From Squalus acanthias (lineage: Eukaryota): a stretch of 64,000 nucleotides of DNA. Both the position numbers and the translations under genes were made by a program. Of this stretch, positions 1-64,000 are shown in pieces (the stretch's first letter is position 1; each line of letters starts with the position of its first letter). The DNA is taken from positions 7,378,001 to 7,442,000 of the forward strand of contig CM059432.1 of assembly GCA_030390025.1 (NCBI GenBank), given 5' to 3'. Under the pieces are notes generated by a model. That model was not told where the DNA came from. It saw only the letters and a list, made by a program, of their open reading frames with translations, and did no database searches.

Positions 1-604
1 GATTTACAGAGTTTTGCAAGATAAGGGAGTGAAGGGTTATGGGGAGCGGGCAGGGAAGTGGCTTTGAGCCCAAGATCAGCCATGATCTTATTGAATGGCG
101 GAGCAGGCTCGAGGGGCCAAGTGGCCTATTCCTGCTCCTATTTCTTATGTTCTTGTTCTTATGTTCCTCTAAGACGCTCCTTAATACCTACCTCTTTGAC
201 TAAGCCTTTAGTGACCTGTCCTAACATCTCCTCATGTGGCTCGGTGTCAAATTTTGTTTGATAATCGCTCCTGTGAAGCGCCAGGGGACGTTTTCACATG
301 TTAAAGGCGCTATATAAATGCACGCTGTTGTTGTTGCTGTTTTTCTGAAAGTTAAATAGACACGTCACAGCGCTCAACGACAGGCGAAGAAGGAGTTGCT
401 CTCAGGAGTAAGAGGTGTCAACAGGATGACAAATGAGAATGACAGAATAATCTGCAATATGCAATGAAGCTCATCATTTCTGATTGAACTACTGTTGCTG
501 AAACTGTTCTATGTTGATTTTTTTTTTTACAGCGAAACTGAATATTTATTTTACTTTAAAATTTGGGAAAAAAGCCAGTCTGTGCAGCAGCTGACATTTG
601 TATG

Positions 605-1048
605 GCGTCTCTGGCTCAGTGGGCAGCACCCTCGCCTCTGGGTCAGAAGGTTGTGGGTTCAAGTCCCACTCCTGGGACTTGAGCACAAAAATCTAAGCTA
701 ACAGTGCTGAGGGAGTGCCGCACTGTCGGAGGTGCCGTCTTTCGGTTGAGACGTTAAACCGAGGCCCCATCTGCTCTCTCAGGTGGACGTAAAAGATCCC
801 ACGGATACTATTTCGAAGAAGAGCAGGGGAGTTATCCCCGGTGTCCTGGCCAATATTTATCACTAAAACAGATTATCTGGTCATTATCACATTGCTGTTT
901 GTGGGAGCTTGCTGTGTGCAAATTGGCTGCTGTGTTTCCTACATTATAACAGCGACTACACTTCAAAAAGTACTTAATTGGCTGTAAAGCGCTTTGGGAC
1001 GTCCGGTAGTTGTGAAAGGCGCTATAGAAATGCAAGTCTTTCTTTTTT
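605..1048 (+). mobile_element. tRNA-derived Deu-domain SINE (SacSINE1-like)
   Basis: A box TGGCTCAGTGG, B box GGTTCAAGTCC, conserved core, tail GCTATAGAAATGCAAGTCTTTC; at least nine copies in the window. Confidence 0.85.
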
Positions 1049-1124
1049 AGCATAATAAACGTCCCGTGGCGCTTAACAGGAGCATTATCAAAAACAATAT
1101 TTAACACCGAGCCTTATAAGGAGA

Positions 1125-1362
1125 TTCAGCCTTAATCTGTCACATTAACACCACCTCTAGCTCTTAATGTCTCTTAATGTCTCTTCATCTCCTCTTTTGT
1201 TCCTTTATCCCCTCCCCCTTTTCCCAGCTTTACTCTGGCCTTAAATCTATTTGATTTCCAGCTCTTCCCAGTTCTGATGAAAGGTCATCGACCTGAAACG
1301 TCAACTCTCTTTCTCTCTCCACGGATGCTGCCTGGCCTGCTGAGTTTTTCCAGCGTTTTCTG
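1125..1362 (+). mobile_element. Penelope-like 3' repeat fragment inside an L2 fragment
   Basis: Homologous to ~39680-39860. Confidence 0.75.
1270..1306 (+). ncRNA. Minimal hammerhead ribozyme motif
   Basis: AGTT-CTGATGA-A-AGGTC(ATC)GACCT-GAAA-CGTC-AACT: intact core, stems I and II, GUC triplet. Confidence 0.8.
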
Positions 1363-2340
1363 ATGTTAGGGCAGATGGCCAGATGCTTGTTCAAAGAGGC
1401 AGGTTTTAAGGAGCGTCTTAAAGGAGGAGAGAGGGAGGCGGAGAGGTTTAAGGAGGAAATTCCAGAGCTCTCGGGCCTAGGCAGCTGAAGGCACGGCCGC
1501 CAATGGTGGAGCGATGGAAATCGGGGATGCGTGAGAGGCCAGAATTGGCCGCGCGCAGAGATCTCGGAGGGTTGTGGGGCTGGAGGAGATTACAACATTG
1601 ATTTACCCAAGAAGGATTAGGTTCTTAACTCTAATTATAAGATCGGTTCTTCAATTGATTTTGAAACCAACTGCAATAATGGGTAAAGTGATCGAACTAA
1701 AACAAAAAGAAGATGGCTTCTCCCCGATCTCGATGACCAAGTAATTTTGCCCGTTCAAATCCTTCAGGCAGGACAGCATTAAACTCCGCTGGCATTTCGT
1801 GACATGAAAAATGCATGAATAGGGAACTTATAAAAGATAACGGCGGTTAAACTGGGCCGTGTAGCGCCCGTTTGTCAGACGCTAGGCGGCCTCCTAAGGA
1901 AACGCGCCGCCCGCCATATTGGGTAAGGACAAACAAGAGGCGTCCTTTAACCACGCTTGAAAGCAGGTGTAGGGCCTTTTGCATATGCCTCGCTCCAACA
2001 CTGGTTTGTCAAACACTGAAAAGCACAATGAAAACCATCCGTACACATTGCGTAAGTAAAGTACTTACCACAATCACTGACCCGATCACCACCGTTACTG
2101 GTCCCAAGATTCAGGCCCCCCTCTCCCAGCCCCGATCACCAGGCATCCTGACCCCCAATCACTCCCCACCCACCCGAGATTCTTCCCCTCCGACACCCGC
2201 CCCCCCCCTGCGGCCCACGATCCCGACTCCAACTCAACCCCATCCTCCTCGGACCTCAGCATTTCTGTGCAGGATATTAAATTCATTTAAGTGAATGTTG
2301 AGGGACGCCGAATACATTCGTCCATTTTCCACCGAGATAA

Positions 2341-2734
2341 AAAAGAAAGACTTGCATTTATACAGCGCCTTGCACGACCACCGGATGTCTCAAAGCGCTT
2401 TACAGCCAATGAAGTAGATTCCCACAAACAGCAATGTGATAATGATCAGATAATCTATTTGAGTGATGTTGATTGAGGGATAAATATTGGCCAGGACAAC
2501 GAGGATAACTCCCCTGCTCTTCTTCGAAATAGTGGCTCTGGGATCTTTTACCTCCACCTGAGGGGGCAGATGGGGCCTCGGTTTAACATCTCATCTGAAA
2601 GACGGCACCTCTGACAGTGCGGCGCTCCCTCAGCCTAGCTTTATGTGCTCAAGTCTCACTGGAGTAGGGATTTGAACCCACAACCTTCATGACTTAGATG
2701 GTGAGTGTGCTTACCCACTGAGCCACAGCTGACA
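2341..2734 (-). mobile_element. Deu-domain SINE, internally deleted
   Basis: Reverse complement of 605-1048. Confidence 0.8.
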
Positions 2735-3241
2735 TAAGGCAGAAGATGGAAGCCATTTGCCTATGTAAGGAAAAAAGTAAGACTTGCGTTTATATAACGC
2801 CATTCATAACCCCATAACGTCCCAAAGTGCTTTACAGCCAAGAAGTATAGTCGCAGTTGTAATTATAGAATCATAGAATGAGGCCATTCGGCCCATCGTG
2901 CCTGAGCCGGCTCTTTGGTAGAGCGATCCAATTAATCCCACTCCCCAGCTCTTTCCCCCATAGCCCTGCACATTTTTTCCCTTCAAATACATATCCAATT
3001 CTCTTTTGAAAGTTACGATTCGATCTGCTTCCACCACCCTTTCAGGCAGCGCATTCCAGATCACAACAACTCACTGTGTAAAAAAAACGTTTCCTCACGT
3101 TGCCTGTGTCCTCTGGTTACTGACCCTCCTACCACTGGAAACAGATTCTCTTTATTTACTCTATCAAATCTCTTCTGCTCTAAGGAGAACAACCCCAGCT
3201 TCTCCAGTCTCTTCACATAACTCGAGTCCCTCATCCCCGGT

Positions 3242-3711
3242 ACAACAGCAAAATACTGCGGATGCTGGAAATCTGAAATAACAACAGAAAATGCTGGAAA
3301 CACTCAGCAGGCTAGGCAGCATCTGCGGAGAGAGAAACAGAGTCAACGTTTCAGGGTCTGTGACCCTTCGTCAGAACTGGTAAAAGTTGGAGATGTAACA
3401 GATTTTAAGCAGGTGCAGAGGCAGGAAAAGGGGGGAGGGGGAGGGGGAAGGGGAGGAAGGAATTAAAGGGACAGTCTGAGCTAGGATTGAACTCAGGAGA
3501 GATTAAATGTTGCAAATGGGGATGGCAGAATCATCAACAGCTGCCGCCTGAAAAAATGAGGGGGGTTATGGTCTGAAATTGTTGAACTCAATGTTGAGTC
3601 CAGAAGGCTGCAAAGTGCCTCATCGAAAGATGAGGTGCTGTTCCTCGAGCTTACGTTGAGCTTCATTGGAACAGTGTAAGAGGCCGAGGACGGAGGGGTC
3701 AGAGTGGGAGT
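3242..3711 (-). mobile_element. Penelope-like 3' fragment
   Basis: Homologous to the end of the GIY-YIG region and the 3' repeat of 39102-39863. Confidence 0.8.
3341..3378 (-). ncRNA. Minimal hammerhead ribozyme motif
   Basis: AGTT-CTGACGA-AGGGTC(ACA)GACCCT-GAAA-CGTT-GACT. Confidence 0.75.
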
Positions 3712-4579
3712 TCTGGTAAATCTCCTCTGCACCCTCTCCAAGGCCTTGCCATCCTTCCTAAAGTGTGGTGCCCAGAATTGGACACAACACTCCAGCTGAA
3801 GCCTAATCAAAGATTTATAAAATAAAATCAGAAAATGCTGGAAATACTCAGCAAGTCAGGCAGCATCTGTAGAGAGAGAAACAGAGTCAACGTATAATGA
3901 ATGTTTTATAAACGTTTGGCATAACTTCCTTGCTTTTGTATTCTACCCTCTATTAATAAAGCCAAGGATCCCATATGCTTTTTTAACAGCCTTCTCAACT
4001 TGTCCTGCCACCTTCAAAGATTTGTGTACATACACCCGCAGGTCTCCCTGTTCCTGCACCCCCTTTAAAATTGTACCATTTAGTTCATATTGCCTCTCCT
4101 CATTCTTCCTACCAAAATGTATCACTTCACACTTCTCTACCTTAAACGTCATCTGCCATTTCACCAGTCTGTCTGTGTTCTTCTGAAGTCTGTTACTATC
4201 CTCCTCATTGTTTACTACATTTCTGAGTTCCGTATCATCTGCAAACTTTGAAATTATGCCCTTTATATCCAAGTCTAGGTCATTAATATATATTGAAAAG
4301 AGCAGTGGTCCTAATACCGACCCCTGGGGGGTCACCACTGTACACTTCCCTCCAGTCTGAAAAACAACCGTTCTCCACTCCTCTCTGCTTTCTGTCCCTT
4401 AGCTAATTTTGCATCTGTGTAGCCAGTGTCCCTTTAATCCCGTGGGCTTGAATTTTGCTAACAAGTCTATTATGTGGTACATTATCAAACGTCTTTTGAA
4501 AGTCCATATACACAATATCAACTGCACTACCCTCATCAACCCTCTCTGTTACTTCATCAAAGTGGCAAATCGACTGCCA

Positions 4580-4927
4580 TGTAATAGAGAAACCGCGGCA
4601 GCCAATTTGCACACAGCAAGGTCCCACCACCAGCAATGTGATAATGACCGGATAATCTGTTTTAGCGACGTTGGTTGAGTGATAAATATTGACCAGGACA
4701 TTGGGGAAAACTCCCCTGCTCTTCAAAATAGTGTCATAGGATTTTTGCATTCCCCTGAGAGGGCGGGCGGGGCTTCGGTTTGACATCTCATCCGAAAAAC
4801 AGTGCAGCACTCACATCAGTAGCACACTGAAGCGTCAGCCTAGATTTTGTGCTTAAGTCTGGAGTGGGACTTGAACCCACGACCTTCTGACTCAAAGGCA
4901 ATGAGAGCTACCCATTGTGTCACAGCT
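4580..4927 (-). mobile_element. Deu-domain SINE, 3' truncated
   Basis: Same family. Confidence 0.8.
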
Positions 4928-5118
4928 CGCTTCCCTTTCACAGCACTGAGCCAGCAACGGAACAATGGAGCAGAAGTGTAGCAGAAACGCAACTAAATAT
5001 TCAACTGGCAGTGTTGGAAAGCATTTTGTTTGACTAATAAGGCAGCTGTAATGTTGAAAGCCATCTGGTTAGCATTGGTATTGTCAAGGCAAATAGCAGA
5101 AGCAAAGTCTTGTCTCTT

Positions 5119-5580
5119 TCAGCTGTGGCTTAATGGGTAGCACACTCACCTCTGAGTCAGGTTGTGGGTTCAAGGCCCACTCCAGGGACGTGAGTGCATA
5201 AAGCTAGGCTGACACTCCCGAGGGAGTGCTGCACTGTCGGAGGTGTCATCTTTTGGATAAAACGTTAAACCGAGGCCCCGTCTGCTCTCTCAGGTGGATG
5301 TAAAAGATCCTAGGGCACTATTTTGAAGAAGTGCAGGGGAGTTCTCCCCGGTGTCCTGGGGCCAATATTTATCCCTCAGTCAACAAAACAAAAACAGATT
5401 ATCTGGTCATTATCACATTGCTGTTTGTGGGACCTTGCTGTGCGCAAATTGGCTGCCGCGTTTCCTACATTACAACAGTGACTGCACTTCAAATAGTAAT
5501 TTCATCCAGGCTGTAAAGAACTTTGGGACGTCAGGTGGTCATGGAAGGTGCTATATAAATGCAAGTCTTTCTTTCTTTTT
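5119..5580 (+). mobile_element. Deu-domain SINE
   Basis: Same family, full length. Confidence 0.85.
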
Positions 5581-5594
5581 CTGCTAAAATAGTA

Positions 5595-7503
5595 TTTTTT
5601 TTTGTATTCATTCACGGGATGTGGGCGTCATTGGCAAGGCCAACCTTTATTGCCCATCCCTAATTGCCCTTAAGAGGGTGGTGAAGGTACTCCCACAGTG
5701 CTGTTAAGGAGGGAGTTCCAGGATTTTAACCCAGTGACGATGAAGGAACGACAATATATTTCCAAGTCAGGATGGTGTGTGACTTAGAGGGGTACTTGGA
5801 GGTGGTGGTGTTCCCATGCGCCTGCTGCCCTTGTCCTTCTAGGTGGTAGAGGTCGCGGGTTTAGGAGGTGCTGTTGAAGAAGCCTTGGTGTATCTTGTGG
5901 ATGGTACACACATAAGAACATAAGAAATAGGAGCAGGAGCAGGCCATTCGGCCCCTCGAGCCTGCTCCGCCATTTAATAAGATCATGGCTGATCCGATTT
6001 TGGCCTCAACTCCACTTTCCTGCCCGCTCCCCATATCCTTTGACTCCCCTGTTGCTCAAAAATCTGTCTAACTCACCCTTGAATATATTCAATGATTCAG
6101 CTTCCACAGCTCTCTGGAGTAAAGAATTCCAAAGATTCACGACCCTCTGAGAGAAGAAATTCCTCCTCATCTCCGTCTTAAATGGGCGACCCCTTATTCT
6201 GAGACTATGCCCCCTCGTTCTAGATTCCCCCACTAGGGGAAACATCCTCTCAGCATCTACCCTGTCCAACCTCCCTCAGAATCTTATATGTTTCAATAAG
6301 ATCATCTCTCATCCCAGGAATCAACCCAGTGAACCTTCTCTGAACTGCCTCCAATGCAAGTATATCCCTCCTTAAATAAGGAGACCAAAACTGTATGCAG
6401 GTGTGGTCTCACCATCGCCCTGTACAGTTGTAGCAAGACTTCCCTACTTTTATACTCTATCCCCCTTGAAATAAAGGCTAACGTTCCATTTGCCTTCCTA
6501 ATTACTTGCTGCACCTGCATATTAACTTTTTGTGTTTCATGTACGAGGACACCCAAATCCCTCTGTACCGCCGCATTCTGTAGTCTTTCTCCATTTAAAT
6601 AATATTTTTCTTTTCTATTCTTCCTACCAAAGTGGATAACTTCGCATTTTCCCATATTATATTCCATCTGCCAGATTCTTGCCCACCCACTTAACCTATC
6701 TATATCCCTTTGCAGACTCTTTACGTCCTCCTCACAACTTGCTTTCCCACCTATCTTTGTATCGTCTGCAAATTTGGCTACAATACACTCGCTTCCTTCA
6801 TCCAAGTCATTAATGTAGATTGAAAATAGTTGAGGCCCCAGCACTGATCCCTGTGGCACCCCACTAGTTACAGATTGCCATCCTGAAAATGACCCATTTA
6901 TCCCGACTCTCTGTTTTCTGTTAGTTAGCCAATCCTCTATCCAATCTAATATATTACCCCCAACACCATGAGCTCTTATATTATGCAGTAATCTTTTATG
7001 TGGCACCTTGTCGAATGCCTTTTGGAAATCCAAATCCACTACATCTACTGGTTCCCCTTTATCCACCCTGCTCGTTACCTCCTCAAAAAACTCTAATAGC
7101 TTTGTCAAACACGATTTCCCTTTCATAAAACCATGTTGACTCTGTTTGATTGTATTATGATTTTCTAAATGCCCTGCTACTACTTCCTTAATAATAGATT
7201 CCAGCATTTTTCCAATAACAGTGCAGCCACAGAGGGAATGAATGTTTAAGGTGGTGGATGGGGTGCCAATCAAGCGGGCTGCTTTGTCCTGGATGATGTC
7301 GAGCTTCTTGAGTGTTGTTGGAACTGCACTCATCCAGGCAAGTGGAGAGTATTCCATCACACTCCTTACTTGTGCCTTGTAGATGGTGGAAAGGCTTTGG
7401 GGAGTCAGGAGGTGAGACACTGGCCGCAGAATACTCAGCCTCTGACCTGCTCTTGTAGCCACAGTATTTATGTGGCTGGTCCAGTTAAGTTTCTGGTCAA
7501 TGA
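5595..7503 (-). mobile_element. 3' fragment of the 22.1-25.3 kb LINE family (5595-5910 and 7218-7503), split by the CR1
   Basis: ATRAGQRL...YKAQVRSVMEYSPLAW; same 3' tail as at 22100. Confidence 0.85.
5911..7217 (-). mobile_element. CR1 LINE 3' fragment, frameshifted, nested in another LINE
   Basis: QHGF, DFQKAFD, PQGSVLGP, FADD; CATAAGAA tail. Confidence 0.9.
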
Positions 7504-9414
7504 AAAGCCCTAGAGGAGTATAGAAGGTGCAGGTGTGTACTTAAAAAAGAAATTAGGAGAGCGAAGAGGGGGCATGAAAAAACACTGGCGGGCAAAATAA
7601 AGGAAAATCCCAAGGTGTTTTATAAGTATATTAAGGGCAAGAGGATAACCAGGGGAAGAGTAGGGCCCATTAGGGACCAAAGTGGCAATCTGTGTGTAGA
7701 GCCTAAAGATGTAGGTGAGGTTTTAAATGAATATTTTGCATCTGCGTTCACTATGGAGAAGGACGATGTAGGCATAGAAATCAGGCAGGGGGATTGTGAT
7801 ATACTTGAACAAATTAGCATTGAGAGGGAGGAGGTACTAGCGGTTTTAGCGGGCTTAAAAGTGGATAAATCCCCAGGCCCAGATGAGATGTATCCCAGGC
7901 TGCTGTGTGAGGCAAGGGAGGAGATTGCAGGGGCTCTGACACAAATTTTCAGATACTCTCTGGCCACAGGAGAGGTGCCAGAGGACTGGAGGACAGCTAA
8001 CGTAGTACCATTATTCAAGAAGGGTAGTAGGGATAAACCAGGGAATTCCAGGCCAGTGAGCCTAACATCAGTGGTAGGGAAATTATCGGAAAGAATTAGT
8101 CTCCACTTGGAGAGGCAAGGATTAATCAAGAATAGTCAGCATGGCTTTGTCAGGGGAAGATCATGTCTAACCAAGTTAATTGAATTTTTCGAGGGGGTGA
8201 CTAGGTGTGTGGATGAGGGTAGTGCAGTTGATGTGGTCTACATGGACTTCAGTAAGGCTTTTGACAAAGTCCCGCATGGGAGACTGGTCAAGAAGGTAAG
8301 AGCCCATGGGATCCAGGGCAATTTGGCACATTGGATCCAAAATTGGCTTAGTGGCAGGAGGCAGAGGGTGATGGTCGAAGTTTGTTTTTGTGACTGGAAG
8401 CCTGTGTCAAGTGGTGTACTGCAGGGATCGGTGCTGGGTCCCTTGCTGTTTGTAGTGTACATTCATGATTTAGATATGAATGTAGGAGGTATGATCAGTA
8501 AGTTCGCAGATGACATGAAAATTGGTGGAGTGGTAAATAGCGAGGAGGGAAGCCTCAGGCTACAGGATGATATAGACGGGTTGGTCAGATGGACAGAACA
8601 GTGGCAAATGGAATTTAACCCTGAAAAGTGTGAGGTGATGCATTTTGGGAGGACTAACAAGGCAAGGGAATACACAATGAATGGTAGGACCCTAGGAAGG
8701 ACAGAGGATCAGAGGGACCTTGGTGTGCATGTAAATAGATCCCTGAAGGCAGCAGGACAGGTAGATAAGGTGGTTAAGAAGGCATATGGGATACTTGCCT
8801 TCATTAGCCGAGGCATAGAATATAAGAGCAGGGAGGTTATGATGGAGCTGTACAAAACGCTAGTTAGGCCACAGCTGGAATACTGTGTGCAGTTCTGGTC
8901 GCCACACTATAGGAAGGATGTGATTGCATTGGAGAGGTTGCAGAGGAGATTCACCAGGATGTTACCTGGGCTGGAGCGCTTCAGCTATGAAGAGAGACTG
9001 GACAGGCTGGGGTTGTTTTCCTTAGAGCAGAGAAGGCTGAGGGGGGACCTGATTGAGGTGTACAAAATTATGAGGGGCATAGATAGGGTAGATAGAAAGG
9101 AACTTTTCCCCTTAGTAGAGGGGTCAATAACCAGGGGGCATAGTTTCAAGGTAAGGGGCAGGAGGTTTAGAGGGGATTTGAGGAAAAATTTATTCACCCA
9201 GAGGGTGGTTGGAATCTGGAACTCACTGCCTGAAAGGGTGGAAGAGGCAGGAACCCTCACAACATTCAAGAAGCATTTAGATGAGCACTTGAAACGCCAT
9301 AGCATACAAGGCTAAGGACCAAGTGCTGGAAAATGGGATTAGAATAGGCAGGGCTTGATGGCCGGCGCGGACACGATGGGCTGAAGGGCCTCTTTCTGTG
9401 CTGTATAACTCTAT
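7504..9414 (+). mobile_element. CR1 LINE, 5' truncated
   Basis: Continuous ORF2 RT region and 3' tail ending in CTGTATAACTCTATGACT repeats. Confidence 0.93.
7615..9315 (+). CDS. CR1 ORF2 reverse transcriptase, C-terminal 566-aa open fragment lacking the endonuclease
   Basis: KSPGPD, SQHGF, DFSKAFD, QGSVLGP, KFADD, LEYCVQFW, RRLRGDLIEVYK motifs. Confidence 0.88.
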   Translation: MFYKYIKGKRITRGRVGPIRDQSGNLCVEPKDVGEVLNEYFASAFTMEKDDVGIEIRQGDCDILEQISIEREEVLAVLAGLKVDKSPGPDEMYPRLLCEAREEIAGALTQIFRYSLATGEVPEDWRTANVVPLFKKGSRDKPGNSRPVSLTSVVGKLSERISLHLERQGLIKNSQHGFVRGRSCLTKLIEFFEGVTRCVDEGSAVDVVYMDFSKAFDKVPHGRLVKKVRAHGIQGNLAHWIQNWLSGRRQRVMVEVCFCDWKPVSSGVLQGSVLGPLLFVVYIHDLDMNVGGMISKFADDMKIGGVVNSEEGSLRLQDDIDGLVRWTEQWQMEFNPEKCEVMHFGRTNKAREYTMNGRTLGRTEDQRDLGVHVNRSLKAAGQVDKVVKKAYGILAFISRGIEYKSREVMMELYKTLVRPQLEYCVQFWSPHYRKDVIALERLQRRFTRMLPGLERFSYEERLDRLGLFSLEQRRLRGDLIEVYKIMRGIDRVDRKELFPLVEGSITRGHSFKVRGRRFRGDLRKNLFTQRVVGIWNSLPERVEEAGTLTTFKKHLDEHLKRHSIQG

Positions 9415-10307
9415 GGGGGAGGAATTCAGTATCGCCCCATTTGGGGCGCAATTATCGGCCGGGCGCAAAGATTAGCGCCTGGCGCTAATTATCGCCACCG
9501 ACTGCAAACTTGACTTTTATCGCCCCTGGAGGTGATTGGAGCACTAAATCAGTCGCTTCACACCTGTCTTAAGGCGCAAAGGCCGAGGAGCGAGGCGCTA
9601 CCTCAGAGCGCTGGCGAAGCTCATGTGATGTCAGTCAGCAATGGAACACACACACAATGGCACGGGCCAGTTCTTAAAGGGGATGGTTAATCTTGCTTTC
9701 CATCCACACCCTGCTCATTGCAGCCTTGAATCTCGGCCTGGATGGACCTGCACATCAAATCTGCTGGAAAGAACAATGGAGAGTACCAGGCAAAGAGCTC
9801 AGAGTGCAGCCCCCACAGTCTCTTCAAAATCGATACAAAGAATGGCAAATCAAAATGAACCTGCAAAGTGCTGCTCAGTACCCAAAACTCCTTCACACAA
9901 CGTTGAATCTCTCCAGAAGTCTCTCTCTCTCTCTCTCAGAATGCGTGGTTCAAAAATGGCACCAACAATAAAAGGCAGGAAGCGGTCACCTTTAAATAGC
10001 GCTCCCCCTTTCCCTTCATGACTGCAAAACGCTCCCCTCAACCTGTCGTTGCTAGCGTCAGGCGGTAAGGCAGGGGGCGCCACTCAATATCCGCTCCAGG
10101 GCGATATCGGGGCGTTGCACACTCGACTGACGTCATGATCTGCCGGCGCAGGAGATTGTGGCGGTAGTGTTTAGCGCCGCCGCAAAATGTCTAGTTAATT
10201 TCGCGAGCGGCGCAAACTTCGCCGCGCCTGGGCGCTAGATGCTTTGCGCCCCATTAGCACCCTCTTAAGGCGCTAACTGGAGGCGCAACCAACTGAATTT
10301 TTCCCCC
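9415..10307 (+). mobile_element. Harbinger MITE, family A, copy 1
   Basis: TIR GGGGGAGGAATTCAG...CTGAATTTTTCCCCC; TSD TAT/TAT; ends match the 29479-33577 element. Confidence 0.93.
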
Positions 10308-11809
10308 TATGACTCTATGGGGAAGAAATTCAGTATCGCCCCATTTGGGGCGCAATTATCGGCCGGGCGCAAAGATTAGCGCCTGGCGCTAATTATCGCC
10401 ACCGACTGCAAACTTGACTTTTATCGCCCCTGGAGGTGATTGGAGCACTAAATCAGGCGCTTCGCACCTGTCTTAAGGCGCAAAGGCCGAGGAGCGAGGC
10501 GCTAACTCAGAGCGCTGGCGAAGCTCATGTGATGTCAGTTAGCAACGGAACACACACACAATGGCACGGGCCAGTTCTTAAAGGGGATGGTTGATCTTGC
10601 TTTCCATCCACATCCTGCTCATTGCAGCCTTGAATCTGGGCCTGGAGAGACCTGCACATCAAATCTGCTGGAAAGAACAATGGAGAGTACCAGGGAAAGA
10701 GCTCAGAGTGCAGCCCCCACAATCTCTTCTAAATCGATACAAGGAATGGCAAATCAAAATGAACCTGCAAAGTGCTGCTCAGTACCCAAAACTCCTTCAC
10801 ACAGCATTGAATCTCTCCAGAAGACTCTCTCCCTCTCTCTCAGAATGCGTGGTTCAAAAATGGCACCAACAATAAAAGGCAGGAAGCGGTCGCCTTTAAA
10901 TAGCGCTCCCCCAGTCCCTTCATGACTGCAGAATGCTCCCCTCAACATGTCGTTGCTAGCGGCAGGCGGTAAGGCAGGGGGCGCCACTCAATATCCGCTC
11001 CGGGGCGATACCGGGGCGTTGCGCACTCGACTGACGTCACGATCTGCCGGCGCAGGAGAACGTGGTGGTAGTGTTTAGTGCCGCCGCAAAGTGTCTAGTT
11101 AATTTCGCGAGCGGCGCAAACATCGCCGTGCCCGGGCGCTAGTTGCATTGCGCCCCATTAGCGCCCTCTTAAGGCGCTAATGTGTAAGGGGTTTTGTGTC
11201 GTGCTTGTATTGCAGACGGTGCTGGTGCGGGGTTAGGCCTTCGTTGCCTAATACTATTGCTTGCTCTGGTCTCCGGCCAGCCTTGTTGTAATAAGCACCT
11301 GTGAGTGGTTCGACCCACTCGCCCTTACGGTTCTAACACTGGACTTAGGTGCGAGAGCAGTAATGCAGAGAAAAACTCAAAATAGACCCGGTTGAATAGT
11401 ACGAAATGGAAATTTTTATTGCATAGCGTCCAAAATCATGAAGTACATGTCATAGGCACAAATTAACGATAGTACAAGTATACATACATTCATAAAGCTT
11501 GGTCTATGGTAATGAAGAACGCACGGCACATCGTAAAAAGGGGAACACATTATACTTTATCCTTAATAAAACCACCCTCCCTTATCAATACCTACACTAC
11601 ATCTAGATTTGTAGGATCGGGAAACATGCTCACCACTCGTGATACTTCGGAGAATTTTAAAGTGAGGCACTCGGCTCGTTTCGCTGCAGTGCCTGACTGT
11701 CACGTGTTTGGAGGGGCCTCTGTACCCCACTTGTTTACTTTCACTGCTGCTGCAAGCAGGCTGGGCTCCCCGTTGTCATGAAGAACTCGACAGTGCTCGG
11801 GCCCGGCTG

Positions 11810-11927
11810 TAGAACTCAAAGAAAAGTCTTCCTGGACCGACACCAGTTGCCGGTAGAATTCAAAGAAGAGTCTTCCTGTATCGACACCAGTTGTCGATAA
11901 AATTCGAGGAAGAGTCTATGACCAGTT
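11810..11927 (+). repeat. 44-bp tandem repeat (~2.7 units) inside the solo LTR
   Basis: TAGAAYTCAAAGAARAGTCTTCCTG...GACACCAGTTG units start at 11810, 11854 and 11898. Confidence 0.8.
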
Positions 11928-12274
11928 TGTGCAGTAACTGATAGAGTTCGTATAAATTTGGCGCGGTCGGGGTTTACTGACCGCGGCGGCACGTGGATTC
12001 TTCTTCTTCTCTTCTCATCTCGTCTCTTCGGGCCTTCGGGTCCAAAACACCGTTTACCGACACTCGGGATGGTGCACCCGGTTACTCGCCCTTCGTCGAG
12101 GTGGCTCGTCCCGATTGAGCTCCACCCAACATTCGAATAACCGTCCAGTGCGGCTAAAAGTCCAGAGTCAACAGAGAAGGCTGCTCGTCCAGCAGAGTTC
12201 AGCCCCAGTCAAGAGTTCGCAGAGATAAGAGAAAATAAGAGGAGACCGATGGACATTTGTTGTCTATAGTTATA

Positions 12275-13162
12275 GGGGGAAAAATTCAGTTGGTTGCGCC
12301 TCCCGTTAGTGCCTTAAGAGGGCGCTAATGGGGCGCAAAGCAGCTAGCGCCCGGGCGCAGCGAAGTTTGCGCCGCTCGAGAAATTAACTAGACATTTTGC
12401 GGCGGCGCTGAACACTACCGCCACGATCTCCTGCGCCGGCAGATCATGACGTCACTCGAGTGTGCAACGCCCCGGTATCGCCCCGGAGCGGATATTGAGT
12501 GGCGCCCCCTGCCTTACTGCCTGACGCTAGCAACAACAGGTTGAGGGGAGCGTTCTGGAGTCATGAAGGGAAAGGGGGAGCGCTATTTAAAGGTGACCGC
12601 TTCCTGCCTTTTATTGTTGGTGCCATTTTTGAACTACGCATTCTGAGAGAGAGAGGGAGAGACTTCTGGAGAGATTCAACGTTGTGTGAAGGAGTTTTGG
12701 GTACTGAGCAGCACTTTGCAGGTTCATTTTGATTTTCCTTGTATTGATTTAGCAGAAACTGTGGGGGCTGCACACTGAGCTCTTTGCCTGGTACTCTCCA
12801 TTGTTCTTTCCAGCACATTTGATGTGCAAGTCTCTCCAGGCCGAGATTCAAGGCTGCAATGAGTAGGATGTGGATGGAAAGCAAGATTAACCATCCCCTT
12901 TAAGAACTGGCCCGTGCCATTGTGTGTGTGTTCCATTGCTGACTGACATTACATGAGCTTCGCCAGCGCTCTGAGTTAGCGCCTCGCACCTCGCCCTTTG
13001 CGCCTTAAGACAGGTGTGCAGCGCCTGATTTAGCGCTCCAATCACCTCCAGGGGCGTTAAAAGTGAAGTTTCCAGTCAGTGGCGATAATTAGCGCCAGGC
13101 GCTAATTTTTGCGCCCGGACGATATTTGCGCCCCAAACGGGGCGCGACTGAATTTTTCCCCC
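12275..13162 (-). mobile_element. Harbinger MITE, family A, copy 3, nested in a solo LTR
   Basis: Reverse complement of copy 1; TIR GGGGGAAAAATTCAG; TSD ATA/ATA. Confidence 0.93.
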
Positions 13163-14689
13163 ATAGTGCTGTGTTCCCTTATCTCCCGCTCAAATCTTAA
13201 TGTTTGTCCTTTGTGAAATATTGGCGCTCAAAACTCCCAGCATGGGGTGATTCTTGTCTTTAACGGGTTTCGGTAGCACCTGAGACTGGCCAACTACCCG
13301 TTAATGTTTTCCCCATTGTTGAACCGGCTCGGAGCCTCCCTGGCTGGGTTTTGGGGGCCCCCGAATACTTGTTTAATCACCCGAGAATGGCTCTCTCATT
13401 GTAGAGCCGTGGGGGTATTTGCATATTGATGTGTCTGGATGGGCCTTCGATTGCCCAGTACAATGGTCCTTACTTGTGCATGGAAAACGATTCCAGCACT
13501 CATATCTTTTGCTATTGTCACAAATGCAAACAGGTTGCATCCTGTCTTTATCAGTGCTTATCGAAAATGTTTATTCGAACGCCATCTTGTCTGCCCACTG
13601 TACTTCTGGAAACTTCTGCCACGATGCGCGGCGGCCATTTTACAGGCTTCTGTGTCCTTTATATCATGACAGCATTTCGTTTAAATAAACTGATCAAACG
13701 AATCTGCTTCTATCTCGTTATTTCGAATCGCGATAATTGCGAAACTTTACAAATGGGACGTGCAACCAACTGAATTTTTCCCCCTATGACTCCCAAGGAT
13801 GTTGATAGTATTTTCAAATCAGGGTCAAGTTAATTAAAATTGTTAAATTGGAATAAAAGACTGTCTCATGTGAAACCGAAACAAGCCAATGTTCATTTTA
13901 TGCAGTGCTTTACAAAGCACGAAAGGAAAGAGAAACAAAGGCAGGATTGAAGCTTTTTCTCTCAACTACAATGAAGGGGTTAAGACAGGGAGAAAAGAGA
14001 AAAGATGGGTAAAAGAGTCACCAAAGATTGGTTGCTGACGGTTCTGCACCTGGAGATTAATCTATCGCGGTAACAATGCGTCCTAATGCTGTTGACATTG
14101 AGTCGTCCTTCTTGTGTTGGCATTTAACATAAAATTGAACGACAAACACAGAAGAGCACAACATCAAAAAGCAGTTCTCCAGAAGGAGCCCTCACTCGGG
14201 GAAAACATGCCGCATTCCTTCAACGAAGGAATATGAAAGGCACAGTGTTCCTGAAAATATTCACCGTATGCTGAACAGCGAGTTCCATTAACGACTATTA
14301 AACATGCAACCGTTAAGAAACCCTTGGCTCGGTGAAATGTTATTTTGTGCTGTGGAGGGGAGAGGTAGGAAGTGGTAATTACAGCATAATGATCGGGGGA
14401 ACAAATTAAATTGTCCAATTTTATTGCTTTGAGTAACAGTGGCGCACAGTTAGCAATGAAAATAATCTAAAAGAAGAGGTGAGGGAGTGCTAATGTTGAT
14501 ATATGGTGCAACATAGAATCCGTTACATGAATAATTTATGGCTGTAAAGCCCAAAATATGAATAAATCATGTCAGCTAGAAAACATATACAAATGTTCAA
14601 TAATGGGACAGTTTCTTTGCATCTGTAAGCAAGTAATGTAACAGATGCATACAAGCCTGTGAAGGAAATATGGTCTATTTGTGATGCAT

Positions 14690-16470
14690 GCTTGAGCCAC
14701 GAGGAATGCCGCGACCATATTGGGGAGTTCACGGCGCAGGCCGTTATTAATGCACCAATCGGCCAGCAAGTCCAGGCCAAGAAGAGATACGGTGTGAGTT
14801 GAGAACCACCACAAGCTGCTGGCCGATCTGCGTCGCTCCACCGTTAGCCTCGCGAAAACGGCATCTCGCCCTCAACCTCCCCGTGAGTTTCATGAGGTTG
14901 CTGCATTTGCGCGTTAATCGCCCATTAAACTCGCCGCAGAAATTTGAGTCCAGTGATTAACAGCGTAAGTACCCTTATAACAACGTGATAATTGGTAACG
15001 ATTGCCAATCAACCTCTCTTGCTGAGAAAGTGGACAATTAAAAGTGTGGCGTCTCATTCCTTCAGGATGCTGCAGATTTTAACGATGCCAATTTAAAAAA
15101 GTAAACTGTTTTTCTTACTTTTCCTTTGTTTCTTTTTTCTCTCTTAATCCGAGCTTTCTTTCCCTCTTTTTAATTCTCTTTCTGTACCTGATTTGACTCT
15201 AATTCACCCTATTTCCTTCTCAGTCCTTCCTCTGTTTCTTTCTCAATCCTTAAATCTCCTTGGTTAAGGAGATAGACTGTAGGACTCTCTCCTACTACTG
15301 TTCGGACCTCGAGAATTACAAATAAGCGTAACAATGACAGATAGGTTTGTGATCAATAAAAGTGGCCTTTATGCACACTAGTTTAAAAATTCAAGCTTAC
15401 GTAGAAGCACCCTCGGCAATTCATATGCCCACAGTTTAATAAGTCCGTACATAGAGCATATGAATTGCTGGGAGTACTCCTATGTCTGACCTTCATACAT
15501 ACATCCTTGGGTGATCAGTGGTAGGCTGCATAAGCCGACTGGCCATTTCAACAGCCCCCTTTGTCCTTCTAATTTTCCACTTCTGTGTCTTTCCTTTATA
15601 GTGCCCTCCGGCTTGGGCCCCCTCGCATTTCTCCATCTGCCTCACTCTGATAGGTCAGTTTCACGCCCAACCTTCCCTGATTGGAGTTCCTTCTGCATGA
15701 CACGTTCATGTTCCTGTGATGTGTGTCTGGGCGGGACTTCCTCGTCATCCGGTGTTTCTCTTTCCTGTCCATGTGGTCTTCCAAACAAAGGACCAGATGC
15801 TGTCTGACGTAAGAGAACTACTAGGCACTTGGTCTAAGCGTTAAACAAAGCTTTAATCAACTGTTTTACAACATGGAGATCTAGTTGTGTCCTTCACTAG
15901 TTCCTGTTAAAGAATGTCCTGCGCAAGCTGGGCCCGTGCCCGAGTATTTATACTCTCCCTGGACAGCGCCACCAGCAGGCCACCAGTGTTATTTCATAAG
16001 TCATTTTCCATGAATGACAAGATTCATGTCACTGACCACCTCCATTTTGAATCCTTACAGACAAAGGACCACCTGCTGACTTCCTCCATTTTGAGCCCGT
16101 CCGTTATCATCTCACAGTTAGTTTGCAATTTCGATCTCCACACGGTAGCAGCGGTTTTATTACGTGAATAGCAGCTGTTGGTCCCATCGTCCACTAAGGT
16201 CCCAGGCGCCCCGTTGCCCTTGAACAGAAGAACATAAGAACATAAGAAATAGGAGCAGGAGTAGGCCAATTGGCCCCTCGAGCCTGCACCGCCATTCAAT
16301 AAGATCATGGCTGATCTGATTCTAACCGCCAATCTACTATCACAGAACCATCTCCTGAACCTAACAGAATTGGACACTTGCTGTGCCGTTATCAGCTCGC
16401 GCTTCCAGCAACTGGCTGGGTTAAATTTTTTTGAGCTGCAGGGTGCAGGAAAAGCTCTATCCAGGGCTAC
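14690..16470. mobile_element. Probable old non-autonomous DNA transposon remnant hosting the 15.3-16.2 kb LTR
   Basis: CpG-rich segments flanking an AT-rich core, as in the other MITEs; ends not resolved. Confidence 0.35.
15278..16173 (-). mobile_element. Probable solo LTR
   Basis: TGTAGG...TAGCA termini interrupting GATAGAC/TGTTGGTCCC; minus-strand TATAAA near 15950 and ATTAAA near 15855; TSD is not clean. Confidence 0.55.
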
Positions 16471-16735
16471 GTGAGGCCTGAGGTGGTGTTCCCCTCTTCT
16501 CTCCCCAGCTGAGCCCTATCACTCAAACCTTGTGCTGCCTCTCCAGCTCTGTTTTGTTCTCCTCCTGATCCCACTGCTGCTTCCAGTCGGGATACGAATC
16601 TTCTCAGGCTGTGCACAGGGTGTGCGATAGCAGGACCGTCACTTCCCATCGGTGGCTCTTCATCCTCCTATCTCCACCCCGAGACTGGCGGACCTCCCTT
16701 CCCTTATCTCAGTCAATAGCACCTCCACAATTTTT

Positions 16736-16874
16736 TCGCTCGCTCGCTCGCTCACTCACTCACTCACTCACTCACTCACTCACTCACTCACTCACTCACT
16801 CACTCACTCACTCACTCACTCACTCACTCACTCACTCACTCACTCACTCACTCACTCACTCACTCACTCACTCA
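16736..16874 (+). repeat. (CTCG)n(CTCA)n tetranucleotide microsatellite
   Basis: About 30 perfect CTCA units preceded by a few CTCG units. Confidence 0.97.
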
Positions 16875-17085
16875 CAGACACTGACATCCTCTCATTTAAG
16901 AAAAAAAACACTCATCTATCAGGAAAGGATGAACAGGCTGGGGCTCTTTTCTCTTGAAAAGAGAAGGCTGGGGGGTGCCCCAATAGAGGTCTTTAAAATT
17001 ATTAAAGGTTTCGATCGAGTAGACACAGAAAGAGAGTGTTTCCACTATTGGTGAAGAGCATAACTAGAGGCCATCAATGTAAGAT

Positions 17086-18217
17086 TGAAGGGATAATTAC
17101 TAGTCCTAGCCCCTTTAGGGCTACCCTGGATCAGGTGTATTTCTCAGACGTTCACTTTCAACTAAAGTTTGAGGTAGCCGAATCCTAAAGACGCTTAATT
17201 GGGTCTAAAGGTCCGGACTATCTCTCCCTAAAGGAAAGGAACAACCTGAAGATGTTACCGTCCTCCAGATAGCACTTTAAATAAGTTTAGCTAGACTGTA
17301 ACGTTCCAGATATTATAAGGGTCCGGAAAACTCCCCCAGAATTCTGCAACTCCTCACCAGTGTACAGAGATTGAGTTCGCGAGTTTTTGATACAGAATTC
17401 TTGTATGAGACAATTCTAAAAATATATAGATTTATTAATGAACCGACATGCAGTTTACAGTTGGTGAGTTAATCGCAACATTAACAGTTCCAAAAAGAGA
17501 AAGCTTACAATCCTATTATCAGAGAACCTTACTTTCAAATCTTAACTTCGCTACAGTTTTACAGTTCTTAAAGTTCTATTCAGGATATCCACCAAAATCA
17601 AATACCTTTGATCCCCGAGGTACAAAGAGTTGGAGACTTACAGAGCCGCTTCTGAAGCCGAGAATCGCTTTGCCCGATTAAAGCGAGTCTGTTATCCCAT
17701 TTGAGAGTTCAATATTTATACCCTTTTCCAGTGGTATTTCCTTTAAGGTTTTCTGCTGATGTAAGCTAATTATCTCTAGTCATTTTTCTGCTGACTTCTG
17801 CAATTCTTACAGTCACCTCAGCTGGTAGCATTACAGAATTATGTCTCCTCTCTAGGTGTTCTAAGTTTACCATAAAAAACGGTGTGATGGCAGGTGTGTT
17901 TTTTACTTGATGTCTTTTTTACGAAGGCAGATGTTTGTGCTTCTTTATGAGGTGTAAATTAGAACACCTTATCCAGGGTGAACCATTGTTTTGTTCCCAA
18001 AGGTCAGCATGTCGGGAGCCTTTAACCTTCTGTTTCAATAAGGTTATTTATTCAGGGTCAACAACTATCTTATCTCAATAGCCAGAATGCTTTCATAACT
18101 ATTTCATAGTTAGGTTTCTAGATTTCCAAACCCAGTTTGTCATGTTTTAATAAGGCCAGAATTCTTTCATGAGACAGTGTATTTGTCTGAATAGGTTATA
18201 TGGCTTATCCCTTCACA
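17086..18217 (-). mobile_element. Solo LTR inserted in a CR1 3' fragment
   Basis: TGAAGGGATAA...TTATCCCTTCACA inverted termini; 4-bp TSD AGAT; minus-strand TATAAA near 17718 and AATAAA near 17433; CR1 rejoins across it. Confidence 0.85.
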
Positions 18218-19474
18218 AGATAGTCACCAAGAAATCAAATAGGGAATTCAGGAGAAACTTCTTTATCCAGAGAGTGGTGAGAATGTGGAAGTCGCTACCA
18301 CAGGGAGTGGTTGAAGCGAATAGTCTAGATGCATTTAAGGGGAGGCTGGACAAGTATATGAGGGAGAAGGGAATAGAGCGTTATGCTGATAGAGTTAGAT
18401 GAGGAAGGATGAGAAGAGGATCGAGTGGAGCATAAACACCGGCATGGACTGGTTGGGCCGAATGGCCTATGTCTGTGCTGTATATCCTATGTAATCCGAT
18501 GTAATGGTAAAGTTTACCTGAATAAAGCTTTTGAAATTTGTCCTCTAGATTTTCTTCAAATAATTCGGGGGAAAAAAACGACTAAATAGATTTTATTGGA
18601 GATTAAGAGAGAAGCACTCTCTTAAATCAGTTAAATCCTGTTGATGGATCCTGGTAAATTGTGCACACACTGTACATGCTCACACTTCAGGATAATAGAA
18701 TAACTGCTTTTGGGAAAAAAATATCTTGTTATTGTGAAATATGCAACTCCTGAATGTTTTTATTTAATTTTTGGCAGAAGTTAAAGCCTTCCATTGAAAA
18801 GGTATAAAAAATAGACAACAAAAACATTTCAGTTGCTATCTTTAGTCGTGTTATTGTGAAATACATATTTTTTATTTTATTTATTTCTGTCCTTTCTTTG
18901 GACATCAGAAATGTCAGGTTCTGAGTAAAAAAAAAAATGGCAGCTGAAAATATTTTCAAGTAGCATTTTGAATGATTCGATTGGTCCACCAACAAATGGC
19001 AAAATGTTGACATGTTTTTGTGGGGCTTTTTCCATCATAAATGTTGACATAAAAATGTCATCAAAAACAATCGTGAAAACCGGAAGTAAGGGTTGTGGAC
19101 AGGAGGTGCTTTTCAGTGAGATGCAAATAGATATTGGGAGGCAGAATGATGTCAATGCACCTCACAATGTCAACACATCACCCCAAAAAGGGATCAGTTT
19201 AATCCTAAGTATATTCAACGTGACATGCGCTCCTTGTATACTGGCTTTAAACAGTTCAGTCCCGATAGATAGGCTTCAATATTTTAAGACTCGGATGCCC
19301 AGCCTCAGTTCTGTCATTTATTAACAAAGGGGTGATTTCTTTCCCTTAAAAAGTTGCAGTTTTCGAAATCATGCCTTTCAAAAAGGTGAAACCAAGTAAA
19401 AAAATACAGGAGAAGTGGGCACCGCAATTCCACTGATTCCGTCAATACTTCCTGATATTCTGTTCCATTCACAG

Positions 19475-19529
19475 CTTCGGTCTTGAATATCCAGACTGGA
19501 ATGAACGTGACCTGCATCAACTGAGCAAG
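19475..19529 (+). other. Candidate 55-nt host-gene exon (FGLEYPDWNERDLHQLSK)
   Basis: ttctgttccattcacag acceptor, AAG|GTAAGA donor, in unique sequence; protein not recognised. Confidence 0.25.
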
Positions 19530-19756
19530 GTAAGAGGTTGCCTGCTTTTTAACATTGATGCTTAATCAGTTTTATCTAGACAGCCCAGAAAATGAGTTTT
19601 ATCTGCACCGCAGAATCATCCAATCATCTCTATCTGCCTAGGTCTAGGGGGAATTTTTCGCAAAAGGAATGAAAGACCAGCAGCAACCATCAGATAAAGA
19701 AAGGACAAAGACATTTTCTACATCCATCCCAACACAACAGACGAAAGGAAAGAAAC

Positions 19757-20082
19757 ATTTTTTTATTATTCGTTCACGGGATCTGGTCGTCGCTGGCAAG
19801 GGCAGCATTTATTGCCCATCCCTAATTGCCCTCGAGAAGGTGGTGGTGAGCCGCCTTCTTGAACTGCCGGAGTCCGTGTGGTGAAGGTACTCCCTCAGTG
19901 CTGTTAGGGAGGGAGTTTTGGATTTTGACCCAGCAACGATGAAGGAACGGCCCGATATATTTCCAAGTCGGGATGGTGTGTGACTTGGAGAGGAACTCGG
20001 AGGTGGTGGTGTTCCCATGCGCCTGCTGCCCTTGTCCTTCTAGGTAGTAGAGGTCGCGGGTTTGGGAGGTGCTGCCGAAGAG
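19757..20082 (-). mobile_element. 3' tail fragment of the same LINE family
   Basis: Matches ~22105-22420. Confidence 0.8.
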
Positions 20083-21086
20083 GAAACATAGAAAAGAAAG
20101 AAAGAGAGAGAAAGAAAGAAAAACTTCCATTTCATGACCTCAGGACGTCCCAAAGCGCATTCCAGCCAATGAAGTACTTTTCGAGTGTAGTCACTGTTGT
20201 AATGTAGGAATGAGATATATTGTGGTGCATTGCAGTAAATATCATTAAAGCACAACATTATGTTTGGCAGAAGGGGCATTAGAGAGATTTGCAAGGCACA
20301 TTGAATCGCAACATTTTTAAGTCTGCGCCAATGTATAAACAATCACAAAGCAATTAAATTAGGCTCACAATTTTAACCTATCCAGAGAGCAGTAATTCTA
20401 AGATTACAAAGAATAATTGCTGCTCTTCTAGTTAAGGATTAGACACTGATTGGTGAGGATGTGTGTCGTTCTGTGCAGGTTACTACATCAGTATTTGTTA
20501 TGGCATGAGAGCTAACACAAACCTTGGACCAGGTTGATTTATAAGAACATAAGAAATAGGAGCAGGAGTCGGCCATTCGGCCCTTCGAGCCTGCTCCGAC
20601 ATTCAATGAGATCATGGCTGATCTTCTGCCTCAACTCCATTCACCGGCCCTATCGCAATATCCCTTGATGCCCTTACTGGTCAGAAATCTATCGACTTCT
20701 GTTTATGTTCATCTTATGTAGTCAGGCTTTGAGTTTATTGTAGTTCGGATTTTGTAGCATAGTTATTGAAAAACAATTATACACATTTACTCTTGAATGG
20801 TCGATTTTAACCCCTGGCGAGTGTGGATAGCAATCCCGCGCGGGTGCCTTAGTCGGAGGCCAGGCAGAATTTAACCGCAGAGTCTTATTAGAATGCCGCC
20901 GGTCAGCTGCTCACCTGTTTCGAGTCCTCCTCCTTGCCCCACAAGGATTCCTCGGGCCTCCCCTGCCCCGGGATTCCCTCCCCCCCCTCCGATCGTGGAC
21001 TTGCCCAACCCTCCCACCCAAATCATTGCTTACCTTGCTGGTGTAAGCTGTGTCTCAGTGAGTAAATAGCGTCTATAGTTTATCGA

Positions 21087-21519
21087 GTCAGCGGTGGCTC
21101 AGTGGGCAGCGCTCCAGCCTCCAAGTCAGAAGGTTGTGGGTTCATAGTCCCCACTCCTGAGACTTGAGCACAAAAATCTAGGCTGGCACTCCCAGTGCGG
21201 TCTTTTGGATGAGACGTTAAACCGAGGCTCTGCCTCCCCTTGCAGGCCGATGTAAAAGATCCCAGGGCCACTATTCGAAGAAGAGCAGGGGATGTCTCCA
21301 TGAAGTTCACGCCAATATTTAGCGCTCAACCACTAAAACAGATTATCTGTTCCAATCACATTCTTGTTTGTGGGAGCTTGCTGTGCGCAAATTGGCTGCC
21401 CAGTTTCCTACATTACAACTGTGACTACACTCCAAAAGTACTTCATCGGCTGTAAAGCACTTCGGGACGTCCTTGGGTTGTGAAAGGCACTAAATAAATG
21501 CAAGTCTTTCTTTCTTTTT
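21087..21519 (+). mobile_element. Deu-domain SINE
   Basis: Same family. Confidence 0.82.
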
Positions 21520-22099
21520 AAGGTGCAGGACTGTTTTGGGTAATTTAAATGTCGTGAACTTTTGACTGTCGGCTAATGGAAAACCCAGCCTGTCAGTTAA
21601 CGACAAACAACAGACTTGTCTTCTGTGAGGAAAAACAACAGTAAACAGACATAGAGCAGAAAAAAATCTCGACTTTGGACACGGCAACAAAAACATGCCG
21701 GAGGAGGCTCCTACGATGGTAGTTGGAAACCATAAGACTAAGCCTCAAAACTGGATAAAAGGAGAATGAACTGTGCTATCGGCAGGAGAAGCAGCATGAA
21801 GAAGAGAAGGAAGACTCGCTTCAGTAAGACACTCCCGGGCTCCCCTCCAGAATAGCGGTCTGGTCAATCTGCGTTCTGAATCGTATTCCGCAGTTGTGAG
21901 TATTGTTTCGAGCTGTTGCTTATTGTTGTTTGCCCATCGAATAAAGTGCTTAGTAATCTTAATACCAGTTTCAGTGGCTGTTAAAATCTCCCGGGCCTCA
22001 CGCATGTAAGGTTCACCGCCTGCTTCAGCCCCCACATCCCCCCCCCACCGAATCACGCCCTGAGTTAAAATTGGCCCTATAGATACTGAATCCATATGG

Positions 22100-25000
22100 A
22101 TTTTTAAAAATTCGATCCTGGGATGTGGGCGTCGCTGGCAAGGCCAGCATTTATCGCCCATCCATAATTGCCCTTGAGCAGGTGGTGGTGAGCCACCTTC
22201 TTGAACTGCTGCAGTCCGTGTGGTGAAGGTACTCCCACAGTGCTGTTAGGTAGGGAGTTCCAGGATTTTGACACAGTGACGATGAAGGATCGGCGATATA
22301 CTTCTAAGTCAGGATGGTGTGTAACCTGGAGGGGAACTTGGAGGTGGTGGTGTTCCCATGCGCCTGCTGCCCTTGTCCTTCTAGGTGGTGGAGATCGCGG
22401 GTTTGGGAGGTGCTGTCGAAGAAGCCTTGGCGAGTTGCTGCAGTGCATCTTGTAGACGGTACACACTGCAGCCACGATACGCCGGTGGTGGAGGGAGTGA
22501 ATGTTTAAGGTGGTGGATGGGGTGCCAATCAAGCGGGTTGCTTTGTCCTGGATGGTGTTGAGCTTCTTGAGTGTTGCTGGAGCTGCACTCATCCAGGCAA
22601 GTGGAAGGTATTCCATCATACTCCTAACATGTGCCTTGTAGATGGTGGGAAGGCTTTGGAGAGTCAGGAGGTGACACACTCGCCACAGAATACCCAGCCT
22701 CTGACCTGCTCTTGTTGCCACAGTATTTATGTGGCTGGTCCAGTTAAGTTTCTGGTCAATGGTGACCCCAGGATGTTGTGGTGGGGGATTCGGGTGATGC
22801 TGATGCCGTTGAATGTCAAGGGGCGGTGGTTAGACTCTCGTTTGCTGGAGATAGTCATCGCCTGGCAATTGTATGGCGCAAATGTTACCTGTCACTTATC
22901 AGTCCAAGCCCGAATGTCATCCAGGTCTTGGTGCATGCAGGCATGGACAGCTTCATTATCTGAGGAGTTGCGAATGGAACTGAACATTGTGCAGTCATCA
23001 GCGAACATCCCCACTTCTGACCTTATGATGGAGGGAAGGTCATTGATGAAGCAGCTGAAGATGGTTGGGCCTAGGACACTGCCCTGAGGAAGTCCTGCAG
23101 CGATGTCCTGGGGCTGAGATGATTGAGATCCAACAACCACAACCATCTTCCTTTGTGCTAGGTATGACTTCAGCTCAGTGGAGAGTTTCCCCCCCGATTC
23201 CCATTGACTTCAATTTTACTCTTTGATGCCAGACTCGGTCAAATGCTGCTTTGCTGTCAAGGGCAGTCACTCTCACCTCACCTCTGGAATTCAGCTCTTT
23301 TGTCCATGTTTGGACCAAGGCTGTAATGAGGTCTGGAGCTGAGTGGTCCTTGCAGAACCCAAACTGAGCAGGTTATTGGTGAGTAAGTCGATGACACCTT
23401 CAATCACTTTGCTGATGATTGAGAGTAGACTGATGGGGTGGTAATTGGCCGGTATGGATTTGACCTGCTTTTTGTGGACAGGACATACCTGGGCAGTTTT
23501 CCACATTGTCGGGTAGATGCCAGTGTTGTAGCTGTACTGGAACAGCTTGGCTAGAGGCGCGGCTAGTTCTAGAGCACAAGTCTTCAGCACGATAGCCAGG
23601 ATGTTGTCGGGGCCCATAGCCTTTGCTGTATCCAGTGTGCTCAGCCGTTTCTTGATATCACGTGGAGTGAATCGAATTGGCTGAAGACTGGCTTCTGTGA
23701 TGGTGGGGACCTCAGGAGGAGGCCGATATGGATCATCCACTCGGCACTTCTGGCTGAAGATGGTTGCAAATGCTTCAGCCTTGTCTTTTGCACTCGCGTG
23801 CTGTGCTCCGCCATCATTGAGGATGGGGATATTCATGGAGCCTCCTCCTCCCGTTAGTTGTTTAATGGTCCACCACCATTCACGATTGGATGTGGCAGGA
23901 CTGCAGAGCTTTGATCTGATCCATTGATTGTGGGATCGCTTAGCTCTGTCTATAGCATGCTGCTTCCGCTGTTTAGCATGCATGTAGTCCTGTCTTGCAG
24001 CTTTCCCAGGTTGGCACCTCATTTTTAGGTATGCCTGGTGCTGCTCCTGGCATGCTCTTCTGCACATCTCATTGAACCAGGGTTGGTTCCCTGGCTTGAT
24101 GGTAATGGTAGAGTGAGGGATATGCCGGGCCATGAGGTTACAGATTATGGTGAAATACATTTCTGCTGCTGCTGATGGCCCACAGCGCCTCATGGATGCC
24201 CAGTTTTGAGCTGCTAGTTCTGTTCTGAATCTATCCCATTTAGCACGGTGGTAGTGCCACACAACACAATGGAGGGTGTCCTCAGTGTGAAGACGGGACT
24301 TCATCTCCACTAGGACTGTGCGGTGGTCACTGCTACAAATACTGTCATGGACAGATGCATCTGCAACAGGTAGATTGGTGAGGATGAGGTCAAGTAGGTT
24401 TTTCCCTCGTGTTGGTTCTCTCACCACCTGCCACAGGTCCAGTCTGGCAGTTATGTCGTTCAGGACTCGGCCAGCTTGGTCAGTAGCGGTGCTACCGAGC
24501 CACTCTTGGCGATGGACATTGAAGTCCCCCACCTAGAGTACATTCTGTGCCCTTGTTACCCTCAGTGGCTCTTCCAAGTGGTGTTCAACATGGAGGAGTA
24601 CTGATTCATCAGCTGAGGAAGGGCGGTAGGTGGTAATCAGCAGGAGGTTTCCTTGCCCATTCTTGACCTGAAGCCATGAGATGACATGGGGTCCGGAGTC
24701 AATGTTGAGGACTCCCAGGGCCACTCCCTCCCGACTGTATACCACTGCGCTGCCACCCCTGGTGGATCTGTCCTGCCGGCGGGACAGGACATACCCGGTG
24801 ATGGTGATGGAGGATTCTGGGACGTGGTTGAAAGATATGATTCTGTGAGTATGACTATGTCAGGCTGTTGCTTGACTAGTCTGTGGGACAGCTCTCCCAA
24901 TTGTGACACAAGTCCTCAGATGTTGGTGAGGACGACTTTGCAGGGTCGACTGGGCTGGGCGTGCCTTTGTCGTGTCCGAAGCCGATGCCGGGTGGTCCGT

Positions 25001-25258
25001 CTGTTTTTTTAATTCTTATTATTGTTTTTCGTAGCAGTTTGTTACAACAGAGTGGCTTGCTCGGCCATTTCAGAGGGCACTGAAGAGTCAACCACATTGC
25101 TGTGGGTCTGGAGTCACATATAGGCCAGACTGGGTAAGGACGGCAGATTTCCTTCCCTAAAGGACAGTAGTGAACCAGATGGGTTTTTGCGACAATCCGA
25201 TAGCTTCATGGCCACCATTACTGATACTAGCTTTTTATTCCAGATCTATTTAATTAAT
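22100..25258 (-). mobile_element. Near full-length APE+RT LINE (CR1 group, possibly Zenon-like), disrupted
   Basis: APE motifs PDIVILTESYL, ITTYRP, MGDFNVH, SSDH; RT motifs KAMGPD, PQGSVLGP, FADD; several frameshifts and a stop; no room for an ORF1; 5' segment matches a SINE core. Confidence 0.88.
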
Positions 25259-26824
25259 GAAATAAAGGAAGGGATTGGTCACACTATTAGGGGCGTACTA
25301 CACACCACTAAACAGTGGAAAGAAAGTGGATGGAGAAATATATGAGGCAAATCTATGAAACAAGAAAAAAACTCGAAAATAATAATGGGGGATTTCAACT
25401 ATGGCCACACCCACCCCCCCAAAAAAAAAATTAACTGGCAAGCAGAGGGAGTGAAAATGGGAGAAGGGGACGTAGTTTTTACAGATTGCACAAGAGTCCT
25501 TTCTGACCGAATGTGGAAAATGAACTGGAACAGGTCAGAAAAGTGAGCATGGGAGAATGTGGAGGGAGCAGTGATCACAATATAATAATGGGTAAGCCAA
25601 CTGCAGGAATGTGGATGGAGCTAAGGAAGATAAACTGGAGAAACATATTGAGGAAGATAGTACAACAGTGGGAATATTTAAAGGAGAGAGCGTTGGAGTT
25701 CAGGAGAAACATGTTCCACGAAAAAATAAGAACAAACTCGCCATGAATGAGATGCCATGGATAACTAAAGAGGCGAGGTTAACAGTTAATAGAACCCAAA
25801 TGTTTCTTATTTTCTTTCCTTTAAAGGTATTCCTGGATGTGTTTAAGAGCGGTAACCTGGTGCAGTTTTATTAACACAGCTGAAAATGGGTTTAACAGCA
25901 AAATTAAGCATTTTCAATCAGTGTCCAGTCCACCACCTGTGAGTGACTTGATTAAAAAAAATCACTGAAAATAACTTTAAAAAACTAGACTGAACCATTT
26001 AATAGTTTCATTGGTGTACACTAGTCAGTTTCTGAGTAAATTAAATATTTTTTGATGTGAAAAAACTTTTAAAACGTGCCGACTGGAGCCTGTGCGCCTC
26101 GGACAATGAGCCCAATTTGAAGAGCCTTCCCGAACCAGCGCTATCGGCGGAGTATCTCAATGTCCACCTGGGGGCGTGGCCGGTTTTGTGGGCGGGGCCT
26201 GATCTGAACGAATTGAACCTTAAATCAGCGTAAAAGATCGCGGCAAACACGAGCGCTAGCGGTTTTGGGCGTAAACCCCTTACGTTTAAAATTCCCCGCT
26301 CTTTTGCGCTGGTTTGGCCGATTCCGCCGGATCGCGCTGATATAACAAGCAGAAACTCAGCCCCAAGAATCTTTGCTGAAAGATGGGAAAACAAAAACAT
26401 CTCGAGATGGTGAATGCAATAAAAAAAATAGCATGGAGTTCTAAAAGGAAGGTCATGGCTAACGAACCTTATGACATTCTTTGAAGAAGAGCAGATATGG
26501 ATAATGCAGTGGATGTGGTACACATGGACTTTCAAAAGGCCTTCGATAAAGGTTTCACACAAGAGACTCATGACAAAAGGTCAGGGCATGTGGGGTCAAG
26601 GGTCAGGTTGCAGAATGGATTGAAAGGTGGCTACAAGAACAGAAAACAGAGGGTAGGAATTAAGAGAAGTGTCCCACAGGGATCCGCGCTGGGACCACTG
26701 TTGTTCACCATACACATCAATTATTTGGACTCAGAAATTAGACGCATGACGTTGAAACTTGCAGATGATACCAAATTGAGGGGTGTAGCTAATAGCATGG
26801 GAGGGCTGCACCAAAATACCACAG

Positions 26825-27107
26825 GGTACGGTAGCAGTGTGGTTATGTTACTGGACGAGTAATCCAGCGGCCCGGACTAATGATCCGGAGACGGGAACTG
26901 CCCTCTGTGAAATGGCCTAGCGAGACGTTCAGTTTGTACCAAACCGCTGCGACAAAGTCAGCGCCGTGGGAGCACCTTCACCACGCGGACTGCAGCGCTT
27001 CAAGAAGACGGCTCACCGCCACCTTCTCGAGGGCAATTAGGGATGGGCAATAAATGCTCGCCTTGCCGGCGACGCCCACATCCTGTAAACGAATAAATAA
27101 AAAAAAA
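26825..27107 (+). mobile_element. Same SINE family, core deleted
   Basis: Head and tail match 55676-56165; A-rich end. Confidence 0.75.
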
Positions 27108-27192
27108 TTACAGGAAGACATAAACAGGCTTGCAGAGTGGTCGGGAGAAGTGGCAAGTGAAATTTAATATAGCCAAGTGTGAAGTGGTACAT

Positions 27193-27540
27193 TTTTTTGT
27201 TCGTGGGATGTGGATGTTGCCAGCAAGGTCAGCATTTATTGAGCTACCATTTCAGGAAGCAGTTAAGAGGCAACCACATTGCTGTGGGTCTGGTTCACAT
27301 ATAGGCCAGACTGGGTAAGGACGGACGATTTCCTTTCTCTAAAGGACATTAGTGAACCAGATGGGTTTTTAGGACAATCTGGTAGTTGCATGGTTACCAT
27401 TGACTGATACTAGCTTATTAACTGAATTTAAATTCCCCAGTTGCACATACATGTGGGGTTTGAACTCTTGTCTACCAGGTTATCTAGTTTAGGCCTACTA
27501 GGATTACTAGTCCAGTAACATTACCACTATACTACCGTTC
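27193..27540 (-). mobile_element. Same SINE family, shortened tail
   Basis: Head and core match 55676-56165. Confidence 0.75.
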
Positions 27541-27804
27541 CCTTTGGTAAGAGTAATAAGGAGATCACTTATTCCTTGGAAGGTAAGAAAGTAAATGGGG
27601 TAGAGGAGTAAAGAGATCTGAGAATGCAGGCACATAAGTCGCTAAAAGTAGCAACGCAATTTGATAAGGACATAAAGAGTGCAAAAAGGTACTGGGGTTC
27701 ATTTCTAGCGGAAAAGGATTCAAAAGCAGAGATGTAATTTTAAATTTATGTAGAACCTTGGTTAAACCACACTTGGAGTGTCATAAAATCCTTGGATTCT
27801 CCTA

Positions 27805-29475
27805 GAATCCTAGATTGGTTACAGCACAGAAGGAGGCCATTCGGCCCGTCGAGCCCGTGCCGGCTCTCTGCAAGAGCACTTCAGCTAGTCCCACTCCCCC
27901 GCCCTTTCCCCGTAGCCCTGCAAAATTTTTTCCTTCAGGTACTTATCCAATTCCCTTTTGAAAGCCGTGATTGAATCTGCCCCCACCACCCTTTCAGGCA
28001 GTGAATTCTAGATCCTAACTACTCGCTATGTAATAAAGTTTTTCCTCATGTCGTCTTTGGTTCTTTTGCCAATCACCTTAAATCTGTGTCCTCTGGTTCC
28101 GCCAATGGGAAGAGTTTCTCTCTATTTACTCTGTCTGGACCCCTCATGATTTTGAACACCTCTATCAAATCTCCTCTCAATCTTCTCTGCTCTAAGGAGA
28201 ACAACCCCATATTCTCCAGTCTATCCACGTAACTGAAGTCCCTCATCATAGAGTCATAGGGGTAGAAATTAGGTCGCGCCCCATTTGGGGCGCAAATATC
28301 GTCCGGACGCAAATATTAGCGCCTGGCGCTAATTATCGGCACTGACAGGAAACTTCACTTTTACCGCCCCGGGAGGTGAGTGGAGCGCTAAAGCAGGCGC
28401 TGCACACCTCTCTTAAGGCGCAAAGGCCGAGCAGTGAGGCGCTAACTCGGAGCGCTGGCGAAGCTCATGTAATGTCAGTCAGCAATGGAACACACACACA
28501 ATGGCACGGGCCAGTTCTTAAAGGGGATGGTTAATCTTGCTTTCCATCCACATCCTGTTCATTGCTGCCTTGAATCTCGGCCTGGAGAGACTTGCACATC
28601 AAATGTGCTGGAAAGAACAATGGAGCGTACGAGGCAAAGAGCTCAGAGTGCAGCTCCCACAGTCTCTGCTAAATCGATACAAGGAATGGCAAATCAAAAT
28701 GAACCTGCAAAGTGCTGCTCAGTACCCAAAACTCCTTCACACAACGTTGAATCTCTCCAGAAGTCTCTCCCTCTCTCTCTCAGAATGCGTAGTTCAAAAA
28801 TGCCACCAACAATAAAAGACAGGAAGAGGCCCCCTTTAAATAGCGCCCCCCCCAGCCCCACAGCGATTGATAGCGTTCCAGTCTTCTGGTCGTTGGAAGC
28901 GCCAGGCGGTAAGGCAGGGGGCGCCACTCAATTTCCACTACGGGGCGCCACAAGGGCGTTGCACCATGGAATGACGTCACAATCTGCGCGCGCAGGTGGT
29001 CGCAGCGGTAAGTTTTAGTGCCGCCGCACAATCTCAAGTTAAGTTCTCGAGCGGCGCAAACATCGCTGCGCCCGGGCGTTAGCGGCTCTGCGCCCCATTA
29101 GCGCCCTCTTAAGGCGCTAACGGGAGGCGCAACCAAGTGAATTTTTACCCCATAGAGTCATAGAGTTATACAGCACAGAAAAAGGCCCTTCGGCCCATCG
29201 TGTCCGCGCCGGCCATCAAGCCCAATCTATTCTAATCCCATTTTCCATCACTTGGTCCGTAGCCTTGTATGCTATGGCGTTTCAAGTGCTCATCTAAATG
29301 CTTCTTGAATGTTGTGAGGGTTCCTGCCTCGACCACCCTTTCAGGCAGTGAGTTCCAGATTCCAACCACCCTCTGGCTGAAAAAGTTTTTCCTCAAATCC
29401 CCTCTAAACCTCCTGCCTCTTACCTTGAAACTATGCCCCCTGGTTATTGACCCCTCTACTAAGGGGAAAAGTTCC
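27805..29475 (-). mobile_element. Two CR1 3' fragments (27805-28245; 28246-29475 split by MITE copy 4)
   Basis: LFSLEQRRLRGDLIEVFK; 29152-29475 is the reverse complement of ~9100-9414. Confidence 0.8.
28259..29151 (+). mobile_element. Harbinger MITE, family A, copy 4
   Basis: TIR GGGGTAGAAATT...AATTTTTACCCC; TSD ATA/ATA inside a CR1 tail repeat. Confidence 0.93.
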
Positions 29476-29989
29476 TATGGAAGAAAAATTCGGTTGGTTT
29501 GCGCCTCCCGTTAGCGCCTTAAGAGGGCGCTAATGGGGCGCAAAGCAACTTGCGCCCGGGCGCGGCGATGTCTGCACCGCTCGCGAAATTGACCAGACAT
29601 TTTGCGGCGGTGCTAAACAATACCGCCCCGATCTCCTGCGCCCACAGATCTTGACGTCAGTTGAGCGTGCAACGCCCTTGTGGCGCCCCGCACCGGATAT
29701 TGAGTGGTGCCCCCCTCCTTTCTGCCTGGCGCAAGCAATGACAGGGAGACTGGAACGTTTCCCAGTCGGTGTGGGGCTGGGGGGGGTGCAATTTAAAGGC
29801 GGCCTCTTCCTGGCTTTTTCTGTGGTAGACATTTTTGCACCACTCATTCTGACAGAGAGAGAGATTCTGAGACAGAAAAGGAGAGATTTCTGCATAGAGT
29901 CAACGCTGTGTGAAGTAGTTTTGGCTACTGAGCAGTACTTTGCAGGTACTTTTGGATTTGACCTTCATTACTTTGATTACCAAGAGACT

Positions 29990-31138
29990 TTGGGGGCTGC
30001 ACTGATTCGTGGCGTCATCCTGCGCCTGCAGAATCGGAGGCAACAGAGACGCAGAGAGAGAGTGGTAATCATGGCCAGACAGAGGAGGGCCAACAGGCCT
30101 CTGCACAGGAGACCTTACCCTCCCAGGGTATTTCGGCAACAATTCTCCTACATTAATTTGTCTGAGGAGCAGTGTTTGCGCAGGCTGCGCTTCAGCAAGG
30201 AGGTGGTCACTGAGCTCTGCCACCTGCTGCAGCCAGATCTGCAGCCTCAACTGAGGACCAGGACGTCTCTGTCGGTGGCAGTGAAGGTCACAGTGGCTCT
30301 GAACGTTTATGCCACCGGCTCCTTTCAAGCAGCTACTGGGAACAGCCAATATCTCCCAGTTCGCTGTCCATTGCTGCATCCGTCAGGTCACAAGTGCCCT
30401 CTATAAAAGGAGACGCCAGTACATCTCTTTCCCGATGACCCGGGCCAAACAGCATGAACGCGCATTGGGCTTTGCAAGGATAGCAGGCTTCCCCATGGTG
30501 CAGGGCACCATTGACTGCACGCATGTGGCATTGTGTGCACCGCATGAGAATGCAGAGGTTTTCCGCAACCGCAATGGGTTCCACTCCTTAAACGTCCAGT
30601 TGGTCTGTGACCACAGACAGCTGATACTCGCTGTCAATGCCCGCTATCCTGGCAGCAGCCACGATGCTTTCATCCTGCGCCAGACTGGTGTGCCAGAGCT
30701 TTTCCAGGCAGCGCATCAGCTAAGTGGTTGGCTCCTCGGGGACAAGGGTTAGTCACTGTGCACCTGGCTGATGACACCGCTCCGTAACCCCAACACCCCT
30801 GCTGAGCTGCGGTACAACGAGAGCCATCTCGCCACCAGGAACATCGTTGAGCAGACGATTGGCGTGCTCAAGCAACGGTTCCGCTGTCTGGACCACTCAG
30901 GAGGGGCCCTGCAGTACTCGCTTGAACGAGTCTCCCCCTTCATAGTTGTGTGCTGCATTCTTCATAACCTTGCAATCCTCAGGACCCAGCCAATGCCACC
31001 AGGCCTTGGAGCACCACCGGAGAGGAGGAGGAGGAAGAGGAGGAGGATGATCATCAGCAGCACCAAGGCGGGAGGGAGGACCACAATGTTGAAACTGCAA
31101 GGGCCGTCCGTCAACGGCTGATAACAAGCCGTTTCTAG
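29990..31138 (+). pseudogene. Harbinger DDE transposase (HARBI1-family nuclease), disrupted
   Basis: Joined ORFs 29651/30309/30771 give RRLRFSKE, YATGSFQ, GFPMVQGTIDCTH (D), ARYPGSSHDAFIL, WLLGDKG (D), RNIVEQTIGVLKQRFRCL (E), CCILHN. Lesions: TTG at the likely start (29990), frameshift near 30340, TAG at 30750-30752 where Tyr is expected, frameshift near 31020. Confidence 0.92.
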
Positions 31139-31382
31139 GCCCCTACAGAGGAACTGGCTTCTGGCATGGAGAACAACAGGAATGAAACCAACCCACAACC
31201 CCTAAGCCGGCCAAGGCAGCAATGATTCCAAAGGCCAAACCTGTACATTTTGAATACAAAATTTTTTTTATTTTACAAACTCTGTGTGTGTCATTTCTTC
31301 ATGACAAACTAATAGAAACAAACACAAAAAATCATTCATTAACATAACTGGTTCTCACAACCTGGAGATAATGGCCAAAACA

Positions 31383-33216
31383 CTAAACAAAAGTGTGAAC
31401 ACGAATCTCGGCCTTTAATAAAAAATTGACCAACATTTCGTCACACCTCCTACTTTTGCCCTTCAAGGGTGATCTCCTTCCCTTGCGCACTTCCCCCCTT
31501 CCCACCCTACTGCTCCTCCGTAATGGGGCCCCAGTGGCTGCAGCAAGGGTGGTGGAAGGCTGCTGATTGTCAGAACCTGAGACTGCAGATGCCCTTGAAG
31601 GACGGCCTCGACCAGCTCTGGGCCTGGAGGGCCTGGCTGCAGACTGCACCAACTCTGCATGGGCGGCAGCAGTCTGGGCTACAGGCGGTGGCAAGTGCAG
31701 TGGAGAAGTGACAGTGGTGGCAGCAGGAATGCTGTCATCTTGAGAGAGGACAGCAACTCCCTGCTCGACCGACACACTGGCACTCCCACGGGGCAGCACA
31801 TCAGCATCTGAGCAATCTGCTGGAGCACAGATTGCTGGCCTGCTGCGGCGCGGTGAGAGCCCCGGGGAAATGTGTCCGAACCAGCGACAATGGCAGCAGT
31901 CAGTGCTCGCGTGGCCTCAATCTGAGTCTGCATGAGAGCAGTCTGAGATTGGATCACGGCAGCCAGTGACTGAATTGCAGCACTAAGTTTTAGCGTGGCA
32001 TCCGCCTGTGCTACAGCGTAGTGCTCCACACTCCTTGCCAGTGCATCAATGCATTCGGGCACCCTTCCCACTGCACCCATGAGCTGAGTGTGCATGTCCA
32101 CCGCCTGGGTGTTCATTTCAGCGATGAGCCGCTCCTCCTCTGCGTCCAGTGCAGCAGGACTCGCTGGCCTACTCTCCCTCTGGGGAGAAGGCCCCCGAGC
32201 TTCCCTACCCCCATCGCGTTGCTGCAGCCCGCTGGGTCCCGGAGCTTCACCCTCATCAGACCCTTCCCCCCCTGCTCCCCTCCAGGGAAGACGTGTTCCC
32301 AGTGTGGGCATGGGCTTCCTCGGGAGAGGGTGGCGCTGATGCTCCATCTTCCTCTTCCTCCTTGCCTGCAGCTTCACTCCCACTGGCAGCTTGAGGGCCC
32401 GTCTCCTCAGCTGGTGAATCACCATCTGAAAGCAGGGAGGTACAAGAGTGGCTTTAGCGTGAGGACAGGGGGGGGCAGTAAGGGAGGAATGAGTGCAGCG
32501 ATTTAGTAAGTTGGATTGAAAGTGTCAAAAGCTGGTGTTGTGAGGGACAAGTGCAATGAGAGAGGAGAGAAAGCTGATGACCTTACCATTGCTGTCCCGA
32601 ATGGGGTCGGCCTCTCCAGGGGCGACGGGACCGATCACCTGGCTTACCACAATCCTGTGGACGCGTGCCTCAAGATCGCTGAGGGGTTGCAGCTGAGGCC
32701 GCCCTCCACCCGTCCGTTGCTGCTGTCTCCTGTTATGAGATAGCTTGGCCTGCAAGAAAAAGGACGGCGTCTGAGTAAATATACAGCCATGGTCTTGTCT
32801 GATGTGCCTCCCATAGTTGAATAGCCCTTACTGTATGCAAAGTGTGGAATGTGCGTGTGTGTTTAATGAGATGGCCATAGATCTTGGATGAGTGTTGGGC
32901 ATTGGGGTTTTAAGACCCTCTGGCCATAGTGTGAGGTTGAGATGGAGGGATGGAGAGGTATTGAAAAAAAGCCACTCACCCTGATGACCCGAGTGAGGTC
33001 GTTGAACTTTTTGCGACATTGAGTATGGGTCCTGGGCACCATGCTCCTGGAGGAGACGTGCTGAGCCACCTCCCTCCACACTCTTCTGTAATCGCGCGGC
33101 AAAGGCCTCCTGCCACTCTCAGGGAAGAGTATAGATCTTCTGCGCTCCACTGCACCAACCAGAGCCTCCAAGGCCCACTCGCTGAAGCGCTGAGCTCGTT
33201 CTCTCACCCTCTCCAT
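31383..33216 (-). pseudogene. Harbinger Myb/SANT-like DNA-binding protein gene, three exons, frameshifted
   Basis: Exon 1 33216-32980 (MERVRERAQRFSEWALEALV...VWREVAQHVS...RTHTQCRKKFNDL; donor GTGAGT). Exon 2 32749-32587 (AKLSHNRRQQQRTGGG; ttgcag acceptor, GTAAGG donor). Exon 3 starts 32425 (tttcag acceptor) with acidic, coiled-coil-like and basic segments; frameshifts near 32270 and 31800. Intron phases 0 and 1 are consistent. Confidence 0.85.
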
Positions 33217-34244
33217 AGTCCTTGGCTGGAAAATGTAGTCACAGGTCTCCCCAGGCCGAGATTCAAGGATCCAATGAGCAGGGTATGGCTGGAGAGCAAG
33301 ATTGACCCTCCCATTTAAGAACTGTCCGTTGCCAGTGTGTCTGTGTTCCATCGCTAACTGACATCACCTGCGCTGCGCCCGCGCTCTGAGGTAGCGCCTC
33401 ACTCCTCGGCCTTTGCGCCTTAAGAGAGGTGTGCAGCGCCTGATTTAGCGCTCCAATCACCTCCAGGGGCGATAAAATCCAAGTTTGCAGTCGAAGGCGA
33501 TAATTAGCGCCAGGCGCTAAACTTTGCGCCCGGCCGATAAACGCGCCCCAAACGGGGCGATGCCAAATTTCTCCCCCTGTGACTTTCTCATTGCACGAAA
33601 TAACTCCGAAAAAATGAGAGCACTAGACAACAAAAAAATGCAATTCACATTTTAAAATCAATTTATGATTGAAACAACCTTAAGCACAAATATTTTCCCT
33701 TTGAGATAATAAGGGGGTTGATTTTGACTTGGTGCAAAATGCGAGATAGCAAATTGGCATTGCCTGCGATGGATATTAAAATGGGGAGGGATGTAAAATG
33801 GGCTGCTGACTCGCTATCACCGATTTCACAGCATTGCTCAAAGTCAACATCGACCGCCAAAGTGTTTTTTCACAGGGTACATTTCTGAATTTATTAAAAG
33901 TTTTCCGCGTCCCTGAGAGATTTTTCTTCATTATTTCACTGTCAACCAAACAGTTCCATCTGCAAGCTGAAATGTCACCAAGATAAAGCCGGTGCTTTCC
34001 TTGCTCATTCTCCAGTGATGGGTTTTGAAAAATAGAGAAAAGCTGATTTTTGTGATTAATAACTGTGGTGAACACTGTCAAAGGGACAATCACGCTTCAT
34101 GATATCACAACGCAGTTGGTTTTATATCTATTTAGGGCCCTTGAGGAGGAGGCAAACGTTGGTCCTGATATCTCCCCGCACGCCAGCTGATCTGCTGTGG
34201 GGTTAACGCAGTTTTCAGGTGTGGGGAGCAAGGGTTTGCTGGGA

Positions 34245-34700
34245 TAAAAACAGAAAATGCTGGAGATACTCATCAGGTCAGGCAGCATCTGTGAAGAGAG
34301 AGAAACAGAGTTAACGTTTCAGGTCGATGACCTTTCGTCAGAACTGGAAAAAAGCAGGAAATGGAACAGATTTTTCAGCAAGTGTAGGAGCTGGGAAATG
34401 GGGGAGGGGATGAAAGAACAAAAGGGAAGGTCTGTGATAGGATAGGAGGCAGGAGAGGTTAAGAGACATTAAGAGATATTCAAAGCAAAAGGAGATGGTA
34501 ATGGGACAGGTTAAGAAACAAAGGATGGCTCTGGATGAAGTGTAAATTGCGCTGGCAGAATGAAAGACAGCTGCCATGTGGGAGAGAAGAACAGAAGGCA
34601 CAAACCAAAAGTGTGGATAAAAAATATATATATGATAGGGGCCGAGGTTATGATCATATATATATTTTTTATCCACGCTTTTTGTCTGTGTCTTTTTTTC
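34245..34700 (-). mobile_element. Penelope-like 3' repeat fragment with inverted 5' duplication
   Basis: Homologous to ~39490-39860; inverted repeat at 34607-34683. Confidence 0.8.
34309..34345 (-). ncRNA. Minimal hammerhead ribozyme motif
   Basis: AGTT-CTGACGA-A-AGGTC(ATC)GACCT-GAAA-CGTT-AACT. Confidence 0.78.
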
Positions 34701-35102
34701 TTCTCTTAAAGGAGGAGAGAGAGGTAGAGAGGCGGAGAGGTTTAGGGAGGGAATTCCAGAGCTTAGGGCCTTGGCAGCTGAAGGCACGGCCACCAATGGT
34801 TGAGCGATTAAAATCCTATTCCATATTGACTCTGCTTCCACCACCCATCAGGCAGAGCATTCCAGATCGTAACAACTCACCGCGTCAATTTTGTTTTCCT
34901 CATGTAACCTCTGGTTCTTTTGCCAACTACCTTAAATCTGTCTCTTTTGGTTACTGCCCCTTCTGTCATTGGAAACAGTTTCTCCTTATTTATTTAGATT
35001 AATAAAACCCTTTAATTGATCACTGTCTGCAATCCTGGGCCAATATTTATCCCTAAACCAACATCACAAAAACAGATGATCTGGTCATTATCACATTGCC
35101 TG

Positions 35103-35570
35103 AAAGAAAGATTTGCATTTATATAGCACCTTTCACGACCACCGGACGTTTCAAAGTCCTTTACAGTCAATGAAGTAATGTTTGGAGTGCAGTCACTGTT
35201 GTAATGTAGGAAACGCGGCAGCCAATTTGCGCACAGCAAGCTCCCACAAACAGCAATGTGATAATGACCAGATAATCTGTTTTTGTTATGTTGATTGAGG
35301 GATAAATATTGGCCAGGACACCAAGGATAACTCCCCTGCTCGTCTTCGAAATAGTGCCTTGGGATCTTTTATGTCCACCTGAGAGAGCAGACGGGGCCTC
35401 GGTTTAACATCTCACCCGAAAGACGGCACCTCCGACAGTGCTGCACTCCCTCAGCCCTGCACTGGAGTGTCAGCCTAGCTTTTTGTGCTCAAGTCTCTGG
35501 AGTTGGGACTGTGAACCCACAACCTTCTGACTCAGAGGCGAGGGTGCTACCCACTGAGCCACAGCTGACA
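35103..35570 (-). mobile_element. Deu-domain SINE, nested in an opposite-strand copy
   Basis: Full length; plus-strand pieces of the same SINE flank it at ~35035-35100 and ~35573-35625. Confidence 0.85.
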
Positions 35571-36135
35571 TCTGGGATGACCTGAGGTCGTGAAAGGCGC
35601 TATATCAATGCAAATCCTTTCCTTTGCTTTTGCATTATAGTGTAAGCAAGTTATAAATTGGTTTTTAAACTATAATACATGCTCAGCATCACTGTGTGGA
35701 GGTGCGAGGTTTGACCAACACTGATTGCTTTGCTGTGTTATTTCCCTGTATCTGACTGACGTTTTCTGATTTGAATCTGCAGGTGTCGCACCAACTTCTT
35801 TTAAGAGTGGCACATATCTAAATGATTTCCATAGTTCTTGATAGCGTCGCAAAGCCAAAGAATAGTATTACTGTTGCACCAAAGCACACAATTTCGAGAA
35901 TCTTTTCTTCATTGTTGTATCATATAGTCAATCATGACTCATGATCCCTGTACTTTACATAAAGGCAAATGCTGACAGCCAAATGCTTCCTATCTCCAAC
36001 GGTGTTTCGGGGCCTCACTTCACAGAGCTACATTTTTATCTACAGAGAGTGGTCAGAACGAGGAACTTGCTACAACGTGGAGTGGTTGAGGCAAACAGCA
36101 TAGATGTATGTAAGGGGAAGCTAGATAAGCACATT

Positions 36136-36696
36136 TGGGGATGAGGGGGTGGACATATGAGGAGAGGTTGAGTAGATTGGGACTCTACTCATTGGAGTTC
36201 AGAAGAATGAGAGGCGATCTTATTGAAACATATAAGATTGTGAAGGGGCTTGATCGGGTGGATGCGGTAAGGATGTTCCCAAGGATGGGTGAAACTAGAA
36301 CTAGGGGGCATAATCTTAGAATAAGGGGCTGCTCTTTCAAAACTGAGATGAGGAGAAACTTCTTCACTCAGAGGGTAGTAGGTCTGTGGAATTTGCTGCC
36401 CCAGGAAGCTGTGGAAGCTACATCATTAAATAAATTTAAAACAGAAATAGACAGTTTCCTAGAAGTAAAGGGAATTAGGGGTTACGGGGAGCGGGCAGGA
36501 AATTGGACATGAGGCGGAGTTCGGATCGGTCAAGGCCCTGTGGGTGGCGGAGCGGGCCCAGGGGCTGAGTGGCCGGGTCCTGCTCCTACTTCTTGTGTTC
36601 TTTAGATTTGAGGTTAGGATCAGATCAGCCATGATCTTATTGAATGGCGGAGCAGGCTCGAGGGGCCGATTGGCCGACTCCGGCTCCTATTTCTTA
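36136..36696 (+). mobile_element. CR1 3' fragment with doubled 3' tail, nested in an older CR1 end
   Basis: YEERLSRLGLYSLEFRRMRGDLIETYK ORF; two successive tail units. Confidence 0.85.
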
Positions 36697-36816
36697 TAAG
36701 GGAGAAAGGGATAGAAGGTTACGCTGGAAAGGTGGGAGGAGGCTCGTGTGGAGCATTAACACCGGCACGGACAAGTTGGACCGAATGGCCTGTACCTGCA
36801 CTGTCAATTCTATATA

Positions 36817-38225
36817 ACATAGAAACATAGAAACATAGAAGATAGGAGCAGGAGTAGGCCATTCGGCCCCTCGAGCCTGCTCCGCCATTCAAAGAGATCA
36901 TGGCTGATCATCCAAATTCAGTACCCTGTCCCTGCCTTCTCCCCATATCCCTTGATCCCTTTAGCTTTAAGAAATATATCTAACTCCTTCTTGAATATAT
37001 TTAATGAATTGACCTCAACTGCCTTCTGTGGTAGAGAATTCCACAGGTTCACCACTCTCTGGGTGAAGAAATTCCTCCTCATCTCAGTCCTAAATGGCTT
37101 ACCCCTTATCCTTAGACTGTGACCCCTGGTTCTGGACTCCCCGGCCATCGGGAACATCCTTCCTGCATCTAGTCTGTCTAGTCCTGTTAGAATTTTATAA
37201 GTTTCAATGAGATACCCTCTCATTCTTCTAAACTCCAGCGAGTATAAGCTCAATCGACCCAATCTCTCCTCATACGTCATTCCTGCCATCCCAGGTATCA
37301 GCCTGGTGAATCTTCGCTGCACTCCGTCCATGGCAAGAACATCCTTCCTCAGATAAGGCGACCAAAACTGCACACAATACTCAAGGTGTGGTTTCACCAA
37401 GGCCCTGTACAACTGCAGCAAGACATCCTTGTTCCTGTACTCGAACCCTTTCGCTATGAAGGCCAACATACCATTTGCCTTCTTAACCGCCTGCTGTACC
37501 TGCATGCTTACCTTCAGCGACTGGTGCACAAGGACACCCAGGTCTCGTTGCACTTCCCCTTCTCCCAATCTATTGCCATTCAGATAATAATCTGCCTTCC
37601 TGTTTTTGCCACCGAAGTGGATAACCTCGCATTTATCCACATTATATTGCATCTGCCATGCATCTGCCCAATCACCCAACCTGTCCAAATCATCCTGGAG
37701 TTTCTCTGCATCCTCCTCACGGCACACACTCCCACCCAGCTTTGTGTCGTCTGCAAACTTGGAGATATTACATCCAATTCCCTCGTCTAGATCATTAATA
37801 TATATTGTGAATAGCTGGGGTCCTAGGACCGATCCCTGCGGTACCCCACTAGTCACTGCCTGCCACTTGGAAAAAGACCCGTTTATTCCAACTCTTTGCT
37901 TTCTGTCTGCCAACCAGTTCTCTATCCAAGTCAATACCTTGCCCCCAATCCCATGTGCCTTAACTTTACACGCTAATCTCTTATGCGGGACCTTATCGAA
38001 AGCCTTCTGAAAGTCCAAATACACCACATCCACTGGTTCTCCCTTATCTATTCTACCAGTTACATCCTCACAAAATTCCAGCAGATTAGTCAAGTACGAT
38101 TTACCTTTTGTAAATCCATGTTGACTTTGTCCGATCCTGTCACTGTTTTTCAAGTGCTCTGCTATTACATCTTTTATAATGGACTCTAGCATTTTCCCCA
38201 CTACCAATGTCAGGCTTACCGGTCT
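36817..38225 (-). mobile_element. CR1 LINE 3' fragment with open RT frame
   Basis: RPVSLT...FADD...LEYCVQFW in ORF 36918-38375; CATAGAAA tail. Confidence 0.92.
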
Positions 38226-38782
38226 TTCGATGTAATATAAGGTCCCGAAACATGGCTGGAGATAGTAGCAGATGGATGTCTGATTTGCTCCTTTCATGTT
38301 CTTTTGTCCACTCTCTATTCCTCTGAATCTGGCCTTCAGGGTATCCCACCACATCCCACCCCTCCACCCCACCATTGGCAGCCGTACCTTCAGTCACCCA
38401 GGCTCGATGCTCTGGAATTCCCTCCCAAAACCCCTCCACCTCCCTTTCCCGCTTTCAAAAACCCTCCTTTTTTCCACCAAGCTTTTGGTCGCCCTGTTCC
38501 TAATGTCTCCCACCTTGGCGCAGAAACCGAATTTTTGTTCCGAACACATCAACGGAGTGTGTTGGGGCTATTTCGCTCCCTTAAAGGCACTGGAAAAATG
38601 CAAATTGTTGCTGTTGTTGGTTTGTGCTCCCATCCCTCATCTCGCTATCCAGCTCCAGCATTCTCACCACACTGCACAGCACACTCCAATCCCACATCAC
38701 CGATACATCCCGTCACATCCTCAAAGCAAGGTGAGAAACCTGCGGTGTGACATTAACAAAGGCTTTGCTAATCGGTAGGATG

Positions 38783-39101
38783 CAACAACAACACCTTGCA
38801 TTTATACAGCGCCTTTAATGCAGTAAAACAGCCCACGGTGCTGCACAGGAGCGATTATCAGACAAAATTTGACACCGAGCCACAAAATCAGATATTAGGG
38901 CAGGTGACCAAAAGCTTGGTCAAAGAGGTAGGTTTTAAGGAGCGTCTTAAAGGAGCAGAGAGAGGTGGAGAGGCGGAGAGGTTTAGGCAGGGAATTCCAG
39001 AGCTTGGGGCCAAGGCACGGCTGCCAATGGTGGAGCAACTAAAATCAGGGATGTGCGAGAGGCCAGAATTGGAGGAGCGCAGAGATCTCAGAGGTTTGTA
39101 G
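38783..39101 (-). mobile_element. L2 3' tail fragment
   Basis: Reverse-complement similarity to ~44690-44930; (CAA)n end. Confidence 0.8.
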
Positions 39102-39863
39102 GAGATGCAACACCTGCCCTTATACATCCCCCCTTCCCACTCTCCAGGGCCCCAAACACCCCTTCCAGGTGAAACAGCGATTTACTTGTACTTCTAATCT
39201 AGTATACTGTATTCGCTGCTCACGATGTGGTCTCCTCTACATTGGGGAGACCAAACGCAGATTGGGTGACCGCTTTGCGGAACACCTCCGTTCAGTCCGG
39301 AAGGGTGACCCCGAGCTTCCGGTCGCTTGTCATTTTAATTCACCACTCCACGCTCACTCAGACCTCACCGTCCTCGGCCTCTTGCATTGTTCCACGGAAG
39401 CGCAGCGTAAGCTCCAGGAACAGCACCTCATCTTCCGTTTAGGCACTTTACAGCCTTCCGGACTCAATATCGAGTTCAACAATTTCAGATAATAACCCCG
39501 GCCCCTACCACATATGTATACATTTTATCCACACTTTTGGTCCGTGCCTTTTTCCTTTTTTTCTCTCTCTCCCCCCACGGCAGCTGTCTCTGATTCTGCC
39601 AGCATTTCACACCTTACCTTTTGTTTCTCAACCTGTCCCATTACCATCTCGTCTTGCCTTGAGCATCTCTCAATGTCTCTACTCACTAAAGACCATCCCT
39701 TTTGTTCTTTTATTCCTCCCCCCAGCCTCCCCCTTGCATTTTTATCTGTTTATTTCTTGCTCTTTCAGTTCCGACGAAGGGTTTCGACCTGAAACGTTAA
39801 CTCTCTTTCTCTCTCCACGGATGTTGCCTGGCCTGCTGAGTTTTTCCAACGTTTTCTGTTGTT
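39102..39863 (+). mobile_element. Penelope-like element 3' fragment (GIY-YIG domain and 3' repeat)
   Basis: ORF 39169-39492 NLVYCIRC...LYIGETKRRLGDRFAEH...GLN; 17-bp TSD ATCTCAGAGGTTTGTAG (39085-39101, 39864-39880). Confidence 0.9.
39767..39802 (+). ncRNA. Degenerate minimal hammerhead motif (core CCGACGA)
   Basis: Same layout as the other copies with a T>C change in the CUGA box. Confidence 0.55.
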
Positions 39864-39889
39864 ATCTCAGAGGTTTGTAGTGTTTGTAG

Positions 39890-40215
39890 TGAGATATCTG
39901 CCCTCCTCTAATTCTGCCTTCTTGAGGATCCCTGATTATAATCGCTCAACCATTGGCGGCCGTGCCTTCTGTTGCCTGGGCCCTAAGCTCTGGAATTCCC
40001 TGCCTAAACCTCTCCGCCTCGCTACCTCTCTTTCCTCCTTTAAGACGCTTCTTAAAACCGACCTCTTTGACCAAGCTTTTGGTCACCTGCCCCTAATTTA
40101 TCCTTATGTGGCTCGGTGCCAAATTCTTTTGTCTTTTAACACACCTATGAAGCGCCTTGGGACATTTTACTACGTTAAAGGTGCTATATAAATACACATT
40201 GTTGTTGTTGTTGTT
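39890..40215 (+). mobile_element. L2 3' tail fragment
   Basis: GGRAFCCLGPKLWNSLP; (TTG)n tail. Confidence 0.8.
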
Positions 40216-40417
40216 ATAGTACATAAAGGCCAATTAACAGTTAATTCCATTTAATATTTAACTCTATCTGCAAATGTATGACTAAGGGAAGCCAACAGGA
40301 TTGAGGAAAATATACACAGTGGGGTTCATTTACACCGATGCTGAACAACTGTCTCTCTCTGATAGGTGCTGGCGGTGGGTGAGGATCAGGGCTGGCTGTG
40401 CACACTTGGAAGCTTTA

Positions 40418-41310
40418 GGGGTAGAAATTAGGTCGCGCCCCATTTGGGGCGCAAATATCGTCCGGACGCAAATATTAGCGCCTGGCGCTAATTATCGGCA
40501 CTGACAGGAAACTTCACTTTTACCGCCCCGGGAGGTGAGTGGAGCGCTAAAGCAGGCGCTGCACACCTCTCTTAAGGCGCAAACGCCGAGCAGTGAGGCG
40601 CTAACTCGGAGCGCTGGCGAAGCTCATGTAATGTCAGTCAGCAATGGAACACACACACAATGGCACGGGCCAGTTCTTAAAGGGGATGGTTAATCTTGCT
40701 TTCCATCCACATCCTGTTCATTGCTGCCTTGAATCTCGGCCTGGAGAGACTTGCACATCAAATGTGCTGGAAAGAACAATGGAGAGTACCAGGCAAAGAG
40801 CTCAGAGTGCAGCTCCCACAGTCTCTGCTAAATCGATACAAGGAATGGCAAATCAAAATGAACCTGCAAAGTGCTGCTCAGTACCCAAAACTCCTACACA
40901 CAACGTTGAATCTCTCCAGAAGTCTCTCCCTCTCTCTCTCAGAATGCGTAGTTCAAAAATGCCACCAACAATAAAAGACAGGAAGAGGCCCCCTTTAAAT
41001 AGCGCCCCCCCCAGCCCCACAGCGATTGATAGCGTTCCAGTCTTCTGGTCATTGGAAGCGCCAGGCGGTAAGGCAGGGGGCGCCACTCAATTTCCGCTAT
41101 GGGGCGCCACAAGGGCGTTGCACCAAGGAATGACGTCACAATCTGCGCGCGCAGGTGGTCGCAGCGGTAAGTTTTAGTGCCGCCGCACAATCTCAAGTTA
41201 AGTTCTCGAGCGGCGCAAACATCGCTGCGCCCGGGCGTTAGCGGCTTTGCGCCCCATTAGCGCCCTCTTAAGGCGCTAACGGGAGGCGCAACCAAGTGAA
41301 TTTTTACCCC
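40418..41310 (+). mobile_element. Harbinger MITE, family A, copy 5
   Basis: TSD TTA/TTA; nearly identical to copy 4. Confidence 0.93.
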
Positions 41311-41896
41311 TTAGCCGGACTAATTTGGAAGTTTCTGTATTTTCCTCCCTCCCAGCATACGCACCCATCTGTGCGATATTATTTTGTTTCTTAGCCAAAA
41401 CCATAGCAGCAGCATTCAGAAGCAGCTCACTTCGTTTTTGCATACCATTGGAGTTATCCAAAGAGTACTTGTTAACGTAACAGTGCGGCTTAATAAAATA
41501 AAACTTCCAAGAGTCCATTGGAGACCCACTTACAGAGAGCAATCACGCCCAGGGAGTCAGACTACATTTGTACAGAAGCTTTATTGCTGTGTACATAACC
41601 GCTTCCATAACACTGATCCCCTGTGGGCAAAATAAGACTTGCTGCAGGGATCAACAGTAGTCCGACGTCTGCACACATTCAACTCGCATAACAAAGAACC
41701 TGGAAGCAAAGGTTTTTGTGGTCCATTTATTATACATGCCTTGGTACAGAAATGTTGCTGTAGTAGATGAGAAACCATTTCCAAGAAAATTGCATGTTTC
41801 CATCTTTCATAGAATCACAGAATCATAGAAATTTACGGCACAGAAGGAGGCCATTTGGCCCAGCGTTTCTGTGCTGGCCGAAAAAGTGCTAAAAAG

Positions 41897-42234
41897 AAAA
41901 AAGAAGAAAGGCTTGCATTTCTACCGCGCCTTTCACCACCACCAGCTGTCCCAAAGCGTTTTACAGCCAATGAAGTACTTTTTTGAAGTGTAGTCACTGT
42001 TGTAATGTAGGAAATGCGGCAGCTAATTGGCGCACAGCAAGCTCCCACAAACAGCAATGTGATAATGACCAGATAATCCGTTTTTAGTGATGTTGATTGA
42101 GGGATAAATATTGGAGCCAGGACACCGGAGATAACTCCCCCCTGCTCTTCTTCGAAATAGTGGCCGTGGGATCTTTTATGGCCACCTGAGGGGGCAGACG
42201 GGGGCCTCGGTTTAACGTCTCATCCGAAAGACGG
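41897..42234 (-). mobile_element. Deu-domain SINE, 5' truncated
   Basis: Same family. Confidence 0.82.
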
Positions 42235-42667
42235 ATCCAGCCTAATCCCACTTTCCAGCTCATGGTCCGTAGCTTTGTAGGTTATAGCACGTTAAGTGCA
42301 TATCCAAGTACTCTTTAAATGCGATGAGGGATCCTGCCTTTACCACCCTTTATTGCATGCATGTGCAAGCTTTATGAATCCTGTTTCATCGCCTGCATCG
42401 TCTGTATCTGACGATCTAAATGGGTAACAGAGAATATTCAGGAGAAGTTTAATGTGGGTTGTGGGGAAATGTTGAGTAGAGTCCCAATGCTTGGACCCCC
42501 TGTTGGATTCTATCTATAAATGGAAACGATTGATTCCGTGTAGGTGGCAGTCAATAGCAGTCGGCAAGCTTCTTGATAGTGAGATAGATGACTCATTAAC
42601 ACTCTCAAGTTCATTCCACAGCCCAGCAATTAAATTAGATTAATGAGTGCTACTGACTGAAACTTAC

Positions 42668-42724
42668 CATTTCTTCTCAGAAAGATTTCAGCAGTACCAC
42701 TTCTTACACGAGAGAGCACATTTG
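42668..42724 (-). other. Candidate 57-nt host-gene exon (xNVLSRVRSGTAEIFLRRNx)
   Basis: ttctcattaattgcag acceptor, G|GTAAGT donor, phase 1-1, only one open frame, non-repetitive context; protein not recognised. Confidence 0.3.
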
Positions 42725-44012
42725 CTGCAATTAATGAGAAGTGTTTAAATCATTTGGAAAAGAACATAAACCTATGTATTAAAAAATTTTGCGGAAGCAA
42801 TAACTGCTTTGTAGGAATATAAAAAGCATTGGCTTGCAGGAACCTTTTGGTAAAATAGGACCTGGTTACTTATGCTAGGAACGTAAGGCCAACCCATCTC
42901 TGTAACCTCCTCCAGCCCTACAACCTCTCAAGAAACTCTGCGCTCCTCCAATTCTGGCCTCTTCCCCGATTTCCTTCGTCCTTCCTTTGGCGGCCGTACC
43001 TTCAGCTGTCTACATAGGTTTCTGTTCTTTTCTAAATGATTTCAGAATAAGGGGTCACCCATTTAAGACGGAGATGAGAAGGAATTTCTTCTCTCAGAGG
43101 GTCGTGAATCTTTGGAATTCTCTACCCCGGAGAGCTGTGGAGGCGGAGTCAGTGAATATATTCAAGGCGGAGATTGACAGACATTTGAACTACAAGGGAG
43201 TCGAGGGGTATGGGGAGAGAGCGGGAAAGTGGTGTTGAGGACAAGATTGGATCAGCCATGATCTTATTGAATGGCGGAGCAGGCTCGAGGAGCCGATTGG
43301 CCTACTCCTGCTCATGTTTCTTATGTTCTTATGTTCTTAGGCCCTGAGCTCTGGAATTCCCTCCCTAAACCTCTCTGCCTCTCTACCTCTCTCTCCTCAT
43401 TTAAGACGCTCTTACTTAATTTTAACTCTTTGACCAACTTTTGGTCACCTGTCCTAATATCTCTTTATGAGGCTCGGTGTCAAAGTTTGTCTGATAACGC
43501 TCCTGTGAGGCGCCTTGGGTCGTTTTACTGCATTAAAGGTGCTATATGAATGCACATTGTTGTTGATGTTGTTCCCAAATAACAGGAAACATGGTTCCAT
43601 TCTTTAGAAACTTCTTAGTTCTATTGTCACCTTTAAAGTTAGAAGGAATAATGATGAGACTATATTTGTCAGCATTTCCCAAAGCAAATGGAACAACTTA
43701 TATCCATCGGTATTTAAGATTCTGCCTTAAGTGAAATTGCCATCCTACACTTGACACAAATTAGACAAGTAATTTAAAGAGCGTGCTGCTGGTAAGAGCA
43801 GATGGGAAGTCACGATGATGATTATGCCAGGGGATTATTAAAGAAAAATTGTTTGGAGGAGTTGCCATAAGGTTTGGGTTCATCTTTTAGTTCTTTATTT
43901 CAGATGGTGCATTTAGTGGATAATCTAATTCAATAAATGGTAACTCTACCCTGAGGAATTGTTAAATAGATCCAGTCGTTGCTTTTTTCCTCTTGCTTCT
44001 TGCAGGAATGAA

Positions 44013-44930
44013 CAAGGATCTATCCTTGGCCCCCTCCAATTTCTCATCTACATGCTGCCCCTCGGCGACATCATCCGAAAACATAGCGTCAGTGTCACAT
44101 GTACGACACCCAGCTCTACCTCAGCACCACTTCTCTTGACCCATCCACGGTCTCTAAATTGTCAGACTACTGTCCGACATCCAGTACTGGAGGAGCAGAA
44201 ATTTCCTCCAACTCCGTTCCCTAGCCACAGACTCCATCCCTCTCCCTGGTCACTGCCTGAGGCTGAACCAGACTGTTCGCAACCTTGGTGTCATATTTGA
44301 CCCCGAGATGAGCTTCCGACCACATATCTGCGCCATCACTAAGACCGCCTACTTCCACCTCCGCAACATCGCCCGACTCCGCCCCTGCCTCAGCTCATCC
44401 GCTGCTGAAACCCTCATCCATGCCTTTGTTACCTCTAGACTTGACTATTCCAACGCACACCTGGCTGGCCTCCCACATTCCACCCTACGTAAACTTGAGG
44501 TCATCCAAAACTCGGCTGCCCATGTCCTAACTCGCACCAAGTCCCGTTCGCACATCACCCCTGTGCTCGCTGACCTATGTTGGCTCCCAGTTAAGCAACG
44601 CCTCGATTTTAAAATTCTCATCCTTGTTTTCAAATCCCTCCATGGCCCTCGCCCCTCCCTATCTCTGTAATCTCCTCCAGCCCTACAAACCCCCGAGATA
44701 TCTGCGCTCCTCCAATTTTGGCCTCCATTGGCGGCCGTGCCTTCAGCTGTCTCAGCCCTGAGCTCTGGAATTCCCTCCCTAAAGCTCTCCGCCTTTCTAC
44801 CTCTCTTTCCTCCTTTAAGACACCTGCCCTAAGATCTCCTTAGGTGACAAATTTTGTTTGATAATTGCTCCTGTGAAACATCTTACTACATTAAAGGCGC
44901 TATATAAACACATGTTGTTGTTGTTGTTGT
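44013..44930 (+). mobile_element. L2 LINE 3' fragment
   Basis: QGSILGP, AYFHLRNIARLRPCL, HAFVTSRLDYSN, WLPVKQR; (TTG)n tail. Confidence 0.85.
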
Positions 44931-45087
44931 GTCATTTCGTTGACAAAATTGCACAGTCTACTCTCCTTCCTTCAAAGTTGGTTCATTCAAATCATTAGAG
45001 AATTAAATATATTTATACTTTTTTTAATGCTACCATTTTCTTTAGATTGGTTAATAGTGGTTACGGTAGCATCTCACGAGTGGTTAC

Positions 45088-45672
45088 GCGAGTGTCTCCC
45101 CTCCTGACTCCCTAAAGCCTTTCCACCATCTACAAGGCACAAGTAAGGAGTGTGATGGAATACTCTCCACTTGCCTGGATGAGTGCAGCTCCAACAACAA
45201 TCAAGAAGCTCGACACCATCCAGGACAAAGCAGCCCGCTTGATTGGCACTCCATCCACCACCTTAAACATTCACTCCCTCCACCACTGGCGTACCATGGC
45301 TGCAGTGTATACCATCTACAAGATTCACTGCAGCAACTCGCCAAGGCTTCTTCGGCAGCACCTCCCAAACCCGTGACCTCTTCCACCTAGAAGGACAAGG
45401 GCAGCAGGCGCATGGGAACACCACCACCTCCAAGTTCCCCTCCAAGTCACACACCATCCTGACTTAGAAGTATATCGGCCGCTCCTTCATCGTCTCTGGG
45501 TCAAAATCCTGGAACTCCCTCCCTAACAGTACTGTGGGAGTACCTTCACCACACGGACTGTAGCGGTTCAAGAAGGCGGCTCACCACCACCTTCGCAAGG
45601 GTCATTAGGAATGGGCAATAAATGCTGGCCTATGCAGCGACGTCCACATCCTGTGAATAAATAAATTTTAAA
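45088..45672 (+). mobile_element. 3' fragment of the same LINE family
   Basis: MEYSPLAWMSAAPTT ORF and shared 3' tail. Confidence 0.85.
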
Positions 45673-46428
45673 AAATTCAAATATTGGACGATTCCATTTT
45701 GTTTCCAACTTTGTATTTTCCAGAGTAGACGGTAATGTCAAATATGGGAGGCTCCACACTGGACTCCAGCCTGGAGCCTCACTGGATGGGGCTGGTTAGC
45801 AGATGCATCTCTTAATAATATAGGATCAATTATGTGTCCCACTGTGACACAGTTCTAGTCTCCATGCTATAAAAAGGACATCAAAACACTGGAGAAAGCG
45901 CACAAAGTTTTGTAGCAGGAGTGAAGCCTTTTTAAATTTCTCTATAAAAAGATCCCTATTAAATTCTAAAGGGTTTTGATAGGGCAGACACAGAGAAAAA
46001 GAATTCTGCTTGTCGGGGAATCTAAAACTCGGGGTCATAAATATGAGATAGTTGCTAATAAATCCAATAAGGAATTCAGGAGAAACTTACCCAGGGAACA
46101 TAAGAACACAAGAACATAAGCATTAGGAGCAGGAGTAGGCCATGCGGCCCCTCGAGCCTGCTCCGCCATTCAATAAGATCATGGCCGATCTTCGACCTCA
46201 ACTCCACTTTCCTGCCCAATCCCCATATCCTTTGATTCCCCTAAAGAGTGGTGAGAATGTGGAACTCGCTACCACAGGGAGTGGTTGAGGCTAATAGCAT
46301 AGATGCATTTAAGGGGAAGCTAGATAAACACATGAGGGAGAAAGGAATAGAAGGGTATGTTGATAAGGTGAGATTTACAAGAATGTTGCCGGGAGTAGAG
46401 AATCTTAGCTATGAGGAAAGACTGGATC

Positions 46429-46949
46429 GTGTAAGGCCTGCTTTTACCAGCATAAGAGTTGAAAAAAAGTTTTAAAAAAATAAAACATTTTTTTCACTCA
46501 TTTATCATTTAAAAATAATTTTTTTAAAGTTAAGTTTATTTTTAGCCCCGTTAAAAACTTTAATTATTATTTTTTTTAATTACATTTTTGTTTAAAATAT
46601 TTAATTTATTGTAATTTCAACTTATTTTAAAAATGTGATGTTTTCTTTAAATGTATTTAATGTTTTACTGTGTTTTTGGGGTGATCTCCATTCATACTTT
46701 TGACAGGTCCGTCTGTCAAGCGTATGAAGGGGGATTCCCTTCTTTCATTGGCTCCCCATGGCCCACGTGATCCCAGGGACGCTTGCGAACCGCCTGCGCC
46801 CCTGGGATACGTGGGCCCTGCACATTTCGACCGTGAAGAGGCCCAGGAGCGGAAATGGCCGGTCCTCGGGAGCCCTCAGGTAAGTCCGTAGATTTTTCCA
46901 GATCGGAGGCCTCCGCACGCAGGAAGCCTGCGATTGGAAAATACGGCCC
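46429..46949 (+). mobile_element. Partial family C-related MITE (right half)
   Basis: Homologous to ~50225-50745 and ~57000-57413; ends GAAAATACGGCCC followed by ATT. Confidence 0.6.
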
Positions 46950-47713
46950 ATTGACTGTCAAATCTTTTCCTTGTTTTTCAATTTCTTTACACAATAATCT
47001 AAGTAATATTTTCATATTCATCCTCCAGTTTGAACCCAACATTTTCATTAATTTCTCATTTCTAGTGGACCTATGCACCACTTCTTTGAAGTCATAAGTA
47101 GACAGGCAGGAAAAGACCAACTGGTCCATCAAGCCATAAGAACATAAGAAAAAGGAGCAGGAGTCGGCCATTTGGCCCCTCGAACCTGCTCCGCCATTCA
47201 ATAATATCATGGCTGATCTTCTACCTCATCTCCACTTTCCTGAACTATCCCCATATCCTTTGATACCACACCACACCATGATGGCCAGAGCATCATGACT
47301 AAATACTTCCACCCTCGCTCCCCCCTCCCCCCCACCCTACCTTCTTTGCAGCCATGTAATTCCCTGGGAAAGGCATTAAAATAAAAAAAAACAGAAAAAC
47401 AACCCAGGGCCAATAAGGGGAAAAATACTTTGGAAAATTCCTCTCCGACCCCCCCTTCAGGCGATCGGAACCAGTCCAGGAGATCACATGGACCAAGTGT
47501 TGTCTATAAAGAAACCTACCTTCTAGGTGATGCGATCTCCAGTCAGGAACTGTTCCAGCTCCCTCTTGAAGGCAATGCAGAGATTAGCTCCCACTGCACC
47601 AACCGGGAATGCATTCCAGAGGCTCACGGCTCTCTGGGAAAAGAGGAAGCGCCTAACATTCAGTCTATTCCTACTCTTACCACAGTTTGAACTCGTGTCC
47701 CTGGTCCTCCTGA

Positions 47714-48170
47714 TGTCAGCTGTGGCTCAGTGGGTAGCACACTCGCCTCTGTAGATCAATGAAGGTTGTGGGTTCAAGTCCCACTCCGGGGATGATAAAC
47801 ACATAAAGCTAGGTTGAAACTCCAGTGCGAGTGCTGCACTGTCGGAGGTGCTGTCTTTCGGAAGAGACGTTAAACCAAGGCGTTATCTGCTTTCTCAAGT
47901 GGACGTAAAAAATCCCACGGCCACTATTTTGAAGAAGAGCAGGGGAGTTATCCCTGGTGTCCTGGACCAATATTTATCCCTCAACCAAAATAACAAAAAC
48001 AGATTATCTGGTCATTATCACATTGCTGTTTGTGGGACCTTGCTGTGCGCAAATTGGCTGCCGTGTTTTCCACATTACAACAGTGACTCCACTTCATTGA
48101 CTGTAAAGTGCTTTGAGACGTCCGGTGGCCGTGAAAGGCGCTGTATAAATGCAAGTCTTTCTTTCTTTTT
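47714..48170 (+). mobile_element. Deu-domain SINE
   Basis: Same family. Confidence 0.83.
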
Positions 48171-48683
48171 CTCCCCAATCTGTTAAACTGGAATAAGCTA
48201 TCAAAAGGCAGGCTATTACATCTGTAATTACAAATTGTAATGGATAATACCATTCCAACGCTGTTCAGAATTAGTCTTCCTGGTAGGAGATCTGCCCATA
48301 ACAGTAAACTAGCAGTTAATGAATAGGTTTCCAGCATTAATCCCTGCTGTGACTGTCATCTCCAGTATGCAAATGCAGGCTCTTTCTTCCCACGTTATAT
48401 CATTGCTGTAGCACATCTAAACAGTTGCTAAAACCTGTCGCTTGCTGAAATAAAATCGTTAACTCCAACAGGCTCCGCAGTTGGCTCAGCAAGGTTGTCC
48501 GGTGAGTAGCCAGACCGTTAGGTTCAGGAAGATCCCAGGTTCTGGCTGCAGGCAGCGCGGAGTCGTCCAATAGACAGTAGGCAGGTTACAATTAGAATGT
48601 GGAACTCGCTACCACTGGGAGCAGTTGAGGCGAATTAACATAGATGCATTTAAAGGGAAGCACACGAGGGGGAAAGGAATAGA

Positions 48684-49574
48684 GGGGGAAAAATTCAGTA
48701 TCGCCCCATTTGGGGCGCAATTATCGGCTGGGCGCAAAGATTAGCGCCTGACGCTAATTATCGCCTCCGACTGCAAACTTGGCTTTTATCGCCCCTGGAG
48801 GTGATTGGAGCGCTAAATCAGGTGCTTCACACCTGTCTTGGGGGCAAAGGCCGAGGAGCGAGGCGCTACCTCAGAGCGCTGGCGAAGCTCATGTGATGTC
48901 AGTCAGCAATGGAACACAGACACACTGGCCCCGGCCAGTTCTTAAAGGGGAGGGTTGATCTTGCTCTCCATCCACATCCTGCTCATTGCAGCCTTGAATC
49001 TCGGCCTGGAGAGACCTGTACATCAAATCTGCTGGAAAGAACAATGGAGAGGCCCAGGGAAAGAGCTCAGAGTGCAGCCCCCACAGTCTCTTCTAAATAG
49101 ATGCAAGGAAAGGCAAATCAAAATGAACCTGCAAAGTGCTGCTCAGTACCCAAAACTCCTTCACACAGCATTGAATGTCTCCAGGAGTCTCTCTCTCTCT
49201 CTCTCAGAATGCGTGGTGCAAAAATGTCACCAACAAAAAAAGGCAGGAAGCGTTCGCCTTTAAATAGCGCTCCCCCAGTCCCTTCCTGACTGTAAAACGC
49301 TCCCCTCAACCTGTCGTTGCTAGCGGCAGGCGGTAAGGCAGGGGGCACCACTCAATATCGGCTCCGGGGCGCTACCGGGGCGTTGCGCACTCGACTGATG
49401 TCACGATCTGCCGGTGCAGGAGATCGTGGTGGTAGTGTTTAGCGCTGCCGCAAAATGTCTAGTTAATTTCGCGAGCGGCGTAACATCGCCGCGCCCAGGC
49501 GCTAGTTGCTTTGCGCCCCATTAGCGCCCTCTTAAGGCGCTAACAGGAGGCGCAACCAACTGAATTTTCCCCCC
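48684..49574 (+). mobile_element. Harbinger MITE, family A, copy 6
   Basis: TIR GGGGGAAAAATTCA...TGAATTTTCCCCCC; TSD AGA/AGA inside a CR1 3' end. Confidence 0.92.
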
Positions 49575-49690
49575 AGAAGGTTATATTGATGGGGTGAGGT
49601 GAAGTAGGGCGGGAGGAGGCTCATGTGGAGCATAAACGCCAGCACAGACCTATTAAGCTGAATGGCCTGTTTCTCTGCTGTAAATTCTAC

Positions 49691-50745
49691 GGGCTGGATT
49701 TTCCCCGTTTCCCACCCGCACGGTGCGGGGGGACCCGGGAGACGGTGGGAAACCCGGAAGTTCGGAGTTTCCAAGCCCGGGATGGGGGATCCGACCCCCG
49801 ACCCCGGGGAGGGGCGGGGCGGGGGGGGAGCTGCTGCTGGTGCGGGAGCTTGGGGGGCCGTAAGGAAGCACTCCTGCTCCTCCCGGCCCACCAGGGTTAC
49901 TCCCCGAGGTTGTGGACTGCCTCGTTGCAGCCACCGGGAATCCCGAGCCCCGTGATCCCCGGCCGCCTGCAGTAAAGCCAGCAAAGCAGGTTAAAGTAGA
50001 GGCTTCAGGCCTCATTATCATATTTAAATTGCCGACCTGCCTCCTGGCAGCGGGCTGCGCATGTGCGTAAACCCGGAACTGGCGATCTGTCCAGGTTTCA
50101 GCTTGGACAGATCGTACACATGCGCAGGGAATGGACATTTGCGGGCGGAGAGTTGGGCTATTTTCACCAACTACTGCCCAGCGAATGCCCATGAAACCCT
50201 TACGCCTGGTACAAGCAGGGACAGGGCCTTCTTTTACCAGCGTAAGGGCGAAAAGAAATATTAAAATAAATTTTTAAAAATCATTTAAACATTTAAAAAC
50301 CTTTAATATTGGTTTAGGTTATTTTTGGCCCCTTTAGAAATGTTTACATTTATTTTTCAAAAAATTTAATTTTTGTTTTAAATGTTTAATAAAATTGTAT
50401 TTTTTATTAATTTTAAACATGTGTGATTTATTTTTATTTAGGTTGTGTGAAAGTGTGTTTTTTCGGGGATTCCTATTCATGCTCATGGGAATTCCGACCA
50501 TAAGTGGAGTCTCCATAAGCATAATGGGAATCCCCCTTTGTGATTGGTTGGGCCGGCCCACATGATCCCAGGGATGCTTGTGAACCGCCTGCCCCCCTGG
50601 GATACGCGGACCTTTACTCAGGCCTACACCCGCAGGCCCAGGAGCGCGAGAGTCCGAAGGTAAGGAGGTCCCAAGTAGGTGCGTACTTTTCTTGCGGATC
50701 GGAGGCATTCGCCCGCGGGAAGCTTCCGACCGCAATTTCAGGTCC
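49691..50745 (+). mobile_element. Putative non-autonomous DNA transposon related to family C
   Basis: Shares the GATCCCAGGGA...CCCCTGGGATA block with ~57230 and ~46770; imperfect GGGCTGGATTTT/AATTTCAGGTCC ends; no clear TSD. Confidence 0.6.
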
Positions 50746-52069
50746 GCAATTTGGGACAGGGAGTTTGTTACTGGCCATAGGAACGTGGAAGCAGGAGGAG
50801 GCCATTCAGCCCCTCAAGCCTGTTCCACCATTCAGTGACATCATGACTGATCTGCATCCTAACTCCATCCACCTGGCCTGGCTCCATATCCTTTTATACC
50901 CCCTGGCTAGCGAAAAATCTATCAATCTCAGGTGGCCCTGGGCAGCTGGGAGTCCCACTCTTGCACTTCTGAAAGAGGAATTATCCATGATAGCTGTGGT
51001 TAAAATTCTGGCGAGCCGCTCTTTGGCATGTGTAGTGCGAGGGGTGGGGGCCAACATTGTGCCCTCCCAAACTGTTATTTTACAATCGTTATCTTTAATG
51101 CTCAGAACATTGTGGGGCTGGTTTGCGATGTGTGCTCCCTAAATGCACAAAGAAGCAAGGTGTTGGGATTTTTCACCCTTGGTCCCATTCACCTGCTCTT
51201 TCCCCGTTAGCTTGGTTTTTTCCCCACCATTATCCACTTTCCCTTTTAAAAGAATTGTGGATTTTTGCTTTCATCCATGTTTCCATTGGAGACTTGACCA
51301 CTGTCTAGTCGGCTGCTCTTTTAGACTGAACCACACTGTCTGAAACCGTGGCGTCTTTTTTGGCCATTAGCTGAGCTCCCAACCCCATAGACTCTCCATC
51401 ACAAAGACTGCCTACTTCCGCCTCCAGAACATTGCCCGCCTCCGCCACTACCTCAGCTCCTCTGCCGATGAGCCATTAACCATGCTTTCGGCACCTTTCA
51501 ACCACGACCATTCCTGGCCGGCCCTCCTCCATCCTCTGTAAACCTAAGCTCAACCAATACCCCGCAGTCCATATCCTTTGCCGCACCAAGTCCCGCCTGA
51601 CCATTTGACTGTCTTGCCTGCCTTAAATTGTCTCCCCAACTCCTCAAATTTAAAATTCTCTTATTTGAGTCCCTGAGGGCCTCATCCCTGTTACTGTAAT
51701 CTCCCCCAGCTCTCCAACCTTCCCTCTTCAACGCTCCATTTCGCTGATTCCACTCTCTTGTGCATCCTTTCTCTCTCTACCCACCATTGACAGCTGTGTC
51801 TTCAGCCTCACGCCAAACTCTGGACTGGTCTCTCTGCTTGTCCACCTCCCTCCCTATCGGCCCTAGAAAATCCAGGCCATGATCTTTGCCGTAATCAGGG
51901 CAAGCAGCCCACATCTGGCTCCCTCTTTAAGAGTCTTTTTAAAACCATCTCTTTGACCAAGCCTTTGGTCACCTTTCCTAATATCTCCTTCTTTTACTGG
52001 GTGTCCATTTTTTTTTGTTTACACTGTTGAGGATGCTTTACTAAATTAAAGGCACGATATAAATGCAAG

Positions 52070-52910
52070 TTTACACAGCTTAATAAGGCCATAAACAAAG
52101 CAGGTGAATAAGGCCACAAAAAATAAAAGCAAACAAAGCACTCGGGTTCATTTCTAGAGGGATAGAATTGATAAGCAGAGATGCTATGTTAAACTTATAT
52201 AGAGCCTTGGTTAGACGGCACTTGGAGTACTGTGAACAGTTCTGGTCTCCATAGTACAAAAAGGATATGGAGGCACTGGAGAAAGTGCAAAAAAGATTTA
52301 CTAGAATGATCCCAGAACTGAGACGTTATACCCATCAGGAAAGATTGAACGGGCTGGGTCTCTTTTCTTTAGAAAAGAGAAGGGTGAAGGGTGACCTGAT
52401 AGCGGCCTTTAAGATTATGAAAGGGGTTTGATAGGGTAGACATAGAGAAGATGTTTCCATTTGTGGGGAGACCAAAACTAGGGGCCATAAATATAAGATA
52501 GTCACTAATAAATCCAATAGGGAATTCAGGAGAAACTTCTTTACCCAGAGAGTGGTTAGAATGTGGAACTCGCTACCGCAGGGAGTGGTTGAGGCGAATA
52601 ACATAGATGCATTTAAGGGGAAGCTGGATAAACACATGCGGGAGAAAGTAATGGAAGGATAGAAATTTGCAGGGCTACAGGGCAAGGGCGGGGGAGTGGG
52701 ACTGGCTGAAGTGCTCTTGCAGAGAGCTGGCACGGGCTCGACGGGCCGAATGGCCTTCTTCCGTGCTGTAACCATTCTATGATTCTATGATATGTTGATA
52801 GGATGAGATGAAGTAGTTTGGGACGAGGCTCGTGTGGAGCATAAACGGCATAGGCCTGTTGTGCGGAATGGCCTGTTCCTGTGCTGTACATTCTATGTAA
52901 CTCTATGTAA
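52070..52910 (+). mobile_element. CR1 3' fragment with a nested second CR1 tail
   Basis: LEYCEQFW and FFTQRVVRMWNSLP remnants. Confidence 0.8.
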
Positions 52911-53467
52911 TTGTAGCAGTCCGTATCCTAACAACCCTCTACATAAGAATAAAACTCCTAACCTCGCCCTGTGTCGTTTCTTAAATTTTTGTCCTCTACT
53001 TACTGACTTACTGACCAGTGGAAATAACTTCTAGCAATTGATTTTATCAAAATTTCTCACAATTTTGAACATCTGTATCAGATCTCCTTCTATGTTGTAA
53101 TAGAAGGAGCCTCCGTTTCTCTAGTCTTTCCTCACAGCTAAAGCCTTTCATCACTTCGTAAATCTCCTCAGTATCCGCTTCATGGTCTTGACAGCCTTCC
53201 TAAATTAAGGCACCCAAAACTTGAACAATATTCCAACTGTAGCCTAATCAATAATACAACGTCCATGAATCAGACGCTTCCTCCAAGAGGGTGCTTTGCT
53301 TAAAACAGAAAAGATGTGCTGGAAAGCATTTGAAATCAATCCAACCAGGATTTTCCGCAGCTGTTGAAACTCAGGCCTATTAGTTCTACAGACTTTCTGA
53401 ACTTAAAACTTTCTGCATCTTTTATATCACAACAACTTGCATTTATAGAGCGCCTTTAACGTAGTAA

Positions 53468-53973
53468 AACTTGGCTCGCGCCCCCTGACCTACGGCCGGA
53501 CGCTATGTCCGACAGGGTCAGGGGGGGCGTTCTTGCGGCCGGATCGGCGATAATTAAAGGGCAGGTACCAGGCGGCCATTTTTTTTTAGGCCGCTTGCCA
53601 GCACCTGCCCCCTCTCGCCCCCCCCTCTTGTGGGGTGCCGGCCGCGATCCGTCTTTTGCCGGCACCCCCGCTCCCCGGTGGTCCAGCAGGGCCCCGGTGT
53701 GCGCTGGGCTCGGCCCCTCCTCTTTAATCAGGGGAGGGAGGCCTGCAGTACCACGGCGCTACGTGCCGACGTGCGTGGCGTAGCGCCGCGATATTCCATG
53801 GGAGCACCCCAAGAGGGATGGGAACGCTCCCAGTAGCGCCCCGCCTCCTGCTTGGGGCGCTACCATTCAATTTTGGGCACGGGGCGGGGGGACGTTAACA
53901 TTTTTGGGGCGCTAAAAGTAGCGCCCCGGCGAAGTTAGCAGCCCAAAGGGGGCGCGAGCCAAGCTTTCCCCCC
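53468..53973 (-). mobile_element. Truncated Harbinger-type MITE related to family B, inside an L2 fragment
   Basis: Shares the CTGACC/GTCGGAC hairpin and interior with family B; inverted CTTGGCTCGCGCCCCC/GGGGGCGCGAGCCAAG; one terminal TTTCCCCCC. Confidence 0.75.
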
Positions 53974-54191
53974 TTGGTCGAAGAGGTAGGTTTTAACGGG
54001 CATCTTAAAGGAGGAGAGAGAGGTAGAGAAACGTCCACTGACTTGTGTTTTCTCGACAGATGCTGCCTGACCTGCTGAATGCCTCCTGGGTTTTTTTCTG
54101 TTTTTGTTTCCAGCATCTGCCGGTTTTTTTGACCAACCTTCTTTATATATTCAGCTCTTGACTCGTGACTGTATTCTGACTTTTCTTTTGA

Positions 54192-54450
54192 GAAAGAAAG
54201 AAAGGTTTGCATTTCTGTAGCGCCCATCACGACCTCAGGACGTCCCAAAAGCGCTTTACAGTCAACAAGGTACTTTTTGAAATGTAGCCACTGTTGTAAT
54301 GTAGGAAACGTGGCTGCCAATTTGCGCACAGCAAGATCCCACAAAGAGCAATGAGATAATGACCAGGTCGTCTGTTTTTCTTAAGTGATGTTGACTGAGG
54401 GATAAATATTGGCCACGACACCGGGGAGAACTCCACTGCTCTTCTTCGAC
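54192..54450 (-). mobile_element. Deu-domain SINE 3' half
   Basis: Same family. Confidence 0.8.
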
Positions 54451-54845
54451 ATTTTTTTTTACTGTAAACAGTATTCAAAGCAGCCACTTAATAATAAACA
54501 AGATTACCAATATCCTTAAGACGCCCCCTACGAGACTGCTTTTTGCAGGCAACGCTGATAAAGGATGATGGAAATAACCAGAGCCAGAACATCCTGTGCG
54601 TCTGGGTTCTGTTCGCTTTTCAAAGAGTTTTGCTGAACTGCAGTTTAGAATTGAATTTTCTTTTCTAATCCAACGGATCTTCATGGTGCTTACAGAATAA
54701 TAACATCAAAGTCTTTGAAGTGAGTGGAAAGCAGAAAAGCTGCATAGAAAGAATACCTCTGTGTGTCGATGTAGGCATGGAGAGAAGGAAAGAGAGGGGG
54801 GTCGGGGGGCCAAGGATAGATCCTTCGGGAACTCTGGATTACATT

Positions 54846-55447
54846 GGCGGAAAAAATCGGTGTCGCCCCATTTGAGGCACTAATTTTAGCGCCCGAAAAA
54901 ATTAGCGTCCCCTCCGCCGGAAATTCAGTTCTAGCGCCCCCAGCAGGAGGTGGAGCGCTACTGGAAGCGCTGCTTGGGCCGCTACAACTGAATATCGCGG
55001 CATTACGTGCAACAGCGCCGCGTCATTGCAGGCCTCCCTCCCCTGATTAAAGGGGAGGGGACCTAGCACTGCTCGCACCGGGGCCCTGCTGGACCACTGG
55101 CGAGCGGGCTGCCGGGAAAACAGCCCGGCAGTCCGAAGAAAAAAGGGGGAAGGGGGCAGGCGCTGGCAGTCGGCCAAAAAAAAATGGCCGCCCAACACCT
55201 GCCCTTTAAGTAGCGCCGACGCGGCTGCAATAACGCCACCCCCCTGACCCTGTCGGACATATCGTCCGGCGATAGGTCAGAGGGCGCAAGCGAAGTTTGC
55301 TCCGGGGCGCTGCGCACGGCGATGATGTCATTGGCGGCGGTGCAGAGCCGTGGGGCGCTACCGGCTACAGCTAAACTCCCACTGAATTTCGCGGGAGGCG
55401 CTAGCGGCGCCGCCCCTGAGGGCACAAATCAACCCAATTTTTCCCCC
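54846..55447 (+). mobile_element. Harbinger-type MITE, family B
   Basis: TIR resembles family A (GGCGGAAAAAAT...ATTTTTCCCCC); TSD ATT/ATT; interior differs from family A. Confidence 0.85.
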
Positions 55448-55675
55448 ATTGAGGTTTTCCAGCACACAAACAGGCCATTCGGCTCCACAAGTCCGTGCCG
55501 GCGTTCATGCTCCACATGAACCTCTTCATATCACCCTTTTTCCCTCATGTGTTTATCTAGCCGTCCCTTAAATGCATCTACGCTATTCGCCTCAACCACT
55601 CCCTGTGGTAGCGAGTTCCACATTCTCACCACTCTCTGGGTAAAGAAGTTTCTCCTGAATTCCCTATTGGATTTT

Positions 55676-56165
55676 TTTGAAAAAAATGTATTTGTTCCTG
55701 GACGTCGCTGGCGAGGCCCAGCATTTATTGCCCATCCCTAATTGCCCTTCAGACGGTGGTGGTGAGCCGCCTTCTTGGACCGCTGCAGTCCGTGTGGTGA
55801 AGGTGCTCCCACAGTGCTGACTTTGTCGTAGCGGTTTAGGTACAACTGAGTGTCTTGCTCGGCCATTTCAGAGGGCAGTTAAAGGTCAACCACATTGCTG
55901 TGGGTCTGGAGTCACATATAGGCCAGACCGGGTAAGGGCAGCAGATTTCCTTCCCTAAAGGACATTCGTGAACCAGGTGGGTTTTTACGATCAATCCAGT
56001 AGTTTCATGGTCACCATTACTGATACTAGCTTTTTATTCCAGATTTATTTAATTAACTGAATTTAAATTCCCCAGCTGCCGTGGTGGGATTTGAACTCAC
56101 ATCTCTGAGATCATTAGTCCAGGCCTCCGGATTACTAGTCCAGTAACCTAACCACTATGCTACCG
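55676..56165 (-). mobile_element. tRNA-headed SINE with MetaSINE-like core and LINE-derived tail
   Basis: Head GGTAGCATAGTGG...GAGTTCAAATCCC; core GGTTCACGAATGTCCTTTAGGGAAGGAAATCTGC; tail matches the 22.1 kb LINE 3' end. Confidence 0.82.
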
Positions 56166-56649
56166 TTATTGGTATGTTTATATTTATGGCCCCTAGCTTT
56201 GGACTACCCCACAAGTGAAAACTTTTTCTCTACGTCTACCCTTTCATAATCTTAAGCACCTCTATCTGCTCACCGATAGCAGGAGAAGCTATTCCTAGAG
56301 GTGCTGTGGCTGCATTCAGATGGCGAGAGTGGAACCATCCAAGGGCAGTTCCATGGACATGGACAACCCCCACTGGACCAACCTTGCTGCCGGCCGGGTC
56401 AGCCTCCAGGACACTTGATACTGCGTCGGCCAAAAGTGGGCAAGCTGAAGCGGGGTGCCTGTTTGAGGGGCGTGATGATGAGACCCAGCCCTCAAAATGG
56501 ACCAGGTCTCCCACTGGCACTACTGGGCAATCGCTAATCGGCCAGCTGACAGTTAAAGTTTTACCCCATTGTCTCACATCCTCCAAGGGGTCGAGGCCAA
56601 GTCTGAGCTTCTCATCACTAAAGGTAACAGTCTTTTATAAACATATATT

Positions 56650-57413
56650 GGCCCAGAAATTCGGCTGTTGTCGGGTGAGTACGTGCTGTGTACTCACCCG
56701 TAAGGCCTCCTGAAGTGCCGGTTTCCTGCATGCACTGCGCATGCGCGGGAAACCGGAACTTCCGGTCTCGTGAAGGGAGGGGTTCAGAGGTGAACCGCGT
56801 GCGCGGGAGAGGCTGGGTGCACGCAGCGAACTTAGGTTTTTTTTCAGGTTTCTCCGGGAGGGTAAGTATGAAGAAGCTGCGCTTTTAAAAAGGAGGCGCA
56901 AGGTCTGTTTTTAACAAGGTAAGTGGTTAATTAATTACAATTTAAACATTTTTTCAACAGGTTTATCTTTTTTAGATACTTTAAAGAAAGGTAAGTTTAT
57001 TTTTAGCACTGTTAAAAAGTATTTTAATTTTTTCAAAAATTTTAATTTTTGTTTAAAGTAGTTAATTTATTTAACTTAGAGTTATTTTAAAAATGTGATG
57101 TTTTTAAAAAAAAATTATTTGAAGTTTAGGTGTTGTTTTGGGGCCGATTTCAGTTCATAGATTTGACAGGTCTTCCTGTCAAATCTATGAATGAAAATGG
57201 CCTGCTAGGATTGGCTCTCCATGGCCCACGTGATCCCAGGGGACGCTTTGAACTAACTGCGCCCCTGGGATATGCAAGCACTGTGCGCTGGCAGCTGCAG
57301 GAGGCCCAGGATCCGAAGTCCTCGTGGGCCCAAAACACAACGGCAGGCGAAGTAGGCAAGTACGCGCGCGATGCTTGCACCCGCAGGAAGCCGGAAAACT
57401 GAATTTCTGGCCC
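56650..57413 (+). mobile_element. Harbinger-type MITE, family C
   Basis: TIR GGCCCAGAAATTC...GAATTTCTGGCCC; TSD ATT/ATT; GC-rich ends around an AT-rich core. Confidence 0.8.
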
Positions 57414-57637
57414 ATTAGGTTATAGTAGTTATGGAAAAGGACAATGATAAATCAAATGTGAAAATACTCAACCGGAGGAGAGCTAATTTGAGTGAGTTGG
57501 CATCAAAGATTGGCAGGTGAATCAGTAAATGAGCAATGGGAGGACTTCAAAGAGTTTGGGTACAGACTAGACACATTTCAACGAGGGGGAAAAGAAGGGC
57601 ATCCAAAGCTAGAGCTCCCTGGATGACTAAAGATATA

Positions 57638-59251
57638 GAGGGAAAAATTGGGTGGCGCCCATTTTCGGGTGCTAACATCGCTGGGGCGCCGAAAAAGTTA
57701 ACGCCTGTAAGCATCAATGCAGGCCCCAAAGAGGTTTTTTTTTGTATCAGACATTTTGAATGCTGTTACTGCTGGTTTGACCAACTGCCTGTTTGGAGAA
57801 GATGGGAGGGGCCCAGGTGTTTGTGGACAGGAGATTCCAGCCAGGCCTACAAACTAATTATGGGAGAATGTCTGGGCAGACAGAATTCTCTGGGAAGACA
57901 ATGGGTCCGGGGAGATGACTCATACGGTCACGAGCACCTCGATGAGATAGCCCCGAAAGGCGGGAACCGGACAAAAGAGGGCCATTGCAAATTAATGGGA
58001 AGCCACTTAACCCAGGATCAGGTGAGAAGTGCGGCCCCTCATCTGCCATTATCACCAGCACCTCGATGGGATAGCCCCGAAAGGCGGGAAACCAGACAAA
58101 GAAGACAAAGAAGGGTGATTAAAAAGACATAACTGCAACTACACAGGGCAGAGTGAACTTTTCGGATATAGAGAAGGCAGCTTTGGCCATTTCTCTCTCT
58201 CTCTCACTTGCTCTAAACCACCACGAGCGACAAGAGCCTGGCCTTGCTCTTCGACTGTAGGAACGAACCTCGAAACTGGGACTTGGATACTGCATCGGCG
58301 ATATGGAACCAGGAGACACGTTCTACACAAGGGAGCAGCGAGCAAGAAAACGGACAATCGGGGTGAGCATTGTCCAAGCCCACGCATCCTTAAGACCACC
58401 GGTATTGTGTGAGGGGGTGTTGTGTGTCCCAACCAGTCCAGAGGGGTTTAGTGGGGAGGTTCTGTGTGTATTATATAGTGTATGTTCCAGGGTTTGTGGG
58501 ACAAGTCCATGTTATACTCTGTACAGCAACACAGTGTGATTTTAGGCGTCTTAATACGAGACAGGGGCCTGTTCGACGGGCCAAGTTGTATTGTTGTACT
58601 GTTTGTTTTACGCCACCAGGCAATTTTACGTACTGGAGGTGGGTGTGTGTGTTAACCTCGTTAAGCACCGTACGGTTGAGTCTGAAAAGCTTGTCTGTGT
58701 TCCAATCCTGTTCACCGTAATTCCTGTCGCTGGAACTAAGTAGGAGAGGTGATTCGAACCACCAAGGCAAACCACCTACATGCCCCTCCGCCGTTAAGTC
58801 AGTAGTAGCGCTCCAAGCAGGAGGCGGGGCACTACTGGAAGCGCACCCCTCCTGCTTGGGGCGCTACTACTGAAGTTCGCGGCGCTACGTGATTAAAGGG
58901 GAGGGGCCTCGCGCTGCGCGCACCGGGGCCCTGCTTGACCAACGGGGAGGAGGAGTGCTGGACTCAGCGATCGCGGCCGGCACCCCGAAGAAAAAAAAAG
59001 GGGAAGGGGGCAGGTTCTGGCAGTCGGCCAAAATAAAAATGGCTGCCCGACGCCTGCCCCTTTTACTAGCGCCGCCGCCGCCGCTGCAAAAATGCCCCCC
59101 CTGACCCTGTCGGACATATCGTCCGGCGATAGGTCAGGGGGCGCAAGGGAAGTTTGCGAGCGGGGCGCTGCGCACGGCGATGACGTCATCACTGGAGGCG
59201 CAGCGCCGCGGGGCGCTAACAAGAGGCGCAAACCAAGCCAATTTTTCCCCC
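57638..59251 (+). mobile_element. Harbinger-type MITE, family B, interrupted by a solo LTR
   Basis: GAGGGAAAAATTGG...CCAATTTTTCCCCC; TSD ATA/ATA; homologous to 54846-55447. Confidence 0.85.
57706..58780 (+). mobile_element. Solo LTR inserted in a family B MITE
   Basis: TGTAAG...CCTACA termini; TSD CGCC/TGCC (one CpG-type change); internal direct repeat; orientation is tentative. Confidence 0.8.
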
Positions 59252-59641
59252 ATAGAAATTAAAATAAAACAGAAAAAGGAGGTTTATGATTAATGTCAGG
59301 TTCATAATTCAGAAGAGAACCAAGCTGAATACAAATTGTACAGAAGAGATATGAAATAGGAAATAATAGGGGCAAAGAGAGTATATGAGAATAAATTAGC
59401 AGGTAACATAAAAGGAACCCAAAAGTCTTTTATAAACATATAAATAGTAAAAGGGTATTCAAACGAAGGGTGGGGGTGATTAAGGACGAAAAGAGGAATC
59501 TTCTTGTAGATGCAGAGGGCATGGCTGAGCTACTAAATGAGTACTTTGCAACTGTCTTCACTATCAAAGAGAATGCTGCCAATGTCACAGTAAAGGAGAA
59601 ATTGGATAGGATAAAAATAGATAAAGAGGAGGTACTTAAAA

Positions 59642-59911
59642 TCTGTGCTTATGACATGTATTTCGTAATCTTGAATAATATGCAATAAAGATTTTCCATT
59701 TCGTACCATTCAACCGGGTCTACCTGAGTTTTCTCTCCATTACTGCTCTCGCATCTAAGTCCAGTGTCAGAACCGTAAGGGCGAGTGGGTCGAACCACTC
59801 ACAGGTGTCTAGTGCTCCCAGACTGGCTGGAGACCAGAACAGGCAACAAGGCCTAACCTCGCACTAGCACCCAGGCTGAGCACAGAGCCACACGGGACAG
59901 AAACCCTTACA
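59642..59911 (+). mobile_element. 3' terminal fragment of an LTR related to 11183-13751
   Basis: Reverse-complement similarity to 11183-11461 including AATAAA, the GAGTGGGTCGAACCACTC hairpin and terminal CCCTTACA. Confidence 0.85.
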
Positions 59912-60073
59912 GAAAATATCCCCCACAATGACGGCATCGCTGCGACAGCCTCAGTACTCAACACCAACAACAGCCAATCTCCGGACGCCATCCTACAACT
60001 CATCCGCTTCATCCTTGACCACAATGTCTTCACCTTCGACAACCATTTTTTTACCTAAACACACGGAACAGCC

Positions 60074-61249
60074 ATGGGGACCAAATTCGCACCCCAATAC
60101 GCCAACATCTTCATGCACAAGTTCGAGCAAGACTTCTTCGCTGCACAGGACCTCCAACCAACGCTGTACACCAGATACATCGACGACATCTTCTTCCTTT
60201 GGACCCACGGCGAAGGATCACTGAAAGGACTACACGATAGCATCAACAGGTTCCATCCCACCATCAAACTCACCATGGACTACTCCTCAGAATCGGTTTC
60301 ATTCTTGGACACACGAATTTCCATCAAAGACGGACGCCTCAGCACTTCACTCTACCGCAAGCCCACGGACAACCTCACGATGCTCCACTTCTCCAGCTTC
60401 CACCCTAACCACGTTAAAGAAGCCATCCCCTATGGACAAGCCCTGCGAATACACAGGATCTGCTCAGACGAGGAGGAACGCGATGGACACCTACGGACAC
60501 TGAAAGACGCCCTCGTAAGAACGGGATATGACGCTCGACTCGTCGATCGACAGTTCCGACGGGCCACAGCGAAAAACCGCATAGACCTCCTCAGAAGACG
60601 AACACGGGACACAACCAACAGAGTACCCTACGTCGTCCAGTACTTCCCCGGAGCGGAAAAACTACGCCATGTTCTTCGCAGCCTTCAACATGTCATCGAT
60701 GACGACGAACACCTTGCTAAGGCCATCCCCACGCCTCCACTACTCGCCTTCAAGCAGCCGCCTAACCTCAAAAGTACCATCGTTCGCAGCAGATTACCTA
60801 TCTTTCAGGAGAACAGCAACCAAGACACCACACAACCCTGCCACGGCAACCTCTGCAAGACATGCCAAATCATGGACACAGATACCATCATCACACGTGA
60901 GGACACTACCCACCAGGTACACGGTACATACTCATGTGACTCGGCCAACGTTGTCTACCTGATACGTTGCAGTAAAGGATGCTCCAGAGCATGGTACATC
61001 GGCGAGACCATGCAGACACTGAGACAACATATGAACGGACACCGCGCAACAATCGCCAGGCAGGAGGGTTCCCTCCCAGTCGGGGAACACTTCAGCAGCC
61101 AGGGGCATTCAGCCTCGGATCTGCGGGTAAGCGTTCTCCAGGGCGGCCTTCGGGATACACGACAGCGCAAAATCATAGAGCAGAAACTGATAGCCAAGTT
61201 CCGCACTCATGAGGATGGCCTCAATCGCGATATCGGGTTCATGTCATGA
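60074..61249 (+). CDS. Penelope-like RT (partial) with GIY-YIG endonuclease; open fragment of a truncated element
   Basis: YTRYIDDIF RT motif; C-x3-C-x2-C linker (CHGNLCKTC); NVVYLIRC...WYIGET...VGEHF...EQKLI...GLN. Confidence 0.85.
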   Translation: MGTKFAPQYANIFMHKFEQDFFAAQDLQPTLYTRYIDDIFFLWTHGEGSLKGLHDSINRFHPTIKLTMDYSSESVSFLDTRISIKDGRLSTSLYRKPTDNLTMLHFSSFHPNHVKEAIPYGQALRIHRICSDEEERDGHLRTLKDALVRTGYDARLVDRQFRRATAKNRIDLLRRRTRDTTNRVPYVVQYFPGAEKLRHVLRSLQHVIDDDEHLAKAIPTPPLLAFKQPPNLKSTIVRSRLPIFQENSNQDTTQPCHGNLCKTCQIMDTDTIITREDTTHQVHGTYSCDSANVVYLIRCSKGCSRAWYIGETMQTLRQHMNGHRATIARQEGSLPVGEHFSSQGHSASDLRVSVLQGGLRDTRQRKIIEQKLIAKFRTHEDGLNRDIGFMS

Positions 61250-61491
61250 TACAGAACGTGACTTGACATCATGGCCGTTCTTCCCAGGTGTTTTTTTTTA
61301 AAAGACTAGCACAAGAACCAACACAAATTGACAGGATATGCAGCCAGCAGGTGGTTTGACACGTTGGACCCCCTGGGACACATCTCATTGTCTTGGCTGT
61401 GCTCTTAGTGTGTCTTTGATGTAGGGAAATATTTGAATAGATTTTGTCTGTGTTTAAATTGTGAATTCTGGGAGATTCTCTCACTGCTAAC

Positions 61492-61529
61492 TTACCTGAG
61501 GAAGGAGCGACAGCTCCGAAAGCTTGTAA
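61492..61529 (+). ncRNA. Minimal hammerhead ribozyme motif, second Penelope family
   Basis: TTAC-CTGAGGA-A-GGAGC(GACA)GCTCC-GAAA-GCTT-GTAA. Confidence 0.75.
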
Positions 61530-61850
61530 AATTAAATAAATCTGTTGGACTATAACCTGGTGTTGTGCGACTTCTCATTTTTGTCCACCCCAGTCCAACG
61601 CCGGCATCTCCACATCATGACTTAAAAGGTTGGCAGCGCTCAAAGCAGAAAATTCACCCGGTCTGGCTGGGATCCATCCTAGCTTGCTGAGGGAAGTAAG
61701 GGTGGAAGTTGCAGAGGCTCTGGCCGCAATAATCCAAGCCTCCTTGGATATGGGGGTGCTGCCAGAGGACTGGAGGATTGCAAATGTTACAACCCTGTTC
61801 AAAAAGGGGGAGAGGGATAAACCCGGCAACTACAGACCAGTCAGCCTAAC

Positions 61851-62667
61851 GTCAGCAACAAGACCTGGACGACGTTCAGGCTTGGGCTGATAAGTGGCAG
61901 GTAACATTCGCGCCACAGAAGTGCCAGGCAATGACTATCTCCAACAAGCGAGAGTTTAAACACCGCCCCTTGACATTCAATGGCATTACCATCACCGAAT
62001 CCCCCACCATCAACATCCTGGGGGTCACCATTGACCAGAAACTTAACTGGACCAGCCACATAAATACTGTGGCAACAAGAGCAGGTCAGAGGCTAGGTAT
62101 TCTGTGGTGAGTGTCTCACCTCCAGACTCCCCAAAGCCTTTCTACCGTCTACAAGGCACAAGTAAGGAGTGTGATGAGTGCAGCTCCAACAACACTCAAG
62201 AAGCTCGACACCATCCAGGACAAAGCAGCCCGCTTGATTGGCACCCCCTCTACCACCTTAAACATCCACTCCCTCCACCACCGGCGTACCGTGGCTGCAA
62301 TGTGTACCATCTACAAGATGCACTGCAGCAACTCGCCAAGGCTTCTTCGGCAGCACCTCCCAAACCCGCGACCTGTTCCACCTAGAAGGACGAGGGCAGC
62401 AGGCGCCATGGGAACACCACCACCTCCAAGTTCCCCTCCAAGTCGCACACCATCCTGACTTGGAAATATATCGCCGATCCTTCATCGTCGCTGGGTCAAA
62501 ATCCTGGAACTCCCTCCCTAACAGCACTGTGGGAGCACCTTCACCACACGGACTGCAGCGGTTCAAGAAGGCAGCTCACCACCACCTTCTCGAGGGCAAT
62601 TAGGGATGGGCAATAAATGTTGGCTTTGCCAGCGACGCCCACATCCCATAAATGAATAAGAAAAAAA
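61851..62667 (+). mobile_element. 3' fragment of the same APE+RT LINE family, inserted in a CR1
   Basis: Reverse-complement match to ~22100-22930; A-rich end. Confidence 0.85.
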
Positions 62668-63133
62668 GTAGTGGGGAAACTTTCACAGAGACAATAATCC
62701 AAGACAAAATTACTTGTCACTTGGAAAAATATGAGTTAATAAATGACAGGCAGCGCAGATTAGTTAAAGGCAAATCGTGTTTGACTAACTCGATTTGAGT
62801 TCTTTGATAAAGTAACGGAGAGGGTGGATGAGTGTAGTGCGGTTGATGTTGTGTATATGGACTTTCAAAAGGCGCTTCATAAAGTTCCACATAATAAGTT
62901 AGCAAAATTAAAGCCCATGGGATTAAAGTGGATACGTAATTAGCTAAGGGACAGAAAGCAGAGAGGAGTGGAGAACGGTTGTTTTTCAGACTGGAGGGAA
63001 GAATACAATGGTGTCCCCCAGGGGTCGGTATTAGGATCACTGCTCTTTTTGATATATATTAATGACCTGGACTTGGGTATACAGGGTATAATTTCAAAGT
63101 TTGCAGATGACACAAAACGAGGAAATGTAGTAA

Positions 63134-64000
63134 ACATAGAAACATAGAAGATAGGAGCAGGAGTAGGCCATTCAATGATCTTCCAAATTCAGAACCCTGT
63201 CCCTGCTTTCTCCCCATATCCTTTGATCCCTTTAGCCTTAAGAAATATATCCAACTCCTTCTTGAATATATTTAATGAATTGGCCTCTACTGCCTTCTGT
63301 GGTAGAGAATTCCAAAGGTTCACCACTCTCTGTCCTAAATGGCTTACCCCTTATCCTTAGACTGTGACCCCTGGTTCTGGACTCCCCGACCATCGGGAAC
63401 ATCCTTCCTGTATCTAGTCTGTCCAGTCCTTTCAGAATTTTATAAGTTTCAATGAGATCCCCTCTCATTCTTCGAAACTCCAGCGAGTATAAGCCCAATT
63501 GACCCAATCTCTCCTCATACGTCATTCCTGCCATCCCAGGTATCAGCCTGGTGAATCTTCGCTAAACTTCTTCCATGGCAAGAACATCCTTCCTCAGATA
63601 AGGCGACCAAAACTGCACACAATACTCAAGGTGTGGTCTCACCAAGGCCCTGTACAACTGCAGCAAGACATCCTTGTTCCTGTACTCAAACCCTCTCGCT
63701 ACGAAGGCCAACATACCATTTGCCTTCTTAACCGCCTGCTGCAACTGCATGCTTACCTTCAGCGACTGGTGCACAAGGACACCCAGGTCTTGTTGCACTT
63801 CCCCTTCTCCCAATCTATTGCCATTCAGATAATAATCTGCCTTCCTGTTTTTGACACCAAAGTGGATAACCTCGCATTTATCCACGTTATATTGCATCTG
63901 CCATGCTTCTGCCCAATCACCCAACCTGTCCAAATCATACTGGAGTTTCTCGGCATCCTCCTCACAGCACACACGCCCACCCAGCTTTGTGTCATCTGCA
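63134..64000 (-). mobile_element. CR1 LINE 3' fragment, same subfamily as 36817-38225, runs off the window
   Basis: High identity to ~36830-37760 with small deletions. Confidence 0.9.

Follow-up and report, generated by a model that had tools for sequence, protein, structure and literature searches.

A young CR1 tail as a putative landing pad for Harbinger-type MITEs in Squalus acanthias

In a 64,000-nucleotide stretch of Squalus acanthias contig CM059432.1 (the window), Harbinger-type MITEs lie in the 3' microsatellite tail of a LINE, and the locus raises the question of whether the transposon reads a target that the tail happens to spell. An earlier note had suggested so, proposing a target, AGHY-WTA-G, longer than the 3-bp TSD and supplied in tandem by CR1 tails. 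Nine insertion sites in the window were compared: six of family A, one of its coding relative H and two of family B. The elements and the LINE parts around them are:

7504..9414, plus strand: young CR1-type LINE, 3' part (RT frame 7504-9315, 3' UTR, first tail unit), with RVT_1 and octamer tail; 5' boundary unmapped
9415..10307, plus strand: MITE A1, 893 bp, TSD TAT, in the first tail unit
10308..10318, plus strand: tail unit separating A1 and A2 (TSD, GACTC, TSD)
10319..13784, plus strand: MITE A2, TSD TAT, in the second tail unit, broken by an LTR-like insert
11183..13751, strand not given: LTR-like insert within A2 (TG...CA, 4-bp AATG duplication), which hosts A3
12275..13162, minus strand: MITE A3, TSD ATA, non-tail site AGTT-ATA-GTGC (12272)
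13785..13792, plus strand: CR1 tail remainder distal to A2
28259..29151, plus strand: MITE A4, second subfamily, TSD ATA, in the tail of a minus-strand CR1 and opposite to it in orientation
29152..29476, minus strand: second young CR1 copy with tail, 5'-truncated, 317 nt; its tail resumes at ~28245-28258
29479..33577, strand not given: coding Harbinger-type element H, 4.1 kb, flanks TAT/TGT
40418..41310, plus strand: MITE A5, TSD TTA, site AGCT-TTA-GCCG (40415)
48684..49574, plus strand: MITE A6, TSD AGA, site GAAT-AGA-AGGT (48681), poorest fit
54846..55447, plus strand: family B MITE B1, TSD ATT, site TTAC-ATT-GAGG (54843), in the 3' tail of another CR1-type LINE
55451..55664, minus strand: older CR1-type 3' end carrying B1 in its tail; by BLAST it matches the 3' end of CR1 at 73.7-75%
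57638..59251, plus strand: B2, a family B element carrying an internal insert; TSD ATA, site AGAT-ATA-GAAA (57635)

Outside the nine-site set are a family B copy at ~53466-53974 (one end lost, no TSD), a family C element at 56650-57413 (TSD ATT, different TIRs), 33713-33858 and the 49691-50777 composite. When the window was re-read, all nine coordinates and reconstructed words of the earlier note were borne out. TSDs are exact at eight of the nine reconstructed empty sites, and they are ATA/TAT at six, with TTA, AGA and ATT once each. The empty-site word AGTC-ATA-G is found at 9412, 10316 and 28256, and also at 29476 if the TGT at 33578 is a mutated TAT; this last is the weakest of the nine, its TSD falling exactly where the young CR1 is truncated at its 5' end. 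Two sites had been set aside as misfits. One of them, 48681 (AGA), is indeed the poorest fit, and the other, 54843 (ATT), matches the target described below at only 6 of 11 positions yet lies inside a LINE 3' tail, of another subfamily.

The LINE is assigned to CR1 on its tail octamer and its reverse transcriptase match: the first young copy has a 603-aa open frame with RVT_1 (E=1e-27), as expected of an RT-encoding ORF2, and ends in a 3' octamer microsatellite. The two young copies are 95.9% identical over the 317 nt of the second. The CR1 octamer repeat is given in PMC2612034 as ATTCTRTG / TTCTGTGA, with one to four units at the 3' end. The young copies likewise carry octamer units at that end, and their octamer, ACTCTATG, matches ATTCTRTG at 7 of 8 letters; the differing letter, a C at position 2, is the one that fits the tail to the Harbinger target. 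TIR-like ends also adjoin LINE tails at 49691 and ~50777.

Three MITEs (A1, A2 and A4) do sit in the octamer tail of one CR1 subfamily, as had been claimed, and A1 and A2 lie 8 bp from each other on the empty tail. They could in principle have arrived by co-duplication, either as a tandem TAT-MITE-TATGACTC unit or by the spread of a CR1-plus-MITE composite. The exact 904-nt period at the A1/A2 junction would suit this, as would two informative columns at the left end that join A1 and A2, but twelve columns join A1 and A3 against A2 and A6, and the A1-A2 identity (95.1%) is in kind no higher than that of A1 and A3 (94.5%). A4 is 87% identical to A1 (and 99.0% to A5), has the opposite orientation and sits in a different tail unit. 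Tandem duplication of A1 and A2 was rejected, as the informative columns do not make them sisters; by this comparison A1 and A2 are independent insertions, and co-duplication is largely refuted and very improbable.

Evidence on the target from beyond the window came from contigs of two other organisms (X15 and X17), in which flank consensus rows were built from 163-281 contigs each. The comparison covered four of 23 listed runs, and X21-X23 had a share of 0.00. Among the 24 rows listed, with 2831 more beyond the listing, none comes from X3 or X5, the best-represented organism, and the consensus gives plurality letters, not frequencies. Four rows (X15, 281 and 215 contigs; X17, 209 and 163 contigs) give the two-sided plurality target AGAY-ATA-GTGT, and a fifth row (160 contigs) again reads ATA-GTGT. 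All eight G/C letters among the 108 flank positions of the four rows fall within 5 nt of the TSD. Because a flank that still agrees with the reference TAT does not enter these rows, reading the TSD as ATA is in part a product of selection. For this reason an apparent orientation bias, with ATA at both MITE ends in contig rows, was discounted: such flanks drop out of the rows placed exactly at 9415 and 10307. Contig depth was left unused, as it does not equal copy number. Two exact-pattern scans of metagenome contigs for the MITE ends returned 0 loci.

The same signal is present at the six sites outside CTATGACT tails, where 27 of 48 flank positions match the target against 14.8 for a TSD-matched background (P=0.00013; P=0.00033 without H; P=0.0036 for family A only). 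A pyrimidine stands at -1 in all six and G at +1 in five of six, while +2 and +4 on the right each match in one of six. Targeting by the TSD alone was rejected, since it fits these sites worse (nll 55.7 vs 44.6-46.9). A target longer than the 3-bp TSD is thus backed both by contig flanks independent of the window and by non-tail sites. The word AGHY-WTA-G was right in placing information outside the TSD, but the signal lies on both sides and reaches about +4 rather than just +1, and the target is better written A-G-(A/W)-Y-[ATA]-G-(T/W)-G-T.

The tails come close to this target. A CTATGACT-type tail reads AGTC-ATA-GAGT, and ACTCTATG repeats score 9 of 11 against AGAY-ATA-GTGT, compared with 6-7 for four other octamers. 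Within the window, both CTATGACT/ACTCTATG-tailed CR1 copies are occupied (three insertions), as is one of 19 other LINE ends, at 54843. Enrichment in CR1 tails, another claim of the earlier note, is strong inside the window: the CTATGACT tail takes three of the nine insertions in 0.11% of positions (P ~6e-6, TSD-only model). Of the 14 occurrences of the note's 8-mer in 52,319 nt of element-free sequence, 7 hold an insertion, a count that is circular because the motif was derived from those very sites.

How much of the enrichment the motif explains depends on positions +-2, the two at which the tail departs from the contig consensus. A strict consensus, with -2 fixed as A and +2 as T, predicts a tail share of 4.6% (P=0.006 for at least three of nine), and for any LINE tail 7.4% against four of nine seen (P=0.003). 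When +-2 is made lax or ignored and the model is fitted on non-tail sites, the predicted share rises to 27-31% against the three of nine observed and the excess is gone (P=0.36-0.61). These versions were chosen after the strict mismatch was known, and their fit to the non-tail sites is at least as good (nll 46.3 and 44.6 vs 46.9). In these models, which rest on nine sites and three element types, the motif alone would account for the tail insertions if +-2 is lax, and would not if it is strict.

The strict result leaves room for targeting beyond the 11-bp word, such as read-out of a tandem array with two spaced cores, the DNA shape of the octamer, the adjoining CR1 3' UTR, or tethering to the ends of young LINEs through chromatin or protein. 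B1, which occupies another tail although its site scores just 6/11, points the same way, as do the TIR-like ends after LINE tails. The vanishing excess under lax +-2 speaks against such targeting, as do the 18 of 19 other LINE ends that are empty and a contig consensus that is not tail-like at +-2 or beyond +-5. It is judged rather unlikely. Less likely still is that the motif is real and the tail enrichment a local excess in a striking-looking window, with tails taking a few percent of insertions genome-wide. That reading draws on the fact that there are three insertions in two tails in a window chosen by a reader, on A1, A2 and A3 sharing one locus, where local clustering is possible, and on the tail being empty at its first TAT in at least 211-559 contigs per run. 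Tail-like letters are also not the plurality in contigs of the two other organisms; contigs, however, undercount tail insertions because identical tail junctions collapse in them. Against this reading, the tail insertions fall in two distinct CR1 copies, come from two MITE subfamilies and run in both orientations, and even the strict model leaves a 42-fold enrichment per base.

The explanation we favor, and hold to be probably correct, is that a Harbinger family related to H reads a target of about 11 bp which ACTCTATG tails nearly spell, and that this sequence preference drives the tail insertions. Family A would derive, as a non-autonomous form, from a transposon related to H with two genes (DDE transposase and Myb/SANT), and its transposase complex would read the degenerate, near-palindromic AGAY-[ATA]-GTGT (ATA strand), with the heaviest weight on the TSD, +-1 and +-3, and duplicate the central 3 bp. 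In the young CR1 subfamily, the one-letter change from ATTCTRTG would fix both +-3 positions because the repeat period is 8, so that each unit reads AGTC-ATA-GAGT, a near-best target offered two or three times in tandem. An ordinary preference for sequence would therefore be enough to bring insertions into tails, without any step devoted to finding LINEs, and every new copy of the young CR1 would bring further targets. Three points are inferred: the enrichment needs nothing beyond sequence read-out, the MITEs are mobilised by H-like proteins, and the active periods of CR1 and the MITEs overlapped. On window-level evidence, the CR1 tail as a self-renewing landing pad is plausible. A broader version is doubtful: that this one-letter change made the CR1 tail a tandem near-optimal target, and that a tenth to a third of the family's insertions lie in the 3' tail of this young, abundant LINE in several cartilaginous fishes.

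The coding element supports the placement of the family. H has a DDE transposase on the plus strand (~30071-31140) with a broken frame and a Myb/SANT ORF on the minus strand (32863-33363), with matches to PF13359 (E=1.7e-15 and 1.1e-13) and PF13873 (E=1.8e-9). Its best relatives are putative nuclease HARBI1 proteins of cartilaginous fishes (up to 73%), and family A MITE ends are 81-85% identical to its own. A DDE_Tnp_4 ORF with a second, Myb/SANT ORF, short TIRs starting with G and a 3-bp TSD (in seven elements, plus H and B1), and a target preference beyond the TSD all indicate PHIS / Harbinger in the broad sense. The narrow PIF/Harbinger group of PMC4482050 has a 5'-TWA-3' TSD, and TTA occurs at one of nine sites here. 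The NuwaII target C|TNA|G finds a TNA at one of nine, and Pangu, with an ANT TSD and a second ORF lacking a Myb domain, is matched by one ANT (B1), while H has Myb/SANT. By these sequence features, the elements belong to broad PHIS / Harbinger and are not filed under the narrow group.

If the proposal is true, the LINE would keep supplying harmless landing sites for Harbinger. CR1 copies are thought to need the 3' tail for priming, and each insertion would break that tail, which would make a sequence-encoded coupling of class I and class II elements. Should the tail share hold genome-wide, the system would offer a clear natural example of a microsatellite in one mobile element guiding where another inserts, with ATTCTATG vs ACTCTATG tails as a built-in control, and annotators would often find CR1 ends and these MITEs fused in repeat libraries.

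The mechanism is already known, since extended targets of 9-15 bp are a textbook feature of PIF/Harbinger, and this limits the surprise; what is new is the ATA/TAT (not TWA) motif and its match to a LINE octamer. The PIF consensus, CWC-TTA-GWG, has a right half-site (GWG) identical to the one here and a left one differing at -3. TSDs of PIF and Ping/Pong are TTA/TAA, whereas here they are mostly ATA/TAT, with signal to +-4 or 5. PMC2836001 gives 9-bp targets in plants and 15-bp targets in vertebrates, and describes in maize PIF/mPIF and rice Ping/Pong/mPing the same two-gene DDE plus Myb master, MITE derivatives, 3-bp TSD and a preference spanning the TSD and ~3 bp on each side. NuwaII, as described in PMC4482050, shares GG-starting TIRs, DDE and Myb/SANT ORFs, and a pyrimidine before and G after the triplet; it differs in the TSD, and the comparison is by features. 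Titles and abstract openings (Repbase entries and subscription papers lay outside the scope) contained no report of Harbinger insertion into CR1 tails. PMC5172404 describes small DNA transposons gathering in other repeats in rice and maize, as here, and calls MITE insertion into class I elements surprisingly rare, whereas the host here is a LINE tail; its references name Micron, a microsatellite-targeting small DNA transposon that likewise accumulates in repeats. Zebrafish Harbinger3_DR (PMC3016246 and PMC2836001), another Harbinger of a vertebrate, likewise has a target that is long and near-palindromic, AAACACCWGGTCTTT. Reverse-complementing its inner flanks, ACAC..GTCT, gives the AGAC..GTGT of the X17 rows, but its central triplet is CWG rather than ATA/TAT, and specificity looks much looser here, as the AGA and ATT sites illustrate. 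The present elements add to the Harbinger targets of vertebrates one whose core is ATA/TAT and whose flanks resemble those of Harbinger3_DR, which helps to assign the reading of flank and triplet to parts of the two-protein complex.

Harbinger insertion into CR1 tails in this window is real, and its mechanism is already known; what is new is a target word with an ATA/TAT core and the match of that word to the 3' octamer of one CR1 subfamily. The window is repeat-rich vertebrate DNA with 47.7% G+C. Searching for TIR pairs flanked by 3-bp duplications, together with BLAST of the first copy, recovered six family A MITEs of ~890 bp each, listed here with the other elements.

Harbinger-type elements in the window (window positions)
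9415-10307: A1, family A MITE
10319-13784: A2, family A MITE, interrupted
12275-13162: A3, family A MITE
28259-29151: A4, family A MITE
29479-33577: H, 4.1-kb coding relative; its DDE_Tnp_4 transposase is broken, and the opposite strand carries a Myb/SANT ORF
40418-41310: A5, family A MITE
48684-49574: A6, family A MITE
54846-55447: B1, family B element
57638-59251: B2, family B element

Target site duplications are exact in eight of these nine elements, and H carries TAT/TGT. When each element and one TSD were taken out, the empty-site words listed in the earlier note were reproduced exactly, as was the 8-bp spacing of A1 and A2 on the empty tail; the empty tails are two and three units of CTATGACT. 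The reconstructed empty site of H may differ from the original one, because its left TSD falls within one base of the 5' truncation point of a young CR1 (29476) and the sequence past H is not CR1. The nearest relatives of the H transposase come from cartilaginous fishes.

Several other elements were seen. A reverse-orientation family B copy with one end apparently deleted lies at 53466-53974, and a family C TIR element with GGGCCAGAAATTC-type ends and TSD ATT lies at 56650-57413, with related pieces at 46483-46809 and 50316-50607. A short TIR-like element (33713-33858, ends GGGGTTGATTTT / GGCGGTCGATGTT, flanks TAA/AAA) is followed on its right by GTGT, the letters that the family A consensus has there. 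A 396-aa open frame at 60059-61249, which we take to be Penelope-like, shows RT-like and GIY-YIG-like motifs by eye; a Pfam search of it gave no match at E<=0.001. A (CTCA)34 microsatellite occupies 16739-16875.

At the A1/A2 junction the sequence shows a period of 904 nt, as a tandem duplication would likewise produce. Alignment of A1, A2, A3 and A6 rejected that origin, with 12 informative columns joining A1 with A3, two A1 with A2, and two A1 with A6. A4 belongs to a different subfamily (99.0% to A5, 87% to A1) and is oriented opposite to its host CR1. The column pattern and the subfamily and orientation of A4 indicate that the tail insertions are three separate events, in two young CR1 copies that are 95.9% identical across 317 nt. 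Within A2, an LTR-like insert (11183-13751, TG...CA, AATG duplication; partial second copy at 59640-59871, 81%) gives a nesting order at one locus of CR1, A2, insert, A3.

Flanks of other family A copies were taken from loose contig ends at the MITE termini, using contigs from 4 of 23 sequencing runs aligned to window 9200-10318. Left flanks end AGAT-ATA in run X15 (281 contigs) and AGAC-ATA in run X17 (209); right flanks read ATA-GTGTT (X15, 215) and ATA-GTGTC (X17, 163), and ATA-GTGT recurs in another X15 row, made up of 160 contigs. Across the four main rows, G or C is the plurality letter at 8 of 108 flank positions, all eight within 5 nt of the TSD. These letters are pluralities only (agreement 0.38-0.39 across 30 nt) and come from two organisms, neither being the best-matching organism, for which no such row is among the 24 listed (2831 more). 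The ATA reading is partly selected, since flanks still matching the reference TAT get placed elsewhere. Runs X15 and X17 also contain family A variants without ~216-247 nt at 9596-9846; a shorter form of the MITE is thus present in the organisms behind these two runs.

The consensus, AGAY-ATA-GTGT, has a source other than tails: its letters at -2 and +2 are A and T (T and A in the tail), and it shows no repeat past +-5. At the six window sites outside CTATGACT tails, 27 of 48 flank positions fit it, where background sites sharing the triplet give 14.8 (P=0.00013; leaving out H, 0.00033; leaving out H and B1, 0.00044; family A only, 0.0036). The fit is strongest at -1 (6/6) and +1 (5/6) and weak at +2 and +4 (1/6 each). 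Together, contig flanks and non-tail sites support the earlier note's proposal of information outside the 3-bp TSD.

An anchor pattern located 21 LINE 3' ends in the window. Three are occupied, namely both ACTCTATG tails and a single one among the 19 others; the element in that one is B1, whose site (54843) was called a misfit in the earlier note. At 49660-50812, family C-like sequence with no matching TSD lies between two facing LINE 3' tails, each tail directly followed by a GG-starting TIR-like end (49691 and ~50777); these are possibly two further tail insertions joined through rearrangement.

The ACTCTATG tails make up 0.11% of positions. Under a TSD-only model their expected share of insertions is 0.4%, and the probability of at least 3/9 is ~6e-6, in a window selected for its striking look. 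The tail word, AGTC-ATA-GAGT, fits the consensus at 9/11 positions. Only 21 of ~52,000 positions score as high, four of these in ACTCTATG tails, and the remaining octamers tested score 6-7. The single C distinguishing ACTCTATG from ATTCTATG fixes both -3 and +3, because these positions are 8 nt apart. When a model with two parameters is fitted on the non-tail sites, the tail share that it predicts is 4.6% with +-2 strict (P=0.006 for 3/9), 27% with W allowed there (P=0.45) and 31% with +-2 ignored (P=0.56). The lax models fit the non-tail sites equally or better and were picked after the tail mismatch was known, and the binomial counts A1 and A2 as independent draws. The motif can therefore explain the enrichment, with full explanation hinging on the single weight at +-2.

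The earlier note's idea of tails as a self-renewing landing pad is reasonable. A dominant role for the tail is opposed by the non-tail-like contig consensus and by contigs that read on as empty tail beyond the first TAT (X5 211, X15 559, X17 283), which set no firm upper bound because identical tail-MITE junctions collapse in contigs.

A literature search at the level of titles and abstract openings found no report of Harbinger insertion into CR1 tails. The CR1 octamer is described in PMC2612034, CR1-group elements make up 22-34% of shark and ray genomes (PMC13343379), and MITE nesting is treated in PMC5172404. Extended PIF/Harbinger targets are 9 bp in plants and 15 bp in vertebrates (PMC2836001); for barley Harbingers PMC5738225 reports just a short TAA motif, so target extension is not universal. 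None of the TSDs by which PMC4482050 defines subgroups (TWA, CWG, C|TNA|G, ANT) suits the ATA/TAT majority here, and the family is therefore assigned at superfamily level only. The target of Harbinger3_DR is AAACACCWGGTCTTT (PMC3016246), and the reverse complement of its inner flanks is AGAC..GTGT, as in the X17 rows here.

Follow-up and report, generated by a model that had tools for sequence, protein, structure and literature searches.

A two-gene Harbinger element, its younger relatives and mosaic MITEs in Squalus acanthias

Results

The window analysed here, a stretch of 64,000 nucleotides from Squalus acanthias, contains a full-length, two-gene Harbinger element at 29479..33577 (forward strand, 4,099 bp), an inactive copy of the old subfamily A1 that has diverged by about 3% from the subfamily majority. 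The element is bounded by imperfect 14-bp TIRs at 29479..29492 (forward) and 33564..33577 (reverse), of which the left one is mutated, with two substitutions relative to related copies. The likely 3-bp target duplication, TAT at 29476..29478 and TGT at 33578..33580, has one mismatch and is thus a single base short of perfect. A transposase gene and a Myb gene converge within these ends. Pfam matches, TIRs and exon junctions all agree with the sequence-only reading, which had described a 4.1-kb TIR-bounded element carrying a DDE gene together with a three-exon Myb gene in convergent orientation, each with only a few lesions. Scored against 28 relatives, the lesions number three per gene, and the two profile matches set beforehand as a test of the identification were both obtained.

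The DDE_Tnp_4 transposase gene (29990..31138, forward strand) is matched by its Pfam profile in two pieces (E = 1.7e-15 and 1.2e-13) and retains the catalytic triad at D 30513, D 30741 and E 30849. It is interrupted by two frameshifts and one stop, namely a 2-base loss near 30344, a TAG at 30750-30752 and a 2-base gain near 31021. The window copy begins with TTG at 29990, the position of an ATG in younger copies, and its first ATG lies at 30071. Natural intact copies match DDE_Tnp_4 at E = 1.5e-36 and 5.2e-38 over positions 1-158, while a comparison with solved structures gave no match by sequence. The closest relatives are elasmobranch proteins named 'putative nuclease HARBI1' (46-69% identity among the top hits, none above 69%), and all of the best ones come from sharks and rays, as expected of the cartilaginous-fish host that had been proposed.

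The Myb/SANT gene lies on the reverse strand. Its exon 1 (32980..33216), placed by a profile match and splice sites, encodes a Myb_DNA-bind_5 domain (Pfam, E = 1.8e-9) and is followed by exon 2 (32587..32749) and exon 3 (31450..32425), the last carrying three frameshifts (+1 near 32271, -1 near 31809 and -1 near 31455). Across aligned copies the two acceptors read AG in 29/29 and 29/29 and the donors GT in 28/29 and 27/29, and the predicted spliced product is 458-488 amino acids long in intact copies. When contigs were aligned to a young copy, the intron 2 joint between exons 2 and 3 was found at the predicted bases in three of four probable RNA runs from two studies; the RNA nature of these four runs is a guessed label, the runs mix many copies, and the DNA control for the joint (contigs of four runs over 27700-34100) is partial. 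No spliced form of intron 1 appeared among the contigs of the probable RNA runs.

Exact-pattern counts in the genome gave 8,429 matches for the transposase, 12,997 for the MITE junction and 3,159 for the youngest right ends, with none for the reversed controls, and the autonomous family comprises at least 8,400 copies. This abundance, together with TIRs and target duplications, sets the gene apart from domesticated HARBI1 and NAIF1, which are single-copy genes without TIRs at conserved loci; the name HARBI1 attached to its elasmobranch relatives is taken from the domesticated gene, whereas the transposase gene described here sits inside a TIR-bounded, high-copy element.

The genome search for full-length copies with intact reading frames that had been suggested was successful. 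Both frames are open in 2/28 A1, 7/34 A2 and 21/37 A3 copies, A3 being the youngest layer, and 3-bp duplications are perfect at 20/32 A1, 28/34 A2, 30/37 A3 and 30/30 young MITE sites. The suggestion that an active Harbinger could be reconstructed from a copy such as the one in the window loses its purpose, since the genome contains many younger natural copies in which both frames are open. Two copies, L266 and L268, are identical at 4,288/4,288 aligned bases and have different flanks, and are therefore separate loci, while most A3 pairs are at least 4 bases apart. Young MITEs differ by 0-6 per 893 bases, and four of them are identical at separate loci. The lineage was thus likely mobile until very recently, and the sequences of its youngest copies suggest that the family may be active at present.

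The identity of L266 and L268 is no proof of activity today, because at 7e-10 mutations per generation, the rate given for another shark (PMC10587355, excerpt), zero differences over 4,288 bases would still fit up to about 500,000 generations. Contigs of four runs covering 27700-34100, searched for insertion polymorphism, were swamped by other copies, and the 15 joints listed out of 234 included no clean empty-site joint.

The family inserts at a loose 17-bp palindromic target of about AARASWY-www-RWSTYTT. Across 103 distinct sites, position -5 is A in 87% and position +5 is T in 93%, and position -2 is C in 63% and position +2 is G in 77%; A is also preferred at -7 and T at +7. The duplications themselves are W-rich (TAT 20, ATA 14, TTA 10, TAA 7, and CTG once), and part of the TAT/ATA excess is due to a LINE-tail hot spot that supplies 15 of the 103 sites. 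The window contains an example between MITE M4 and the large element, where a LINE 3' fragment (29152..29478, reverse strand), 96% identical to the tail of an RVT_1-coding LINE at 7504-9415, carries the octamer tail that served as the target of M4. A family neighbour lies no more than 400 nt away at 19/176 loci, compared with 0.5-1.4% expected.

Six MITEs accompany the large element in the window. M1 (9415..10307, reverse) has old-type ends and lies inside a LINE 3' tail with the duplication TAT. M2 (10319..13784, reverse) follows 11 nt away, also has old-type ends, and is split by a 2,576-bp insertion (11184-13759) in which M3 (12275..13162, forward) is nested, with a mostly old left end and a new-type outer right end. 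M4 (28259..29151, reverse), in the LINE tail, is of a very young type in which an old core is joined to two ends of young autonomous type; M5 (40418..41310, reverse) is of young type and 99% identical to M4; and M6 (48684..49574, reverse) is of the oldest type, with A1-like ends. The earlier description of six elements of about 890 bp made of the two ends is borne out, each having a perfect 3-bp duplication (6/6). Being non-coding, 888-893 bp long, and provided with shared TIRs and at least 12,997 junction matches, they have the features of Tourist-like MITEs. Each consists of about 505 nt of left end and 388 nt of right end joined at one point, and its identity to the window element is 78-79.5% over the left part and 84-88% over the right.

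These elements had been taken for the window element's own MITE family. The lineage is indeed shared, but these MITEs are mosaics built around an older core and not deletion products of this copy or its subfamily. The junction is common to all of them, across old and new end types. Old and young MITEs differ at 59/320 positions in the outer left end and 18/143 in the outer right end, against 11/370 in the core. The outer left end of M4 has the A2 state at 41/43 diagnostic sites and the old-MITE state at 1/18, whereas its core has old-MITE states at 16/18 and 27/30. The crossovers in young MITEs are sharp, joining an old core to ends of younger autonomous subfamilies, and these sequence patterns indicate that the ends were likely swapped in from younger autonomous copies, with the direction of exchange settled for the first swap only. 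An autonomous parent of the core was not found with one degenerate pattern at 1 mismatch, whose 6 matches have letters resembling MITE junction variants. A different young Harbinger family, recovered by a Pfam family search, was discarded as an immediate donor of the ends (47% protein identity, no match to M4).

Autonomous copies form a single nested ladder, with derived states nested in 28 position-ordered copies and terminal branch length declining with ladder depth (rho = -0.82). Change along the trunk is about 3-13 times that in inserted copies and is transversion-rich. The N:S ratio is 34:41 on the trunk versus 165:67 for private changes (p = 8e-5), a singleton comparison that suggests purifying selection on the transposase core along the trunk; it has to carry that suggestion by itself, because single open-frame A1 copies also give dN/dS of 0.21-0.63 against their majority. 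Along the trunk, 23% of four-fold sites in the transposase have changed and the ends have changed by 12-18%, compared with 4-6% for introns and 3% for the MITE core; at Myb exon 3 four-fold sites the figure is only 4.8%. Trunk and private mutation spectra differ, with a transversion excess that persists at four-fold and non-coding sites, and for the A2 to A3 step alone the difference is non-significant (p = 0.07). The idea that transversions arise at the birth of every new copy is unsupported, as the changes private to the youngest copies are rich in C>T (14 transitions against 4 transversions); those of MITEs comprise 19 transitions and 10 transversions.

Discussion

The element in the window comes from a PIF/Harbinger cut-and-paste lineage and is one of its older, defunct copies. 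Our preferred reading, to which we assign a probability of roughly 0.8, is that this A1 copy belongs to a lineage with nested younger subfamilies that was likely mobile until very recently, and that the six MITEs are gene-less parasites with an old core whose ends were probably replaced through recombination with younger autonomous elements. By analogy with Harbinger3_DR and mPing, the Myb protein would bind the element ends and recruit the transposase, which would then cut and paste the element, and both proteins would act in trans on the MITEs. The octamer tail of an abundant LINE may offer adjacent targets, and copies would pile up in tandem for that reason. New ends could then be joined to the old MITE core either by a deletion from one tandem copy to the next or by gap repair that switches template. 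Expression may be limited to a few young, unsilenced copies at a time, which would account for the purifying selection along the trunk.

A simpler origin, in which the MITEs arose by deletion from the window element or from others of its subfamily, and in which an active form must be rebuilt from such copies, is very improbable. The two ends do meet at one point, and the outer ends of M1, M2 and M6 are A1-like, but A1 copies lie 2-5.6% from their majority and the MITE core is only about 63-93% like A1 per 60-column window, which already refutes this origin for the core; the junction shared between MITEs with old and new ends and the existence of intact natural copies count against it as well. 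It is rather unlikely, though by a much smaller measure, that the family recently became extinct and that its youngest copies look intact only through slow shark mutation. The low measured rate (PMC10587355, excerpt), the spacing of most A3 pairs and the absence of a clean empty-site joint among those listed from the swamped contigs are what such an extinction would leave, whereas the ladder is gapless down to near-zero terminal branches, young MITEs are nearly or fully identical at separate loci, and spliced Myb sequence is present in the probable RNA runs.

The fast, transversion-rich trunk falls outside what the preferred reading accounts for. Escape from sequence-based host silencing, by small RNAs or DNA-binding repressors, would favour transversions in the ends and the transposase mRNA while sparing introns, in line with the regional differences and with the excess at four-fold and non-coding sites; we regard it as doubtful, as Myb exon 3, likewise mRNA, changed so little and a slow block recombining with lagging copies would yield an identical regional pattern. 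Less probable still is a master lineage that was shaped elsewhere, in a host or vector whose mutation process differs, and that repeatedly re-entered the germline, a history that would produce a fast, transversion-rich and selected trunk without selection within the genome. Within vertebrate genomes DNA transposons are described as evolving neutrally, with purifying selection apparent across horizontal transfer events (PMC7070016, excerpt), a pattern that suits this scenario, as do the differing spectra and the presence of young-copy words in sequencing runs of six organisms. However, the many small nested steps preserved as inserted copies would require a near-continuous inflow, the best protein relatives are confined to sharks and rays, the gene-less MITE tracks identical ladder steps, and two other organisms checked by contigs carried the young copy at very low depth only. 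The most far-reaching extension, which we hold tentatively and at less than even odds, is a LINE-1-like persistence, in which a single master lineage stays in the genome and evolves there under purifying selection, at several times the pace of the host clock and with a flat, transversion-rich spectrum (through a silencing arms race or transposition-linked mutation), natural intact copies are mobile today, and the MITE repeatedly captures the ends of the current master.

Anatomically the element is a standard Harbinger, and its copy in the window is defunct; what the family offers lies elsewhere. Because intact gene pairs occur naturally, a two-plasmid assay could be run without rebuilding them, and the stepwise succession of ends, Myb domains and MITEs provides a testbed for how a parasite keeps pace with its helper. 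The nested ladder and trunk selection run against the broad result of neutral DNA transposon evolution within vertebrate genomes (PMC7070016, excerpt). The family also answers the call to test other cartilaginous fishes (PMC9179366), and contradicts a survey that, in its excerpted text, reports PHIS elements absent from sharks (PMC4482050), although the genome papers of the whale shark and grey reef shark already list the Harbinger superfamily. The mostly open-access literature that was searched describes no shark Harbinger family in its main texts (supplementary repeat libraries may list it), and describes neither repeated end capture by a MITE nor a fast, transversion-rich trunk.

Comparison with known systems

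The DDE_Tnp_4 domain with its triad, the separate Myb/SANT gene, the TIRs (14 bp and starting with GGGG in the family), the 3-bp duplication and the palindromic target place the family in PIF/Harbinger in the broad sense (PHIS). It shares its two genes, one DDE and one Myb/SANT, with NuwaII and with the PIF/Harbinger group of PHIS (PMC4482050, excerpt). As in the C|TNA|G target of NuwaII, its duplication is framed by C (63%) and G (77%) at most sites, but the core is TNA at only 20/103 sites, with the LINE-tail hot spot contributing part of the TAT/ATA excess, and the TWA of the strict PIF/Harbinger group occurs at 17/103 (PMC4482050, excerpt). The CWG duplication of the NuwaI group and Harbinger3_DR is found once in 103.

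The zebrafish pair Harbinger3_DR/Harbinger3N_DR (Sinzelle et al. 2008, as cited in excerpts of PMC3016246, PMC2836001 and PMC9392472) is alike in layout, combining a DDE transposase, a Myb-like gene, TIRs and a non-autonomous partner with a 3-bp duplication inside an extended palindromic target (AAACACCWGGTCTTT in Harbinger3_DR). Both proteins are required for Harbinger transposition, and the Myb protein binds the ends (PMC2836001, PMC9392472, excerpts). Harbinger3_DR was reconstructed, whereas the shark family has natural copies with both frames open and a W-rich rather than CWG duplication. The rice elements mPing, Ping and Pong likewise include a Tourist-like MITE with an extended target preference, moved in trans by two proteins and cross-mobilised by a related element, but mPing derives from Ping by plain deletion (PMC2836001, excerpt), whereas the shark MITE has a mosaic structure around an older core. 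The nearest likeness for that mosaic is Galileo of Drosophila mojavensis, whose subfamily E and X-E-X chimeras combine one central region with termini of different subfamilies, put down to ectopic recombination or conversion (PMC3573991, excerpt). Galileo belongs to another superfamily and has about 170 copies, whereas the shark MITE core is common to at least 12,997, and, unlike in Galileo, its ends keep following successive steps of the autonomous ladder.

A dead copy of an abundant family

The element at 29479-33577 is bounded by 14-bp imperfect terminal inverted repeats (TIRs) and carries a DDE_Tnp_4 gene in pieces on the + strand and a Myb_DNA-bind_5 exon on the - strand (both Pfam), in agreement with the sequence-only reading, which had described a TIR-bounded element of ~4.1 kb with DDE transposase and Myb/SANT-like genes. 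Alignment of 28 full-length relatives confirmed that the Myb gene has three exons, whose GT-AG sites are conserved. It also located the lesions: the transposase has two frameshifts and a stop, and Myb exon 3 has three frameshifts, close to the few lesions per gene expected. The element has the structural features tested for the superfamily; this copy is ordinary for a Harbinger and dead.

In the 3.7-Gb genome, exact patterns, whose counts are lower bounds and whose reversed controls gave 0, matched at least 8,429 times for a transposase 20-mer, at least 12,997 times for the MITE junction and at least 3,159 times for the youngest right end. For an intact copy, the closest relatives at the protein level are shark and ray sequences, at most 69% identical, which makes an elasmobranch the likely host. 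Words of one youngest copy (L268:301-4588) have a share of 0.47-0.9 in runs of six coded organisms; in two other organisms checked they occur at very low depth only, giving no evidence of transfer yet.

Intact young copies

The old subfamily to which the window copy belongs (A1) was sampled as the 39 best relatives of that copy; the 29 copies aligned lie 2-5.6% from their majority, no pair is closer than 3%, and both frames are open in 2 of 28. One A1 relative had a different right end and thereby revealed a younger subfamily, A2. Of 40 elements fetched, five lacked a left end and one had a false one; the remaining 34 A2 copies have both ends and lie 0.5-1.5% from their majority, seven of them with both frames open. 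The youngest subfamily, A3, was retrieved by a pattern with the terminus of M4, the young-type MITE of the window; both ends are present in 37 of the 40 fetched, among which the transposase is open in 31, Myb in 23 and both in 21 (or 19, leaving out two whose donor is damaged or unaligned). Two of these loci, L266 and L268, lie 18 Mb apart in differing flanks and are identical at all 4,288 aligned bases, a 162-base indel aside. Thirty M4-type MITEs, including M4 itself, differ by 0-6 bases and all have perfect duplications.

Given these open-frame A2 and A3 copies and near-identical young copies, the reconstruction of an active element, earlier proposed, is unnecessary. For another shark, the accessible part of one report gives a mutation rate of 7e-10 per generation (PMC10587355), at which the L266/L268 identity would still fit up to ~500,000 generations; present-day mobility of the family is therefore something that we only infer, from sequence.

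At window 32780-32840, within Myb intron 1, lies a 54-bp unit whose tandem number varies among copies; the array is short in the window copy, and three units make up the L266/L268 indel. Exon 3 of these and other youngest copies has an in-frame duplication of ~87 bases, yielding a protein of 486-488 aa.

Contigs of four putative RNA runs cover a young copy; they merge many copies and do not identify the expressed one. In three of the four, from two studies, a joint removes 159 bases with GT..AG ends, exactly the predicted Myb intron 2 (1396-1554 of L268); no spliced intron 1 was found in the contigs of these runs.

A ladder with a fast trunk

A tree of the transposase region orders the subfamilies A1, A2, A3 with shrinking tips. 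As these sets had been picked by similarity, we re-sampled 30 copies in chromosome order, 28 of them long enough; in these, the gains at 73 and at 51 diagnostic sites are nested, both gaps contain intermediates, and tips become shorter with depth in the ladder (rho -0.82, p 9e-8). The autonomous copies form one L1-like ladder. Along its trunk of successive masters, dN/dS is 0.22 in the transposase core and 0.23 in the Myb domain, and near 1 in the transposase N-terminus and Myb tail. Outside CpG, nonsynonymous to synonymous changes number 34:41 on the trunk versus 165:67 among changes private to single copies (p 8e-5), and the private changes are near neutral. Single open-frame A1 copies, at dN/dS 0.21-0.63 against the A1 majority, count against this contrast; we attribute their low values to the selection of copies with open frames and to differences between sub-lineages. 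In the part available, a survey of 307 vertebrate genomes describes DNA transposons as neutral within genomes (PMC7070016).

Over the same span, the trunk changed by 0.17 versus 0.021 in inserted copies, and by 0.084 versus ~0.006 (transposase region). The samples are small, with 10-37 copies for each layer, and the majority sequence takes the place of the master. From A1 to the youngest copies, change outside CpG is lowest in introns (4-6%), higher in the ends (12-18%) and reaches 23% at four-fold transposase sites; A1 copies lie 1.5-2.8% from their majority outside CpG. The trunk spectrum is flat (96 transitions, 191 transversions) versus a C>T-rich private spectrum (450 and 299; p 1e-14). 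This transversion contrast persists at four-fold and non-coding sites and is repeated in a second Harbinger family (trunk 20 to 45); for the A2 to A3 step alone it is not significant.

The fast trunk could stem from error-prone repair over many rounds, from selection for escape from silencing, from recombination, or from passage through another host; the data do not choose among the four. Separately, the stretch running from intron 1 to exon 3 of the Myb gene (window 32426-32979 and 31450-32425) has only 4-7% trunk change, far below the ends and transposase, which may reflect either a lagging recombinant block or absent selection for change.

Mosaic MITEs with probably exchanged ends

The window's six MITEs measure 888-893 bp, as the sequence-only reading had them (~890 bp), and all have a perfect 3-bp duplication; M2 is interrupted by an insertion that contains M3. 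They are not plain copies of the ends of the window copy, as had been thought, since identities are 78-79.5% on the left and 84-88% on the right. One junction is common to all six. Within the outermost 320 nt on the left of M4, 41 of the 43 positions that distinguish A1 from A2 read as in A2, and 17 of 18 states specific to old MITEs are gone there, whereas the M4 core keeps such states at 16/18 and 27/30 sites. MITE-specific states were replaced by states common to A1 and A2, which shows that an autonomous element supplied the ends. Judged by these states, the MITE is a mosaic of an old core and ends of autonomous origin.

Thirty MITEs were taken in position order, and the 29 with both ends comprise seven with old, 20 with new and two with partial ends. 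Nineteen have a common left crossover and one (L288) has another; in M3, mainly the right end is new. After the swap, MITE ends acquire A3-specific states stepwise, which suggests repeated exchange with autonomous copies, in one direction or the other. One autonomous copy (L065) is itself recombinant, its body being of A1 type and its right end of A2 type. Such mosaics could arise if tandem copies were fused by a deletion, or if the template were switched during gap repair.

Target sites

Across 103 distinct sites, the 3-bp duplication is A/T-rich and lies inside a loose 17-bp palindrome, strongest at A -5 and T +5. Fifteen of these sites are in the octamer tail of a LINE, presumably a CR1, of which the copy at 7504-9415 encodes RVT_1 (Pfam); in the window, such tails hold M1, M2 and M4. 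A family neighbour lies within 400 nt at 19 of 176 loci, versus 0.5-1.4% expected; 12 of the 19 share orientation, with spacing often of 11 or 160 nt. Independent-looking copies of different subfamilies also occupy the same base of other repeats (L040, L043, L250; L082, L087, L094, L187, L300; L037, L081), which points to hot spots in addition to the LINE tail.

Other elements

The second Harbinger family (L100-L129) is very young, with 391-aa open frames and many copies differing by 0-2 in 459 bases; it has 47% protein identity to the family of the window copy and 63,886 genome candidates in a first-pass Pfam count. In the window, a 602-bp TIR element at 54846-55447 with a perfect ATT duplication represents another Harbinger-like MITE family, with related pieces at ~58783-59251 (TIR at 59251) and 53467-53972. 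The insertion in M2 (11184-13759) has no long frame; over its first 250 bases it is 81% like 59640-59871. A 396-aa frame at 60059-61249 matches nothing in Pfam at E 0.001, and its initial residues may resemble a reverse transcriptase motif of Penelope-like elements. At 6302-9315, 23291-24532 and 36918-38393 lie LINE fragments that match RVT_1 or an endonuclease, and no host gene was seen among five tested frames of at least 150 aa.

Comparison with known systems

The accessible text of one study reports the elephant shark as without Harbinger and urges study of other cartilaginous fishes (PMC9179366); excerpts of two others list Harbinger in whale shark and grey reef shark (PMC8455134, PMC12498223). 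Our search of available article text found no description of this family. Its interest lies in natural intact young copies, a MITE that tracks the ends of its partner, and an L1-like ladder with an unexplained fast trunk. For the end-swapped mosaic, Galileo subfamily E, as far as its available description goes, is a precedent (PMC3573991). Of the TWA, CWG and TNA duplication groups, as set out in the available part of PMC4482050, the element fits none cleanly. Its palindromic target is similar in style to that of Harbinger3_DR in the accessible text of PMC3016246, and, by analogy with the systems described in PMC2836001 and PMC9392472, the element would share its mode of working with Harbinger3_DR and Ping.
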